Part shown: positions 1 through 64,000 of the stretch, piece by piece
Numbering within the stretch: the stretch's first letter is position 1
Layout: every line of letters begins with the position of its first letter
Assembly: GCA_963779415.1 (NCBI GenBank)
Contig: CAVZYA010000001.1
Span: forward strand, 128,001 to 192,000
From: an uncultured Acidobacteriota bacterium
Lineage (GTDB): Bacteria; Acidobacteriota; Thermoanaerobaculia; UBA5066
Direction: 5' to 3'
Length of the DNA: 64,000 nucleotides
Notes under the pieces: generated by a model
Told to the model about the DNA's origin: nothing
What the model saw: only the letters and a program-made list of their open reading frames with translations
Database searches by the model: none
Translations under genes and position numbers: made by a program

Positions 1-1710
1 TCGATCCTTCCCCTCATCGGGCTCCATTTCTCTCTCGCGAGCCTCAATCGCGACGCGCTCGAGACGTCGGAGAAGAAGTACCTGAAGGGGAGTTCGGTCA
101 CCCTCGCCGATTCCGTCGAGAAATACTTTCGGGAGGCCCAGAACGAGGTGATCCGGGTTGCCGACGGCATCCGGCTCGGACGGGAGATCGCGACCTCCTC
201 GGGGGCGAACGTCGACCCGTTCTTCTCGATCGGCCGCTCCCGCCTCCTCGACGCCTATATCGAGAGCTTTTCGCGGTCGGGAATACGCCTTCTCCGGGCC
301 GTCGACCGCGACGGCGTCGGGGCGACGGTCCCGGCGGAGAGTGTCGATCCCGGCCTCGAGGAGAAGCTCACGCAGGCGCTGAACGTGGCTCTCAAGGGGC
401 AAATCTGGCGGAGCGGCGAGCCGGTCTACCCGAAGTCGTTTCCGGACGGCGGGCTCGTCGTGGCGGCGCCGGTGCGCGCGGACGCGGCGGGCGTGATCGG
501 CGCCGTCCTCGCCTTCGTCTCCCTCCGCCCGCTGAAGGCCCAGTTCCTCCGGGTGGGGCAGGAGGCCGCGGGGCCGAAAGGGGCTTTCCTCGCCTACGTC
601 GTCGACCGGCGGGGCCATCTCCTCTTCTCGAGCGATCCGGCGGCGTTTCCGTCCCCGGACCTCTCGCGAATCGACCTCGTCCGGGAGTTCATGGCGCAGC
701 CCGTCCGGTTGACGAAGAGCTATGTCCGCGGTTCGGGGGAGTCGGCCCGGCGCGTCCTGGGAACGCTGGCGCCGGTCCCGCCCCCGACCGACTGGGGCGT
801 CATCGTCGAGACCGAGGAGCAGAGCGCCTTCGCCTCGGTCACGCGGACGGCGCAGGTCTCGACGGTCCTCGTCCTCCTCGCCGTCGCTCTCGCCGGGGGC
901 GTGGCCCTCGTCGCGGCACGGTTTCTCTCCCGTCCGGTTCTCGACCTCGTCGAGAAGGTCCGCTCCGTCGCCGATGGTCATTTCAAGCAGCGGGTGCCGG
1001 TGCGCGGGGTCTACGAGCTGGCGCAGCTCTCCGAGACCTTCAACTCGATGTCGGACTCGATCGAGAGGTCGGTCGAGCGTCTCCGCCTCGCGGCCCGCGA
1101 GAACCAGGAGCTGTTCATCAACTCGATCCGGACGCTCGCGGCCGCGATCGACGCGAAGGACCCCTACACGCGGGGCCATTCCGAGCGCGTGGCGCGATAT
1201 TCGGTCATGATCGCCCGGCACATGGATCTCTCACCCGAGGAAGTCCGCACCGTGAGGCTCGCGGCGCTTCTCCACGACGTCGGCAAGATCGGGATCGACG
1301 ACCGGATCCTCCGGAAGCCGACGGCGCTGACGAGCGAGGAGTTCGAGGTGATGAAGAGTCACCCGGTGAAGGGCTCCGTCATCATGGGCCAGATCCCGCA
1401 GCTGAAGGAGGTGGTGCCCGGCATCCGGAACCACCACGAGAAGTGGGCGGGCGGCGGGTACCCGGACGGCCTCGCCGGGGAGGCGATTCCGCGGATCGCC
1501 CGGATCATCGCGGTGGCGGACACGTTCGACGCGATGACGACGACGCGTCCCTACCAGAAGGCGATGCCGCTTCCGTACGTCATCGAGCGGGTCCGGAGCT
1601 TCGCCGGGAAGTCGTTCGACCCGGCGGTCACCGCGGCTCTCGAGAAGGCTTTCGCGAGCGGCGATCTCGAGTTCCTGGGTGAAGAGGTGCCCATGAAGGC
1701 TTCCGCATGA
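1..1710 (+). CDS. Membrane-bound HD-GYP c-di-GMP phosphodiesterase (periplasmic Cache-like sensor, TM helix, HAMP, HD-GYP); 5' end lies outside the window
   Basis: Frame is open from base 1. Motifs AKDPYTRGHSERV, LLHDVGKIG, HHEKWAGGGYP and VADTFDAMTTTRPY; HAMP segment follows the TM helix. Confidence 0.9.
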   Translation, partial: SILPLIGLHFSLASLNRDALETSEKKYLKGSSVTLADSVEKYFREAQNEVIRVADGIRLGREIATSSGANVDPFFSIGRSRLLDAYIESFSRSGIRLLRAVDRDGVGATVPAESVDPGLEEKLTQALNVALKGQIWRSGEPVYPKSFPDGGLVVAAPVRADAAGVIGAVLAFVSLRPLKAQFLRVGQEAAGPKGAFLAYVVDRRGHLLFSSDPAAFPSPDLSRIDLVREFMAQPVRLTKSYVRGSGESARRVLGTLAPVPPPTDWGVIVETEEQSAFASVTRTAQVSTVLVLLAVALAGGVALVAARFLSRPVLDLVEKVRSVADGHFKQRVPVRGVYELAQLSETFNSMSDSIERSVERLRLAARENQELFINSIRTLAAAIDAKDPYTRGHSERVARYSVMIARHMDLSPEEVRTVRLAALLHDVGKIGIDDRILRKPTALTSEEFEVMKSHPVKGSVIMGQIPQLKEVVPGIRNHHEKWAGGGYPDGLAGEAIPRIARIIAVADTFDAMTTTRPYQKAMPLPYVIERVRSFAGKSFDPAVTAALEKAFASGDLEFLGEEVPMKASA

Positions 1711-2486
1711 GGCGGCGGGCGGCCGCCGCTTTCGCCGCAGCCCTTCTCGCTTGCGCCTGCGGCGCCAAGATGGAGAAGCCTCCGGCGGAGAACCCGGTCC
1801 TCGCCGACCTCGTCGACTACCGGTCCGGCCTCCAGATGCTGCGCGAAGGGAGGGCCGACGAGGCCATCGCGGTTCTCTCCCGGGCCCGCCAGAGCAACCC
1901 GCGCGATCCGAACGTCTCGAACGCCCTCGGCCTCGCGCTCCTCTACAAGAAGGACTATCCCGCCGCCGAGAAGTCGTTCAACGAATCGCTCAAGCTCAAC
2001 CCCGACTTCCTCGAGGCACGCAACAACCGGGGCGTGACCGAGCTCGAGATGAACCGGCTCGACGACGCCGAGCGCGATTTCCAGGCCGTCCTGGACGGCC
2101 CGCAGTCGCCAGAAAGGGCGAACGCCCATTTCAACCTCGGTCTCGTCTACAGGAAGAGGGCCCAGTGGGTGGACGCGGAACGGGAGTTCTCCCTGGCTCT
2201 CGCCGACAGCCCGCAGATGATCCGTGCGATGCGGGAGCGGGGCGTCGTCCGCGTCCAGCTGGAGAACTTCCACGAGGCGCTTCCGGACTTCCTGGGCGCC
2301 CTGAAGGAAGACCCGAAGGACACCGTCTCCAACTACAACGCCGCCCTCTGCCTTCTCGCCGTGGGACGACGGGACCTCGCGCTCCGTTACATGGAGCGCG
2401 CGGCCGCGGACCCGGAGAGCGACGAGGGACGGAAAGCGTGGCGCTTCCTCGACGCGGAGCACCGCAACGCGAAAGAGCCGAAATGA
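1707..2486 (+). CDS. TPR-repeat lipoprotein (PilF/PilW/Tgl-like)
   Basis: Signal peptide with lipobox LACAC; several TPRs (NALGLAL, ARNNRG, AHFNLGLVY); ATGA overlap with the upstream gene. Confidence 0.75.
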   Translation: MRRRAAAAFAAALLACACGAKMEKPPAENPVLADLVDYRSGLQMLREGRADEAIAVLSRARQSNPRDPNVSNALGLALLYKKDYPAAEKSFNESLKLNPDFLEARNNRGVTELEMNRLDDAERDFQAVLDGPQSPERANAHFNLGLVYRKRAQWVDAEREFSLALADSPQMIRAMRERGVVRVQLENFHEALPDFLGALKEDPKDTVSNYNAALCLLAVGRRDLALRYMERAAADPESDEGRKAWRFLDAEHRNAKEPK

Positions 2487-2833
2487 GATTTCACGAGATC
2501 CTCGACGGCCTTCTCGCGGCGCCTGGAGCCCTGGCAGCCGCTTTCATCGACCCCCAGGGGCAGACCGTCGCCCAGGCGGGCGATCCGGCGGTCACCGAGG
2601 TCCTCGGCGTCCTGCAGTCCGTCTGGCTCGGCGAGCTGGAGCGCGCGGCGCGACGCGCCGGGCTCGGGCCCGTCCAGGACCTCTCGCTCGAGTTCGCGAA
2701 CCAGCGGGTCCTCTCGGCGCAGGTCAAGGAGGGGTATTTCCTCCTCGTCGTCTTCGAGGCGGGAGGCCTTCCGTCCTTCGCGCGATCCCGCCTGGACGAG
2801 GCGCGGCGCGAGCTGGCCGAGGAGATCGGCTGA
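2483..2833 (+). CDS. Roadblock/LC7 domain protein (MglB/MglC-like)
   Basis: ATG at 2483 overlaps the TPR stop; 116 aa MRFHEILDGLLAAPGALAAAFIDPQG...YFLLVVF fits the roadblock pattern. Confidence 0.7.
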   Translation: MRFHEILDGLLAAPGALAAAFIDPQGQTVAQAGDPAVTEVLGVLQSVWLGELERAARRAGLGPVQDLSLEFANQRVLSAQVKEGYFLLVVFEAGGLPSFARSRLDEARRELAEEIG

Positions 2834-2860
2834 CGCGCGCCGCCTGATACTCTCGCCGCG

Positions 2861-3787
2861 ATGGCCGACTCCCGTTCGCTCTTCGCCCGGCTGAAGCGCG
2901 GGCTCTTCATGACCCACACCGAGCTGATCAGCCGGGTGGGGACGGCGGTGAAGGGGGCGCTGGCGCCCGATCCGGCGGCACTCGAGGCGCTCGAAGAGGC
3001 GCTCCTCCTCTCGGACGTCGGGCCGGCGACGGCGCGGGAACTGGTGGCCGCCGTCCGCGAGGAGGCGGGGCGCCGCGGCTCCGAGAAGGGGGACGTCGTC
3101 CGCGACGTCCTCCGGCAGGAGATCGCGCGGCGGCTCGACGTTCCCGCACCCGCGGCCGCGGTGCCGGCGACCGGCCCACGGGTCGTCCTCGTCGTCGGCG
3201 TCAACGGGACGGGGAAGACGACGACCGCGGCCAAGCTCGGCGCCCGCGCGGTCGGCGAAGGGAAGTCCGTCGTCTTCGGCGCCGCGGACACCTTCCGCGC
3301 GGCCGCGATCGAGCAGCTCGGCATCTGGGCAGAGCGCCTCGGCGTGCCGCTCGTCTCTCACCGCCCCGGCGCCGATCCGGCGGCGGTCGTCCACGACGCC
3401 TGTTCGGCCGCGAAGTCGCGGAAGGCCGATCTTCTCCTCGTCGACACGGCCGGGCGGCTTCACACGAAGCACAACCTGATGGAGGAGCTGGCGAAGATCC
3501 GGCGGATCGCCGCGCGGGAGATTCCCGGCGCCCCGCACGAGGTCCTCCTCGTCCTGGACGCCGTCACGGGGCTGAACGGCCTCGCGCAGGCGCGCGAGTT
3601 CACGAAGTCGGCCGGCGTCACGGGGCTCGTCCTGACGAAGATGGACGGGACGGCGAAGGGGGGAGTCATCCTTCCGATCGTCCGGGAGCTGAAGGTCCCG
3701 GTCCGCTACGTGGGCGTCGGGGAGACCGTCGAAGACCTGATCGACTTCGATCCCGCCGCGTTCGCCCGCGCGCTCGTCGATGGCTGA
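2861..3787 (+). CDS. ftsY: Signal recognition particle receptor FtsY (NG domain only)
   Basis: Motifs GVNGTGKTTT, DTFRAAA, DTAGR, TKMDGTAKGG. Confidence 0.97.
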   Translation: MADSRSLFARLKRGLFMTHTELISRVGTAVKGALAPDPAALEALEEALLLSDVGPATARELVAAVREEAGRRGSEKGDVVRDVLRQEIARRLDVPAPAAAVPATGPRVVLVVGVNGTGKTTTAAKLGARAVGEGKSVVFGAADTFRAAAIEQLGIWAERLGVPLVSHRPGADPAAVVHDACSAAKSRKADLLLVDTAGRLHTKHNLMEELAKIRRIAAREIPGAPHEVLLVLDAVTGLNGLAQAREFTKSAGVTGLVLTKMDGTAKGGVILPIVRELKVPVRYVGVGETVEDLIDFDPAAFARALVDG

Positions 3788-4910
3788 CGACGCCCCGATC
3801 TGGGAACGGGTCTTCGCCCTCGCCGAGCGGGGCCGGTACTCGACGTCTCCCAATCCTCACGTCGGCGCCGTCCTCGCGGACGACAAGGGGAGGGTCGTCG
3901 GCGAAGGGTTCCACGACCGGGCGGGGGGACCGCACGCGGAGATCGTCGCCCTCCGCGCCGCCGGCGGGAAGGCGCGCGGCGCGACGCTCTTCGTCAACCT
4001 CGAGCCGTGTGCCGGGCAGGGCCGGACGCCTCCCTGCGCGGAGGAGCTGATCGCCGCGGGCGTGGGCCGCGTCCTCTGCTCCCTCGAGGATCCCGACCCG
4101 CGGACCTCGGGGCGCGGCGTCCGTCGGCTCCGTGAGAAGGGGATCGACGTGGAGGTGGGGGCGCGCTCCGAGGCCGCGTCGCGGCTCAACGAGATCTTTC
4201 TCGTCTCCCAGCGTGAGGGGCGCCCGTTCGTTCATCTGAAATGGGCGGCGTCGCTCGACGGGCGGATCGCGGCCCCGGGGGGCGCCTCGAAATGGATCAC
4301 CGGAGAGGCGGCCCGGGGGGACGCTCTCCGCCTCCGGGAGGAGCACGATGCGATTCTCGTCGGGGCCGGAACCGTTCTCGCCGACGACCCGCTCCTGACG
4401 CGGCGGCTTGGGCTCGCACGGTCGATCCTCCCGCATCGCCGGATCGTCCTCGACGGGGCGCTCCGGGTCCCGGCGACAGCGCGCGTCTTCGAACGGATCG
4501 AGGGATCGGAGGCGTGGCTGGTCACGACCCGAACCGGAGAGAGAGAGGGAGAGGGGGAGACGCGGCGCTTCGCGCCGTTCCTCGAGAAGGGAGTCGAGAT
4601 CATCGCCCTTCCGGCATGCGGATCCGGGATCGATCCCGCGGCGCTTCTTTCGAGGCTTCACGCTCTCGAGGTCCGGTCACTTCTCGTCGAGGGCGGTGCG
4701 AAGACGGCCTGGTCGTTTCTCTCGGCAGGACTCGTGGATCGGGTCACAGCGTACTTCGCGCCGCTGCTGCTCGGTGGGGAAGCGGCCCCGGGTCCGCTGG
4801 GCGGCTCCGGATTTCCGGATCCCGCCTCCGCCTTCCGGACGGGCTCGCTCGACGTCGAGCGGTTCGGCGAGGACCTCAGGATCTCGGCGCCCCTCGCGCG
4901 GCGAGCGTAG
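3780..4910 (+). CDS. ribD: Riboflavin biosynthesis deaminase/reductase RibD
   Basis: Motifs PNPHVGAV, HAE, LEPC...TPPC, SLDGRIA, VEGG. Confidence 0.96.
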   Translation: MADDAPIWERVFALAERGRYSTSPNPHVGAVLADDKGRVVGEGFHDRAGGPHAEIVALRAAGGKARGATLFVNLEPCAGQGRTPPCAEELIAAGVGRVLCSLEDPDPRTSGRGVRRLREKGIDVEVGARSEAASRLNEIFLVSQREGRPFVHLKWAASLDGRIAAPGGASKWITGEAARGDALRLREEHDAILVGAGTVLADDPLLTRRLGLARSILPHRRIVLDGALRVPATARVFERIEGSEAWLVTTRTGEREGEGETRRFAPFLEKGVEIIALPACGSGIDPAALLSRLHALEVRSLLVEGGAKTAWSFLSAGLVDRVTAYFAPLLLGGEAAPGPLGGSGFPDPASAFRTGSLDVERFGEDLRISAPLARRA

Positions 4911-4920
4911 GATCGGGCGG

Positions 4921-5562
4921 ATGTTCACGGGGATCGTCTCCTCGAAAGCCCGGGTGGTGCGCCTCACGCGCCGGCCGAAGGGGGCCTTCCTCGAGATCGA
5001 GCGCCCGGCCGGCTGGAACGACGTCTCGCCCGGAGAGAGCATCGCCGTCTCGGGTGTCTGCCTCACGGCCCTCGCGCCGTCGAACGCGGGGCCTCTCCGT
5101 TTCGACCTCTCGCCGGAAACGCTTTCCCGGTCGACGCTCGGGAAGGCCTCGCCCGGCGCCGGAGTCAACCTCGAGCGGGCGCTTGCGGCCTCGGACCGGC
5201 TCGGCGGGCATGTCGTGGCGGGGCATGTCGACGCGACGACCCCGATTACGGGGATCGTGCCGGCGGACGACTTCTGGACCGTCTCGTTCGCTCTCGACGC
5301 CTCCTGGGCCCGCTACGTCGTCGAGAAGGGCTCCATCGCGCTCGACGGGATCTCCCTCACCGTGGCGCGTCTCGGGGACGACCGGTTCGACGTCGCCGTC
5401 ATCCCCCACACGTGGGAGGAGACGACGCTCTCGGAGCGGTCGGTGGGCGACCTCGTGAACGTCGAGGTCGACGTCCTCGCGAAGTACGTCGAACGGATGC
5501 TCGAAGGGCATCGGTCGCGCCAAGACAGGGACGAAAGGCTTCGGGAGCTCCTCTCGTCTTGA
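4921..5562 (+). CDS. ribE: Riboflavin synthase (alpha chain)
   Basis: Starts MFTGIV at ATG 4921; motifs GVCLT, VNLERAL, GGHVVAGHVD, KGSIALDGISLT. Confidence 0.96.
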   Translation: MFTGIVSSKARVVRLTRRPKGAFLEIERPAGWNDVSPGESIAVSGVCLTALAPSNAGPLRFDLSPETLSRSTLGKASPGAGVNLERALAASDRLGGHVVAGHVDATTPITGIVPADDFWTVSFALDASWARYVVEKGSIALDGISLTVARLGDDRFDVAVIPHTWEETTLSERSVGDLVNVEVDVLAKYVERMLEGHRSRQDRDERLRELLSS

Positions 5563-6716
5563 CCCCGGGCGCCTACGTCCACATCCCGTTCTGCGCCCAC
5601 CGCTGCGCCTACTGTTCGTTCGTGGCGCTCGAAGGGAGATCCGAGGAGAAGAGTCTCTTCGAAGGGGTGGAGAGGGAGATTCGCTCGAGGGGAGCCGACG
5701 CGTCGCGCGGCCTTCGGAACTTCGACTCGGTCTACTTCGGAGGGGGTACTCCATCGTACGTCGACGCGATCCGGCTCCGCGGCGTGCTCGGGACACTCGA
5801 AGAAGTCTTCGGTCTCTCTTCAGATGTCGAGATGACGGCCGAAGCCAACCCGGACGACCTGGACGGCGAGAAGCTCCGTGCGCTCCGCGCCGTGGGCATC
5901 AATCGCCTCTCCGTCGGGGTCCAGTCCCTCGTGGACGAGGAGCTGGTGCCGCTCGAGCGCCGGCACGACGCGGCGGGAGCGCGACGAGCCGTGGAGGAAG
6001 CTTGCCGGCTCTTCGGAAACGTCTCGGCCGACCTGATGATCGGCATTCCGGGGCAGACGCGGACGACCCTCCGCCAAAGCGTGGACGGGCTTCTCGCGGC
6101 GGGGATCCGCCACCTTTCGGTCTACCTCCTCGAGATCGAGAAGGCGCCGCGTCTCGTCCGGCTCCTCTCCGAGCGGCCGGAGCTCTTCGCCGACGACGAC
6201 GAGATGGCCGACCGCTGGCTGGAGGTGGACGAAACGCTTGAAGCTGCCGGCCTGCCGCGCTACGAGATCTCGAACTGGGCGCGCCCCGGCTTCGAGAGCC
6301 GGCACAATCTGAAGTACTGGACCCTCGCCCCCGTCCTCGGATTCGGCGTCGCGGCGCACAGCTTCGACGGAAGGCGCCGAAGCGCCAACACCGGAATGCT
6401 CATGGAGTACCTCCGTCGAACGCGGGCGGGCGAATCGACGACGGCGACGGTCGAAGAGAACGCCGGGGGATCGGATTTTCTCAGAAGGAAGGAGAGACTG
6501 ATGCTGGGCCTGCGGCTGGCGGAGGGCGTCCCCTCTTCCTCATTCGATGAAATCCGGTCCTCGCTGCCCGCCGCGGAGGCCTCGCGGATTGGAGATGCAT
6601 TCGACGCCGGACTCCTGGAGACCGTCGACGAGGCGGGGGAGCGTGCCGGTCGACGGGTTCGCCTCACGCGCAAGGGCGTGCTCCTCTCGAACGAGGTCTT
6701 CGCGCTTTTCCTCTAG
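5559..6716 (+). CDS. hemW: Radical SAM heme chaperone HemW (HemN-like)
   Basis: TTG start overlaps the ribE stop; motifs YVHIPFC-x3-C-x2-C, GGGTPS, YEISNW, HNLKYW. Confidence 0.9.
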   Translation: MTPGAYVHIPFCAHRCAYCSFVALEGRSEEKSLFEGVEREIRSRGADASRGLRNFDSVYFGGGTPSYVDAIRLRGVLGTLEEVFGLSSDVEMTAEANPDDLDGEKLRALRAVGINRLSVGVQSLVDEELVPLERRHDAAGARRAVEEACRLFGNVSADLMIGIPGQTRTTLRQSVDGLLAAGIRHLSVYLLEIEKAPRLVRLLSERPELFADDDEMADRWLEVDETLEAAGLPRYEISNWARPGFESRHNLKYWTLAPVLGFGVAAHSFDGRRRSANTGMLMEYLRRTRAGESTTATVEENAGGSDFLRRKERLMLGLRLAEGVPSSSFDEIRSSLPAAEASRIGDAFDAGLLETVDEAGERAGRRVRLTRKGVLLSNEVFALFL

Positions 6717-8129
6717 GCCGAGGTGGACGCCGCCCCGTTGCGGCGCCGGAAGATGAAGAAGGCCGGGACGCCGAGGGCGACGATGACGAGGCCCGGAATC
6801 GTGTACGTCGGCTTGTAGAGGGCGAGGGCGATCGTGACGTAGACCGTGGCGGCGACGTAGAGAACCGGGATGATTCGCTCGGCGACGGAGCGGGCCTCGA
6901 GTGCCGGGATCGTCCGCGCGAGCCGCCAGCGCCCCACGATCGTGGCGATGTAGAAGATGAGGACGGTCGTGATGACGTAGTCGAGGAGGTCTCCGTACTT
7001 TCCGGAGAGACAGAGGAGGGAGGCCCAGACGGCCTGGGCGACGAGGGCGGCGACGGGGATCTGGCTCTTCGGCGACACCTCGGCGAAGAGCGGGAAGAAG
7101 AGGCGGTCCCGGGACATGGCGTAGAGGACCCGCGCACCCGAGAGAATCAGGCCGTTCAGGCAGCCGAAGGTCGAGACGAGGATGACGATCGCCATCACGG
7201 CTCCGGCCAGGCCGCTCTCGGAGCCTCCCGCGGCGGCCGCGATCGACGCCGTCGCGACGCGGTCCTCGGGAGCCGACGCGATGTCCCCGAGGGAGAGGAC
7301 GTTCAGGTAGCCGACGTTCGTCAGGGTGTAGAGGATCGTCACGAGAGCCGTCCCGTAGACGAGCGCCTTCGGGACGTTGTGCTCGGCGTCGCGCACCTCC
7401 TCGCCGAGAAAAGTGACGTTGTTCCAGGAGTCGGCGGCGAAGAGCGATCCGACCGTCGCGACGGCGAAGGCCCAGGCGAGGGGAATCGCGAGATCCGATG
7501 TCGCCGGAAGGGCCCAGGAGAGCGACGGGAGGCGGCTCCCGGCGACGAAGCAGACGGCCATGAGGCCGAGGAGCGAAAGGACCTTCGCCGAGGTGAAGAC
7601 GTTCTGGAGAGTCGCGACGTTCCGGACGCTCGTCGTGTTCCACCAGGTCAGAAAGGCGATGAGGGCGATGGCGACGAGCTCGACGGGAGAGAGCCGGAGA
7701 AACCGCGCGTGGAAGAAGACATGCTTCGAGGAGACCGCCGGCAGAAGAGACGCCGAGGTACTTCGCGAAGGCGACACCGACGGCCGCGAGCGTTCCCGTC
7801 TGGATGACGAGGAGCATCGCCCAGCCGTAGAGGAAACCCCCGAGGTCGCCCCACGCCTCGCGGAGGAAGACGTACTGGCCCCCCGCCTTCGGAAAGACCA
7901 TCGCGAGCTTGCCGTAGCTCCAGGCGCCGGCGACCGTGACGAGGGCCGTGAAGACCCAGACGAGGAGAAGGAGGGAGGCGCTCTTGACCTGCCGCGAGAT
8001 GTCGGCCGAGACGATGAAGATCCCGGAGCCGATCATCGAGCCCGCCACGACCGTCGTGGCGTCCAGAAGACCGAGCCGCCGCGGGAGGGTCCGCGGCGGC
8101 GCGATGCTGGGGTGGGTGACGGAGCCCAT
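6713..8129 (-). CDS. APC-family amino acid permease, split by an apparent 1-nt frameshift near 7748
   Basis: The N-terminus (GSMIGSGIF, PKAGGQYVFL) is in ORF 6540-8129 and the remaining TM helices are in ORF 6713-7777. The junction reads GGC GTC T CTT CTG CCG on the minus strand. Confidence 0.85.
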
Positions 8130-8166
8130 GGGAACTGCAGAGGGTTCCGCCTCGGGGCGGAGCGCC

Positions 8167-8589
8167 CTACTGGGCCGGGTTCACCCAGTCCATGACGATG
8201 CCGATGTTCTTGGCGCCGTTGTTCCGGACGATGTCCATGACCTTCATCGCGTCGCCGTAGTTGGCGGCGTCCTCGGCCGAGAAGAAGACGACCTTGTTCC
8301 CGCGGTTCTTGAGGAGCTCCTGCAGTCGGATGGCGAGGTTTCCGGCTTCCACCCGCTCCTTGTTCAGATAGATCTCCCGGCGGGCCGTCAGGGAGACGAT
8401 GAGCTGGTCCGTCGCCTGCGGCGGGGGAGTGTTCATCTCCGCCTTGGGCGGGACCGAGACGTCGTAGCCGCGCTGCATGAGGGGCTGGATCACCATGAAG
8501 ATGATCAGGAGGACGAGAACGACATCCACGAGAGGCGTGACATTGATCTCCGACTTCGGTCCGGCGTGGCTGCCTACATCCATTCCCAT
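8167..8589 (-). CDS. exbD: Biopolymer transporter ExbD/TolR
   Basis: TM motif EINVTPLVDVVLVLLIIFMV containing the essential Asp. Confidence 0.93.
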   Translation of the reverse strand: MGMDVGSHAGPKSEINVTPLVDVVLVLLIIFMVIQPLMQRGYDVSVPPKAEMNTPPPQATDQLIVSLTARREIYLNKERVEAGNLAIRLQELLKNRGNKVVFFSAEDAANYGDAMKVMDIVRNNGAKNIGIVMDWVNPAQ

Positions 8590-8601
8590 CGTCCGCCTCC
8601 C

Positions 8602-9021
8602 TTACTGCTCGCCCTTTTTCTCGGTGATGAGGGCGACCTTCTCGAAGCCCCCCTCCTTGACCATCTTCATCACGTTCCGGACGTCGCCGTACGAGAGACG
8701 GGAGTCCGCCTTGATGAGGATGTCCTTGCTCGAGGCGCGCTCGCCGAGTTCCTTCATCTTCGCGAGGAACTCCTTGTCGGGGAACCACTTCGTGTCAATG
8801 AAGACGGCCTTGTCGGCCTGCACGGAGACCAGGACCTCGTTCTGCGATTCCGGCTTCTTGCCGGGATTGTCGGTCTGCGGCAGGAGGACCGGCCGTCCCT
8901 TCTGCAGCATCGGCGTGACCACCATGAAGATGATCAGGAGGACGAGACAGACGTCCACCAGCGGCGTGACGTTGATCTCGCTCTTGACGTCCTGGCGGCC
9001 CCCGAAGTCTTCCATTCCCAT
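8602..9021 (-). CDS. exbD: Biopolymer transporter ExbD/TolR (second copy)
   Basis: Motifs EINVTPLVDVCLVLLIIFMV and KADSRLSYG. Confidence 0.93.
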   Translation of the reverse strand: MGMEDFGGRQDVKSEINVTPLVDVCLVLLIIFMVVTPMLQKGRPVLLPQTDNPGKKPESQNEVLVSVQADKAVFIDTKWFPDKEFLAKMKELGERASSKDILIKADSRLSYGDVRNVMKMVKEGGFEKVALITEKKGEQ

Positions 9022-9038
9022 TGCCGGATCTCCTTTTT

Positions 9039-9060
9039 CCGGGGGGACGTTTCCCCCCGG
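9039..9060. repeat. G/C-run hairpin between exbB and exbD
   Basis: CCGGGGGGA-CGTT-TCCCCCCGG (9-bp stem) next to a further C6 run. Confidence 0.6.
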
Positions 9061-9067
9061 TCCCCCC

Positions 9068-9745
9068 TCATGCCGCCTTTGCCGCCTGCCGCTTCAGGAA
9101 GTAGTCGATCAGCTCCGACGAGGAGTTCGACATCTCGACCTGGAAGCGCTCGATCTTGTTGAGGAAGTAGTTGTAGAACCAGACCGCCGGGATGGCGACG
9201 CCGAGGCCGGCGGCCGTCCCGTAGAGCGCTTCGGCGATACCGGCCGACACGGCACCGAGTCCCCCCGTGCCCGTCGCGGCCATGCCGGCGAACGACCGGA
9301 TGATGCCGATGACGGTGGCGAAGAGGCCGATGAAAGGCGCGGTCGTCGCGATCGTCGCGAGGCCGCCGAGCCCCTTCTTCATGTCCGCGGTCGTCATGAG
9401 GGCCGAGCGCTCGATGGCCCGCTCGGCCGCCGAGACGGTGTCGTGCCCGACGACGACGCCGTGCTCGCCGTAGTTGAACTCCAGGAGTCCGGCCGACACG
9501 ACCTTGGCGACGTGGCTCTCCTTGTATTTCTTGGCGAGGTCGATCCCTTCCCGGATCTTGTCCTGCTTCAGGAGCTGTCCGATCTCCAGCGCGAACTTCA
9601 CGGACTGCTTCCGGGCCTTGTTGAAGGTCAGGAGCCGCTCGATGAAGACCGTGACGGAGTAGATCGACAGGAACACCAAAAGCAGCATGATCCCCTTGAC
9701 CAGGGGGCTCATGACGGTCCAGATGTGTCCCCAATCCATCGACAT
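9068..9745 (-). CDS. exbB: MotA/TolQ/ExbB proton channel protein
   Basis: Motifs LATIATTAPFIGLFATVIGII and GIAEALYGTAAGLGVAIPA. Confidence 0.93.
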   Translation of the reverse strand: MSMDWGHIWTVMSPLVKGIMLLLVFLSIYSVTVFIERLLTFNKARKQSVKFALEIGQLLKQDKIREGIDLAKKYKESHVAKVVSAGLLEFNYGEHGVVVGHDTVSAAERAIERSALMTTADMKKGLGGLATIATTAPFIGLFATVIGIIRSFAGMAATGTGGLGAVSAGIAEALYGTAAGLGVAIPAVWFYNYFLNKIERFQVEMSNSSSELIDYFLKRQAAKAA

Positions 9746-9815
9746 AGCTAAAAGTCCTCCTTTACTCGGAACGATTGAATCTTGAGTCGGTCTCCCGAAT
9801 CGGCCGGACGCCGCC

Positions 9816-10541
9816 TCACTGGAGCGTGAAGGTGACGGTCACCGTGAGGTAGACCGGAACCGTGCGCCCGTTGAACGTGGCCGGCTTGTATTTCCACTGT
9901 TGAACCGCCCTCATGGCGGCGTTGTCGAGAAGGGGGTTGATGCCGCGCAGGACGCGGACGTCGGAAACGGCGCCGTCCTTCGTGATGATCGCTTCGAGAA
10001 TGACGACGCCCTGCATCCGGGCCTTGCGGGCGGCTTCCGGGTACTGGGGCCTGACCCGCGAGATCTCGATCGGCTCCTTGACCTCGCCGCCGACGCGCAT
10101 CGGCTCCTCGGCTCCCGGCACGCCGCCGAGGACGCCGCCCGGCACACCGCCGAGAACGCCGCCCATGACGCCGCCCGGGACACCGCCCTCGACGCCCCCC
10201 TCGACGCCTTCACCCCCCGAGTCGTCGGTCGACGGCTTCGGAAGGGCGTCCGGGATGACGACGGGAGCCGTCATCTGGTTCGTCTGCGGCTGCTCCACCT
10301 TCTGCACGACCTTCGGCGCGGCCGCCTTCGGCGGCGGCGGGGGAGGCGGCGGCGGCGGGGCGGCCTGCACGTAGAAGGAGACCGGAATCGGCGGGTCGGG
10401 AATCTCCTCGATGTACCAGAGAGAGAGGGCGACGGCGCTGCCGATGACGAGAACGTGGAGGATGAAGGCGAGCGGGAACGTCATCCAGCGCTTCTTGTCG
10501 ACCTTCTGCTTCGTGGATTCGATGAGGGCGGCTTCGAACAT
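9816..10541 (-). CDS. tonB: Energy transducer TonB
   Basis: N-terminal TM helix with His, poly-Pro linker, GGVxGGV repeats, C-terminal PQYPEAARKARMQG...WKYKPA. Confidence 0.92.
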   Translation of the reverse strand: MFEAALIESTKQKVDKKRWMTFPLAFILHVLVIGSAVALSLWYIEEIPDPPIPVSFYVQAAPPPPPPPPPPKAAAPKVVQKVEQPQTNQMTAPVVIPDALPKPSTDDSGGEGVEGGVEGGVPGGVMGGVLGGVPGGVLGGVPGAEEPMRVGGEVKEPIEISRVRPQYPEAARKARMQGVVILEAIITKDGAVSDVRVLRGINPLLDNAAMRAVQQWKYKPATFNGRTVPVYLTVTVTFTLQ

Positions 10542-10571
10542 CGTGACGTCTCCGGGCGCGAGCCCTTGGGG

Positions 10572-11456
10572 CTACATGCCCTCCAGCGGATTCTGCTTGG
10601 CCGTCTCCTGACGCTGTTTTTCCTGAACCCTCTTCCGGACCTCGAGGCCCTTCTTCTGCCACTCGTCGGCCTGCTTCAGCTCCTCGGCGCGCTGGGAGCC
10701 GTTCGTCTCGATCTTGGCGAGCTCCCGGTAGAGGAGGTTCTCGTAAAACATCGCCTCGAAGTAGTCGGGATTCAGCTCGAGAGCTTTGTTCAGGTCCTTC
10801 ATTCCCTGATCGACGATGGCGCGGCGCTGGTCCGCGGGGAGCGACTCGGGGACCGAGTTATAGGACTTGTCCCATGCCGTGACGCCCATCGTGTAGTAGA
10901 CCTCGGCGTTCGTCGGCTCGATGTCGGCCCGCTTCCGCTGCCACGTCATCGAGTTCTCGAAGTCGCCTTTCTTCGCATAGAGCATCGCGATCGTTTGAAC
11001 GGCCGCCGAGTCTTTCGGATTCCGCTGGACCATGTCCTTGAAGAAATCGATCGCCTCGTCGTACTTCTGCGAGTTCATGTACGTCGTGACGAGGAGCTTC
11101 GCGGCCTTCTCGTCGTCGGGCTTCACGGCGAGGTACTTCTTGAAGTACTCGATCGCGTTTGCGAGCGCGTCGATGTCCTTCTGGTTCTGGGAGCCGGGGT
11201 TGTACATCCCCATGTAGGACATCGCGATGAACTTGTCGAGACGGACTTCCTTGGGGTCGAGCTCCTGGGCCTGCTTGTACTTCTCGAGGGCGTCGCTGTA
11301 GAGCTGCTCCTTGAAGTACTGATTCCCCTTCCGGATGAGCTGCCGGCTCTGCAGCCGGTTGCAGCCCATGAAGGTGACCGCGAGGGCCGCGATCGCCAGG
11401 GCCGCGGCGCGGCGGGCGGTGGTCCGGGTGAGCGCCACGGTCCGGTTTTCCGTCAT
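10572..11456 (-). CDS. TPR-repeat lipoprotein, first gene of the TonB/ExbBD operon
   Basis: ATG at 11456 preceded by an AAGGAG RBS; lipobox FMGC; helical TPR repeats. Confidence 0.8.
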   Translation of the reverse strand: MTENRTVALTRTTARRAAALAIAALAVTFMGCNRLQSRQLIRKGNQYFKEQLYSDALEKYKQAQELDPKEVRLDKFIAMSYMGMYNPGSQNQKDIDALANAIEYFKKYLAVKPDDEKAAKLLVTTYMNSQKYDEAIDFFKDMVQRNPKDSAAVQTIAMLYAKKGDFENSMTWQRKRADIEPTNAEVYYTMGVTAWDKSYNSVPESLPADQRRAIVDQGMKDLNKALELNPDYFEAMFYENLLYRELAKIETNGSQRAEELKQADEWQKKGLEVRKRVQEKQRQETAKQNPLEGM

Positions 11457-11541
11457 CGCCCCGTCACTCCTTTCACGAACCCGCCTCCACCCTGTGAGAC
11501 CCGCGTGCCGCAATATTAGTTCCGGACCCGGAAACGGCGTG

Positions 11542-11558
11542 CGATTCCGTCGGAATCG
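11542..11558. promoter_or_regulatory. Perfect palindrome (putative transcription factor site) upstream of the TPR-tonB operon
   Basis: CGATTCCG-T-CGGAATCG; a TAATAT -10 candidate lies at 11518-11513 on the minus strand. Confidence 0.4.
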
Positions 11559-11870
11559 AGCGGCCTGTCGAGATGCCGGGCGCCGGACGATCCGTTCCGT
11601 TTCGTCGAATCCGCTGACTCCGGCTTTCGTGTCGGGTTTCCAGGGGAAGACCTCTGTTTCTCTCAGGCTGCCGGACAGGCCGGAATCCCGCGCGTCTATA
11701 TCGGACGAGCGGAACCTCGGATCGCCGGAAAGGGGATTCTTACGGAGGCGTCCGAAAAGTTCAAGGAGATTCTTCCGGAGAGCCGCCCGCGCCGGGGACG
11801 CCACGGGGGAGAGACACGGAGACGCGCGGGAACCTCCGCCCCCCGTCTCTCGCCCCGTACAATCGTCCCC

Positions 11871-13625
11871 ATGAAGTGCTCCCGGCGGCCCGAGGGCCGC
11901 GAAATCATTCTTATCGTCGCGTTCGTCGGAGTCCTCATTGGCGGCGGCTCGATCCTGGCCCAGGCGCGCCCCTCATCCCCGGCGCCGACCCCGCCCGCCG
12001 CGCAGGCCCCGGTCGGGAGTTTCGTCAGCCGCGAGACGGTCGACGTCACGAACGTCGACGTCGTCGTCGAGGACTCGAAAGGGAACCGCGTCACCGGCCT
12101 CAGGAAGGACGACTTCACCGTCATCGAGGACGGGATGGAGCAGCCGATCACGAACTTCTTCGCCGTGGAGCAGGGACGGATGACCGTCGTCGGGGACGAA
12201 GAGATCCCGCAGGCTCCCGCGCCGGCCCCTGCGGCGCCCGCCGCATCGGCGCCGGCCGCTGCCCCGGCGGTGAAGACGAAGATCGTCATCTTCGTCGACA
12301 ACCTGAGTCTGACGCCCGCCAACCGCAACCGGGTCTTCCGGAACCTCGAGGATTGGGTCCGCGATGCGGTGAAGGGGAACGTCGAGGGGATGATCGTCGT
12401 CTGGAACCGGTCGCTGAAGGTGAGGCGGAAGTTCACGAACGACGGACGTGACCTCTCGGACATCCTCGCGCAGATCGAGGGGGAGACCGGCAGCGGCGTC
12501 AACCGGAACTCCGACTTCCGCGACATCATCCAGCGGGTCGAAGACGCCCAGTCGGTCGACCAGGCGAACTACATCGTGCAGGGCTACGCGGAGTCGCAGA
12601 CGAGCGATCTGACCTTCACGCTGGAGGCGCTGAAGGGGGCGATCGATCAGCTCGCCGGCGTCGAAGGCCGGAAGATCCTGATCCACGTCTCCGAAGGCCT
12701 GCCGCAGTACCCCGGAGCGGAACTCTGGCGCTACGTGCAGGACAAGTTCCACGACTCGAGCGGGATGATGAACCAGTTCCAGTACGACAAGACCGCGTCC
12801 TACATCGGGCTTGTCCGTGCCGCGAACGCCGCCGGCGTGACGATGTACATGTTCGACGCCTCGGGCCTCGCCATCGATCCGAACGTCTCGGCCGAGGCCG
12901 GACACCAGAGCACGCGGATCGACACGTACACCATGCGATCCAACATGCAGTCGATGCTCCAGATGATGGCCGAGGAGACGGGCGGCGAGGCCATCCTCAA
13001 CAAGAACGTCATTACGGCCGACCTGAAGCAGATCGAAAAGGACTACACGTCCTACTACTCGCTCGGCTACCGCAGCCTCCGCGCCGGCTCCGACCGGCCG
13101 CACAAGCTGGATGTGAAGGTGAAACGCAAGGGCCTGACCGCCCGGGCCCGCCGTAGCTACGTCGAGAAGGGGATCGAGACGCGGACGGTCGAGGCCGTCG
13201 AGTCGGGCCTCTACTTCTCCCGGGACGAGAACCCGCTCGCCGTCGGGCTCGAGGTCGGGCAGGCCGAGCCCAACTCCTCGGGCTACTTCCAGGTCCCGAT
13301 CCGGGTCCGGATCCCTTTCTCCCGGATCGCGATGCTCCCCGACGGGGCGAAGGTCCGCGGGCGGCTCAGGTTCTATTTCCTCGTCATGGATTCCTCGGAG
13401 AAGAAGTCCGATCTCTCGACGCAGTCGAAGGTCGTCGAGATGGACGCGAGGAGGTTCGAAGAGGTCCAGAAAAAGGACTTCATCTACGACGTGTCGCTCC
13501 TGATGATTCCGGGGCGCCAGCGCCTGTCGTTCGCCGTCCGGGACGAGACCACGGCGCAGGTCGGCTACGTCCAGAAGGACCTCTTCGTGTCGGTCTTCTC
13601 GGGCACGCCGCCGACGCCGAAGTGA
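11871..13625 (+). CDS. Secreted VWA-domain protein (Acidobacterial VWFA-related type)
   Basis: Signal peptide; VDVTNVDVVVEDSKGNRVTGLRKDDFTVIEDG; GRKILIHVSEG; MAEETGG; YYSLGY. Confidence 0.85.
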   Translation: MKCSRRPEGREIILIVAFVGVLIGGGSILAQARPSSPAPTPPAAQAPVGSFVSRETVDVTNVDVVVEDSKGNRVTGLRKDDFTVIEDGMEQPITNFFAVEQGRMTVVGDEEIPQAPAPAPAAPAASAPAAAPAVKTKIVIFVDNLSLTPANRNRVFRNLEDWVRDAVKGNVEGMIVVWNRSLKVRRKFTNDGRDLSDILAQIEGETGSGVNRNSDFRDIIQRVEDAQSVDQANYIVQGYAESQTSDLTFTLEALKGAIDQLAGVEGRKILIHVSEGLPQYPGAELWRYVQDKFHDSSGMMNQFQYDKTASYIGLVRAANAAGVTMYMFDASGLAIDPNVSAEAGHQSTRIDTYTMRSNMQSMLQMMAEETGGEAILNKNVITADLKQIEKDYTSYYSLGYRSLRAGSDRPHKLDVKVKRKGLTARARRSYVEKGIETRTVEAVESGLYFSRDENPLAVGLEVGQAEPNSSGYFQVPIRVRIPFSRIAMLPDGAKVRGRLRFYFLVMDSSEKKSDLSTQSKVVEMDARRFEEVQKKDFIYDVSLLMIPGRQRLSFAVRDETTAQVGYVQKDLFVSVFSGTPPTPK

Positions 13626-13629
13626 CGCG

Positions 13630-15141
13630 ATGAGGTTCCTCTCGGCGGAGGAGTCGCGGGCCGCGGACGCGCGGACGATCTCCGCCGGGACGCCCGGGCT
13701 CGTCCTGATGGAGCGCGCGGCCTCCGCCGTGGCCCGGGAGGCGGTCCGCGCGCTCGCGGCGCGGCCGGAGCGCGCCGTCTCCATCGCCGTCCTCGCCGGG
13801 CCCGGGAACAACGGGGGAGACGGGTTCGAGGCCGCGCGGAGGCTCCGCTCCGCCGGATGGAGGGGAGTGGAGGTGCTCCTCGTCGGCGATCCCGGGCGGC
13901 TCTCCGGGGACGGAGCGGCCACGTTCGGGAGGCTTGCGGGCGCCGGAGTGCCCGTGCGACTCGTCTCGTCATCGCCGGATCTCGAGTCGCTCCGGCAGGC
14001 GACCTTCGTGATCGACGCGCTCTTCGGGACGGGACTCACGCGCCCGATCGAAGAGGAGTCGCTCTCCGGTCAGGCGGTGCGTTTCCTGGTGTCAGGGCGC
14101 CCGTTCGTCCTCTCCGTCGACGTCCCGTCCGGTCTCTCCGGAGACGCCGGAGCCGTCCCGGGCCTCGCCGTCCGCGCGGACGTCACCGTGACGTTCGGTA
14201 CCCCCAAGAGATGCCACGTCTTCCTTCCTTCGGCCGGCCTCTGCGGCCGGCTCGTCGTGGCCGACATCGGGCTACTCCCGCCGGAGGGGACCCGGACGGC
14301 CGGGGAGCCGGAAGTGATCACGGCGAACGACGTCGCCCCTCTCTTCCCGCCGCGCGAGGCCTCTTCGCACAAGGGGACGTACGGACACCTCCTCGTCATC
14401 GGGGGCTCGGACGGTTTCTTCGGGGCGCCGGCCCTCGCGGTGCGCGCCGCCCATCGAAGCGGCGCAGGCCTCGTGACGCTGGCGGCTTCGGAAGAGGTGC
14501 GGCGCTCCGTTCACGCCCTCTCGCCCGAGACGACCTCCGTCCCGCCGGACGCGGACCTCGCCTCGTACGATGCCCTCGCCGTTGGCCCCGGGCTGGGCCG
14601 CTCCGGCGACGCGAGGCGACTCCTGTCACGCCTCGCGGCCGCTCCGAAGCCGGCCGTCTTCGATGCCGACGCGCTCAACCTCGCCGGCGAGGCCAGCTTC
14701 TTCCGCTCGCGGCGCTCGCCGACGATCCTCACCCCTCACCCGGGCGAGGCCGGGCGCCTCCTCGGCCTAGACGCCGCGTCGGTGAACGCGGACCGGTTTG
14801 CCTCCGCGCGGGCGCTGGCCGACCGTTCGGGAGCTGTCGTGGTGCTGAAGGGATTCCGGACGGTCCTGGCCGACGCGTCGGGGCGGACGGCGGTCGTCCT
14901 TTCCGGAAACCCCGGGATGGCGAGCGGCGGTACGGGAGACGTTCTGACCGGGATCGCGGGCGCACTTCTCGCGCGCGGGCTCTCCGCGTGGGACGCGGCC
15001 GCGGCCGCGACCTTCCTTCACGGTGCCGCGGGCGATCTCGTCGTGGAGAGCCTCGGGGAGGAGGCGCTGGTCGCGAGTGACGTCGTGGCGGCGCTCGGAG
15101 CGGCCTTCGGAGTTCTCCGCGACGCGCGCCCCGTTTTCTGA
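13630..15141 (+). CDS. nnr: Bifunctional NAD(P)H-hydrate epimerase/dehydratase
   Basis: Motifs GPGNNGGDG, DALFGTG, HKGTYG, DADALN, LTPHPGE, GGTGDVL. Confidence 0.95.
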   Translation: MRFLSAEESRAADARTISAGTPGLVLMERAASAVAREAVRALAARPERAVSIAVLAGPGNNGGDGFEAARRLRSAGWRGVEVLLVGDPGRLSGDGAATFGRLAGAGVPVRLVSSSPDLESLRQATFVIDALFGTGLTRPIEEESLSGQAVRFLVSGRPFVLSVDVPSGLSGDAGAVPGLAVRADVTVTFGTPKRCHVFLPSAGLCGRLVVADIGLLPPEGTRTAGEPEVITANDVAPLFPPREASSHKGTYGHLLVIGGSDGFFGAPALAVRAAHRSGAGLVTLAASEEVRRSVHALSPETTSVPPDADLASYDALAVGPGLGRSGDARRLLSRLAAAPKPAVFDADALNLAGEASFFRSRRSPTILTPHPGEAGRLLGLDAASVNADRFASARALADRSGAVVVLKGFRTVLADASGRTAVVLSGNPGMASGGTGDVLTGIAGALLARGLSAWDAAAAATFLHGAAGDLVVESLGEEALVASDVVAALGAAFGVLRDARPVF

Positions 15142-15560
15142 TGAAAGAGCGGCTCTGTCCCTCGGAGGCGGAGACGAGAGCCTTCGCGCGGGAACTCGCG
15201 GCGCGCCTCCGGCCGGGAGACATCGTCCTCCTGATCGGAGACCTCGGAAGCGGAAAGACAGTCTTCGTCAGGGGCCTCGCGGAAGGGCTCGGAATCGATC
15301 CGTCGGAGGTCTCCTCGCCCACCTTCGCGCTTCTTCACGAGTACGGCCCCGCCGGTGAGGCGCCCCGCCTCCGCCATGCCGACCTCTTTCGGCTCTCCGG
15401 AGGAATCGGCGAGGTCGCTGCGCTCGGCCTCGAAGGAGGGGACGAGGCCGTCCTCGCGGTCGAGTGGCCTCGGCCCCCCTTGCGGGACGCGCACGCCTGG
15501 CGCGTCCGGATCGAGGAGGTGGGGGGAGGCGCGCGCCGGATCCTTATCGAAGGGCCCTGA
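15141..15560 (+). CDS. tsaE: tRNA threonylcarbamoyladenosine biosynthesis ATPase TsaE
   Basis: Motifs GDLGSGKT, SPTF, HADLFRL, VEWP; follows nnr. Confidence 0.95.
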   Translation: MKERLCPSEAETRAFARELAARLRPGDIVLLIGDLGSGKTVFVRGLAEGLGIDPSEVSSPTFALLHEYGPAGEAPRLRHADLFRLSGGIGEVAALGLEGGDEAVLAVEWPRPPLRDAHAWRVRIEEVGGGARRILIEGP

Positions 15561-15581
15561 CCCGCGGCGGCGGCCCGGCCC

Positions 15582-16886
15582 TCAGGGGCCCGGCGGATGG
15601 ACGTTCGCCGGAAAGAGCCCCGGAACGATCGAGGTCACGACGAGGGCCAGCGTCAGGAGGATCATGACGACGCAGGTTCCCCACGACAGCACGTTCCAGA
15701 GACGGCCGTTGACGTGCTCTCCCATCAGGTCCCGCCGGTTCACGAGAAGGCCCATGAAGATCAGGATGAAGGGGAGGAGGAGCCCGTTCAGCACCTGCGA
15801 GAGGAAGAGAACGGGGAAGAGAGGGACCTGCGGGATGAGGATGACGCCGGCTCCGAGGACGATCATCACCGTGTAGAGCGCGTTGAACTGCGGCGCCTCG
15901 CGCCAGCTCTTGTTGACCCCGGCCTCGAAGCCGAGCCCTTCGCAGACCGAGTACGCCGTTGCGAGGGGGAGGATCGAGGCGGCGAAGAGCGAGGCGTTCG
16001 CGAGGCCGAAGGCGAAGAGGATCTTCGCGAAGCGTCCGGCGAGCGGCTCGAGCGCGATGGCGGCCTCGGCGGCTCCCTCGATCCGGATCCCCCGCGGGAA
16101 GAGGGTCGCCCCGCACGCCACGATGATGAAGAACGCCACGACGTCGGTCAGGACGCAGCCGACGATGACGTCCCACCGGGAAAGCCGGTATTCCTCCGGC
16201 CCGATTCTCTTCTCGACGATCGAGGACTGCAGATAGAACTGCATCCAGGGGGCGATCGTCGTCCCGACGAGGCCGATGATCATCAGGATCCAGGCGGCGT
16301 TCGACTCGATCCGGGGCCCGATCGACTGCCGGATGACGTCGCCCCACACGGGTTTGGCGACGAAGGCCGAGACGATGTAGGTGAGATAGACCGTGCAGGA
16401 GACGAGGAAGATCTTCTCGACCGTCTTGTAGTTCCCCTTCACGACGAGCCACCAGACGGCGAACGCGCCGATCGGGACCGACACCCAGCGCGGAACACCG
16501 AAGATCTCGAGGGCGGCAGCCCAGCCGGCGAACTCCGCCACCGTGTTTCCGATGTCGGTCACGAAGAGAGCCGAGAGGATATAGAAGGTCATCCGGAGCC
16601 CGTAGTTCTCGCGGATCAGGTCGGCGAGCCCCTTCCCGGTGATCGCTCCGAGCCGGGCGGCCATCTCCTGCACGACGATGAGGGCGATCGTGATCGGCAC
16701 CATCGTCCAGAGGAGCGAGTAGCCGAAGTGCGCGCCGGCGATCGAGTAGGTCGCGATGCCGCCGGCGTCGTTGTCGACGTTGGCCGTGATGATCCCGGGC
16801 CCGAGCACCGCGAGAAAGAGCGTGAGACGCCGCCGCCAGTCGGGGGCCGCCGGCCGGACCCCGGAGACGGACGGCGGGGGGGTCAA
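15582..16886 (-). CDS. Nramp-family divalent metal transporter (Nramp-related Mg transporter type)
   Basis: TTG start overlaps the upstream stop; motifs GPGIITANVDNDAGGIATYS, QEMAARLG, GTTIAPWMQFY; about 11 TM helices. Confidence 0.88.
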   Translation of the reverse strand: MTPPPSVSGVRPAAPDWRRRLTLFLAVLGPGIITANVDNDAGGIATYSIAGAHFGYSLLWTMVPITIALIVVQEMAARLGAITGKGLADLIRENYGLRMTFYILSALFVTDIGNTVAEFAGWAAALEIFGVPRWVSVPIGAFAVWWLVVKGNYKTVEKIFLVSCTVYLTYIVSAFVAKPVWGDVIRQSIGPRIESNAAWILMIIGLVGTTIAPWMQFYLQSSIVEKRIGPEEYRLSRWDVIVGCVLTDVVAFFIIVACGATLFPRGIRIEGAAEAAIALEPLAGRFAKILFAFGLANASLFAASILPLATAYSVCEGLGFEAGVNKSWREAPQFNALYTVMIVLGAGVILIPQVPLFPVLFLSQVLNGLLLPFILIFMGLLVNRRDLMGEHVNGRLWNVLSWGTCVVMILLTLALVVTSIVPGLFPANVHPPGP

Positions 16887-18190
16887 CGGCCCCTCCGGCC
16901 CCGCGCGGGCCTCTCCTTGAGCCGGTCGAAGACGTCGTCGATCGTGATGAGGCCGACGAGAACCCCTTCGGGGTCGACGACCGGGAGGGCGAGGAGGTCG
17001 TACTTCGACATCGTCTCGGCCACCTCGTCGGCCGGGACCTCCGCCGTGACCTGCCGGACCGGGCTCACCATGACGCTCTCGAGGGTCGCCGCGTCGTCGG
17101 CGGCGAGCAGCTCGCGGACGGAGAGGACGCCGAGAAGCCGCTCGCGCTCGTCGACCACGTAGAAATAAGTGATGACCTCCTGCTCCCTCGCGAGTGCGCG
17201 GAGCTTGGAGAGCGCCTCGCGGACGCCGAGGCCGGGAGGAAATGCCACATAGCTCGTGTCCATGACGCCGCCCGCGGTGTCCTCGTCGTGGACGAGAAGC
17301 TCGGTGACCTCCTCGCGCGCCTCTTTCTCCATCAGCTGGACGAGGTCGCGCGCCTGCTCTCCGGGCAGATCTCCGAGGACGTCGGCCGCTTCGTCTGCGG
17401 GCATCTGCTCGAGGATCTCGGTCGCGTGAGGGGCGGAAAGCTCCTCGATCATGTCGGCCTGGACGTCCGGCTCCAGCTCGTGGAGCGTCTCGGCCGCCGT
17501 CTCGACGTCGAGCTTCCGGAAGATGCCGCCCCGCTCGGGCTGCGGCAGCTGGCTGATGATCTCCGCGAGATCGGCGGGATGGAGGCGCGCCAGCTTCTCG
17601 TGCGGCATTCGGGTTTCGAGCCGATCGAGCCTCGTGGTCAGCGGCTGGAGCGAGTCCCACGGGATGAGGCGAGCGGGAACGGAGGCGTCCGAGAAGCGTC
17701 CGCCCCGCGGCGTGACGCCCGAGCCGAAGACGCGCCGGACGAATCCCCGCGGCCCGACGTCGGCGGCCGTCAGGGCGAGATCGCCGGAGACGACGTCGAG
17801 CTTGAGATCGTTGACGCGGACGACCTTGACGCCGTTGATGTCGACGATCTGCTTGTCGAGGAGGTGGCGCCCGAGGAGGATCTCGTCGTCCGTCGGCGCG
17901 CGATGGATGAGGTCCTCCCGCGAGAGACGCGTCCGGACGGCGCCGCGCTGGAAGATCGCGACGTCCTCCCAGGGAAGAACGAAGGTCTCGAACCGGTCGC
18001 GCAGGAGGAGGCCCGTGATCATCGGGAACGGGGAGCTGACGCCCGTGTCGACGACGAGGTCCCGGATCTTTCCGACGGGCCGGCGCGCCACGTCGAGCAC
18101 CCGCTCGCCGAGGAACTCCGAGAGGAAGAAGCCGTCGTGCGCCGGCACCGGGGCCGGACGCGGCGGCGCGGGGCTCATCGGAGCGGGCAT
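16883..18190 (-). CDS. Soluble PRC-barrel + MgtE N-terminal + CBS-pair protein without a membrane domain
   Basis: Motifs LLDKQIVDINGVKVVRVNDL, LHPADLAEII, DTAGGVM, KYDLLALPVVD, ITIDDV; the protein stops right after the CBS pair. Confidence 0.85.
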   Translation of the reverse strand: MPAPMSPAPPRPAPVPAHDGFFLSEFLGERVLDVARRPVGKIRDLVVDTGVSSPFPMITGLLLRDRFETFVLPWEDVAIFQRGAVRTRLSREDLIHRAPTDDEILLGRHLLDKQIVDINGVKVVRVNDLKLDVVSGDLALTAADVGPRGFVRRVFGSGVTPRGGRFSDASVPARLIPWDSLQPLTTRLDRLETRMPHEKLARLHPADLAEIISQLPQPERGGIFRKLDVETAAETLHELEPDVQADMIEELSAPHATEILEQMPADEAADVLGDLPGEQARDLVQLMEKEAREEVTELLVHDEDTAGGVMDTSYVAFPPGLGVREALSKLRALAREQEVITYFYVVDERERLLGVLSVRELLAADDAATLESVMVSPVRQVTAEVPADEVAETMSKYDLLALPVVDPEGVLVGLITIDDVFDRLKERPARGRRGR

Positions 18191-18259
18191 CCCGGCGATT
18201 GTCGGGACCTCGCCGCCGTTGGTCAATGAATGGAACGCTCTTTTCGGTAAGCTTGCCAG

Positions 18260-19366
18260 GTGAGCCGCCCGACACCGCGCACCGCGGGCCTCCCGCAGAC
18301 CGTGCCTCTTCTCGTCGTGACCCGAGGGGCGCGGATGGAATCGGTCCACCGGGGATCCGTTGCGGTCGTGGCCGCCGACGGCCGGCTTCTCGCGGCGGCG
18401 GGGGACCCGCTCCAACCCGTCTTCCTTCGCTCGGCGGCCAAGCCGTTCCAGCTCACGCCGTTTCTCGCGGCCGGGGGCGAGCGCCGCTTCCGCCTCACGA
18501 CGAAGGAGGTCGCCCTGGCGGCCGCGTCACACGGGGGCGAGCCTTTCCACGTCCGGACGGTTCGGGGGCTCCTCGAACGAGGCGGCTTCTCGGTGGACGA
18601 CCTTCACTGCGGCGCGCACGCCCCGATGAGGGAAGAGACGGCTCGCGCGCTCGCCCACCGGCACGAGAAACCGAGCGCCCTCCACAACAACTGCTCGGGG
18701 AAGCATGCGGCCATGCTCCTCTGCTGTCGCCTCCTGAAGGAGGACCCGGCGACCTACTGGCACCGCGACCACCCGCTCCAGAAACGGATCCTCGACACGG
18801 TCTCCCGGATGACGGGCGTCTTGGAGGAGCGGATCGGCCTCGGCGTCGACGGGTGCTCGGTTCCGGTCTTCCAGGTCCCGCTCTACAACCTCGCGCTCTC
18901 GTATGCGCGGCTCGTCGGACCGCGCCTTCCGGGCGAGCCGGCGGCGGAGTTCGCGGCGCGGAGGAGGATCGTCGAGGCGATGACTTCCGAACCCGAGATG
19001 GTCGCGGGAACGGGCCGTTTCACGACGCGACTGATGCGGGAGTTCGGAGGGGATCTCCTCGGCAAGGAAGGGGCGGAAGGGGTTTACGCCGTGGGCGTTC
19101 CGGCCCGGCTCGCCGCCTCGCTTCCGGTCGACGGGCCGGTCGGCATCGCGCTGAAGATCGAGGACGGCGCCGAACGCGGACGCGACGCCGTGACGGTCGA
19201 AGTGATGCGCCAGCTCGGACTCGCCTCGGGGACGCGGCTCTCGCGCCTCAGGCGCCTCGCGCGGCGCCCCGTCCGGAACGTCCGGGGAGAGGTAGTCGGC
19301 GGGATGATGCCCGTCTTCTCCCTCGATCTCTTCGCGTCCGAGGCCGCCGCCGGGAGAGCTCGTTGA
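18260..19366 (+). CDS. ansA: L-asparaginase II (class 3, Rhizobium etli AnsA type)
   Basis: Motifs ESVHRG, RSAAKPFQ, HNNCSGKH, DGC, KEGAEG, KIEDG. Confidence 0.9.
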   Translation: MSRPTPRTAGLPQTVPLLVVTRGARMESVHRGSVAVVAADGRLLAAAGDPLQPVFLRSAAKPFQLTPFLAAGGERRFRLTTKEVALAAASHGGEPFHVRTVRGLLERGGFSVDDLHCGAHAPMREETARALAHRHEKPSALHNNCSGKHAAMLLCCRLLKEDPATYWHRDHPLQKRILDTVSRMTGVLEERIGLGVDGCSVPVFQVPLYNLALSYARLVGPRLPGEPAAEFAARRRIVEAMTSEPEMVAGTGRFTTRLMREFGGDLLGKEGAEGVYAVGVPARLAASLPVDGPVGIALKIEDGAERGRDAVTVEVMRQLGLASGTRLSRLRRLARRPVRNVRGEVVGGMMPVFSLDLFASEAAAGRAR

Positions 19367-19827
19367 AGACCGTCCGCGTCGGCAAAATCGCGCAGGGGCT
19401 CCTCCTCGCCCTCTACACGTCGGGCGTCCTCGTCCTGACCCTTCTCGTGCAGGGGCGCCCGGGGGTCCGGACGAATCTCGCCCCGTTCGATGACCTGCAG
19501 CGACTCTCGAGTCTCGCGGCGCGGCGGGGAATCCTGTCGAACGTCTTCCTCTTCGCGGTGAGCGGGATCGCGGCGAATCTCGCAATGTTCGCGTTCTGGG
19601 CGTTTCTCGGTTGGAAGTTCCTCGACGGGAAGGGGCGGTCGGCATGGCGGAACGACGCCGACATCCTCCTCGCCGGGTCTCTCTTCTCCACGGGGATCGA
19701 GGCGGCGCAGCTCTTCCTCCCGACTCGGGCGGCCGACGTCAACGACGTCTTCTGGAATATCCTCGGGACATTCGTCGGCGTCGGCGTGGCTCATGCCGCT
19801 TCCCGGGTCCGCCTCGAGTGGGAGTAG
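19363..19827 (+). CDS. VanZ-family membrane protein
   Basis: TTG overlaps the upstream stop; motifs [35 protein letters not shown]. Confidence 0.8.
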
Positions 19828-19857
19828 GCTCCCGGCAACCGGGCGACGGACCCACGA

Positions 19858-19943
19858 GCCGGAGTGGCGGAACGGCAGACGCGGGGGACTCAAAATCCCC
19901 TGTCCGCAAGGACGTGCGGGTTCGAATCCCGCCTCCGGCACCA
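19858..19943 (+). tRNA. tRNA-Leu (anticodon CAA)
   Basis: GCCGGAG acceptor stem, GGGGA-CTCAAAA-TCCCC anticodon arm, long variable arm, GGTTCGAATCC T-loop, encoded CCA. Confidence 0.97.
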
Positions 19944-19973
19944 TCCGTGAGCAGACTTCGGGAACGTCATCTA

Positions 19974-20002
19974 TTGACGGGCTGCGGAGGCCGGAGTAGT
20001 CT
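19974..20002 (+). promoter_or_regulatory. Sigma70-type promoter for carD
   Basis: TTGACG-17 nt-TAGTCT, with a GGAGG RBS before GTG 20034. Confidence 0.6.
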
Positions 20003-20033
20003 TCCGTTCCCAACCCGGGAGGAGGCCGTCACC

Positions 20034-20552
20034 GTGTCATTCAAGGTCGGCGACAGGCTCGTCTATCCGAACCACGGAGTCGGCGTGGTCGAGCGGATCC
20101 AGGAATCGCTGCTCGACGGTTCTCCGTCTCCGTGCTACCAGCTGCGCCTGATGTCCAACAATTCCCGGGTGATGGTGCCGATGAGGAACTCGGAACGGAT
20201 CGGGCTTCGCCCGCTGACGCGGCGGGCCGAGGTCGGAAGCGTTTTCCGCGCCCTCGAGAACGGCGCGCAGCCGCTCTCCGGGGACTGGAAGGGGCGGTAC
20301 AAGCAGAACCTCGACAAGATGCGCTCGGGCCGGCTGACCGAGATCGCGGACGTCCTCTCGAACCTCAGCTGGGTCCAGAAGCAGAAGGCGCTTTCGTTCC
20401 GCGAGAAGAAGATGTTCGAGCGGGCCCGCTATCTCATCGTTTCCGAGATCGCCCAGATAAACGGTCTCGCGGAGCGGGAGGTGGAGTCCGAGGTCGACAA
20501 GGCGCTCGGCCGCTCGATGGTCCGACGCCGTTCGGTCCTTCAGGATCACTGA
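20034..20552 (+). CDS. carD: CarD/CdnL-family RNA polymerase-binding transcription factor
   Basis: FKVGDRLVYPNHGVG; conserved Trp in DWKGRYK; LSFREKKMFERA. Confidence 0.92.
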   Translation: MSFKVGDRLVYPNHGVGVVERIQESLLDGSPSPCYQLRLMSNNSRVMVPMRNSERIGLRPLTRRAEVGSVFRALENGAQPLSGDWKGRYKQNLDKMRSGRLTEIADVLSNLSWVQKQKALSFREKKMFERARYLIVSEIAQINGLAEREVESEVDKALGRSMVRRRSVLQDH

Positions 20553-20604
20553 TCGCCGCGGCCCGCGGCGACGGCGGACGGCACTCTCCCGTATAGTCAG
20601 GGGG

Positions 20605-21366
20605 ATGTCGCTGCGTACCGCGGCCGTGTCCGTCGCCCTCGCTCTCGCGATCGTGCTCCCGGCACGCTCGGCAGGCCCCCCCCGGTCCGACGGCGTCTCG
20701 GAGTTCCTGCTTCTTTCCCTCGACATGGAGCGCAAGGGGGCCCTCCAGGATCTCGAGGACCTCGACCGGATCACCGCGCGGATTTCCCGCGCCGAAGAGG
20801 ACTTCGGGGCCGCCATGCAACGGCTCGGCCGCCTCGCACGCGAGATGACGGCCGACCGGCAGTCCGTCGATAACGCGGAGGACGCCGTCGTGGAGGCTGA
20901 GGGCCGGGTCCGCGCAGAGCAGGAGCGGAGGCGGGAGCTTTCGGCCCGTATCGCCGAGCGGGTCCGGCGGATCGCCGCGCTGCGCGGCGAGATCCTCCGG
21001 CGGCGCGAGATCGGCCGGTCGCCGGACGATCCGGTCTCGGGCCGGTGGGAGGTCGTGATCAACCCCGGACCGGTCCGCGGCGTCTTCCGGCTCGTCCTCG
21101 ACGGAACGCTCGTCTGGGGCGATTACACCCTCGAGGGAGGATTCCGCGGGTCGGTTCGCGGGACGCTCGTCGCGGACCGGCTGAGTCTCGAACGGATCGA
21201 CAGCGAGCAGGGCTTCGACGCCCGGTTCTGGGGGCGGCTGAACGCCGCGCAACGACGAATCACGGGAACCTGGGAGGCGACGGCGCTCGCCCCCGCGGTC
21301 GGGCCCGTCGCCGGCTCCTGGACGGCGGCTCCGGCGAAGGAGCCCGAAGAGGGAGAGAAGCCATGA
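20605..21366 (+). CDS. Secreted hypothetical protein (coiled coil + beta-rich C-terminal domain)
   Basis: Signal peptide, heptad-rich middle region, GRWEV...GTW beta segment. Confidence 0.65.
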   Translation: MSLRTAAVSVALALAIVLPARSAGPPRSDGVSEFLLLSLDMERKGALQDLEDLDRITARISRAEEDFGAAMQRLGRLAREMTADRQSVDNAEDAVVEAEGRVRAEQERRRELSARIAERVRRIAALRGEILRRREIGRSPDDPVSGRWEVVINPGPVRGVFRLVLDGTLVWGDYTLEGGFRGSVRGTLVADRLSLERIDSEQGFDARFWGRLNAAQRRITGTWEATALAPAVGPVAGSWTAAPAKEPEEGEKP

Positions 21367-22079
21367 TCTCGGAGAAGGACGATCACATTCCCGCCCCCGC
21401 CGGGCCGGCGAAGAGGAAGGGAGCCGCCGCCGCCGCCGCGACTCGCTCTCTCGGGCTCGCGTGGGGGGACCGGATTCTCTTCGCGGCGCTGGGGCTTCTC
21501 CTCGGCTTTGCGGTCGCCTACATCTATCTCGAGCGCGGCGGGCGCGGGGGGCCGGTCCCGTCGTCCGCGGACCCGCACGCGGGGATCTCGGGCGTTCAGC
21601 CCGGAGCGACCCGCGATCTGCCGGGCTCCGGGGGCGGAGCCCCGGGCATCTCGATGGACCCTTCGGTTCAGAAGGGAATCGCCGATCTTCAGGCGGCCGT
21701 GGCCCGCGACCCGAAGAACGCCGACCTTCTGGTCAACCTGGGGAACGCCGCGTACGACGCGGGAGACTGGCGCCTCGCCGTCGACTCGTACGAGCGCGCC
21801 ATCACGCTCAAGGGGGACGATCCGAACGTCCTGACCGACCTCGGCGTCTCGTACCGGAATCTCGGCGATCCGGAAAAGGCGCTCGCCCGGTTCGACCGTG
21901 CGCTCAAGGCCGATCCGGGGCACTGGCAGGCTCTCTACAACAAGACCGTCGTCCTCGGGATCGACAAGGGCGAAACGAAGAAGGCGAAGGAGCTGCTCGC
22001 GAAGCTGAAGGCGAGCGGCCAGAACGGCGCCAACGTCGAACAGCTCGAGAAGTCGATCGATCAGGCGGCCGGTCGCTAG
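21363..22079 (+). CDS. Membrane-anchored TPR protein
   Basis: ATG 21363 overlaps the upstream stop; one TM helix, then DPHAG and TPRs (LGNAAYD, VLTDLGVSY, ALYNK). Confidence 0.75.
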   Translation: MISEKDDHIPAPAGPAKRKGAAAAAATRSLGLAWGDRILFAALGLLLGFAVAYIYLERGGRGGPVPSSADPHAGISGVQPGATRDLPGSGGGAPGISMDPSVQKGIADLQAAVARDPKNADLLVNLGNAAYDAGDWRLAVDSYERAITLKGDDPNVLTDLGVSYRNLGDPEKALARFDRALKADPGHWQALYNKTVVLGIDKGETKKAKELLAKLKASGQNGANVEQLEKSIDQAAGR

Positions 22080-22095
22080 GGGGAGGGCCGGGCCG

Positions 22096-23481
22096 ATGTC
22101 CGGCGAGCTCTTCGACGAACCCGACCCGTCCGAAGAGGCTCAGGTACCGGCCGTGCCGCCGACGGGAGCTCCTCTCGCCGACCGGATCCGCCCCCGGGAC
22201 CTTGCCGAGGTCGTCGGTCCGCCCGAGCTCGTCGGGCCGGAGTCGTTTCTCGGGAAGGCCATCGCGGAGGACCGCGTTCCGTCGCTCGTCTTCTGGGGCC
22301 CGCCGGGATCCGGGAAGACGACGCTGGCGCGTCTCATTGCGGCCCGGACGCGTGCCCGTTTCGTCGCCTTCTCGGCCGTCGTCTCCGGCATCAAGGAGAT
22401 CAAGGCCGTCATGGAGGAGGCCGGACGCGTCCGGCGCAGCGGACGGCGGACGCTTCTCTTCGTCGACGAGATCCACCGCTTCAACCGTGCGCAGCAGGAC
22501 GCCTTCCTGCCGTTCGTCGAGACGGGAGTGATCGTCCTGGTCGGCGCGACGACGGAGAACCCTTCGTTCGAGCTGAACGGCGCGCTCCTCTCGCGCCTGC
22601 GCGTCGTCATTCTTCCTCCGATCGCGGAGGCCGACCTGATCGTCCTGATGAAGCGAGCGCTCGCGGACCCCACGAGGGGCCTTGCGGCAAGGGTCACGGT
22701 CGAAGAGGACGCCTTCGAATGGCTCGCCCGGTTCGCCGACGGCGACGCACGGCGAGCCCTCACGGCTCTCGAATCCGCGGTCGCCCAGATCCCTTTCGAA
22801 GAGAATCCCCCAGCGCTCTCGGTCTCCCTTCTCGAAGAGATGTTCCGGCGCAAGGTCCTTCTCTACGACAAGTCGGGCGAGGAGCATTTCAACCTGATCT
22901 CGGCTCTCCACAAGTCGCTCCGCGACTCGGACGTGGACGCCTCGCTCTACTGGCTCGCCCGGATTCTGGAAGCGGGCGAGGACCCGCTCTACGTCGCCCG
23001 GCGGCTCGTCCGCTTCGCGTCGGAGGACGTGGGCCTCGCCGATCCCGGAGCGCTTCGCGTCGCGCTCGACGGGAAGGACGCCGTCGACTTCATCGGCCTG
23101 CCCGAGGGGGCGCTCGCCCTCGCCCAGGTCGCCGTCACTCTCGCCCTCGCCCCGAAGTCGAATGCGCTCTACACGGCATACGGAGCGGCCGTCTCCGACG
23201 TGAGGGAGCGTCCGAACGAGCCGCCGCCGCTTTCGATCCGCAACGCCCCGACGAAGCTGATGAAGGAATCGGGCTACGGAGCCGGCTATCTCTACGCGCA
23301 CGACCTCGCGGAGAAGACCGCCGGCCTCGACTGCCTCCCCGACGCGCTTCGCGACCGGATCTACTACCGGCCGACCACCGAAGGGAAGGAAGCGAGGTTC
23401 AAGGAGCGGGCCGACGCGATCCGGAAGCTGCGGCAAGAGCTGAAGAGGAAGAGAAGGGGAGAGGGGGAACGACGAGGGTGA
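22096..23481 (+). CDS. rarA: Replication-associated recombination protein RarA/MgsA
   Basis: Motifs PLADRIRP, GPPGSGKTT, DEIHRFN, ATTENPSF, ISALHKS, SEDVG. Confidence 0.96.
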   Translation: MSGELFDEPDPSEEAQVPAVPPTGAPLADRIRPRDLAEVVGPPELVGPESFLGKAIAEDRVPSLVFWGPPGSGKTTLARLIAARTRARFVAFSAVVSGIKEIKAVMEEAGRVRRSGRRTLLFVDEIHRFNRAQQDAFLPFVETGVIVLVGATTENPSFELNGALLSRLRVVILPPIAEADLIVLMKRALADPTRGLAARVTVEEDAFEWLARFADGDARRALTALESAVAQIPFEENPPALSVSLLEEMFRRKVLLYDKSGEEHFNLISALHKSLRDSDVDASLYWLARILEAGEDPLYVARRLVRFASEDVGLADPGALRVALDGKDAVDFIGLPEGALALAQVAVTLALAPKSNALYTAYGAAVSDVRERPNEPPPLSIRNAPTKLMKESGYGAGYLYAHDLAEKTAGLDCLPDALRDRIYYRPTTEGKEARFKERADAIRKLRQELKRKRRGEGERRG

Positions 23482-23537
23482 GGAGATCCAGGGAGAGAAA
23501 AGCCGTAGAGAAAAGGACCGGAGGAAGAACCACGAGA

Positions 23538-23630
23538 GACTTCTTAGAAGGTGAATCGGTCACGGGCGCGGGCTAAGCTCACGATATGCGCCTCGACCTG
23601 ACCAGAGTTCTATTACCTTCTAAGAAAATC
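23538..23630. repeat. Inverted pair of the dispersed TTCTNAGAA motif flanking the redoxin promoter and start codon
   Basis: TTCTTAGAAGGT (23541-23552) and ACCTTCTAAGAA (23615-23626) are exact reverse complements. Confidence 0.75.
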
Positions 23631-24896
23631 CCTTGGTCGGTCTCCCTCTTTCTTGTCGTTACTCTTATCGTTCTCTCCGGGTCCGCGCTTGCCCAGCCCG
23701 CTTCCGGCTTCGATCCCGTCGGCCTCTGGTACGCGCGGCTCTCGCCGACGGAGAACAACCCCGTGGAGTTCCAGGTCCGGATCTCGAGGAAGAAGAGCGC
23801 GCTTTCGGCGGCGCTGATCAACGGAACGGCCTCCGAGCCGTTCAGCGGCGTTGCCTGGGACGGGGCGACCCTCACACTCGAGATGGCGCACTACGACGCG
23901 AAGATCGTCGCGACGCCGAAAGAGGGGGGCCTGGAAGGGACGTTCACCCGGATCGTCGCGGGAGGGACGCGGGAGTTCCCGTTCTCGGCGACCCGGACGG
24001 CGCCTCCTCCGGTCGCCGTGAAGAAGCCGGGGCTCTCCGTTTCGGGGTCTTGGGCGGTCGAGATCGCGTTTCCCGGAAAGAGCCCGGAGAAGGTCACGGC
24101 GCTCCTCTCGCAGAAAGGAACCGTGGTGACAGGAACGATGGCGTCGGTGAGCGGGGATTACGGACCGCTCCACGGGACGTTCGACGGCCAAGAGCTGGTC
24201 CTCACGGTCTTCAACGGGATCTTCGTCTATCGCTTCACGGGCGAGCTTCTGCCGGACGGAACGCTCGCGGGCGAGTACCTTTCGTCCAGGCTCCCGCCGG
24301 TCGACTGGAGGGGGAAGAGACAGTCTGTCGTCGCCGACTTCGCCGGCCTGAAGCCGACGGAGCCCGAAAAGCCGTTCGTCTTCGCCCTCCCCGCAATGGA
24401 CGGAAAGAGGCTCTCGTCGACGGAGCCTCCCTTCGCGGGGAAGGCGATGATCGTCACCGCCATGGGGTCGTGGTGCCCGAACTGCCACGACGAGGCGCCG
24501 GTTCTCGAGGAGCTCTGGAGGAAGTACCGGGCGCGAGGGCTCGAGGTCGTCGCCTTCACCTACGAGTACACGGACGACCTGGAACGGAGCCGGCGGCTCG
24601 TGGCGGAGTTCCGGAAGCGAAATGGCGTCACCTACCCGATCCTCTGGGCCGGGACGACGAAGGACGCCGCCTCCTCGCCGCTCTTTGCCCGCGTGGACGG
24701 GCCGCGCGCCTATCCGACGACGTTCTTCCTCGATCGGCAGCACCGGATCGTGGGTGTCCACTCCGGATTCGACGGACCGGCAACCGGCGCGCGCTTCAAG
24801 AAGCTGAAGAAGGAATGGGAAGAAACGGTGCGAAAGCTCGTCGGAGCGGCGGATGAGTTCCCGGTCCCGGACGCGACGTCGATCGGGGTCAACTAG
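23586..24896 (+). CDS. Exported TlpA/ResA-like thiol-disulfide oxidoreductase with N-terminal beta domains
   Basis: Signal peptide; C-terminal thioredoxin fold with SWCPNC and cis-Pro motif YPTTFFLDR. Confidence 0.85.
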   Translation: MRLDLTRVLLPSKKIPWSVSLFLVVTLIVLSGSALAQPASGFDPVGLWYARLSPTENNPVEFQVRISRKKSALSAALINGTASEPFSGVAWDGATLTLEMAHYDAKIVATPKEGGLEGTFTRIVAGGTREFPFSATRTAPPPVAVKKPGLSVSGSWAVEIAFPGKSPEKVTALLSQKGTVVTGTMASVSGDYGPLHGTFDGQELVLTVFNGIFVYRFTGELLPDGTLAGEYLSSRLPPVDWRGKRQSVVADFAGLKPTEPEKPFVFALPAMDGKRLSSTEPPFAGKAMIVTAMGSWCPNCHDEAPVLEELWRKYRARGLEVVAFTYEYTDDLERSRRLVAEFRKRNGVTYPILWAGTTKDAASSPLFARVDGPRAYPTTFFLDRQHRIVGVHSGFDGPATGARFKKLKKEWEETVRKLVGAADEFPVPDATSIGVN

Positions 24897-24910
24897 AAGG
24901 GATCTCCCGC

Positions 24911-26375
<1,465 letters not shown>

Positions 26376-26386
<11 letters not shown>

Positions 26387-27686
26387 GCGGATTCATACCA
26401 CGAGACGCGCGGACGCGCAGGGTGGCTGGGAGGAGACGGACGAGCCAGAGGACGACACTCCCCCACGCGAGCAGGAGAGCGAGGGGGTTGACGGCGTTCA
26501 GGCGGAGGACCTCGGCCCAGACCGCCATGCCGAAAAGCGAGTAGAGAGTCGCCGGAACCGCCTCGCGCCGGCCCGGTGAGAAGGCGAGCGGCCAGAGGAG
26601 CATCTGGAATCCGAACCCCGGGGAGAGGGCGAAGAAGACGAGCGTCGCGGCGCGGCTCGCGAGGAGGCCGTTGTCGCCCCGGCGAACCATGAGGTAGGCG
26701 AGGGCGCTTCCGAGGAGGAGGGCGGCATACGAGACGAAGACCGGCGGGAACGGGAGCTCACCCCCGAACAGCTCCAGGAGGTAGTACCACCCCCAGAGGC
26801 CGTGAAGGCTGGCATACCGGATCACGTTCCGGAAGACGGGCCCGGGAAGGACGAGAGCGTAGGGGACGACGAGGAGGAGAAACGGTCCGGCCGCGAGAAT
26901 CGCGTCGCGGAGCCGTATTCCCCAGCCTCGCGAGAAGCCGAGGAAGGCGGCGACGAACGCGACGACGATCTGCTTCAGGGCGACGGCGGCTCCGACGAGC
27001 AGGGCCGGAGCGAGCGTCGCGCCACGCGACCGTCCGCGCACGGCCACCGCGAGGGCGAGAATGAAGATTCCGATGGCGAGCGCGTCGAACTGGGCGCCGA
27101 AGGCGCTCACGGCGATCGGGACGGGGTTCACCCACCAGAGGGCGGCTCGCGCCGTGCCGCGGCGGCGGGTCGCCGTTCCCCGCCCGTGGAAGAGGAGGGC
27201 CAGCGCGACGAGGGCGTCCCCGAGCATGGCGACGACCCGGAACCCGAAGACCGGACGGACGTGGGCGGCGCGCGCGGCGGCGTCGGTGGCGGAGAGGACG
27301 TGCCACCAGACCGGGCTGTAGTTGTAGCGGTCCGTGACCTCGTAGACGATGTCTCCGTGGCGAACGGCCTGGACGACGATCTGGTACGAATCGAGGTCCC
27401 AGGTGGGGGGCGCGACCCACGCGAGCGCGAGGCGGACGGCGCCACCGGCGATGAGCGCGGCGAGCGCGGCGGATCCCAGGCGGCGGGCGCGAGCCGTCCG
27501 GACGCCCAGGACGAAGGCCCCGGCGCTTCCGGCGAGAAAGAGGCCGGTCGAGGCGAGACGCGTCCGTCCTCCCGGGCCGAAGACCCCGAGCGCGGCCAGG
27601 AACGAGAGGAAGGCGAGGAGCAGAAGGAGCCCCGCCACGACGACTCCCGGGGTGCGGTCGAGCGCGCGGCGGAATGTCGTGGTCAC
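26376..27686 (-). CDS. Polytopic membrane protein, GT-C glycosyltransferase-like (GT87/DUF2029)
   Basis: About 12 TM helices; motifs [30 protein letters not shown]. Confidence 0.6.
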
Positions 27687-27708
27687 GATGACGGCCGGTG
27701 CCGCCCTC

Positions 27709-30533
<2,825 letters not shown>

Positions 30534-30611
30534 GAAGGCTTTAGCGCGCACCCGGTACGCGAAAATGTAATGTTAGCAGAGCGGTTCTAGTCTTTCGGAC
30601 GCGGAAGGGGT

Positions 30612-30639
30612 CGGGGGAACCCGGTCGCGGGTTCCCCCG
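30612..30639. repeat. G/C-run hairpin between the M23 gene and secA
   Basis: CGGGGGAACCCG-GTCG-CGGGTTCCCCCG, a 12-bp perfect stem preceded by GAAGGGGT. Confidence 0.65.
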
Positions 30640-30659
30640 GAACATTGACAGCGGAAGTT

Positions 30660-30694
30660 ACTCGTTCTGATTCGCGAAGCGAATCAGAACGAGT
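30660..30694 (-). terminator. 16-bp perfect hairpin overlapping the M23 peptidase stop codon
   Basis: ACTCGTTCTGATTCGC-GAA-GCGAATCAGAACGAGT; no strong U-tract. Confidence 0.5.
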
Positions 30695-31562
30695 TGAGGA
30701 CGTACTCGAGCGGGTTTACCGGCTTCCCTTCGAGATGCACCTCGTAGTGGAGGTGGGGCCCGGTGGAGCGCCCCGTCGAGCCTACCAGGCCGATCAGGTC
30801 TCCCCGCTTGACCCGTTGGCCCTCCGTCACGCGCGCCGCCCCGAGGTGTCCGAAGAGCGTCGTGACTCCGTAGCCGTGCGAGATGAGAATGATCCGCCCG
30901 TAGCCTTTATCCCATCCGACCCGGACCACGGTCCCGCCAGCGGGGGAGAAAACCCGGTTTCCCGAGGGCGTCGAGATGTCGATTCCGGTGTGAAACTCGC
31001 GATCGCCGGTGAACGGATCGTTCCGGAGGCCGAAGCCTGCGGTCAGTATTCCAGCCGCCGGCGCGAGCGTGGGAGTGAGGGCGAGCCGGTCGGCCTGAAG
31101 GGTGAGTTTCCGCTCGACGGTCTCGAGGCGCGAGGAGAGAAGGCCGCTCCGACGCGTCGCCTCGGTCATGCCGAGTTCGACGGAAGCGGTCGCGTCGAGA
31201 GGAATCGCCGCCAGTCCCCCGACGCCGCCCGTTCCCGGGTCGTTCACCGCGGAGAGGCCTGCCGCGATGGAAAGAAGGCGCGTTTTCTCCTCGAACTCGG
31301 TCAGCTGCTTTTCGAGGCCTTCGAGCTTTCCGTTCAGGTCGCGGGCGCGGGTCCGGAGGTCCTGGTTCTCGGCGACGAGAGCCGAAAACTCGCGGTTCTG
31401 CCGGATCGAACGGACCCAGAGAGCCGTGAAGGTGGCGCCGACGGCGACCGAAAGAAAGACGAATGCGGCGGCACCCCAGAGAAGCCGGGTGGAGACGCGG
31501 AACTGACGAAACCGCGCCCGGGCATGCGGGACGAAAATGATTGTGTGCTTGTCCGTCGGCAT
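30684..31562 (-). CDS. M23-family metallopeptidase with N-terminal TM helix and coiled coil
   Basis: Motifs HTGIDI, LFGHL, GRSTGPHLHYEV; start at MPTDKHTIIFVPH. Confidence 0.92.
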   Translation of the reverse strand: MPTDKHTIIFVPHARARFRQFRVSTRLLWGAAAFVFLSVAVGATFTALWVRSIRQNREFSALVAENQDLRTRARDLNGKLEGLEKQLTEFEEKTRLLSIAAGLSAVNDPGTGGVGGLAAIPLDATASVELGMTEATRRSGLLSSRLETVERKLTLQADRLALTPTLAPAAGILTAGFGLRNDPFTGDREFHTGIDISTPSGNRVFSPAGGTVVRVGWDKGYGRIILISHGYGVTTLFGHLGAARVTEGQRVKRGDLIGLVGSTGRSTGPHLHYEVHLEGKPVNPLEYVLNSF

Positions 31563-31636
31563 GGTTTTTCTCTGGCGTCCACCCGTGCGAACAGACCTGT
31601 TCCCCCTACCCGGGGAATTCCCTGATCTACGGCGGG

Positions 31637-31664
31637 AGTCTATTCCCCCCCCGGATCGAGTCAA
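31637..31664 (-). promoter_or_regulatory. Sigma70-type promoter for the M23 gene
   Basis: TTGACT-16 nt-TAGACT on the minus strand; the spacer contains a homopolymer run. Confidence 0.55.
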
Positions 31665-31683
31665 GCGAAAACGGCCCCGGGCC

Positions 31684-33213
31684 TCAGGTCCCCGGCGTTG
31701 TGCCGGACGGCCGATAACGGATCGCTTCGGCGACGTGCGCCTCGGTGACGCCTTCCTCGCCCGCGAGATCGGCGATCGTGAGCCCCAGCCGGAGGACCCG
31801 GCTGTAGGCGCGTGCCGAAAGGCCGAGCCGGTCGACGGCCCGCTCGAGGAGCTTGCGGGCCCCGTCCGCCAGACGCGAGTCACGTTTCAGGGTCCGTCCC
31901 GAGAGCGCGCTGTTCGTTAGGCGGGGATCGCCGGTTCTCCGGAGCTGGCGTCCTCGTGCGGTCACGACCCGGGCGCGAACCGCCGAGGAGGATTCGCCGT
32001 CGCTTCCCGCGGCGAAATCCGCCGCAGCGAGGGCCGGGACCTCGACGTGAAGGTCGATCCGGTCGAGAAGCGGGCCGGAGATCTTACGGCGGTAGCGTGC
32101 GATGTCGCGTTCGGTGCAGCGGCAGGCATGGCGCGGATCCCCGCGGAAGCCGCAGGGACACGGGTTCATCGCGGCCATCAGGAGGAAGCGGGCCGGAAAG
32201 CTCCGGGACCCCGCGGCCCGCGCCACCGAGACCACGCCGTCCTCGAGGGGCTCGCGCAGGGCTTCGAGCGCATCGCGCCGGAACTCGGGCAGCTCGTCGA
32301 GAAACAGGACACCGAAGTGGGCGAGAGAAAGCTCGCCGGGCTTCGGGTCGGCCCCGCCGCCGGCGAGGGCGACGGCCGAAGCGCCATGATGCGGCGAGCG
32401 GAAGGGGCGGTGACGGAGGAGTCCGGATCCGGCGGGCAGCCGGCCGGCGACGCTCCAGACGCGCGTGACCTCGAGCGCCTCCTCGCGGGAAAGCGGCGGA
32501 AGGAGGCCGGGAAGCCGCCGGGCGAGCATCGTCTTGCCGGCGCCCGGTGGACCGGACATCAGGATGTTGTGGCCGCCGGCCGCCGCGATCTCGAGGGCGC
32601 GGCGCGCGACGGCCTGTCCTCGCACGTCGGAGAGGTCGTACTCGGGCTCGGGAGCGGCGGTGTCGGCGACGCCGGTAGCGTCGAAGACGGGAAGAATCTC
32701 GCGGCCACAGACATGCGCGATCGCCGCGCCGAGGTGGGTGACGGGCCGGACGACGACGTTCCCGACCGCGGCGGCTTCGGCGGCGTTCTCGGCGGGGACG
32801 AGAAGTTCCGGCCGACCCTGCCGCACGGAATCTTCCGCGACCGCGAGGACGCCGGGAACCGGCCGGAGAGCGCCGTCGAGGGCCAGCTCCCCGAGAAGCG
32901 TGACGTGAGCGAGCGGTTCGGCCGGAACGTCGCCGTTCGCCGCGAGAATCGAGAGGGCCGCCGCGAGGTCGAGGGCCGTGCCAGCCTTCGGCAGGTCGGC
33001 CGGGGCGAGGTTCACGACGACGTTCTTTCCGGGGAGCGGAAAGCCGACGTGACGGAGTGCGGCGCGAATCCGCTCGCGGCTCTCCTTCACGGCCATGTCG
33101 GCGAGACCCACGATCGTCAGCCCCGGGAGACCGGCGCCGATGGCGGTCTCGACGATGACGGTCTGCGCGTCGAGTCCGACGACGGCGGCGGAGAACGCTC
33201 TGGCGACGGTCAC
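31684..33213 (-). CDS. comM: YifB/ComM-family Mg-chelatase-like AAA+ ATPase
   Basis: Motifs NLAPADLPK, GPPGAGKTMLARR, PFRSPHH, LFLDELPEF, MNPCPCG, GPLLDRID. Confidence 0.93.
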   Translation of the reverse strand: MTVARAFSAAVVGLDAQTVIVETAIGAGLPGLTIVGLADMAVKESRERIRAALRHVGFPLPGKNVVVNLAPADLPKAGTALDLAAALSILAANGDVPAEPLAHVTLLGELALDGALRPVPGVLAVAEDSVRQGRPELLVPAENAAEAAAVGNVVVRPVTHLGAAIAHVCGREILPVFDATGVADTAAPEPEYDLSDVRGQAVARRALEIAAAGGHNILMSGPPGAGKTMLARRLPGLLPPLSREEALEVTRVWSVAGRLPAGSGLLRHRPFRSPHHGASAVALAGGGADPKPGELSLAHFGVLFLDELPEFRRDALEALREPLEDGVVSVARAAGSRSFPARFLLMAAMNPCPCGFRGDPRHACRCTERDIARYRRKISGPLLDRIDLHVEVPALAAADFAAGSDGESSSAVRARVVTARGRQLRRTGDPRLTNSALSGRTLKRDSRLADGARKLLERAVDRLGLSARAYSRVLRLGLTIADLAGEEGVTEAHVAEAIRYRPSGTTPGT

Positions 33214-33275
33214 GGCAGGATGACCGCCGAAGGTTAGCCCAGGAGAGGCTGGCGCGTCAGGGCGACTCCCGGCTT

Positions 33276-35096
33276 CTACTCGCGGCTCTCGCGCGGCACG
33301 AAGAGAGACTGGCCCGCCCGGAGGGTCGCCGAGATCCGGATCTGGTTGAAACGAGCCAGCTCCTCCACCGTGATCCGGAAGCGGGTTGCAATCCGGGTGA
33401 GCGAATCGCCCGCCCGGACGGTATACCGAATGGTCGACGGCTGCGGATCGGGACGGGAGGCGGGAACGGTCTCGAACCCGCCCGCCGGGATGTTGACGCG
33501 GGCCTCGAGTGCCGGAGCGGACGTGCCTGTCGAGACCGACGGGCCCGCGGCGGCGCGAAACGGCGGCACCTCCTCGGGACGGGTGACGGCCGCCGCCGGC
33601 GTCGGAAGCGCCCGGATCTCGCCTTCCCCCTTCGTCGCGGCCGACGCCATTGCCGTGGCCGGAGCCCGGGCCCCCTGTGCTCGCGGGAGACGCGGCGGAA
33701 CGACCAGAACCTGGCCTTTCTTCAGCCGGGCTTTCCGGGGGAGGTCGTTGAAGCTGCAGAGCTCCTCGACGCTCACGCCGGCGCGGGAAGCGACCTTTGC
33801 CACGGTATCGCCCTTCTTCGCGACGATTCTCCGTTCACGGGCCGTGGGGGCCGGCGGAAGGGAGGCGAGACGCGTGACGAGCCGGTCGGCGCTCCCTTCG
33901 GGGATGCGGAGCGGATAGCCCGCGACGCCCGGCGGCGTAACCCGGAGCTTCAGCTCGCTGTTGAGGAGCTGCATCTCCGAAAGGGGCGCGCCGATGGCCT
34001 CGCCGACCCGGGCGAGGTCGACGGAGCGCGGAACCGGGACGACGTCGAACCGGAGCGGCGGGTCCAGAACGACGTCGAACCCGTAGCTCGCCGGGTCCCG
34101 GGAGATGAGGGCTGCGGCGAAGACGAAGGGCACGTACTCCTTCGTCTCGCGCCGGAAGAAGGCGCCGGAGGCGAGCTGCCAGTAGTCCGTGGCGCCGAGG
34201 CGCTGGAGACCTTTCAGGATCTTCCCCTCGCCGGCGTCGTACGCGGCCATCGCGAGGTCCCAGTCCCCGAACATCTCGTAGAGGTCCCGGAGGTAGCGCG
34301 CGGCCGCGCGCGTCGACTTCTCGGGATCGCTCCGCTCGTCGACGTACGACGTCCTCCGGAGGCCGTAGCGGCGGGCGGTCCCGTCGATGAACTGCCAGAA
34401 GCCGTGAGCCCGTGCTCGCGAGTGCGCGTTCGCCTTGAACGCCGACTCGATCATCGACATGTAGACGAGGTCCTCCGGGAGCCCTTCTTCGCGGAAGATC
34501 GCCTTCATCATCGGGAGGTAGCGTCCGCTCCGCTTGAGAGCGCCGGCAAATGCCTGTGGCGAGCGGAACTGGTAGAAGGCGACCGCGCGGAGGACGGAGT
34601 CGTTGACGACCACCGGAATGTCGAACGTCGCCCGGTGCGGGGCCGTCGTCACCTCGCGCTTGGCTCGCTCGACCTGGGCGGCCGTGGGAGCCGGGGCGTT
34701 CTCGGTCGCGAGGAGCGTGTCCTGCGTGTCCTCGACGGGCGGCCTCTCCGAGAGCTGCGGATCGGAGAGATTCTCGTAGAAGACGACCCCCTGCCAGAGC
34801 TGCTCGGCGAAAGCGGCATCCTCCGGGTCGCCGGAGCGCGCCGCGGCCTGGAATGTCTCGAGCGCGGAATGGAATTCGAGGTGCGCGCACTCGGCGTCGC
34901 CGGCGAGGGCGAACGCCTTTCCCCTCCGGAACTGCTCGGTGGCGCTCTCCCGGGCCGAAGGCGGGGCCGGTGCCGCGGGGGCCGGCTCGGGAGGGGGAGG
35001 GGCGGAAACGGCCGGCGCCGGCGTGGACGAGCAGCCGGAAAAGGCCGCGAAGGCCAATGCGAGACAAACCACCCCTGCGGCGCGCTTCACCGACAT
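33276..35096 (-). CDS. mltD: Lipoprotein lytic transglycosylase with LysM domains (MltD-like)
   Basis: Lipobox FSGC; SLT motifs IESAF, GFWQFI, AAYDAG, ETKEYV; two LysM domains. Confidence 0.88.
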   Translation of the reverse strand: MSVKRAAGVVCLALAFAAFSGCSSTPAPAVSAPPPPEPAPAAPAPPSARESATEQFRRGKAFALAGDAECAHLEFHSALETFQAAARSGDPEDAAFAEQLWQGVVFYENLSDPQLSERPPVEDTQDTLLATENAPAPTAAQVERAKREVTTAPHRATFDIPVVVNDSVLRAVAFYQFRSPQAFAGALKRSGRYLPMMKAIFREEGLPEDLVYMSMIESAFKANAHSRARAHGFWQFIDGTARRYGLRRTSYVDERSDPEKSTRAAARYLRDLYEMFGDWDLAMAAYDAGEGKILKGLQRLGATDYWQLASGAFFRRETKEYVPFVFAAALISRDPASYGFDVVLDPPLRFDVVPVPRSVDLARVGEAIGAPLSEMQLLNSELKLRVTPPGVAGYPLRIPEGSADRLVTRLASLPPAPTARERRIVAKKGDTVAKVASRAGVSVEELCSFNDLPRKARLKKGQVLVVPPRLPRAQGARAPATAMASAATKGEGEIRALPTPAAAVTRPEEVPPFRAAAGPSVSTGTSAPALEARVNIPAGGFETVPASRPDPQPSTIRYTVRAGDSLTRIATRFRITVEELARFNQIRISATLRAGQSLFVPRESRE

Positions 35097-35165
35097 CGCT
35101 CCCTTCCTATGAAAAAGGGAGGAAGCCGTCTGGTCAAGCGAAATCCGCCGTGCGAGCGATTTCGG

Positions 35166-36464
35166 TCACTTTCCGTGGATGTTGAACTTGAGCGCGAGGA
35201 GGAGCTTCTGGACGTCCTTGAGGCTCGAAAGCTCGACGGAAACCGTCGTCCCCTCCCCGAGGTTGCCGCCGCTGTCGTCCTGGAACCGAAGCGTCACGGT
35301 CGCACGGCGGCTTCGTCCGAGCTCCTCGCGCGGCAGCGCCACCTCGAACGACTGGGCGATGTCCTTCCGATGGTTCCGGCCCCCGAAGAGGATGTCGTCG
35401 AGATTCAGGGACGCTGAGCTTCGCGGCCGCGGCTCGTGGTCGGGAAGGGGACTTTTCTGCGTCGAGATCTTCCGGAGCTTTTCGAGCTCCGAGAGAATGT
35501 CGACGCTCGACCGGACCCTCACGTGCCGGACGGCGGTCTCGGCGGGGAGCGGCGTGTCCACGGGCTTCACCTCGGCGAACCGGACGTCGGACCCCATCTC
35601 CTCGAGGGGCTGAAGGGGCGGCGGCTTCATCGCCTCGAAAAACGGAGCCGGCGCCGGTCCGGAGGGCTCCGGAGCTCTTGCCCCGGCGCTCGGGGCCGGG
35701 CCGTCGTGGGCCTTCTGGAACTCGTGGAAGCGCGCGAGGCGCCGGAGCGTCGAGTCGGACGGCGAGGACCGGCGATCGTCGGACGGTGCCGCGGCCGGAG
35801 CGGCGACCGAGGCGGGGATCGGCGTCGCAAAGGCGGGAATGGTGGCGCCGGAGAAAGGCTTCCTTCCCTCCATGGTCATCTTCGACTTCAGGGACCTGAG
35901 CGTCACCTTAGAGATCGCCTTGAGCGTCTCGAAGACGCCCGGGCCGTTCGTGGCCGAGGCCTCGTACCATTCGATCGACCGGTCCTGATTGAGAACGTCG
36001 TTCATCTCGTCGACGGTCAGGATGTTCGGGAGGTCCCGCTTGTTGTACTGGAAGACGAGGGGGATCCCCTCGAGAGTCACGCCGATTTCGGCAAGGTTTT
36101 CCCTGAGATTTCGAAGGCTCTCCCGATTCGGCTCGCCCATGGGCCGCTGGGAGTCGGCGACGAAGACGATTCCGTCCACGCCCTTGAGAACGAGCTTCCG
36201 GGTCGTGTTGTAGAAGACCTGTCCCGGAACGGTGTAGAGCTGGAGGCGCGTCTTGAATCCGCTGATGATGCCGACGTCGAGCGGGAGGAGGTCGAAGAAG
36301 AGGGTCCGGTCGGTCTCCGTCTCGAGGGAGACCATCTCCCCCCGCGAGCCCGGGGCGGTGCGCCCGTAGATGTAGTGGAGATTGGTGGTCTTTCCGCACA
36401 GACCCGGACCGTAGTAGACGATCTTCGCGGCCATCTGCATCGTGGCGTAGTTGAAGAAGACCAT
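35166..36464 (-). CDS. mglA: MglA-like small GTPase with a long C-terminal extension
   Basis: KIVYYGPGLCGKTTN, RTLFFD, TVPGQ and NKRDLP match the MglA family; about 230 extra C-terminal residues. Confidence 0.85.
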   Translation of the reverse strand: MVFFNYATMQMAAKIVYYGPGLCGKTTNLHYIYGRTAPGSRGEMVSLETETDRTLFFDLLPLDVGIISGFKTRLQLYTVPGQVFYNTTRKLVLKGVDGIVFVADSQRPMGEPNRESLRNLRENLAEIGVTLEGIPLVFQYNKRDLPNILTVDEMNDVLNQDRSIEWYEASATNGPGVFETLKAISKVTLRSLKSKMTMEGRKPFSGATIPAFATPIPASVAAPAAAPSDDRRSSPSDSTLRRLARFHEFQKAHDGPAPSAGARAPEPSGPAPAPFFEAMKPPPLQPLEEMGSDVRFAEVKPVDTPLPAETAVRHVRVRSSVDILSELEKLRKISTQKSPLPDHEPRPRSSASLNLDDILFGGRNHRKDIAQSFEVALPREELGRSRRATVTLRFQDDSGGNLGEGTTVSVELSSLKDVQKLLLALKFNIHGK

Positions 36465-36598
36465 CGTGGGTCCGGTTCCGGGCGCGCTCCGCGGGCGCGT
36501 CGGTCGATGTTAGCACCGGCTCTCTCACGGGGAACCGCCGCGCCCCGTTTCGGACGGGCGCGGGATAAACTCGGCGGGTCGGGAGGGATGGGCCGACC

Positions 36599-37660
36599 TT
36601 GGCGAATGCCGGAAAGACGCTCGATGAGAGGTCCCGGGAGGTGTTGGGTGCGGTCGTCCGCACTCACATCGGGAGCGGGGCCCCTGTCTCGTCGCGCCAA
36701 CTGACCAGGCTCGGGACCTTCGCCCTGTCGTCGGCGTCCCTCCGGAACCTGATGGCCGATCTCGAAGACCTGGGGTTCCTTACCCACCCGCACGTCTCGT
36801 CGGGACGGGTCCCGACGGATCTCGGATACCGGACGTTCGTGAGCGAGCTGATGGCCACTCGGGCGCCGCGTCCCGAGGACCGGGCGCGGATCGTCTCGGA
36901 GCTCTCCCCGGAGACGTTCGGGATGGACCGGTTCCTGCGCGGCGTCTCGCGGCTCCTCTCCGAGCTGACGGGCGAGGTCGGGGTCGTCGCGCCGCCCCCG
37001 GCGGTCCGCTTCGTCCTCCGGTCGGTCCACTTCTCGCGGGTGGCCGAGCGGAAGATCGTCGTCGTGCAGGTCTCGGAGTCCGGGCTCGTCGAGAGCCGGC
37101 TCATCGAGACGCGGGAGGATTTCCCTCAGTCCGAGCTGGACGCGGCCTCGCGGCGGCTGACGGTCGAGTACGGCGGACGGACGCTTGCCGAGATCCGCCG
37201 GACCCTGCTCGACACGCTCTGCGAGGAGAAGGCGCGTGTCGACGCGGCGCTCCAGCGGACGCTCGAGCTGGGACAGAAGGCCTTCGGCGAGAGCCGCGCT
37301 CCCGACGAAACCGTGATCGTGGAGGGGACCGAGGTACTTTTCTCGAAGCCCGAGTTCCAGCGGGACCTCGAAGCTCTCCGGAAGCTCCTCCGAAGCGTCG
37401 AGGAGAGGGCCCGTCTCGTCCACCTCCTGACGGACTGTCTCTCGGCGCACGGGACCACCGTCGTCATCGGCTCGGAGAACGATTTCACCGGGGAGACCCA
37501 GAGCGCGGTCGTGACGGCGACCTACCGGTGCGGAGAGCATGCGCTGGGCGTCCTCGGAATCATCGGCCCGCGCCGGATGGAGTACGAGCAGGTCGTCCCG
37601 ATCGTCGAGGAGCTGGGGCGTTTCGTGACGTCCCGTCTCACCGAGGAGTGGGGGCCGTGA
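36599..37660 (+). CDS. hrcA: Heat-inducible transcription repressor HrcA
   Basis: Motifs PVSSR, SSASLRNLMADLE, PHVSSGRVPTDLGYR, GIIGPRRMEY. Confidence 0.93.
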   Translation: MANAGKTLDERSREVLGAVVRTHIGSGAPVSSRQLTRLGTFALSSASLRNLMADLEDLGFLTHPHVSSGRVPTDLGYRTFVSELMATRAPRPEDRARIVSELSPETFGMDRFLRGVSRLLSELTGEVGVVAPPPAVRFVLRSVHFSRVAERKIVVVQVSESGLVESRLIETREDFPQSELDAASRRLTVEYGGRTLAEIRRTLLDTLCEEKARVDAALQRTLELGQKAFGESRAPDETVIVEGTEVLFSKPEFQRDLEALRKLLRSVEERARLVHLLTDCLSAHGTTVVIGSENDFTGETQSAVVTATYRCGEHALGVLGIIGPRRMEYEQVVPIVEELGRFVTSRLTEEWGP

Positions 37661-38385
37661 AGAAGCCGCCTCAGCCCCCGCCGTCTCCGGACGACGGGGT
37701 CGTCTACATCGAGGACGAAGGCGCCGAGGACCTGGCGAAGGCCCTCGCCGAGGCCGAGCGGGCCGTCGCGGCCGCCGCGGAGAAGCGTCGCCACGTCGAG
37801 GAGGCGACAGCCGCCGCGGCCGCCCCGGTCGCCGCCGCGCCCCCGGAGGCACCGCCGCTCGACGAGAAGCTCCGCGAGATCGCGACGAAGCTCGCCGGGG
37901 CGGAGGAGCGGCTTCTGACCGAGCAGGAGGAGTCCGGCCGGCTGCGGGAAGCCCTTCTCCGCAAGACCGCCGACTTCGAGAACCTGAAGCGGAGGACCGA
38001 ACGCGAAAAGAGCGAGTACTTCCGGTTCGCGCTCGTGGAGGTCTTCTCCGACCTTCTCGGCGTTCTCGACAACTTCGAGCGGGCGCTCCGCCACCTCGTG
38101 AACGGAGACGCCGCGACGGGCTCCGACGTCCACGTCGGGATCGAGATGATCTCGAGGCAGCTCGGAGACGTCCTCCGGAGGAACGGGCTGGCCGAAGTGG
38201 CCGCGCTCGGGCTTCCGTTCGATCCCAACGTGCACGAGGCGGTCGTCCGCGAGGAGTCGCGGGACGCCGAGCCGGGCACGATTCTCGAGGTGCTCCAGAA
38301 GGGCTACCTCCTGAACGACCGGCTCCTTCGGCCGGCGAAAGTCAAGGTCGCGGCTCCGCCGGCGGCCGGAGGCGTGGAGAACTGA
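37657..38385 (+). CDS. grpE: Nucleotide exchange factor GrpE
   Basis: Motifs ADFENLKRR, DNFERAL, FDPNVHEAV, KGYLLNDRLLRPAKV. Confidence 0.95.
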   Translation: MKKPPQPPPSPDDGVVYIEDEGAEDLAKALAEAERAVAAAAEKRRHVEEATAAAAAPVAAAPPEAPPLDEKLREIATKLAGAEERLLTEQEESGRLREALLRKTADFENLKRRTEREKSEYFRFALVEVFSDLLGVLDNFERALRHLVNGDAATGSDVHVGIEMISRQLGDVLRRNGLAEVAALGLPFDPNVHEAVVREESRDAEPGTILEVLQKGYLLNDRLLRPAKVKVAAPPAAGGVEN

Positions 38386-40209
38386 ATGGCGAAGGTCATC
38401 GGCATCGACCTCGGGACGACGAACTGCTGTGCGGCGGTCGTGGAGGTGGGCTCTCCCCAGGTCATCGCGAACCGCGAGGGAGCGCGGACGACTCCCTCCA
38501 TCGTCGGCTTCACCGAGGACGGCGAGCGCCTCGTCGGACAGATCGCGAAGCGTCAGGCCATCACAAACCCGACGCAGACGATCTACGCCGTCAAGAGGCT
38601 GATCGGACGGAAGTGGGACGACCCCGAGGTGAAGCAGGCCCGGGAGCACCTCTCCTATCAGCTCGCGCCCGCGACGAACGGGGACCTGAAGATCCGGGTC
38701 CGGGACAAGGACTACGCCCCCGAGGAGATTTCCGCCTTTATCCTGCGCGAGATCCGGGAGTTCTGCGAGGAGGCCCTCGGCGAGGAGATCCGCGAGGCGA
38801 TCATCACCGTCCCGGCCTACTTCGACGACTCGCAGCGGCAGGCGACGCGCGACTCGGGGAGGATCGCGGGGCTCGAGGTGCTCCGGATCATCAACGAGCC
38901 GACGGCGGCGTCGCTCGCCTACGGGCTCGAGAAGCAGAAAAAGCAGGAGACGATCGCCGTCTACGACCTCGGCGGCGGCACGTTCGACATCTCGATCCTC
39001 CGGATCGACAGCGGGATGTTCGAGGTCCTGTCGACCTCGGGCGACACGTTTCTCGGCGGCGAGGACTTCGACCGCTGCGTGATGGACTGGCTCCTCGCCG
39101 ACTTCCTCAAGCAGACCGGGATCGACCTCCGGCAAGACCGCCTCGCCCTCCAGCGCCTCAAGGAAGCGGCCGAGAAGGCCAAGTGCGAGCTTTCGAGCGC
39201 GCTCGAGACGACGATCGCCCTGCCGTTCATCGCCTCGGACGCCTCCGGGCCGAAGCACATCAACAAGGTCCTCTCGCGGGACCAGTTCGAGGCCCTCGTG
39301 GCCGAGCTGGTCCAGCGGACCGAGGGGCCGTGCCGGAACGCGCTCGAGGCCGCCGGTCTGAAGCCGGACCAGGTCGACAACATCATCCTCGTCGGCGGGC
39401 AGACCCGCACGCCGATGGTCCAGCGGATGGTGGAGACGATCTTCGGCAAGCCCCCGAACCGCTCGATCAACCCGGACGAGGTCGTCGCGGTCGGCGCCGC
39501 CATCCAGGCGGGCGTCCTCCGCGGCGAGATCAAGGACCTCGTCCTCCTGGACGTCACGCCCCTCTCGCTCGGCATCGAGACCCACGGAGGGATCTTCGTG
39601 AAGCTCATCGAGCGGAACTCGACGATCCCGACGAAGAACACGCAGATCTTCACGACGGTCGCCGACAACCAGACGACGGTCGAGGTCAACGTCCTGCAGG
39701 GCGAGCGCGAGATCGCCAAGGAGAACAAGCCCCTCGGCAAGTTCCAGCTCATCGGAATCCCGGCCGCGGCGAAGGGGGTCCCGCAGATCGAGGTCACCTT
39801 CGCCATCGACTCCTCGGGGATCGTGAACGTCTCGGCGCGCGACCTCGCGACCGGCAAGGCACAGGGGATACAGATCAACCCGGCCGGAGGCCTCTCCCAG
39901 GAGGAGATCGACCGGATCATCTCGGAAGCCGCGTCGAACAAAGCGGCCGACCAGAAGAAGAGGGAGCTGCGCCAGCTGAAGAACAAGCTCGAAGGGATGA
40001 TCGCGGGGAACGACCGGATCTTCCGGGAGTTCGGGAACCTTCTCGCGGCGGACGAGCGGGAACGCGTGGAAAAGACGCTGGGCAACGCACGCGAGGTGAT
40101 GACGGGCGACGAGCGGGGCCCGATCGACGACGCCCTGATCGACATGAAGGGCGTCTCGAAGATCCTCACGCAGGCCATGCTCTACAAGCCCGAGAACCGG
40201 GACGCCTGA
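38386..40209 (+). CDS. dnaK: Molecular chaperone DnaK (Hsp70)
   Basis: Motifs GIDLGTTN, TVPAYF, INEPTAA, DLGGGTFD, LLDVTPLSLG. Confidence 0.97.
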   Translation: MAKVIGIDLGTTNCCAAVVEVGSPQVIANREGARTTPSIVGFTEDGERLVGQIAKRQAITNPTQTIYAVKRLIGRKWDDPEVKQAREHLSYQLAPATNGDLKIRVRDKDYAPEEISAFILREIREFCEEALGEEIREAIITVPAYFDDSQRQATRDSGRIAGLEVLRIINEPTAASLAYGLEKQKKQETIAVYDLGGGTFDISILRIDSGMFEVLSTSGDTFLGGEDFDRCVMDWLLADFLKQTGIDLRQDRLALQRLKEAAEKAKCELSSALETTIALPFIASDASGPKHINKVLSRDQFEALVAELVQRTEGPCRNALEAAGLKPDQVDNIILVGGQTRTPMVQRMVETIFGKPPNRSINPDEVVAVGAAIQAGVLRGEIKDLVLLDVTPLSLGIETHGGIFVKLIERNSTIPTKNTQIFTTVADNQTTVEVNVLQGEREIAKENKPLGKFQLIGIPAAAKGVPQIEVTFAIDSSGIVNVSARDLATGKAQGIQINPAGGLSQEEIDRIISEAASNKAADQKKRELRQLKNKLEGMIAGNDRIFREFGNLLAADERERVEKTLGNAREVMTGDERGPIDDALIDMKGVSKILTQAMLYKPENRDA

Positions 40210-40256
40210 TCGCCGGCCTCCCCTGCGCGGGGCGTCGCCGCTAGAATCGCCCGCCC

Positions 40257-41384
40257 GTGAGAAACACCGTGAGTGACTTCTACGAGATCCTCGGCGTTCC
40301 GCGCGACGCGCCGAACGAGGCCATCAAGTCGGCCTACCGCAAGGCGGCCCTGAAGTACCACCCGGACCGGAATCCGGGGAACCACGAGGCCGCGGAGCGC
40401 TTCCGGGAAGCGGCCGAAGCGTACTCGGTCCTCTCGGATCCCGAGAAGCGATCGCATTACGACCGTTTCGGCCCCGACGCGTTCCGCGGCGCCGGGGGAC
40501 CCCGGTTCGACCCGACGAGCTTCGTGGACTTCGCCGACATCCTCGGGGACTTCTTCGGCTTCGGTGGAGGGGGGACGGTCGCGCGCGGCCGCCGCCGGCA
40601 GGGGGAGGACCTCCGCGCCGACGTGCGGCTCACCTTCGAGAAGGCGGCGTTCGGTACGGAGGTCTCCGTGCCGCTCTCGCGCCAGGAAACCTGCGAGACC
40701 TGCGGCGGGCGCGGCGGGAAAGGAGGCGCGGGCGCGACCACCTGCGCGACCTGCCGCGGCCAGGGACAGCTCCAGTTCCGGCAGGGCTTCTTCGCCATGT
40801 CGCGCCCCTGCCCGGAGTGCGAGGGGACGGGGGAGCGGGTGAAGGACCCCTGCCCGGACTGCCGCGGCGAGGGGAGGGTCCTTCGACAGCGGACGCTCAC
40901 CATCCACGTCCCGGCCGGAGTCGACGACGGCGCGCGCCTCCGCCTGACCGGCGAGGGGAACCGGGGACGCGCGGGCGGCCGCCCGGGCGACCTCTACGTC
41001 GTCCTCTCCGTCGCGCCGCACGAATCGTTCCGCCGCGACGGCGCCGACGTGATCCTGACGTGGGCCGTGCCGTTCCACGTGGCGGCGCTCGGCGGACCCG
41101 TCACGGTCCCGACGCTCGAAGGGGACTCGACCTTCGACATCCCCGCCGGGACGGCCGCGGGGCGCGTCTTCAGCCTGAAGGGGAAGGGGATCCCTCGCCT
41201 CGACGGGCGCGGGCGCGGGGACCAGCACGTCCTCGTCACCATCCGCGTCCCGAAGAAGATGAACGCCGCCCAGCGCGACGCGATCCAGCGTCTCGCCTCC
41301 GCCTTCGAGGACGGCGTTTCGGGCGCGCCGACGAAGGACGAGAAGGGGTTCTTCGAGCGGCTGAAGGACTTCCTCTCGGAGTGA
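40257..41384 (+). CDS. dnaJ: Molecular chaperone DnaJ
   Basis: HPD J-domain, four CxxCxGxG repeats, GDLYV. Confidence 0.97.
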
Positions 41385-42214
41385 GCGGCGCCGTCCGCTT
41401 CGTGGTGCCGGCGGAGAATGCCGGTGACGTCGAAGAGAATCTCTTCGAGGGGTTCGGAGAGATCGCCTTTTCCGCCACGCGCGAGCCTTCCGGCGAACTC
41501 TCGATCTGGGTGGAGGGAGGCGACGCCGCCGGAGCGCGGACGATCCTGGAAGGACTGGGCGCCGCCGGAGTTCCTTCTTTCGAAGAGATCCCCCGGGACT
41601 GGGTGGCCGACGCGGCGGCCTTGCGGACGAGTGTTGTCGTCGGCCGCTATCTTCTCGACCCGCACGACGGCGCTCTGGCGACCGCGCCCGCCCCGGGACA
41701 GATCCGCCTCTCGCTCCCGGCGGCCCGCGCCTTCGGGACCGGCTCGCACGAGTCGACGCGCCTCGCGATCCGTCTCCTCCTTTCCGAGACTCTCGCGGGA
41801 CGGCGCGTCCTCGACGTCGGCTGCGGCGCGGGGACGCTCGCCTTCGTCGCCGCCCTTGAGGGCGCTGCATGGACGATGGCGTTCGACCTCGACGTCGATG
41901 CCGCGCTCGCGACCCGCGAGCACGGGATCGCGAACCGGATCCGCCGCCTCGCCGTCTTCGCCGGGCCTCTCGAGGCGATCCGCCAGGCCGCGCGGTTCGA
42001 CGTGATCGTCGCGAACATGATTCTCGAAGAGGTCGCGCCGCTTCTCCCGGGGCTCCGCTCCCGCCTTTCGCGCCGGGGCCGGCTTCTCAGCTCGGGGCTT
42101 CTCGTCGAGCGAAGGAGGGAATGGGAAGATCTGCTGCGAGAAAAGGACTACCGGATCGTCCGCTCTCTCGCCGAGGGCGAATGGCTGGGGACGGCCGCCG
42201 AATCCGTCGAATGA
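41381..42214 (+). CDS. prmA: Ribosomal protein L11 methyltransferase PrmA
   Basis: Motifs [29 protein letters not shown]; follows dnaJ. Confidence 0.88.
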
Positions 42215-43054
42215 AAGAGACGAAGAACGGAGTGCCACGGACCGAGGCGCCCCGCCCGCCGCGGGTGCTCGTGCCGGACGTGGCGGCGCCTCGGGGCAAG
42301 GCCGAAGAGATCGTTCTTCGAAAGGAAGAGACGGCTCATCTCCGGTCCCGCCGCCTTCGCGACGGGGACGAGGTCATCGTCCTTGACGGAAAGGGCGGCC
42401 GGGGAAACGGGACGATCGCCTCGAGGGGGACGGCGGTACGTCTCCTCTCCTTCGAAGAAAGCCCCGGTCTCCTCTCCCCATCCCCATCCTCATCCGCATC
42501 CTTCTCTTCGCTCCCGGGCGAGCCGGCTCTTCGGGTCACCGTCCTTCTTGCGTGCGCGGAGCCGGCGCGTGTCGAGTGGGCCGTCGAGAAAGGGACCGAG
42601 TGCGGCGCCGCGGCGTTCGTGCTGCTCGCCGCCGGCGCGCTCGCAGCGGGCCCACGTCGCGGCGCTCCGGGCGCGCCTTCCGCGCCTCTCGCGGATCGCG
42701 GCCGAAGCGGCGAAGCAGTGCGACCGGACGATCGTCCCCGAGATCGAGGGACCCGAAGAGATCGGGACTTTTCTTCGAAGGGAAGAAGAGCGGGGGGATG
42801 CGCGGCTCCCGCTTCTGCTGGCCGATCCCTCCGGCGCGCCGCTCGCAAGGACGATCTCCTCGCCGTCCGTCTCCGCGTCCCTGGCCCGCGGACTGGTCCT
42901 CGCGATAGGCCCCGAGGGGGGATTCACGCCGGCGGAGCTCTCCTCATTCGAAGAGTCCGGCGCTCTTCGGTTCTCCCTCGGCCCCCGCATCCTCCGCCTC
43001 GAGACCGCCGTCGTCGCGGCGCTCACCGTCTTGGTCGGTGGGGCGGACCGCTGA
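42211..43054 (+). CDS. rsmE: 16S rRNA m3U1498 methyltransferase RsmE, with an apparent 1-nt frameshift near 42634
   Basis: HLRSRRL and VEKGTECG in one frame; EAAKQCDR, IGPEGG and LGPRILRLETA in the next. Confidence 0.88.
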
Positions 43055-43111
43055 CGGGTTCGCCGGCGATTTTTCGGTTAGGATCTCGCGGTCCTCGGAC
43101 GGGAGGGGCTC

Positions 43112-44056
43112 ATGGCATTCGAGAACGTCAGGAAAATCTGGATGAACGGCAAGCTCGTCGACTTCGCCGACGCGAAGATCCACATCTTCACGCACGCGCT
43201 TCACTACGGCTCGGGCGTCTTCGAGGGCGAGCGGTGCTACGACACGGCGCGCGGCCCCGCGGTCTTCCGCCTCGAGGAGCACCTCGACCGCCTCCTCTGG
43301 TCGGCCAAGATCTACCGGATGCAGATCCCGTACTCGATTGATCAGCTCAAGGAAGCGACCCTCGAGACGATTCGCGCGAACGGCTTCAAGGCGTGCTACA
43401 TCCGCCCGCTCGTCTACCGGGGCTTCGGCTCTCTCGGCGTGAATCCCTTCCCGAACCCGGTGGACGTCGCGATCGGCTGCTACGAGTGGGGGAAGTACCT
43501 CGGACCGGAGGCGCTCGAGAAGGGCGTGGACGTCTGCTGCTCGTCCTGGATGCGGATCGCGCCGAACACGATGCCGGCCATGGCGAAGGCGACGGCGAAC
43601 TACGCCAACAGCCAGCTCATCAAGATGGAAGCCATCACGAACGGCTACCACGAGGGGATCGCCCTCGACCACAACGGACGCGTCTCGGAAGGCTCGGGCG
43701 AGAACCTCTTCCTCGTCTGGAAGGGGCGCCTCTACACGCCGCCTCTCTCGGCCTCGACGCTTCCGGGGATCACCCGGCTCTCCGTCATCCAGCTCGCTCG
43801 CGAGCTCGGTTTCCACATGGAGGAGAAGACGATCCCTCGCGAGATGATCTACGCCGCCGACGAGATGTTCTTCACCGGAACGGCGGCCGAGATCACGCCG
43901 ATCCGCTCGGTCGACAAGATCCCGGTCGGAGCCGGCTCGCGCGGCACGATGACGGCGAAGCTGCAGAAGGCCTTCTTCGAGATCGTCGAGGGGACGGTGC
44001 CCGACCGTTACGGCTGGCTCACGCCGGTCTACGCAGACGTCCCCGCACGGTCCTGA
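43112..44056 (+). CDS. ilvE: Branched-chain amino acid aminotransferase
   Basis: Motifs HALHYGSGVFEG, YIRP, AKATANY, EGSGEN, LPGITR, GTAAEITP. Confidence 0.96.
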   Translation: MAFENVRKIWMNGKLVDFADAKIHIFTHALHYGSGVFEGERCYDTARGPAVFRLEEHLDRLLWSAKIYRMQIPYSIDQLKEATLETIRANGFKACYIRPLVYRGFGSLGVNPFPNPVDVAIGCYEWGKYLGPEALEKGVDVCCSSWMRIAPNTMPAMAKATANYANSQLIKMEAITNGYHEGIALDHNGRVSEGSGENLFLVWKGRLYTPPLSASTLPGITRLSVIQLARELGFHMEEKTIPREMIYAADEMFFTGTAAEITPIRSVDKIPVGAGSRGTMTAKLQKAFFEIVEGTVPDRYGWLTPVYADVPARS

Positions 44057-44823
44057 CGCCGCCGCCGGATCATCTCCGCCACCACCGCGACGGCGATCTC
44101 CTCGGGGGACTCGGCCCCGATGTCGAGGCCGATCGGCGTCGAGATCCGTGCGAACTCCTCGTCGCGCCACCCTTCGGCGCGGAGCTCGTCGAAGAGCGCC
44201 TTCCGCTTCGCCCGGCTCCCCATCATCCCGAGATACGCGACCGGGGCGCCGCGCAGGCGCCGGAGGGCGAGGCCGTCCGTGACGTGCCCGCGCGTCATGA
44301 CGGCGACGCAGTCCGTCGGCGCCGGGGGCGGAAGGTCGGCGTAGTCGTCGGCGACCTTCACGAGTCGCGTCCCTGCGGGAAAGGCGGACGGATCGAGCTG
44401 CTCGGCACGCTCGTCGCAGACGGTCACGTCGTAGCCGGTGATCGCCGCGGCCCGCGCGAGAGCGCGTCCGCAGTGGCCCGCGCCGACGACGAGGAGCCGC
44501 GCCGCCCTCTCGACGATCTCCAGCATCACGGTCGCGCGGCCGCCGCAGACGGCGCCGAAGGAGTTCTCTCCCTCGGGAAGGAAGACGTACTCCTTCGTGA
44601 ACGGGAGGCCCCCCTTCGCGAGGAGCGCTCCCGCGTCCGCGACGACGAGCGACTCGAACTTCCCGCCTCCGATCGTCCCGTGCGTCGTTCCGTCCGGAAG
44701 GACGAGCATCCGTGCGGCGGCTTCGCGCGGCGTCGATCCGACCGCGGAGACGACCGTCGCCATCGCGAGGCGGGGATGCCGCTCCAGAATCGTGGCGAGG
44801 TCCCGGAAGAACTGCGAACTCAT
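44029..44823 (-). CDS. xdhC: XdhC/CoxI-family molybdenum cofactor insertion chaperone
   Basis: Motifs GSTPR, GTIGGG, CGG, GAGHCG, YLGMMGSR, PIGLDIGAESPEEIA. Confidence 0.92.
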   Translation of the reverse strand: MSSQFFRDLATILERHPRLAMATVVSAVGSTPREAAARMLVLPDGTTHGTIGGGKFESLVVADAGALLAKGGLPFTKEYVFLPEGENSFGAVCGGRATVMLEIVERAARLLVVGAGHCGRALARAAAITGYDVTVCDERAEQLDPSAFPAGTRLVKVADDYADLPPPAPTDCVAVMTRGHVTDGLALRRLRGAPVAYLGMMGSRAKRKALFDELRAEGWRDEEFARISTPIGLDIGAESPEEIAVAVVAEMIRRRRQDRAGTSA

Positions 44824-44832
44824 TTCAGGTCG

Positions 44833-45468
44833 TCACGTTGACTTGCTTGGAAGTGGGAGAGGAGAAGAGCGGAGATCCGTCGGCCGATCCACGTCGCGGA
44901 GGACTCCGTCGTCGAAGCCCTCGAGATGCAGGACCGAGAGATCGGGCTCATTGAAGAGGTCGGAGAGACGCCGGTCGTCTGGCCACGAGAGGATTCTCGG
45001 GACGAGCGCGGTGGAGAACACCAGCGGATGCCCGCGCCCGCCCGCATGTGTGGGGACAGCCAGGGTTCGCTCGTCGAGCGAGCCCGCCGCAGCGAGGACG
45101 ACCCTGAGAGACTCCTTGCTCAGAAAGGGAAGATCGGCGGGGGAGATGGCGACGTGCGTCGAGCGGGCGGCGGCCGCGAGCGCGGCGAGGCCCGCTTTCA
45201 CCGAAGTGAACATTCCATCCTGCCACTTCGGATTCTCGACGCACCGGACCTTCTCTGAGAGGTCTTCTATTACCTTTCTAAGAAGATCTTGCAGGCCATC
45301 GCCTTCGCCCGAAGGCAGCACGACGAGGACCTCGTCGAGTCCGGCGGAGCAGAAGGTCCTCGTCACTCGCCGGAGAACCGGCTCGCCGTCTATCTCCGCG
45401 AGCATCTTCGGCGAGCCGAAGCGCGAGGAGGCGCCTGCCGCGAGGAGGAGCCCGGAGACGAAGCTAAT
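44833..45468 (-). CDS. mocA: Molybdenum cofactor cytidylyltransferase (MocA-like); probable ATT start at 45468
   Basis: The conserved LLAAGASSRFGSPK lies upstream of the first ATG (45405); further motifs NPKWQDGMFTS, DLP, GHP, DVD. Confidence 0.82.
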   Translation of the reverse strand: MSFVSGLLLAAGASSRFGSPKMLAEIDGEPVLRRVTRTFCSAGLDEVLVVLPSGEGDGLQDLLRKVIEDLSEKVRCVENPKWQDGMFTSVKAGLAALAAAARSTHVAISPADLPFLSKESLRVVLAAAGSLDERTLAVPTHAGGRGHPLVFSTALVPRILSWPDDRRLSDLFNEPDLSVLHLEGFDDGVLRDVDRPTDLRSSPLPLPSKST

Positions 45469-45709
45469 CCGCCGCCTCGTAGCAGCCGCGCGGGCTGCGG
45501 CAGTCGGCGAGGTGGCAGGGCCTTTCGTCCGGCCCCACGGACCCCATCGTCTTCAGGCACCAGTAGGACGCGCTCGCCGTCGGATGTTCGGCGGCGTGCG
45601 TCTCCCAGTCGGAGGTGACGTGCATCATCTTCGTCCGGATCTGGCGGCAGCGCGATTCGGGATCCGGCGAGACGTCGCTCCAGGCGGCGGGAAGTTCGGG
45701 AGCGTTCAT
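45464..45709 (-). CDS. Small Cys-rich hypothetical protein within the molybdoenzyme operon
   Basis: 81 aa with an ATGA overlap upstream; C...YWC..TM...GPD...C....C.....C pattern. Confidence 0.7.
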   Translation of the reverse strand: MNAPELPAAWSDVSPDPESRCRQIRTKMMHVTSDWETHAAEHPTASASYWCLKTMGSVGPDERPCHLADCRSPRGCYEAAD

Positions 45710-46716
45710 GCGTCGGGGGCCCTTTCGGTTCCGTCGGGGAGGCCGGCAGCGGCGAGGAGCGTTCGCCGGACCATCGCCGAGATGAGGGGGACCTTGTAGG
45801 CGTTCTCCGCGAGCGGCGTCGCTCCGTCGACGGCGGCCTTCGCGGCCGCGGCGGCCAGCGCGGCGTCGAGGGTCTTTCCTTCGACGAGGGCCTCGGCCTT
45901 CTTCGCCCGGAACGGGACCGGCGCGGCCGAGCCGAGGACGATCCGGACATCACGTGCCTTGCCCCCGTCGGGACGCCAGGCGACGGCGACGTCGGCGAGC
46001 GGCCAGTCGAAGGACTGCTTCTGCTTCAGCTTCCGGTAGGCCGAGACGAGACCGGCCGCCTTCGGGATCGAGACCTCGACGATCAGCTCGGAGGCCGTGA
46101 GGACGTTCTCGGCCCCGAGGTCGTCCTCGGGACGGACGAAGAAGGAGGCGATCGGAATCGACCGTGGGCCCGAAGGCGAGATCGTCTCGATCGTGGCACC
46201 GTATGCGAGGAGGGCGACGCCGGCGGCGGAGGGGTGGACGATCGCGCAGGTCGTGTTGCCGAAGACGGCGTGATAGACGTTCTCTCCCTTCTGGGCGAAG
46301 CACTCTCCGCCTCCCTTTTTCAGGCACTGGAAGTCGGCGGAGCGGAAATACCAGCAGCGCGGCCGCTGGCAGAGGTTCCCCGCGAGGGTGGCCGCATTCC
46401 GGATCTGAGGGGTGGCCGCCCCCTCGCAGGCCTCGGCGAGGGCGGGGAACTCCGTCCGGATGCCTTCGGCGACCTCACGGAGGGTGACGAGAGCGCCTAT
46501 CCGGACCTCACCGCCGTCGCGGCGGACCGTCCGGTGCTCCGCGAGGCGCCGGAGGTCGACGACCCGGTCGGGCGCGGCCGTCCGTTCCTTCAGGCGCTCG
46601 ACGATGTCGATTCCGGCCCCTTTCGCCTCGGCCGCGACGTGCGCCTTGCGCGCCGCCTCGAGGGCGAGGAGGGCGTCGTTCCAGTCCCGGGGCTGGACTC
46701 TCTCGAAGCTCTTCAT
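45706..46716 (-). CDS. paoB: Xanthine dehydrogenase-family FAD subunit (PaoB/YagS-like, with 4Fe-4S insert)
   Basis: ATPQIRNAATLAGNLCQRPRCWYFR...CLKKGGGEC, HPS, ENAYKV. Confidence 0.88.
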   Translation of the reverse strand: MKSFERVQPRDWNDALLALEAARKAHVAAEAKGAGIDIVERLKERTAAPDRVVDLRRLAEHRTVRRDGGEVRIGALVTLREVAEGIRTEFPALAEACEGAATPQIRNAATLAGNLCQRPRCWYFRSADFQCLKKGGGECFAQKGENVYHAVFGNTTCAIVHPSAAGVALLAYGATIETISPSGPRSIPIASFFVRPEDDLGAENVLTASELIVEVSIPKAAGLVSAYRKLKQKQSFDWPLADVAVAWRPDGGKARDVRIVLGSAAPVPFRAKKAEALVEGKTLDAALAAAAAKAAVDGATPLAENAYKVPLISAMVRRTLLAAAGLPDGTERAPDA

Positions 46717-49046
46717 GACCGCGCCCCCTTTTCCGGGGCGAGGCTTCCCGCGCGCGCGGAGTTCACGGCGGCCAGCACGCGGGCCGGCGTCAGCGGGATC
46801 TCCGTGACCCGGATCCCGAGCGCGTGCGAGACGGCGTTGGCGACGGCGGCCGACGTGGGGATCGTCGCCGGCTCGCCGATGCCGCGGGTATGGGTGTTGT
46901 TCCTTCCGGCGTAGAGCTCCATCAGGATCGGAACGATCTCGGGAGCGTCCTTCACGCCGAGAATCTTGTAGCTCTCGAGGTTCGGGTTCATCACGCGCCC
47001 GCTCCGCCGGTCGATGTGCCGCTCTTCGAAGAGGGCGAAGCTGATTCCCTGAAGAATGCCGCCCCGGATCTGCCCCTCGGCGCCCGTCCGCCAGACGGGG
47101 AGGCCGCAGTCGTGGACGGCGACGACCTTCTCGACCGAGACGAGGCCGGTCTCCGTATCGACGACGACATCGGCGAACTGGACCCCGAAAATGCGCGAAT
47201 CGGTCCCGTCGTAATCCTTCGCGCGGTCCCCGGTGGCGACGAGGACGTCTCCCGGGAGCCTCGCGCAGACGCTCTTCCACGGGACGCTCTTCCCGCCCGC
47301 GAGGAAGACCCCTTCGCCGACGGTGACGGATCCTTCCGGGGCGCCGAGAAGCGGGGCCGCGATCGCCACAAGCTTCCGTGCCGCGTTCCATGCGGCGGCG
47401 CGGACGGCGGGGATCAGGGAGACGGTCGTGGTGGAGCCGCCCGAGGCCGGACCGAAGGGATAGGCCGTCGAACCCCACTTGACGCGGATCGCCCCGGGGG
47501 CGAGACCCAGCTCCTCGGCCACCGTCACCGCGATCGTCGTCGGATTGCCGCAGCCGATCTCCTGGACGCCGTTCTCCGCTTCGACGCTTCCGTCTCGATG
47601 GACGCGGACATGGACCTGCGAGCCGGGGCTGACGATGTTGTACCAGACCGATGCGGCGCATCCGAGGCCGCGCCGGAGGGGAAGCCCCTTCGCCTCCGCC
47701 TCGCGGTTCCTCTCCGTCAGGGCGGCGCGGCGCTCCCAGCGGATCTCCTTCGCGCCGCGCTCCCACTCCGCGCGGCGGATGTCGACCGGGTCGTTGGCGA
47801 GGCGGACGGCGAGGGGATCCATCTTCAGCCGGGCGGCGATCTCGTCGAGAACGGCCTCGACGGCAAGGGTTCCCTGCGGGTGGCCGGGGGCGCGCATCGC
47901 GCAGCCAGGGCCGAGGTTGGTGAAGACGTCGAACTCCTCGACGGCCACGTTGGGGAAGGCGTAGGAGTTCTTGACGACGGAGCCCGTCCCGGCTCCCGTC
48001 GCGACTCCCGCCGTACCGAACGAGGCGTACGAGAACGCCGTGACGGTGCCGTCCTTCCGGTAGGCCGCCTTCATCCGGTTGAGCGAATCGGGGCGGTTTC
48101 CGGCTGCGAGCTGGTCTTCCTTCCGGTCGAGGACGAGTCGCACGGGCTTTCCGGCCTTCCTGGCGAGCTTCGCGGCGAGGACGCCGTGGTCGCCGGCGCC
48201 GAACTTCGACCCGAATCCCCCGCCGACGTACTCGGCGGTGACGTGGACCTTGTCCTTCGAAAGGCCGAACACCTGCGCCAGCTCGTCCCGGACCGAGAAG
48301 ACCCCCTGGGTGGAGGCGACGACGAAGAGCTCCCCCTCCTTCCACTCGGCGAACGAGGAATGCGTCTCCATGCAGGCGTGGGTCTGGACCTGCGTCCGGA
48401 AGGAGAGCTCGACCACCCCGTCCGCCTCGACGAAGAGCTTCGCGAGATCCTTCTCGCCGCGTCCCGAGGCCCGGGGCCCGCGGATGTTTCCGGTCTGCGC
48501 GACGGCGCCGCTTCCCCCCGGCGCGTCGCCGGCCGTCCGGTGCTCCTCGACCGGCTTTTCGAAGACGAGGGGCGCGTCCGGCTTCATCGCCTCCTCGAGA
48601 GTGACGACGTGGGGGAGGACGTCGTACTTCACGACGACGGCGTGGAGGGCGTCTTCGGCCGCGGCCGCCGAGGGGGCCGCGAGCGCGAGAACCGGGTCGC
48701 CCTGATAACGGACTTCCTTCTTTTCGAGAAGCTCGAAGACGACGCCGGGCATCCTCGCGAGGGCCGATGTGTCGACGGAGAGGATCCGGGCGTGAGCGTG
48801 GGGCGACCGGAGAATCCGGCCGTAGAGGAGGTCCGTCCGACGGACGTCGTGGGTGTAGACGGCGCGGCCGGTCGCCTTGAAGCGGCCGTCGAGGCGCGGC
48901 TGGCGGCCGCCGAAGACACGCCGAGGCGTCCCCTCGGCGAGCGGCGGCGGATCCCCGGCCGGAATCTCGACCTCCTTCTCGACGGTCTTCCCGGCGAGGC
49001 CGATGCGGATCTTCGTCTTCGGGGCGCTCGCCGTCGGCTCAGGCAT
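46713..49046 (-). CDS. paoC: Xanthine dehydrogenase-family molybdopterin-binding subunit (PaoC/YagR-like)
   Basis: Motifs KATGRAVY, RSPHAHA, GGGFGSK, MRAPG, GIGEP. Confidence 0.9.
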   Translation of the reverse strand: MPEPTASAPKTKIRIGLAGKTVEKEVEIPAGDPPPLAEGTPRRVFGGRQPRLDGRFKATGRAVYTHDVRRTDLLYGRILRSPHAHARILSVDTSALARMPGVVFELLEKKEVRYQGDPVLALAAPSAAAAEDALHAVVVKYDVLPHVVTLEEAMKPDAPLVFEKPVEEHRTAGDAPGGSGAVAQTGNIRGPRASGRGEKDLAKLFVEADGVVELSFRTQVQTHACMETHSSFAEWKEGELFVVASTQGVFSVRDELAQVFGLSKDKVHVTAEYVGGGFGSKFGAGDHGVLAAKLARKAGKPVRLVLDRKEDQLAAGNRPDSLNRMKAAYRKDGTVTAFSYASFGTAGVATGAGTGSVVKNSYAFPNVAVEEFDVFTNLGPGCAMRAPGHPQGTLAVEAVLDEIAARLKMDPLAVRLANDPVDIRRAEWERGAKEIRWERRAALTERNREAEAKGLPLRRGLGCAASVWYNIVSPGSQVHVRVHRDGSVEAENGVQEIGCGNPTTIAVTVAEELGLAPGAIRVKWGSTAYPFGPASGGSTTTVSLIPAVRAAAWNAARKLVAIAAPLLGAPEGSVTVGEGVFLAGGKSVPWKSVCARLPGDVLVATGDRAKDYDGTDSRIFGVQFADVVVDTETGLVSVEKVVAVHDCGLPVWRTGAEGQIRGGILQGISFALFEERHIDRRSGRVMNPNLESYKILGVKDAPEIVPILMELYAGRNNTHTRGIGEPATIPTSAAVANAVSHALGIRVTEIPLTPARVLAAVNSARAGSLAPEKGARS

Positions 49047-49629
49047 GGCGGCCTCCCTTGCGGGCGCTCTCGCACGCGGCGACGATCTCGTTGTAGGCGC
49101 CGCACCGGCAGAGGTTGCCCGCCATGCCGATCCGGATCTCGGCGGGGGTCGGGTCGGGATTCCGCCTCAGGAGCCCTTCCGCCGCCACGACCATTCCCGG
49201 CGTGCAGAAGCCGCACTGAAGCCCGTCGGCGTCGATGAAAGCCTGCTGGAGGGGCGAGAGCGCGTCCGGAGAGCCGAGCCCCTCGATCGTCGTCACGCTC
49301 CGTCCGTCGGCGTCGTGGACGAGCGTGAGGCACGAGTTCACCGCGAGGCCGTCGAGCAGGACCGTGCAGGCCCCGCAGGCGCCCCGGTCGCACCCGATCT
49401 TCGTCCCCGTGAGTCCCCATGCCTCCCGGAGAGCCTCGGCGAGCGTCGTCCGCGCCTCGAAGACGCCCTGCCGGGGCGTCCCGTTCACGTTCACGGTCAC
49501 CATCCCGTCCGCGGGGCGTTTCCGCTCCCCGGCGAGGGCGGTGGCGCCGGAGGCCGCTCCCGCGACCGCGGTCGTGGCGATCCCCTTCAGGAGACCGCGC
49601 CGTGTCACGCCTTTTCCGTTGTCGGTCAT
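49039..49629 (-). CDS. paoA: 2Fe-2S subunit with Tat signal peptide (PaoA/YagT-like)
   Basis: Twin-arginine motif TRRGLLK; GTKIGCDRGACGACTV, QCGFCTPG, GNLCRC. Confidence 0.9.
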   Translation of the reverse strand: MTDNGKGVTRRGLLKGIATTAVAGAASGATALAGERKRPADGMVTVNVNGTPRQGVFEARTTLAEALREAWGLTGTKIGCDRGACGACTVLLDGLAVNSCLTLVHDADGRSVTTIEGLGSPDALSPLQQAFIDADGLQCGFCTPGMVVAAEGLLRRNPDPTPAEIRIGMAGNLCRCGAYNEIVAACESARKGGRHA

Positions 49630-49675
49630 CTCCACCTCCCCCGGGCGCAAAACTATACCGCCGGGCGGCTTTTCG

Positions 49676-49705
49676 TTGACCTCGGCGAGGCCGACGACCT
49701 ATTCT
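49676..49705 (+). promoter_or_regulatory. Sigma70-type promoter for pilT
   Basis: TTGACC-18 nt-TATTCT, with GAGG before ATG 49722. Confidence 0.5.
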
Positions 49706-49721
49706 GAGATCGAGGCACGGC

Positions 49722-50894
49722 ATGCACATCAACGATCTCCTGAAGATCGCGGTCGAGAGGAAGGCCTCGGACCTTCATCTGAAGGTCGGTGCGCATCCCA
49801 TCCTCCGGGTGGACGGCGAGTTGATCCCGCTCGTCGACCTGAAGCGCCTCATGCAGGAGGACACGATCGCGATGGCGTTCTCGATCATGTCCTCCCGCCA
49901 GAAGGAGAAGTTCAAGAACAACTACGAGATCGACATCGCCTACTCCGTTCCGGGGCTGGGGCGGTTCCGCTGCAACATCTTCCAGCAGCGGGGAACGGTC
50001 GGTCTCGTCTGCCGGGTCATTCCGGCCCGCATCCTCGCGATCCGCGAGCTTCTCCTGCCGCCGGTCATCGAGAAGATCTGCGAGGAGACGCGCGGGCTCG
50101 TCCTCGTGACGGGGACGACCGGGTCGGGCAAGTCGACGACGCTGGCCGCGATGATCGACTACATCAACGCGACCCGCTCCGAGCACATCATGACGATCGA
50201 GGACCCGGTCGAGTTCCTCCACCGGGACAAGAAGTCGATCGTCAACCAGCGCGAGCTGGAGGTGGACACGCGCTCCTTCGCGGCGGCCATCCGGTCGGCG
50301 CTCCGCCAGGACCCCGACGTCATCCTCGTCGGCGAAATGCGCGACTTCGAGACGGTGGAGACGGCCCTCCTCTCGGCCGAGACCGGCCACCTCGTCATGT
50401 CGACCCTCCATACCGTCGACGCGACGGAGACCGTCAACCGGATCATCTCGGTCTTCCCGCCGCACCAGCAGAAGCAGATCCGCCTTCAGCTCGCGGCCGT
50501 GATCAAGGCGGTCATCTCGATGCGCCTTCTCCCTCGCTCGGACGGCCTCGGGCGCGTCCCGGCCGTCGAGGTGATGGTCGCGACGAACTACATCCGGGAC
50601 TGCATCGAGAACAAGGAGAAGACGAAGTACATCCACGACGCGATCAAGGCCGGCACGTCCCAGTACGGGATGCAGACCTTCGACCAGTCGCTCTACCAGC
50701 TCTACAAGAGCGGGCTCATCACCCTCGAGGAGGCGATGCGCCGGTCGACGAACCCGAACGAGTTCCGCCTGAGGATCCAGGGGATCCAGTCCACCTCGGA
50801 CGTCTCGACCGAGATGATGGAGGGCTCGCTGGACGCGCCGGAGACGCGCTCCGAGGCGGACTCGCCCTTCGACTTCTCGAACCAGACGGGGTGA
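49722..50894 (+). CDS. pilT: Type IV pilus retraction ATPase PilT
   Basis: Motifs ASDLHL, GTTGSGKSTT, TIEDPVE, ALRQDPDVILVGEMRD, AETGHLV, GMQTFDQ. Confidence 0.95.
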   Translation: MHINDLLKIAVERKASDLHLKVGAHPILRVDGELIPLVDLKRLMQEDTIAMAFSIMSSRQKEKFKNNYEIDIAYSVPGLGRFRCNIFQQRGTVGLVCRVIPARILAIRELLLPPVIEKICEETRGLVLVTGTTGSGKSTTLAAMIDYINATRSEHIMTIEDPVEFLHRDKKSIVNQRELEVDTRSFAAAIRSALRQDPDVILVGEMRDFETVETALLSAETGHLVMSTLHTVDATETVNRIISVFPPHQQKQIRLQLAAVIKAVISMRLLPRSDGLGRVPAVEVMVATNYIRDCIENKEKTKYIHDAIKAGTSQYGMQTFDQSLYQLYKSGLITLEEAMRRSTNPNEFRLRIQGIQSTSDVSTEMMEGSLDAPETRSEADSPFDFSNQTG

Positions 50895-51238
50895 GCCTCC
50901 GCGCCCGCGAGACCGCGCTCGCGCTCCTCTCGCGACGCGCGTACACCGGGGCGGCGCTCGCCCGGGCGCTCGTCGCGCGGGGCATCCGGGAGTCCGAGGC
51001 GGCCGCCGTCATCGCGGAGTTCGAGGCGAAGCGGTACCTCGACGACGAGGCCGAAGCGCTGGAGCGCGCGCTGGCGCGGAAGGTGCGGGCGCTCCCTCCC
51101 GGATTGACGCCGGAGGCGCGGTCGAAGAAACTCTTCGCCCACCTCGTGCGGCGCGGCTTCGCTCCCGGCGCCGTGATCGAGGCGCTCCACCGGAAAGGCG
51201 AGGCCACAGATGACGACTTCCCGGGCGTGGACGTCTAG
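50891..51238 (+). CDS. recX: Regulatory protein RecX (short, 115 aa)
   Basis: Motifs ALALLSRRAYT, YLDD, LFAHLVRRGF; lies immediately before alaS. Confidence 0.75.
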   Translation: MSLRARETALALLSRRAYTGAALARALVARGIRESEAAAVIAEFEAKRYLDDEAEALERALARKVRALPPGLTPEARSKKLFAHLVRRGFAPGAVIEALHRKGEATDDDFPGVDV

Positions 51239-54065
51239 GGACGTCCGCAGCACGTTCCTCCGATACTTCGAGACGAGGGGGCACGCCGTCGTCCCGTCGT
51301 CGTCGCTCGTCCCGGCGGACGACCCGACGCTCCTCTTCACGAACGCCGGGATGAACCAGTTCAAGGACGTCTTCCTCGGGCGCGAGAAGCGGGCGTACGT
51401 CCGCGCGGCCTCTTCGCAGAAGTGCGTCCGCGCGGGGGGGAAGCACAACGATCTCGACAACGTCGGCTACACGGCCCGTCATCACACCTTCTTCGAGATG
51501 CTGGGGAACTTCTCCTTCGGCGACTACTTCAAGAGGGAAGCGATCGACTTCGCGTGGGAGCTGGTGACGGGGCGCGAGTGGTACGCGCTCGATCCGGCGC
51601 GCCTCTGGGCGACCGTCTACCGGGACGACGACGAGGCGGCGGACCTCTGGGCGCGCCACCTCCCGAAGGAGCGGATCCGCCGCTTCGGCGAGAAGGACAA
51701 CTTCTGGTCGATGGGGGAGACGGGTCCGTGCGGCCCCTGCTCCGAGCTTCACTACGACCAGGGCCCGTCGGTCCCCGGCGACGACGTCCCGAACGCGCGG
51801 GGAGACCGGGTCATGGAGATCTGGAACCTCGTCTTCATGCAGTTCGACCGGGATCCCGAAGGGCGGATGACGCCCCTTCCGAAGCCCTCCGTCGACACGG
51901 GAGCCGGGCTCGAGCGGATCACGGCGATCCTCGAGGGGAAGAACAACAACTACGACACGGATGTCTTCGAGCCGGTCATTCAGAGAATCGGGAGCCTGAG
52001 CGGGCGGAAGTACCTCGGAAACATGGAGGTCGGGGACGCCCCCTTCCGCGTCATCGCCGATCACGCGCGAGCGGCGACGATGCTCATCGCCGACGGGGTC
52101 ATTCCCTCGAATGAAGGAAGGGGATACGTTCTTCGAAGGATCATCCGGCGCGCCCTCCGTTACGCGCGACGGCTGGGCATCGAGACGGAGGCTCTCGTCC
52201 AATCGAAGAAATCGATGCTTGCCTACCTCGCGCAGCCAGTCCTCGAGGGCTTTCGCGGAATTCACTTCTCAGAAGAATCCTTCGAAAGGGTCACGGGGCG
52301 CTTCACCGGTGCCTATTTCGATTACCTTCTGAACGAGGAGTGGCTCTTCAATCGCACGATGTCGGTCGGAGCAGACAAGGTGGGGGAGGAGATCTCCGCC
52401 GCCCGTCGCGAGGCCGAGAGGGCCGGGGAAGGGCACATCACCCTCGGCGGGCCGGCCGTCTTCCACCTCTACGACACGTTCGGAGTTCCGCTCGAGCTGA
52501 TCGAGGAGATCGCGGGCGACGAGGGGATCAAGGTGGACCGCCCGGGCTTCGAGTCGGAGATGGCGAAGGCGCGCGAGCGCTCGAAGGCCGGCTCGAGATT
52601 CGACGCGGAGAGCGGCCTTCCGAAGGAAAGCCAGATCGACCCCTCCTGGGAGACTGATTTCCGCGGGTATCCGGAGCAGGACTTCGTTCGCCTCGAAGGA
52701 GGGCTCGTGCTTGGCCTGAATTCGGTGGAGCGCGGGGAGAAGCTGCCTTTTCTTCGAAAGGGGGAGAAGGGGTGGTGCATCCTGGACCGGACGGTCTTCT
52801 ACCCCGAGGGGGGCGGGCAGGTGGCCGACCAGGGAGAGCTTTTCTGGAAGAGCGAGGGAGGCGAAGGTCGAGCCGTCGTCCTCGACGTGCGCCGCACTCC
52901 TTCCGGGAAGGCGGTTCTCCACCTTCTGAGAATCGAAAGCGGTCTTCTGGCGGCGGGGCAGGTCGTGCGCATGGAAGTCGACGAGTGGACGCGGCGGCGG
53001 ACGCAGGCGAACCATACGGGGACGCATCTGCTTCACGCGGCCCTCCGGGCGGTCCTCGGCGAGTCGGTCCGGCAGATGGGCTCGCTCGTGGCGCCGGACC
53101 GCCTCCGCTTCGACTACGCGGCCTCGCGGCCGACGACTCCGGACGAGATCCGCGAGATCGAGCGGCTCGTCAACGAGGAGATCCTCCGGGACCGGCCGGT
53201 GTCGAAGGAGGTCACGTCGATGGACGCCGCGAAGGCGAAGGGCGCCATCATGTTCTTCGGCGAGAAGTACGGCGAGCGGGTCCGCGTGGTGGACGTCCCC
53301 GGCTTCTCCACGGAGCTGTGCGGCGGGTGCCACGTCGGAAGGACCGGCGAGATCGGAGCCTTCAAGGTCCTCGTCGACCGGGGCCTCGCGGCCGGCGTCC
53401 GGCGCCTCGAAGCCGTGACGTCGCTCGGCGCCGTCGAGAGGCTGCAGAAGGACGAAGAGATCCTCTCGGAACTCTCCCATCTGGTGAACGCACAGCCGCA
53501 CGAACTGCCGGAAAGGCTCAAAGAAGCCCTGGATTCTCTCAGAAAGAAAGAGAAGGAAATCCAGCAGCTCAAGGTGCAGCTCGCGCTGGGCGGCGGCGCG
53601 GGGGCGCCAGGAGGCGTCTCGGGCGGGTCGGCCGCGCGAATGGCCTCCGGCTCTCTACCTTTAGAAGAATCGGTCTCCTCGGACCTTTCCCGAAGCGCCG
53701 GCGCGAATTGGGATGTCGGTGTGCAGGAGATCGCGGGCGTCAAGGTTCTCGCGCGGCGCGTGCCGTCGCTCCCGGCGAACGAGCTGCGAAACCTCGCCGA
53801 TACGTTCCGGGCGAAGCTGAAGTCCGGGGTCGTCCTCCTCGGAACGGAAGGTGAGGAAGGGAAGGTGCTGCTCCTCGCCGCCGTCACGCCCGACCTCGCT
53901 CCGCGCGTTCCGGCGGGCGATCTCGCCCAGGCGATGGCCCCCGTCGTCGGCGGAAAGGGAGGGGGAAAACCGGACCTCGCTCAGGCGGGGGGGCGCGACC
54001 CGTCGAAGATCGGAGAGGCGTTGGAGCGCGGCGTGGCCCGTGTTCGGGAGCGTCTCGGGGCCTGA
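51210..54065 (+). CDS. alaS: Alanine--tRNA ligase
   Basis: Motifs LLFTNAGM, HHTFFEMLGNFSFGDYFK, DTGAGLER, HTGTHLLH, ELCGGCH, GGKGGG. Confidence 0.98.
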   Translation: MTTSRAWTSRDVRSTFLRYFETRGHAVVPSSSLVPADDPTLLFTNAGMNQFKDVFLGREKRAYVRAASSQKCVRAGGKHNDLDNVGYTARHHTFFEMLGNFSFGDYFKREAIDFAWELVTGREWYALDPARLWATVYRDDDEAADLWARHLPKERIRRFGEKDNFWSMGETGPCGPCSELHYDQGPSVPGDDVPNARGDRVMEIWNLVFMQFDRDPEGRMTPLPKPSVDTGAGLERITAILEGKNNNYDTDVFEPVIQRIGSLSGRKYLGNMEVGDAPFRVIADHARAATMLIADGVIPSNEGRGYVLRRIIRRALRYARRLGIETEALVQSKKSMLAYLAQPVLEGFRGIHFSEESFERVTGRFTGAYFDYLLNEEWLFNRTMSVGADKVGEEISAARREAERAGEGHITLGGPAVFHLYDTFGVPLELIEEIAGDEGIKVDRPGFESEMAKARERSKAGSRFDAESGLPKESQIDPSWETDFRGYPEQDFVRLEGGLVLGLNSVERGEKLPFLRKGEKGWCILDRTVFYPEGGGQVADQGELFWKSEGGEGRAVVLDVRRTPSGKAVLHLLRIESGLLAAGQVVRMEVDEWTRRRTQANHTGTHLLHAALRAVLGESVRQMGSLVAPDRLRFDYAASRPTTPDEIREIERLVNEEILRDRPVSKEVTSMDAAKAKGAIMFFGEKYGERVRVVDVPGFSTELCGGCHVGRTGEIGAFKVLVDRGLAAGVRRLEAVTSLGAVERLQKDEEILSELSHLVNAQPHELPERLKEALDSLRKKEKEIQQLKVQLALGGGAGAPGGVSGGSAARMASGSLPLEESVSSDLSRSAGANWDVGVQEIAGVKVLARRVPSLPANELRNLADTFRAKLKSGVVLLGTEGEEGKVLLLAAVTPDLAPRVPAGDLAQAMAPVVGGKGGGKPDLAQAGGRDPSKIGEALERGVARVRERLGA

Positions 54066-54093
54066 CCGCTCCATTGGCCTATAATTCACCCCA

Positions 54094-54831
54094 GTGGTCA
54101 AACAGGTTCTTCGTGTCGGCGCCGGGGCCTCGCTGCTCGTCGCGGCTTTCACCGCGTCGGCCGACGTCCGCCTCGTCCGGAGGGCGGACGGAAGCGCCTT
54201 GATCTACAACCAGATCGGGAGCGGGTGGCTCGTCGAAGGCCGGGCTCCCTCGGACTCGTACCTCGTGGAACGGCGTCTCGCGGCGAGCCCGTGGGACGCG
54301 GCGATCCGGGAGGCCGCCGAGCGCAGCGGCGTCGACCGGGAGCTGGTCAAGAGCGTCATGCTCGTCGAGTCGAACTTCAACGCACGGGCGATCTCGCGAA
54401 AAGGGGCCCGCGGGCTGATGCAGCTGATGCCCGAGACGGCGAAACGGTTCCGCGTGAGGGACCGGTTCGATGCGCTCGAGAACATCCGGGGCGGCGTGGA
54501 GTATCTCGGAACGCTCCTCAAGCTCTTCTCGGGCGACATCGCCCTCGCCGTCGCGGCCTACAACGCGGGAGAGAACGCCGTCGCCCGGCATGTCGGGATC
54601 CCGCCCTTCGCCGAAACCCGCGAATACGTCCGGCGGGTTCTCGTGGCCCTGAACGGAGCGCCCGCCCCTTCGCTCGGCGGAGGATTTCGCGGGCTGACGA
54701 CTCCCCCCGCCTCGCCGGCGCCCCGGAGCAAGAGGGCGCCGGTGCGGGTGGCGAACATCAACGGGACGCCAACCCTCACGAACGTGGATGACACGGACCG
54801 GGTCGGGCCGCAGCTCGGCCGGGTCCGCTAG
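54094..54831 (+). CDS. Secreted SLT-domain lytic transglycosylase
   Basis: Signal peptide; motifs VESNFN, GLMQLMP, AAYNAGE, PPFAETREYV. Confidence 0.9.
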   Translation: MVKQVLRVGAGASLLVAAFTASADVRLVRRADGSALIYNQIGSGWLVEGRAPSDSYLVERRLAASPWDAAIREAAERSGVDRELVKSVMLVESNFNARAISRKGARGLMQLMPETAKRFRVRDRFDALENIRGGVEYLGTLLKLFSGDIALAVAAYNAGENAVARHVGIPPFAETREYVRRVLVALNGAPAPSLGGGFRGLTTPPASPAPRSKRAPVRVANINGTPTLTNVDDTDRVGPQLGRVR

Positions 54832-54845
54832 GGAGGACGTGCGGG

Positions 54846-56117
54846 ATGTCGAGCGTGCGAAGCGGCGGGGGCTCGGCGACACCGTTCCGGCCCGCTCCCT
54901 TCTTCGACCACGGGCTCTTTCTTCTTCACCTGAACCGCGGGAAGGAAGAGCTGCGCAAGGGGCAGCACGAGATCGCGCGCCGGGAGTTCGAGGAGGCCAA
55001 GCGCCTCCGTCCCCACGACCCGGAGGTGCTCCTCAACCTCTCGATCGCGCTCTTCCATCTCGGGAGCTTCCTCGAAGCCGAGCGCCTCACGAGGGAGCTT
55101 CTCGTCGCGCACGAGAACGCGGTTCCCCTTCTCTTCAACCTCGGCCTCATCCTCTTCAAGTCCGGACGGGAGGAGGAGGCCCGTGAGCCGCTGGAGCGGG
55201 TCCTCGCGCTCGCGCCGGCGCACCGGAAGGCCCACCTGACGCTCGGCCTCATCTGCCAGAGGGGCGGGGAGACGGAGCGGGCCCAGAAGCACCTCCGGAT
55301 GGCGGGCGCCGAGATGAAGGACGGGGCCGAAGAAGACGACTCCATTTCGCGGATGGCCCGGCAGGCGGCCGCGATGCCTGCCCGCAGCCCGGGCGTCGCG
55401 GCGCCCCAGCCGCCCCCCGTGAAGCCGGAGCCGGCCGACTCGATGGCCGGACCGGGGCGGACGCTCGGCTCTTCCGGCAGCTGGTCCCGCTCGGTTTCCG
55501 GCACGTTCCGCGTCGGGCGACGGCCCGATTCGTCTCCTTCTCTCGCGCTCGTGGCGTCGGTCGGCCCCTTCTCGCCGAAGGCGGGAGGGCTTCTCGCGGC
55601 AGAGACCGTGGACGGGCTCCGCGTCCGAAAGGGGACGATCGTCGGGCGGAGCGGCACGCCGTCGCTGGAGCCCGAGCCGCGGCTCGAAGGGGTCCTCGGG
55701 GGGATGCTCCTCAAGGCGTCGGGGCCGGGAAGCCTTCTCCTCGCCGACGCCGGGCGCTTCTCGTTCGTGCGGACCCTCTCGCGCGAATCGCTTTCCGTCG
55801 AGCCGACTCGCCTCCTCGCGTTCGAGGACTCCCTCGCGTATCGCGAGGATCCGGGTTTCGAGCGGCCCCGGGAGATCGACAGACCGTTCCTGAAGCTGAC
55901 CGGATCCGGGGCGGTCGCGATCTCGGGGATCGGCGAGCCCGCACGCTTCGAGGTGGAGTGGGGCCAGCCGCTGACGCTCCTTTTGCGCGTCGTCGTCGCC
56001 TACGGCGGCGAGGTGATTCCGGAGCTTCTCGAGCCGTCGGACACCGGTCCGGCGTTCGACGGGGGCCCCGTGATCCGTTTCGTCGGCGCCGGCTATGTCT
56101 TAGCCGACGCTCGTTGA
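54846..56117 (+). CDS. TPR + AIM24/DUF124-like domain protein
   Basis: N-terminal TPRs, Pro/Ser linker, C-terminal repeated beta units (LLAFE, LKLTGSGAVA, VVAYGG, RFVGAGYVL). Confidence 0.6.
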   Translation: MSSVRSGGGSATPFRPAPFFDHGLFLLHLNRGKEELRKGQHEIARREFEEAKRLRPHDPEVLLNLSIALFHLGSFLEAERLTRELLVAHENAVPLLFNLGLILFKSGREEEAREPLERVLALAPAHRKAHLTLGLICQRGGETERAQKHLRMAGAEMKDGAEEDDSISRMARQAAAMPARSPGVAAPQPPPVKPEPADSMAGPGRTLGSSGSWSRSVSGTFRVGRRPDSSPSLALVASVGPFSPKAGGLLAAETVDGLRVRKGTIVGRSGTPSLEPEPRLEGVLGGMLLKASGPGSLLLADAGRFSFVRTLSRESLSVEPTRLLAFEDSLAYREDPGFERPREIDRPFLKLTGSGAVAISGIGEPARFEVEWGQPLTLLLRVVVAYGGEVIPELLEPSDTGPAFDGGPVIRFVGAGYVLADAR

Positions 56118-56143
56118 GCGTCGGGGGTCCTGGCCGACGCCCG

Positions 56144-57916
56144 CTAGCGAATCTCGATCGGACGCATCCGGAGGACTCCCTCCCCGGAGCCGAGGAGGCC
56201 GGCGTCCTCGAGCCGGACGAGGAGCGGGCGGAGCGCTTCCATGGCGAGGAGGACCGACTCGGACGGGTCGGCGTCGTCTTCGCCTCCGGTGAGCCTCGTC
56301 ATCAGGGACTCGAGCGGGCTCTTCCGCTTCGGGAACTCGACGAGCTTCACCGGATCGGCGGCCGGGATCTTCGCCGCCTGCTTCGCGGCGCGGACCGCCG
56401 CCGAAAGACCGCCCAGCTCGTCCACGAGGCCCCGCTCCTTCGCGTCCTCTCCGGTCCAGACGCGACCCTTCGCGATCTCGAGGACCTTCTCCTTCGGCAG
56501 CTTCCGCCCCTCGGCCACCTTCGACGTGAAGTCGTCGTAGATCCGGTCGAGCCAGGCGTTGAAGCGGGCCCACTCGGTCTCCGACCAGGGACGCGAGCTG
56601 TTCCAGAAATTCGCGTTCGCCCCGGTCTCGACCTGGTCGAAGGTGATTCCGATCTTCTCCCACATGGCCGGGGTGACGAACTTCCCGCCGAGAACGCCGA
56701 TCGACCCGGTGATCGTCCCCGGCTCGGCGAGGATCCGGTCGGCGTTCATCGCGACGAAATATCCGCCGGAGGCCGCGACCTCTCCCATCGAGACGACGAC
56801 GGGCTTTCCGGCCCTCCGCGCGCGCGACACCTCGCGCCAGATCGTGTCCGAGGCGACGTACGACCCTCCCGGCGAGTCGACGCGGAAGACGATGGCGGCG
56901 ACCTCGGGGTCCTTCGCAGCCTTGCGGAAGGCGGTTGCCACGCTCTCCGAACCCATCGTCCACGACCCCGTCACGGGGTTGTAGCCTCCCTTGCCGCGCG
57001 CGACGCCCCCGACGCCGTAGATGAGGGCGAGGGTCCGCGCTCCGGAGTCGTACGGCGACCCGGTGCTGTCGCGATACGCCGCGAAGGAGAGAAGCTCCGC
57101 ACCGGCGCCGGCCCGTGACTTGACCCTGTCGGAAACCTCGTCCCAGTAGGCGAGGCCGTCCACGAGCTTCGCTTCCTTCGCCTCGGGGCCGAGAAACGGG
57201 CCCCGGTCGATGAGCGTCCTCACGTCGGCCTCGGAGAGATTCCGCCCCTCGGCGATGCCTCGCACGGCCTGTCCGAATATCGAGTCGAGGAGCCGCTGTT
57301 CGGCTTCGCGGTAGGCCGGCGTGAAGCTCGTGTCCGTGAAGAGGTTCATTGCGTTCTTGTACTCGTAGCGCTGGCCGTACTGCGGCGTGACGCCGAGCTT
57401 TTCGAGCATCCCCCGGAGGAACGGGGCCTCGAGGACGTAGCCGTTGAGGCCGACGTCGCCCGAGGGCTGGAGCCAGATCTCGTCGAACGCGGTCGCGAGG
57501 TAGTACGCCCCGTTGCCGGGTCCGAACTCGCCGAAGGTCTCGGAGAAGGCGACCGCGAACTTCTTCTTCGCCCGGAAGGCGCGGACGGCATCGCGGATCT
57601 CCTGGACCTGAGCAGTCCCGACGGGCGCCGCGCCGACCCGGGCCACGAGCCCCGAGACGCGGTCGTCGCTCCCAGCCCGTTCGAGCGTCTCGACCAGGCC
57701 TCGCAGCGTGAGGGGGGGCTCCGCGCGGAACGCCGCCAGCGGGTTTTCCGGGGCGATTTCGGGGAGGGCGCGTTCGAGGTCGAGCTTCAGGATGGTCTTC
57801 GAGGCGACGGAGACGTGCCCCGTAGCCGGCCGGAAGGTCATGAAGACGGCGACGCCGGCGGCCGCGAGGAGGAAGAGCGTGAAGACGGCAAGGACGATCT
57901 TCGTGGATCGCTTCAT
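56144..57916 (-). CDS. sppA: Signal peptide peptidase SppA (67K type)
   Basis: Motifs YKNA, RVDSPGG, SMGEVAASGGY, TGSIGV, GRVWTG. Confidence 0.95.
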   Translation of the reverse strand: MKRSTKIVLAVFTLFLLAAAGVAVFMTFRPATGHVSVASKTILKLDLERALPEIAPENPLAAFRAEPPLTLRGLVETLERAGSDDRVSGLVARVGAAPVGTAQVQEIRDAVRAFRAKKKFAVAFSETFGEFGPGNGAYYLATAFDEIWLQPSGDVGLNGYVLEAPFLRGMLEKLGVTPQYGQRYEYKNAMNLFTDTSFTPAYREAEQRLLDSIFGQAVRGIAEGRNLSEADVRTLIDRGPFLGPEAKEAKLVDGLAYWDEVSDRVKSRAGAGAELLSFAAYRDSTGSPYDSGARTLALIYGVGGVARGKGGYNPVTGSWTMGSESVATAFRKAAKDPEVAAIVFRVDSPGGSYVASDTIWREVSRARRAGKPVVVSMGEVAASGGYFVAMNADRILAEPGTITGSIGVLGGKFVTPAMWEKIGITFDQVETGANANFWNSSRPWSETEWARFNAWLDRIYDDFTSKVAEGRKLPKEKVLEIAKGRVWTGEDAKERGLVDELGGLSAAVRAAKQAAKIPAADPVKLVEFPKRKSPLESLMTRLTGGEDDADPSESVLLAMEALRPLLVRLEDAGLLGSGEGVLRMRPIEIR

Positions 57917-57970
57917 GGCGGACCTCAGGCAAGGGACTCTACGACAGAGCCCCGACGGAGTCCCCGGGCG

Positions 57971-59389
57971 TCAGCGGCTCCCCGATTCGAGCGCGGCGAC
58001 GGTCACGTCGAGAAGACGCCGGACGGCGGCCGCATCCTCGTGCTCGGCGTAGATCCGGAGGACCGGCTCCGTTCCCGAGAGGCGGTGGAGGATCCATCCG
58101 CGGCCGCCGAGCAGGAGCTTCACGCCGTCGAGCGTTTCGACGCCGGTGACCCGCTCGCCGGCGACGATCGAAGGAGGAGCCGCTTCTAGGCGGTTCATGA
58201 ACGCACGGAGGACCGGCGTCGGGAGGTGGAGGTCGCGGCGGTCGTAGGCGAGGGCGCCGTAGTCGGCGTCCTGGCGCGCGAGAAGGGAAGAGAAAGAGCC
58301 TCCGGAGTGCGCGATCGTCTCGAGGACGAGGAGCGCCGAGAGGACGCCGTCCCGCTCCGGGAGAAAGAAGGAGACGCCGAGCCCCCCCGACTCCTCCCCG
58401 CCGATCCCGACCTCGCCGGCGAGCATCTTCTCGGCGATGTACTTGAACCCTATCGGCGTGACGTGGAGCGGCACGCCGAGCTTCGCGGCGACCCGGTCGA
58501 GAAGGAGGGATGTCGAAAAGGTCTTCGCGATCCCGCCGCGGATCCTCCCGCGAGCGGCGAGGCTCTCGGCGAGGAGGGCGAGGATCCGGTGGGGCGTCAC
58601 GAACCGTCCGGCGGTGTCGAGGACGCCCAGACGATCGCCGTCCCCGTCGCTCGCGAGAACGAGGTCGAAGCTCTCGCGGCGGAGCGCCTCGATCGAGGCG
58701 GCGAGGTTCCGGGGGATCGGCTCGGGATTGATGCCGCCGAAAGAGGGGTTTCCCTCGGCCCGCAGCGTGGTGACGCGGGTCGGATGTCCCTCGCCGACGA
58801 TCTCCTGAAGGAGCGCCCCGGCCGCGCCGTGGATGGCGTCGAAGAGGACGCGAAGGCCGGCGCGCCGGATGGCCGGAAGATCGACGATCGCGGCGAGGGC
58901 GTCGCGATAGGGAGTCCGGAGGTCCGTCGATTCGGCGGAGCCTCCCTTTCTTTCGGGAAGCGGGCGATCGGCGGACCGCGCGATGGCGTCGTAAGTCTCG
59001 GGCATCGCGCTCCCGCCGAAGTACGACTTGTACTTCACGCCGTTCCACGCGGCGGGGTTGTGCGAGGCCGTGATCGCGACGCCTCCGCGAAGCCGCCGGG
59101 AGAAGACGTGCCACGAGGCGCAGGGCGTCGGAACGGGGGAGTCGGTCAGAAGGACGCGAAAGCCGCGCGTGGCGAGTCGTGCGGCGCTCTCGGCAGCCAG
59201 GTCCGGCGAGAGAAAGCGGGTGTCGTGGACGATCGGCAGCGACCACGGATCGCCCGGATCGGCGTTGGCCGGATCGACGGTCCAGGCGGCCATCGCGTCG
59301 ACGACCCGCGCGACGCTCTCGAAGGTGAGATCGCGGGCGATCCGGCCCCGCCACCCGTCGGTGCCGAAGACGATGGGAGATGGGGTCAT
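57971..59389 (-). CDS. Phosphomannomutase/phosphoglucomutase family protein
   Basis: Motifs FGTDGWRG, TASHNP, DGDGDR, GEESGG, SGTEP. Confidence 0.93.
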   Translation of the reverse strand: MTPSPIVFGTDGWRGRIARDLTFESVARVVDAMAAWTVDPANADPGDPWSLPIVHDTRFLSPDLAAESAARLATRGFRVLLTDSPVPTPCASWHVFSRRLRGGVAITASHNPAAWNGVKYKSYFGGSAMPETYDAIARSADRPLPERKGGSAESTDLRTPYRDALAAIVDLPAIRRAGLRVLFDAIHGAAGALLQEIVGEGHPTRVTTLRAEGNPSFGGINPEPIPRNLAASIEALRRESFDLVLASDGDGDRLGVLDTAGRFVTPHRILALLAESLAARGRIRGGIAKTFSTSLLLDRVAAKLGVPLHVTPIGFKYIAEKMLAGEVGIGGEESGGLGVSFFLPERDGVLSALLVLETIAHSGGSFSSLLARQDADYGALAYDRRDLHLPTPVLRAFMNRLEAAPPSIVAGERVTGVETLDGVKLLLGGRGWILHRLSGTEPVLRIYAEHEDAAAVRRLLDVTVAALESGSR

Positions 59390-59465
59390 GCGGAGCGCGA
59401 TTCTCGGGGAGGGAGGCGAGTCTGTAAAGGCACGCTCTCGCCGCCCCGGCTAGAATGCCGGAGCG

Positions 59466-60086
59466 GTGATCTCCGTCAACGTCCCGAACGCCCTCACCCT
59501 CCTCCGCATCTTCCTCGTTCCGTTCCTCGTGGTGATCCTCCTGACGCGGATGCCGGCGAAGGAGTACGTCGCGCTGGGCATCTTCCTCGTGGCGGCGCTG
59601 ACGGACGCGCTGGACGGGTACATCGCCCGGAAGTACAAGAAGGTCACGACGCTCGGGACGCTTCTCGACCCGATCGCGGACAAGCTTCTCGTCTCGGCCG
59701 CCCTCATCTCGCTCGTCGATCTGCAGGAGGCGGACGCCTGGGCGGTCTGCATCATCATCGGAAGGGAGTTCGCGGTCACGGGTCTTCGCGCCATCGGGGC
59801 GACGCACGGCATCGTCATCCCGGCCTCGAAGCTCGGGAAATGGAAGATGGCGACGCAGATCGCCGGGATCTCGCTGATGATCCTCGGGGCCCGCCTCGAC
59901 GACATCGGCCTCTGGAGAAAGACGGGCCGTGCCGCCCTCTACGTCATGACCGCCTTCGCGCTCGTCTCGGGATACGACTATTTTCGCCGGTACCTGAAGG
60001 AGCTGCTCCTTCGCGAGCGGACCATCTCAGCCACTTTCGCCGCGGTGCCGCCGCCGAAAGACCGCCCGAAAGACGGGGCGGCCTGA
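59466..60086 (+). CDS. pgsA: CDP-diacylglycerol--glycerol-3-phosphate 3-phosphatidyltransferase
   Basis: Motifs PNALTLLR, DALDGYIARK...GTLLDPIADK, GKWK. Confidence 0.93.
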   Translation: MISVNVPNALTLLRIFLVPFLVVILLTRMPAKEYVALGIFLVAALTDALDGYIARKYKKVTTLGTLLDPIADKLLVSAALISLVDLQEADAWAVCIIIGREFAVTGLRAIGATHGIVIPASKLGKWKMATQIAGISLMILGARLDDIGLWRKTGRAALYVMTAFALVSGYDYFRRYLKELLLRERTISATFAAVPPPKDRPKDGAA

Positions 60087-60728
60087 GACCGCGAACTTCC
60101 GCTCGTAGTTCGTCCCGCTCGTCCACGCACCCGTCTCTTCCTCGGCGAGCCGCTCGAGAAGAGGCTCGCCGCCCAGGACCTCCTCGATGACGGACCAGTA
60201 GGCGGCGTGGTCGCTCGCGATGCGAAGGAGGCCTCCGGGGGAGAGACCGCGCGCCGCGGCGGCGGCGAAGGCCGGCGTCACGAGCCGGCGCTTGTGATGC
60301 CTCTTCTTGGGCCACGGGTCGGGGAAATAGACGTGGAGGGCGGCGAGAGCGCCCGGCGGGAGGCGCCGGATGACGAACTCCCGTCCGTCGAGCGGCTCGA
60401 TCCGGACGTTCGAAAGGCCCTGCCTCGCCGCGCGGAGCCGGACGAGAGCGCAGTACTCCGGCTCGATCTCGAGACCGAACCAGCTCCGTTCCGGGTATGC
60501 GGCCGCCGACTCGAGAAGGAAACGCCCCTTCCCCGTGCCGATCTCCATCTCGACCGGCGCCGGACGACCGAAGAGTCCGGGGAGGTCCACCGTTCCCGCT
60601 TCGGCCGTCTCACCCTCGAGGAAGATCCGAGGCGGCGGAATCCGCGACGGATCGGCGTCGGGAGCGCGGCGGAGGACGGCGGTGGCGCCGGCCTTCTTGA
60701 GGGCCCGCCGTACGTACGGCCTCGCCAT
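60027..60728 (-). CDS. trmB: tRNA (guanine-N7)-methyltransferase TrmB
   Basis: Motifs MEIGTGKG, YFPDPWPKKRHHKRR, TNYERKF. Confidence 0.93.
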   Translation of the reverse strand: MARPYVRRALKKAGATAVLRRAPDADPSRIPPPRIFLEGETAEAGTVDLPGLFGRPAPVEMEIGTGKGRFLLESAAAYPERSWFGLEIEPEYCALVRLRAARQGLSNVRIEPLDGREFVIRRLPPGALAALHVYFPDPWPKKRHHKRRLVTPAFAAAAARGLSPGGLLRIASDHAAYWSVIEEVLGGEPLLERLAEEETGAWTSGTNYERKFAVSGRPVFRAVFRRRHRGESG

Positions 60729-61018
60729 CAGAGAAGAACCTTCGGGATCGGCACGACCCGGACTCCGACGTCTCCCTCGATCCGGGCCTGGCATCCGAGG
60801 CGGATTCCGGGCCCCATCCCGTACGCGATCTCGTTCGGCTCGATGGGAGAGAGGTTCCCGGGGTTCATGACGCACTCCACGCGGCAGGTGGAGCAGGTCC
60901 CGCCACCGTTGCAGACGTGCGAGATCTCGACGTCGAACTCGAGGGCCGCCTCGAGGACGGTGCGTCCCGCGGCGACGACGCCGCGCTTTCCCTGGTCGAG
61001 GAAGACGACCTTCGGCAT
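60728..61018 (-). CDS. 2Fe-2S ferredoxin
   Basis: HVCNGGGTCSTC...RLGCQ. Confidence 0.9.
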   Translation of the reverse strand: MPKVVFLDQGKRGVVAAGRTVLEAALEFDVEISHVCNGGGTCSTCRVECVMNPGNLSPIEPNEIAYGMGPGIRLGCQARIEGDVGVRVVPIPKVLL

Positions 61019-61057
61019 CGCCGCCCGCTCAGCGGCCCGTCCGGGGTGAGTACCCGC

Positions 61058-62332
61058 TCACGGGCTCTTTTTCTCCTCCTCGGACGGGGGAGAGACGCGT
61101 GTGATCCGGATCCGCTCGATGGCGCGGGGCGTGGCGCGCTCGACGAGGAAATCGAGGTCCCGCTCCCGCCAGTGGACCCCCGGCCTCGGGATCCGGCCCA
61201 GCCGCTCGAGAAGGAGGCCGGCGGCGGACTCGGCGTCGGTCCCTTCGAACGAGACGCCGAAATCCTGCTCGACCGAGGAGAGCGGATAGGCCCCCTCCAC
61301 GACGAGCGAGGAGCCGTCGCTCACCGGAACCGAGACGGGCTCGTCGTACTCGTCCCGGATGTCGCCGACGATCTCCTCGAGCAGGTCCTCCAGCGTGACG
61401 ATTCCCGCGACGGATCCGGCCTCGTCGACGACGACGGCGAGGTGGACGCGCTTCTTGCGCATCTCGCGAAAGAGATCCTCCGACCGCTTCATCTCCGGGA
61501 CGATCATCGCGGGCCGGATTCGCTTCGCGAGGTCGAAGGCCTTCTCCTCCTCGTCCGTGACGTCGAAGAGGTCCTTGGTGTGGAGGACGCCGACGATGTC
61601 GTCGGGGTTCTCGCGCCAGACGGGATAGCGGCTGTACCGGTTCTCCCTGCAGATCGCCTCGAGCTCGGAGAAGTTGACGGCGACCGGGATCGACACGACG
61701 CGGGAGCGCGGGATCATGACGTCTCGGGCGGGCCGATCGCCGAACGTCAGGACGGCCTGGAGGATGGCGGTCTCTTCCGGCGCGAGGGCTCCCTGCTGGC
61801 TGGAGAGCGTGATGACGCTCCGGAGGTCGGCTTTCGTCAGGTCCGGGACGCTCCGGCGCCCGGCACCGAAGGTGTCGAGGAAGGCGTTGGCCATCCGGGA
61901 GAGGACGTCCGTGACCGGCGCGAGGAGGCGGACGACGAGCTCCACGGGGGCGGCGACGGCGAGAGCGACGGCGGCCGGGTAACGCGACGCGAGCGTCTTG
62001 GGCGTGACCTCCGAGACGACGAGAAGGAGGACCGTCGTGACGATCGTGGCGACGAGGACGCCCCGCTCCTCGCCGAGATGGGAGATCGCGAGGGCGGCGC
62101 CGAACGTCCCGGCCGCGGTGTTCGCGACGTTGTTGCCGACGAGAAGCGAGCCGAGGGTGCTCGTGAGATCGGCGCGAAGGCGCTCGACCCGGAGGGCGGC
62201 CGTCCGCCCCTCCTCCTTCATCCGGAGGACGCGCGCGTCCGGGAGCGACATGAGCGCCGTCTCGGCGGCGGAGAAGAAGCTCGAGAAGATGGCGCAGGTC
62301 GCGAACGCGACGAGAAGGAATCCGTCGCTCAT
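61058..62332 (-). CDS. CNNM/CBS/CorC_HlyC-family protein (hemolysin/TlyC-like)
   Basis: Motifs FFSAAETA, GNNVAN, EVTPK, VMIPR, YSRYPV, VTLEDLLEEIVGDIRDEYD. Confidence 0.92.
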   Translation of the reverse strand: MSDGFLLVAFATCAIFSSFFSAAETALMSLPDARVLRMKEEGRTAALRVERLRADLTSTLGSLLVGNNVANTAAGTFGAALAISHLGEERGVLVATIVTTVLLLVVSEVTPKTLASRYPAAVALAVAAPVELVVRLLAPVTDVLSRMANAFLDTFGAGRRSVPDLTKADLRSVITLSSQQGALAPEETAILQAVLTFGDRPARDVMIPRSRVVSIPVAVNFSELEAICRENRYSRYPVWRENPDDIVGVLHTKDLFDVTDEEEKAFDLAKRIRPAMIVPEMKRSEDLFREMRKKRVHLAVVVDEAGSVAGIVTLEDLLEEIVGDIRDEYDEPVSVPVSDGSSLVVEGAYPLSSVEQDFGVSFEGTDAESAAGLLLERLGRIPRPGVHWRERDLDFLVERATPRAIERIRITRVSPPSEEEKKSP

Positions 62333-63105
62333 CGCGCCACCGCCCAGCCCGTTCCCGAAGGCTCGATCGGGATTTCGCGAAGCGATTCCCCTTCGCAGGG
62401 GCCGGAGACGCAGCGTCCCGACGGAAGCTCGAAGAGGGCGCCGTGGTTCTGGCAGACGAGGTGCCGGCCGTCCGCCGAGACGATGTCGTCGTGGATCCGG
62501 TCGAGCGGGATCGGAACGTGCGGACAGAGATTCTCGAAGGCGCGGGGGCCCGCGGGGGTCCCGACGAGGATTCCGTCGAGGGGTCGGGGGCCGTCGAGAC
62601 CCTCCTTTCGGAAAGGGATCGCGCGGCCGGGCGCGAGGCCGGCGGATCCGGCGATGAAGGGGACCCGCTGGCGTGCCGCCTCGAGGAGAGCCGGCGCCTC
62701 GGGGCTCTCCGTGTCGCGGAAACCGCCCCCGCCTTCGAGGAGCCGGGCGAGGGCCACGGCGTCGGCCGGGGGGATCGCGAGAATCCGTGCCTCCGGGGCG
62801 TCGCACCAGCGGACCGCGGTGCACCCTTTCGGCCGGGGGTCGCCGAGGAGAGCCCGAACGCGAAAGAAGAGGAGGGTCACGTCGCCGTCTCGCTCAAAGC
62901 CGTCCGGCGCAAGGCCCGCGGGCCTCGCGTCCAGCTCCTCGTCCCACTCGCGCTCGAGAGCTTCCTCCGGCGACTCGCCCGCGTCGACCTTTCCGCCGGG
63001 GAACTCCCAGAGCCCCGGATAGCGCCCTCCGGGAGGGCGCCGCGCGAGGAGGAGCCGCCCGTTTCTCACGAAGATCCCGGCCACGACGAGAATCGTTCCG
63101 CTCAC
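62329..63105 (-). CDS. MutT-like NUDIX hydrolase fused to a Rieske 2Fe-2S domain
   Basis: WEFPGGKVDAGESPEEALEREWDEEL, then NLCPH...LVCQNHGALF...CVSGPC; GTG start overlaps the queG stop. Confidence 0.82.
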   Translation of the reverse strand: MSGTILVVAGIFVRNGRLLLARRPPGGRYPGLWEFPGGKVDAGESPEEALEREWDEELDARPAGLAPDGFERDGDVTLLFFRVRALLGDPRPKGCTAVRWCDAPEARILAIPPADAVALARLLEGGGGFRDTESPEAPALLEAARQRVPFIAGSAGLAPGRAIPFRKEGLDGPRPLDGILVGTPAGPRAFENLCPHVPIPLDRIHDDIVSADGRHLVCQNHGALFELPSGRCVSGPCEGESLREIPIEPSGTGWAVAR

Positions 63106-64000
63106 GGTCGCGGCTCCGCGGCGAGAGCGATCCGGGCGTTCCGGGAGAGCCCTTCCGGCGTCGCGCGCCAGACGGCGGTCCCGAAGAAGCGGTGCCGGAA
63201 GCCCGACTCGGAGATCCCGACGACCGAGGCGGCGGAGAGCGAGGCGGACGGGCCGCGCGCGGGGCCGCATGGATCGAGGGGCGCGTTCCACGGACAGACG
63301 TCCTGGCAGACGTCGCAACCGAATAGGCGTCCGCCGAGGGAAGCCTCCTCTTCCGGGGAGAGCGGTCCGCGTTTCTCGATCGTCAGGTACGAGACGCACC
63401 TTCGGGCGTCGAGGAGGCGAGGGGCGACGAACGCGTCCGTCGGACACTCGTCGAGGCACGCCGTGCATCGCCCGCAGACGTCGGTCCCGACTCCGGGGAG
63501 CGCTGCCGAGGGAGCTAGCGCGACGTCCGTCACGATTTCCCCGAGGACGACGTTCGAGCCGACACCGGGGACGATCAGCATCCCGTTCTTCCCGATCGAG
63601 CCGAGGCCGGCGCGAACCGCGGCGTCTCGTTCGAGGAGCGGAGCCGTGTCGACGCAGACGCGGAAATGGGAGTCCGGGGGAGAGAGGGGCCGGATACGGT
63701 CGACGACCCGTTTCAGGTGACTCCGAACGACCCGGTGGTAGTCCTCGCCGCGGGCGTACTTGGCGACGTTCCCGTCTCCCCGCCCCGGCACCTCCCGCGC
63801 CACGGCGAGGACGGCGCGTGCCCAGGGGAGGATGGCGTCATACCGCCGCCGGGCGTCGAAATCCCGCTTCATGAAGCGCATCTCCCCGTGATGCCCGTCC
63901 CGGATCCAGCCCGAGAAGACGTCGAAGGAAGCCGGGCCTTCCGCCGCGAGGACAGCGGCGGCGACGAAGCCCTCCTCGAGGGCCGCGGCGACCGCGGCCT
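63102..64000 (-). CDS. queG: Epoxyqueuosine reductase QueG; 5' end lies outside the window
   Basis: Motifs YARGEDYH, VDTAPLLER, GKNG, CGRCTACLDECPT, CVSYLTIE, GCDVCQDVCPWN. Confidence 0.95.
   Translation of the reverse strand, partial: AAVAAALEEGFVAAAVLAAEGPASFDVFSGWIRDGHHGEMRFMKRDFDARRRYDAILPWARAVLAVAREVPGRGDGNVAKYARGEDYHRVVRSHLKRVVDRIRPLSPPDSHFRVCVDTAPLLERDAAVRAGLGSIGKNGMLIVPGVGSNVVLGEIVTDVALAPSAALPGVGTDVCGRCTACLDECPTDAFVAPRLLDARRCVSYLTIEKRGPLSPEEEASLGGRLFGCDVCQDVCPWNAPLDPCGPARGPSASLSAASVVGISESGFRHRFFGTAVWRATPEGLSRNARIALAAEPRP

Follow-up and report, generated by a model that had tools for sequence, protein, structure and literature searches.

What is the short AT-rich word that recurs inside unrelated housekeeping genes of this uncultured Acidobacteriota bacterium? 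The window analysed here is a stretch of 64,000 nucleotides, in which the first-pass annotation had placed an exact palindromic core, TTCTNAGAA, at six positions (6478, 23541, 23618, 45276, 52266 and 52924). All six cores are present. Dinucleotide shuffles give an expectation of 0.34 ± 0.62 copies and none of 100 shuffles reached six, hence the excess stands, although the earlier chance estimate of 0.1 per 64 kb was somewhat low. The window is the richest 64-kb bin for the core (six of 64 genome copies), so its density overstates the genome average. The long match between 23608-23630 and 45265-45288 is real, and the codons introduced by the sites are rare ones, as had been claimed: in 1120 long ORFs CTA accounts for 1% of Leu and TTA for 0%, AGA for 2% of Arg, ATA for 1% of Ile and GTA for 2% of Val.

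The motif unit is an asymmetric, pyrimidine-skewed arm, approximately cTcTTCaCC-TTC[T>G]AAGAA-RATCtCC. The 45 exact genome copies served to build a position weight matrix (PWM), and copies scoring at least 18 bits were counted as strong. The pyrimidine skew spans about 55 nt, the arm being 27-55 nt long, and conservation fades gradually outward from the core. Genome-wide enrichment is carried by TTCTAAGAA/TTCTTAGAA, with 45 copies against 1.4-2.1 expected under order-3/4 Markov models. TTCTSAGAA is not enriched by the same models (19 against 5-16) but is enriched against a codon-aware null (12 against 2.4). Strong PWM sites number 135 across the genome, compared with 2 in one order-5 Markov simulation. 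Because the flanks conserved around the core are asymmetric and TTCGAAGAA, the core next in frequency, is not palindromic, a dimer on one palindrome is not the model. The palindrome in the core is incidental, and the actual unit, missed at first pass, is a facing pair of asymmetric arms 45-250 bp apart.

The window contains about 14 copies of this lineage-specific duplex-DNA signal, listed here with their PWM scores:

5647..5673, minus strand: weak arm in a hemW-like radical-SAM gene, plus-strand core CTCTTCGAA (17.3 bits)
6470..6496, minus strand: arm in the hemW-like gene, core TTCTCAGAA, exact TTCTNAGAA (22.7 bits)
22785..22811, plus strand: weak arm TTCGAAGAG inside rarA (12.8 bits)
23533..23559, minus strand: left arm of the rarA-redoxin pair, TTCTTAGAA-GGTGAATCG (33.4 bits)
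23608..23634, plus strand: right arm of the rarA-redoxin pair, CTATTACC-TTCTAAGAA-AATCCC (37.6 bits)
41569..41595, plus strand: weak arm TTCGAAGAG inside prmA (Pfam PrmA; 14.4 bits)
42306..42332, minus strand: left arm of the prmA / rsmE-like junction pair (16.5 bits)
42441..42467, plus strand: right arm of the junction pair, in the 5' part of the rsmE-like gene (21.8 bits)
42763..42789, minus strand: arm TTCTTCGAA-GGGAAGAAG inside the rsmE-like gene (26.7 bits)
45266..45292, plus strand: arm CTATTACCT-TTCTAAGAA-GATC inside a MobA-like NTP-transferase gene (35.4 bits)
52256..52282, plus strand: weak arm TTCTCAGAA inside alaS (Pfam tRNA-synt_2c; 14.9 bits)
52742..52768, minus strand: left arm of the alaS pair, facing 52924 at spacing 174 (14.1 bits)
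52914..52940, plus strand: right arm of the alaS pair, CTCCACC-TTCTGAGAA-TCG, reading LHLLRI (12.6 bits)
53528..53554, minus strand: arm CTCTCAGAA-AGAAAGAGAAGG inside alaS (19.9 bits)

One-mismatch relatives of the core had also been proposed. Those at 42314, 42451, 42771, 52750 and 53536 are family members (14-27 bits by PWM), 52129 is a weak facing partner only (7.6 bits) and 49702 is a non-member by PWM. A looser relative suspected at about 22790 corresponds to the weak site at 22795 (12.8 bits), which is retained in relatives.

The left rarA-redoxin arm lies 59 bp past the rarA stop codon and faces 23618 at spacing 77. The right arm lies in the opening codons of the redoxin ORF (23586-24896), where it reads LLPSKKI, and its orthologues in relatives encode L(L/F)LPSKKI. 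At the next junction 42306..42332 faces 42451 at spacing 137, the rsmE-like gene being ORF 42383-43054 (Pfam Methyltrans_RNA). Weak facing partners were found for the arms at 6470..6496 (at 6543; 6.1 bits, spacing 65), 45266..45292 (at 45117; 9.6 bits, spacing 159), 52256..52282 (at 52129; spacing 137) and 53528..53554 (at 53661; 7.4 bits), and the arm at 5647..5673 has no facing partner (best -0.4). The hemW-like gene was assigned by Pfam Radical_SAM and HemN_C, and the MobA-like gene (44833-45405, minus strand) by NTP_transf_3; the arm in the latter reads DLLRKVIE.

Coding and non-coding DNA alike carry arms, and these are written in place. Both hisD arms align to solved HisD structures with single-residue gaps only, alr arm 1 aligns gap-free, and the Pfam spans of HisD and Sua5 have no extra length. 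Segments of about nine codons are replaced whole in conserved proteins (DLEKTGIAV vs SLPSKKILV in HisD), small extra segments occur near the arms in RNase R and Alr, and arms in unrelated proteins give the recurrent peptides LPSKKI, FLEG and LLRR. Coding DNA holds 65% of sites, with intergenic DNA 2.2-fold enriched. The 29 exact copies in coding DNA compare with 0.92 ± 0.88 in 100 synonymous-codon shuffles (maximum 3); they are spread over the four stop-free frames (9, 7, 9 and 4), and the sites show no gene-strand bias (46:42). Furthermore, the arms bend around the code, with G taking over from T where a stop codon would otherwise arise. At core position 4, T is found in 33 of 47 intergenic sites and in 38 of 62 sites in harmless frames; in the two frames in which this T would give a TAA or TAG codon, it occurs in 1 of 26 sites and G in 24 of 26 (Fisher p = 2e-7). 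The codon bias of host genes is weaker even after masking the sites (0.192 vs 0.229 ± 0.013).

The paired arms most commonly stand 76-81 bp apart, with their purine-rich strands pointing inward. Of 56 neighbouring sites no more than 400 bp apart, 43 are in facing order. A facing partner of at least 6 bits exists for 75 of the 117 strong arms, compared with 1 on the outer side (mirror control) and 3 in the same orientation; genus g4 repeats the pairing rule (21/25). Spacing has a lower limit of about 47-64 bp and no helical phasing (best R 0.26, null 95% 0.31), and inverted arms measure about 140-160 bp from outer edge to outer edge. The DNA between paired arms is that of the host gene itself; it shows no relationship from one copy to the next, has a GC content like that of the genome (0.71) and lacks dyad symmetry (0.286 vs 0.292). 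Arms of one pair are no closer to each other than arms of different pairs (p = 0.23). The motif is not an RNA structure; it shows no hairpin covariation. Four paralogous genes (~900 aa) carry TTCGAAGAA matches at a spacing of exactly 93, which may be partly protein-driven.

Each genome holds 107-147 units, and arm density is one per 21-32 kb in G000 and about one per 7-9 kb in G070. The arms are clustered along the genome (CV 1.4-1.5 vs 1.0), with an arm-free stretch of 359 kb around the origin in G000 that is not seen in g4. Each of the three contigs and both skew domains contain sites, with no conserved regional pattern; the motif is not macrodomain-restricted, and the matS/NBS-like role raised in the first-pass annotation is not supported. 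Co-orientation with replication is 77:58, and in each of the two g4 genomes examined dnaA has a pair 4 kb away.

The motif is restricted to two of the 67 genera sampled, both of them Thermoanaerobaculia, and was found again in genome assemblies from different projects. Rich counts occur in g1 and g4 only; copy number runs from 1 to 45 within g1 and from 59 to 223 in g4 (10/10 genomes), and other genomes of the class (n = 139) have 0-3 copies. Across both genera the motif is retained at orthologous places, and one sublineage shows erosion; the aligned window sites keeping at least 10 bits number 4/5 in G010, 5/6 in G004, 3/4 in G006, 3/9 in G003 and 0/7 in G007. At the rarA place of 22785..22811, G004, G010 and several further relatives carry an arm of 24-29 bits, the prmA place of 41569..41595 scores 19.5 bits in G006, and the MobA-like place scores 17.0 bits in G003 and 13.0 bits in G004. 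TTCTTAGAA stands at the 42306..42332 place in G010 (34.4 bits) and at the 42763..42789 place in G006 (37.2 bits). In alaS, the 52914..52940 place reads TTCTAAGAA in G010 (32.6 bits), TCCTGAGGA in G003 and TCCTCCGGA in G007 and scores 27.6 bits in G004, and that of 53528..53554 scores 25.7 bits in G010 and 25.2 bits in G004. At least 6 related species retain both rarA-redoxin arms, a further 2 have one of them, and the pair persists in G003, where most other sites are eroded. Orthologous places differ by substitutions, not presence/absence, with TTCTAAGAA, TTCTGAGAA, TCCTGAGGA and TCCTCCGGA as intermediate states. An active force maintains the arms in two genera; where it has lapsed (G003, G007), they erode towards GC.

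Collectively our data support the original proposal of a lineage-specific DNA-level signal overlaid on the genetic code, which came through all three refutation tests set beforehand. Enrichment stands against a codon-preserving shuffle, the use of all four stop-free frames on both strands argues against a one-frame, amino-acid-driven origin, and the sites are found at orthologous places in related genomes.

Each arm could be bound by one subunit of a putative dimeric or multimeric sequence-specific DNA-binding protein, which would clamp both arms side by side and loop the DNA between them. Such bridging would explain the near-obligate facing orientation and the ~47-64 bp lower spacing limit, as well as the unconstrained centre and the lack of gene-strand bias. 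Our leading suggestion, a guess that we hold tentatively, is an uptake-signal-type drive acting through a putative pair-bridging receptor of the DNA-uptake apparatus. The motif may spread and persist in the manner of DUS/USS, by biased uptake and homologous replacement, and such molecular drive could force rare codons and amino-acid changes on essential genes despite their cost. Unstable copy number, the 2.2-fold intergenic enrichment and weaker host-gene codon bias are drive-like traits. Competence genes occur in the relatives (DprA, ComEA-type HHH_3 and prepilins, with ComEC also present). They do not track the motif, because they are present in motif-free genera and in the eroded G003 and G007: ComEC is in 29/31 genomes, motif-free genera included, DprA and ComEA occur in G003 and G007, and three prepilin-like genes are found in 5/5 genomes tested, including motif-free G017. 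Also against uptake, a simple drive of this kind should accept single arms in any relative orientation, arm clustering and the 359-kb gap in G000 are not predicted by uniform drive, and no reader protein was identified, the reader and its arm binding being putative.

Only slightly less probable is that the arms are instead sites of a chromosomal DNA-binding protein, nucleoid-associated or a global looping repressor or roadblock, whose dimers or tetramers would loop about 80-250 bp and whose sites would be kept by host selection, not drive. Cooperative bridging fits both the facing rule and the minimum spacing, the number of units (107-147) is typical of NBS/SBS-type sites, and the sites are independent of transcription direction (46:42). 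The presence of the rarA-redoxin pair in at least 6 species, its survival in G003 and the pair found 4 kb away from dnaA in each of the two g4 genomes examined also agree with such a protein. Host selection fits poorly with a copy number that is unstable between close species (1-45 in the genus, 59-223 in g4) and with the overwriting of conserved enzyme segments (HisD) when cheaper places exist; the spacing is not helically phased, no regional pattern is conserved and no candidate protein was found.

A selfish writer, copying ~25-55 nt into partly similar sequence by short-patch ectopic gene conversion or homing-like nick-and-repair, would make an organism-level reader function unnecessary. 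It would account for the replacement of ~9 codons at once, the gradual outward decay of conservation, the unstable copy number and the erosion after maintenance is lost. We consider it unlikely, as the intermediates at orthologous places are those that stepwise change would give, arms within a pair are no more alike than across pairs, and neither a reverse transcriptase nor an IS630-type DDE_3 gene was found in any of 5 genomes. Two further candidate writers were rejected: Y1/RAYT genes are not beside the arms and have a distribution opposite to that of the motif (G003 and G007 have them, G010 does not), and an HNH protein adjoining one strong arm is universal in the order (30/31).

Short intragenic segments flanked by inverted arms, with a minimum spacing (~47-64 bp) resembling the synapsis limits of Cre and FLP, could be intragenic invertons flipped by a site-specific recombinase. 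This is very unlikely: flipping would wreck essential enzymes (hisD, alaS, rnr), the rarA-redoxin centre has one and the same orientation in those related species that were read, no obvious half-site pair surrounds a crossover core in the asymmetric arm, and G000 gave 0 matches to serine recombinases. Highly improbable too is a Chi-like 'self' mark for a translocating nuclease or defence system, in which a facing pair would serve arrival from either side. The motif is indeed over-represented, asymmetric, lineage-specific and gene-overlaid, and pairing would make it bidirectional without replichore skew. However, words of the Chi type are short (5-8 nt), much more densely spaced and replication-skewed, against an arm of 27-55 nt with co-orientation of 77:58, and the preferred 76-81 bp spacing plays no role in such a model.

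Old in-frame insertions of a small mobile element (RPE-/MITE-like, or REPIN) with only the ends surviving are largely refuted and retain very little credibility. The outer-edge span of ~140-160 bp is a typical MITE size and RNase R and Alr do have small extra segments, but HisD and Sua5 lack extra length, the centres are unrelated host sequence (GC 0.71) without dyad symmetry, orthologues vary by substitution, 65% of sites are in coding DNA and no autonomous element copy was found between distant arms. Chance, base composition, codon usage or a recurrent peptide is refuted, since the Markov, dinucleotide and synonymous-codon nulls fail by 20-30-fold, four frames and both strands are in use and G070 has more copies despite its higher GC (70.4%), even if the TTCGAAGAA matches at spacing 93 in the four paralogues may be partly protein-driven.

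The tentatively preferred uptake-type drive invites comparison with the DUS of Neisseriaceae and USS of Pasteurellaceae. Like the motif, these are asymmetric, lineage-specific and over-represented on both strands and in several frames, overlie the code at a rare-codon cost, are enriched in intergenic DNA, are retained at orthologous places and occur in genomes with competence genes. DUS/USS reach a density of about 1 per kb, whereas the motif is 20-30 times sparser and has a longer arm (27-55 nt). It is almost obligately a facing pair 45-250 bp apart, whereas DUS/USS are single or form tight terminator hairpins; we know of no uptake signal with an obligate facing pair of preferred spacing. The motif also occurs in a new phylum (Acidobacteriota), with a putative uptake role that competence genes do not track. 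GalR, LacI and AraC bridge paired operators and loop the DNA between them, and GalR OE/OI, LacI O1/O3 and the AraC operators resemble the motif in having two cooperating sites ~90-200 bp apart, free intervening sequence and a lower limit set by DNA bending. Those operators are palindromic, few per genome, located at promoters and helically phased, whereas the arms are asymmetric, number more than 100 units and are mostly intragenic without phasing. matS, NBS (Noc), SBS (SlmA) and parS are likewise tens to a few hundred dispersed, often intragenic sites; they are read by a dedicated protein, which for the motif is putative, and they are 12-16-bp palindromes with regional placement, in contrast to asymmetric, paired arms with no conserved regional pattern. 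Rickettsia palindromic elements, in-frame MITEs and REPIN/RAYT share inverted arms in intact genes and recurrent peptides, but the motif lacks their inserted length, conserved interior, hairpin covariation and associated transposase. Finally, HIP1 of cyanobacteria is similarly over-represented both within and between the genes of one lineage and persists at orthologous positions, yet it is an 8-bp palindrome at very high density, whereas the motif is a long asymmetric arm in spaced pairs.

The six copies of the palindromic core TTCTNAGAA that the first-pass annotation had picked out by eye were each recovered in place, against an expectation of 0.34 ± 0.62, and none of 100 dinucleotide shuffles of the window reached six. 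In the source genome (G000; 4.36 Mb, 68.5% GC, three contigs) this core occurs 64 times, and the 64-kb bin formed by the window is the richest of all. Genome-wide, the enrichment is carried by TTCTAAGAA/TTCTTAGAA, found 45 times against 2.05 under an order-3 and 1.36 under an order-4 Markov model; TTCTSAGAA is not enriched under these models (19 against 5-16). Alignment of the 45 exact copies shows flanks that are conserved but asymmetric, tcTTcaCC-TTCTAAGAA-RATCtCc: position −2 is C in all 45 copies, position −5 is T in 36 and position +9 is R in 41. From these copies, which count among its matches, we trained a position weight matrix (PWM) of 27 columns; it gave 203 sites of at least 14 bits, 135 of at least 18 and 93 of at least 22, where one order-5 Markov simulation of the same size gave 20, 2 and 1. 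Ninety of the 135 sites of at least 18 bits are independent of the training set. The cores of the 135 are TTCTAAGAA (45), TTCGAAGAA (39), TTCCAAGAA (7) and rarer variants. The palindrome had been taken as the unit, and this is not borne out: the flanks lack symmetry, none of the 45 copies departs from C at −2 and the TTCGAAGAA variant is non-palindromic. Hence the palindrome is incidental to an asymmetric AT-rich word, here called an arm. Pyrimidine skew spans about −20 to +40 round the core, and the arm is therefore approximately 55 nt long.

Arms occur in facing pairs. Neighbouring sites no more than 400 bp apart are ordered minus-then-plus in 43 of 56 cases (remaining orders 4, 2 and 7), which directs the purine-rich strands inward. 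A facing partner of at least 6 bits was found on the inner side, 45-200 bp away, for 75 of the 117 arms of at least 20 bits; as a mirror control the same 117 arms gave one outer-side partner and three same-orientation partners. The spacing peaks at 70-90 bp (19 of 60), with a single-base mode of 76-81, a minimum of 47 and a tail to around 270, and no helical periodicity was detected in the 60 spacings, paralogues being entered once (best R 0.26 against a null 95% value of 0.31). Three pairs in the window are clear, and five more window arms have weak partners only.

Clear facing pairs in the window (arm positions, description, spacing)
23541 and 23618, facing arms downstream of rarA at the upstream end of the redoxin reading frame (the rarA-redoxin pair), spacing 77
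42314 and 42451, facing arms, spacing 137
52750 and 52924, facing arms, spacing 174

The centres, namely the DNA between the arms, show no likeness between copies, have a genome-like GC content of 0.71 and are without dyad symmetry (0.286, and 0.292 after shuffling). The flanks of paired arms are no closer to each other than to the arms of other pairs (p = 0.23), which speaks against hairpins formed by the arms, template switching and inter-arm conversion. An RNA-level function was rejected on this lack of covariation together with the absence of gene-strand bias (46:42). At G000:C1:953000-967000, tandem paralogous genes of around 900 amino acids each carry motif-like facing pairs in one conserved segment; four matches at a spacing of exactly 93 sit in these paralogues and may be partly protein-driven, protein family and DNA motif being confounded there.

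The arms are laid over the genetic code. Genes were called by a crude scoring of ORFs (3600 genes, 84% coding), for which intergenic shares and start sites are approximate; by these calls, 88 of the 135 sites are coding and 47 intergenic, intergenic DNA being 16% of bases. When synonymous codons were shuffled 100 times inside each gene, the 29 exact copies in coding DNA compared with 0.92 ± 0.88 expected and a maximum of 3; TTCTSAGAA gave 12 against 2.4 and TTCGAAGAA 116 against 41.6. Codon usage was thus rejected as the cause, as was base composition, a relative of 70.4% GC (G070) having more copies. The arms occupy all four stop-free reading frames (9, 7, 9 and 4 copies) and, as the first-pass annotation had seen, bring in codons that are otherwise very rare in this genome (CTA 1%, TTA 0%, AGA 2%). 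T occupies core position 4 in 33 of the 47 intergenic sites and in 38 of the 62 coding sites whose frame makes it harmless; in the two frames where T gives TAA or TAG, 24 of 26 sites have G and one has T (Fisher p = 2e-7). The signal favours T at this position and yields only so that the gene stays open, and such stop-codon dodging clearly marks selection or drive acting at the DNA level. Codon bias in arm-bearing genes is somewhat reduced, also with the arms masked (0.192 against 0.229 ± 0.013). The arms force recurrent peptides (LPSKKI, FLEG, LLRR) as well as rare codons on housekeeping proteins; they could pass for protein motifs or mobile elements, and they truncated gene calls in the simple ORF scoring used here.

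Pairs lie inside rnr, alr, hisD, sua5 and alaS, with Pfam matches to RNase R, alanine racemase, histidinol dehydrogenase and Sua5/TsaC. Both arms in hisD align to a solved HisD structure with single-residue gaps only, ...VRREG... being replaced by ...ILRRG... and ...DLEKTGIAV... by ...SLPSKKILV.... The HisD Pfam match spans 396 residues against 400 profile positions, Sua5 has no excess length and the first arm in alr aligns free of gaps. RNase R has around 20 additional residues close to its pair, in a variable region. At the orthologous alaS site the core is TTCTAAGAA in G010 (of a second motif-rich genus, g4), TTCTGAGAA in G000 and its relative G004, TCCTGAGGA in G003 and TCCTCCGGA in G007; all of these code for LH(L/F)LRI, the orthologues diverging by substitution. 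Insertion of a MITE or RPE was rejected on the lack of extra length in HisD and Sua5 and on interiors that are unlike between copies. No autonomous element was seen between distant facing arms, and in viral contigs a 15-mer was found only as single matches, every one in a separate contig.

The nearest relatives of this lineage (Acidobacteriota, class Thermoanaerobaculia) are all uncultured genome bins. Among 31 scanned, CYTTCTAAGAA, present 45 times in G000, occurs 17, 12, 3, 8, 6, 19 and 1 times in seven congeners, 127 times in G010 and 0-2 times in the 22 remaining genomes. A class-wide scan (151 genomes, 67 genera) found a 12-mer form frequent only in the source genus (g1) and g4, with 41 copies in G000, 2 in G003 (g1), 59-223 in all ten g4 genomes and 0-3 in the other 139; the tallies of both scans, like those given below for ComEC and an HNH protein, take in two genomes flagged unpublished (G019, G024), which add to motif-free counts only and on which no claim depends. 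G070, also of g4, has an identical consensus and pair rule (21 of 25 neighbours facing) at a density of 55 sites in 400 kb, around one per 7 kb.

The signal also recurs in relatives at orthologous places. Six species have both arms of the rarA-redoxin pair and two more have one; RarA identity across the species with this pair is 72-85%, and the centre varies in length and sequence. Of those window sites that could be aligned by BLAST, the number still scoring at least 10 bits is 4 of 5 in G010, 5 of 6 in G004, 3 of 4 in G006, 3 of 9 in G003 and 0 of 7 in G007. Orthologous retention in both genera indicates that the motif is older than the g1/g4 split. The decay in G003 and G007 is mainly by AT-to-GC changes and implies an active maintaining force in the other lineages. 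In the gap that separates the left arm from the rarA stop codon, relatives (L046, L048, L049, L051, L118, L121) have a conserved segment, GCTTCGGACCCGTGCG...GTCCG, that looks like a putative terminator or small structured RNA; at this place G000 instead carries a tract rich in purines.

In G000 the 135-203 sites in 4.36 Mb amount to one per 21-32 kb, clustered along the genome (CV 1.4-1.5 against 1.0) and present on every contig and in both skew domains. GC skew and dnaA place the origin near C2:419 kb and the skew switch near C1:450-500 kb. A stretch of 359 kb round dnaA and the GC-skew minimum (G000:C2:154906-514028) is free of arms (P about 5e-5), and in G042 and G070 of g4 pairs lie 4 kb from dnaA. 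The regional placement entertained at first, of the matS or NBS kind, found no support on a map that is incomplete for a genome in three contigs: there is no conserved origin/terminus rule, and the G000 gap, which may reflect regional erosion or replacement, is not shared by g4. A polar word of the Chi/KOPS type was rejected, the replication co-orientation of 77:58 (at least 18 bits) showing no clear skew. The dnaA gene itself (G000:C2:418760-419244) is read as two adjoining pieces in different frames (419062/419068), pointing to either a frameshift in this origin gene or a faulty assembly. On contig C3 (0.40 Mb) an arm separates the ribosomal protein genes S17 and L16 (G000:C3:71193-72466, L274); with these genes aboard, the contig is chromosomal rather than a plasmid.

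The near-absolute facing orientation, the lower limit on spacing, the freely varying centre and the indifference to strand lead us to infer bridging. A reader protein would recognise each arm as duplex DNA and would bridge the two arms, looping the DNA between them; such putative binding is the best explanation of the architecture.

Several candidates for the reader or writer were rejected. No arm lies within 1.2 kb of any of the four Y1_Tnp (Y1/RAYT) genes of G000, and the family runs counter to the motif, occurring in G003 and G007, where the motif is sparse, but not in G010, where it is abundant. Neither a reverse transcriptase as writer nor an IS630 DDE_3 transposase was found in any of five genomes, and a search of G000 for serine recombinases (serine invertases) gave no match. 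Three prepilin-like genes are present in each of five genomes scanned for them, including motif-free G017, and the distribution of ComEC, DprA and ComEA does not fit the motif; ComEC was not found in G007 (640 contigs, with DprA and ComEA present), which we read as an assembly gap. An HNH protein beside a strong arm is near-universal in the order (30 of 31 genomes). The 20 genes scanned at 12 intergenic sites comprised 19 of unrelated families and one matchless, with no recurring DNA-binding neighbour.

Two of these gene families have features of their own. A ComGE/GspH-like prepilin, found in G017 as well, adjoins a ComEA-type HHH_3 gene at G003:C2:415158-416169 and G010:C128:358-1304, with G000:C2:461054-461632 (L263) listed alongside; in G003 and G010 this is a conserved competence-style gene pair. 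The matches in relatives to a 269-residue HNH-domain protein (G000:C1:1330221-1331027, L276) often contain one to three in-frame TGA codons, sometimes TAG, which could be selenocysteine, recoding or the search reading across frames; the G000 copy has no in-frame stops.

As to what a bridge would be for, a molecular drive of the uptake-signal type is the slightly favoured answer, though a tentative one that we would sooner doubt than adopt. It would account for the in-place overwriting of essential genes, the unstable copy number, the erosion once maintenance stops and the intergenic enrichment, and competence genes are present; however, the density is low, the pair rule does not fit, and neither the competence genes nor the three prepilins follow the motif. 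A nucleoid protein that loops DNA, or a global regulator acting as a roadblock, is a reading that we consider unlikely but worth retaining; it suits the architecture and the deep conservation of the rarA-redoxin pair, and agrees less well with the copy-number instability and the cost. Selfish conversion by a 'writer', recombinase sites and a nuclease self-mark are lesser possibilities.

Returning to the bridging protein, it is conceivable, though we think it improbable, that the chromosome is marked by hundreds of sequence-defined, protein-clamped loops, each set by two facing arms of around 30-55 nt in essential genes. If so, each would be a positioned chromatin particle or a paired uptake signal with no described counterpart, and the reader should be identifiable, since the G003/G007 sublineage let the marks decay. 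The rich and eroded sister lineages form a natural experiment in which comparative genomics and pull-down could find it.

Among known systems, the DNA uptake sequences (DUS/USS) share several traits with the motif. Both are over-represented asymmetric words (here 45 against 1.4-2.1, 135 against 2 and 29 against 0.92), laid over coding DNA in several frames and both orientations with no insertion, and common to related species at orthologous places. DUS/USS occur around once per kb, whereas the motif is sparser in G000, and there one copy is the functional unit, whereas here the arms face each other in pairs (75 of 117 against one in the mirror control). Intragenic invertons resemble the pairs in having inverted repeats round a short intragenic segment; the rarA-redoxin centre has a single orientation in relatives. 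Among sequencing runs sharing words with this DNA none is of RNA, the best DNA run has 0.21 of the words, and the four runs mapped leave 23510-23711 uncovered and so do not bear on this pair or on inversion. An RPE or in-frame MITE lengthens its host gene and is alike throughout between copies, in contrast to the HisD pair with its single-residue gaps and to the unrelated centres. REPIN/RAYT systems, extragenic hairpin doublets with a Y1 gene that they flank and co-occur with, were rejected: the motif is mostly intragenic (88 of 135) and lacks covariation, and the Y1 genes are non-adjacent and counter-distributed. The matS/NBS/SBS/parS type was rejected as well, those sites being 12-16-bp palindromes with origin/terminus restriction or exclusion, whereas the arm is asymmetric, its TTCGAAGAA variant breaks the symmetry and no regional rule is conserved. 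A literature search at the level of listings returned nothing on uptake or signal sequences in Acidobacteriota. To our knowledge, good understanding of words that act as signals across a genome and override the code is confined to two families of proteobacteria, in which the word occurs singly; the present case adds another phylum and a distinct architecture of spaced, facing pairs.
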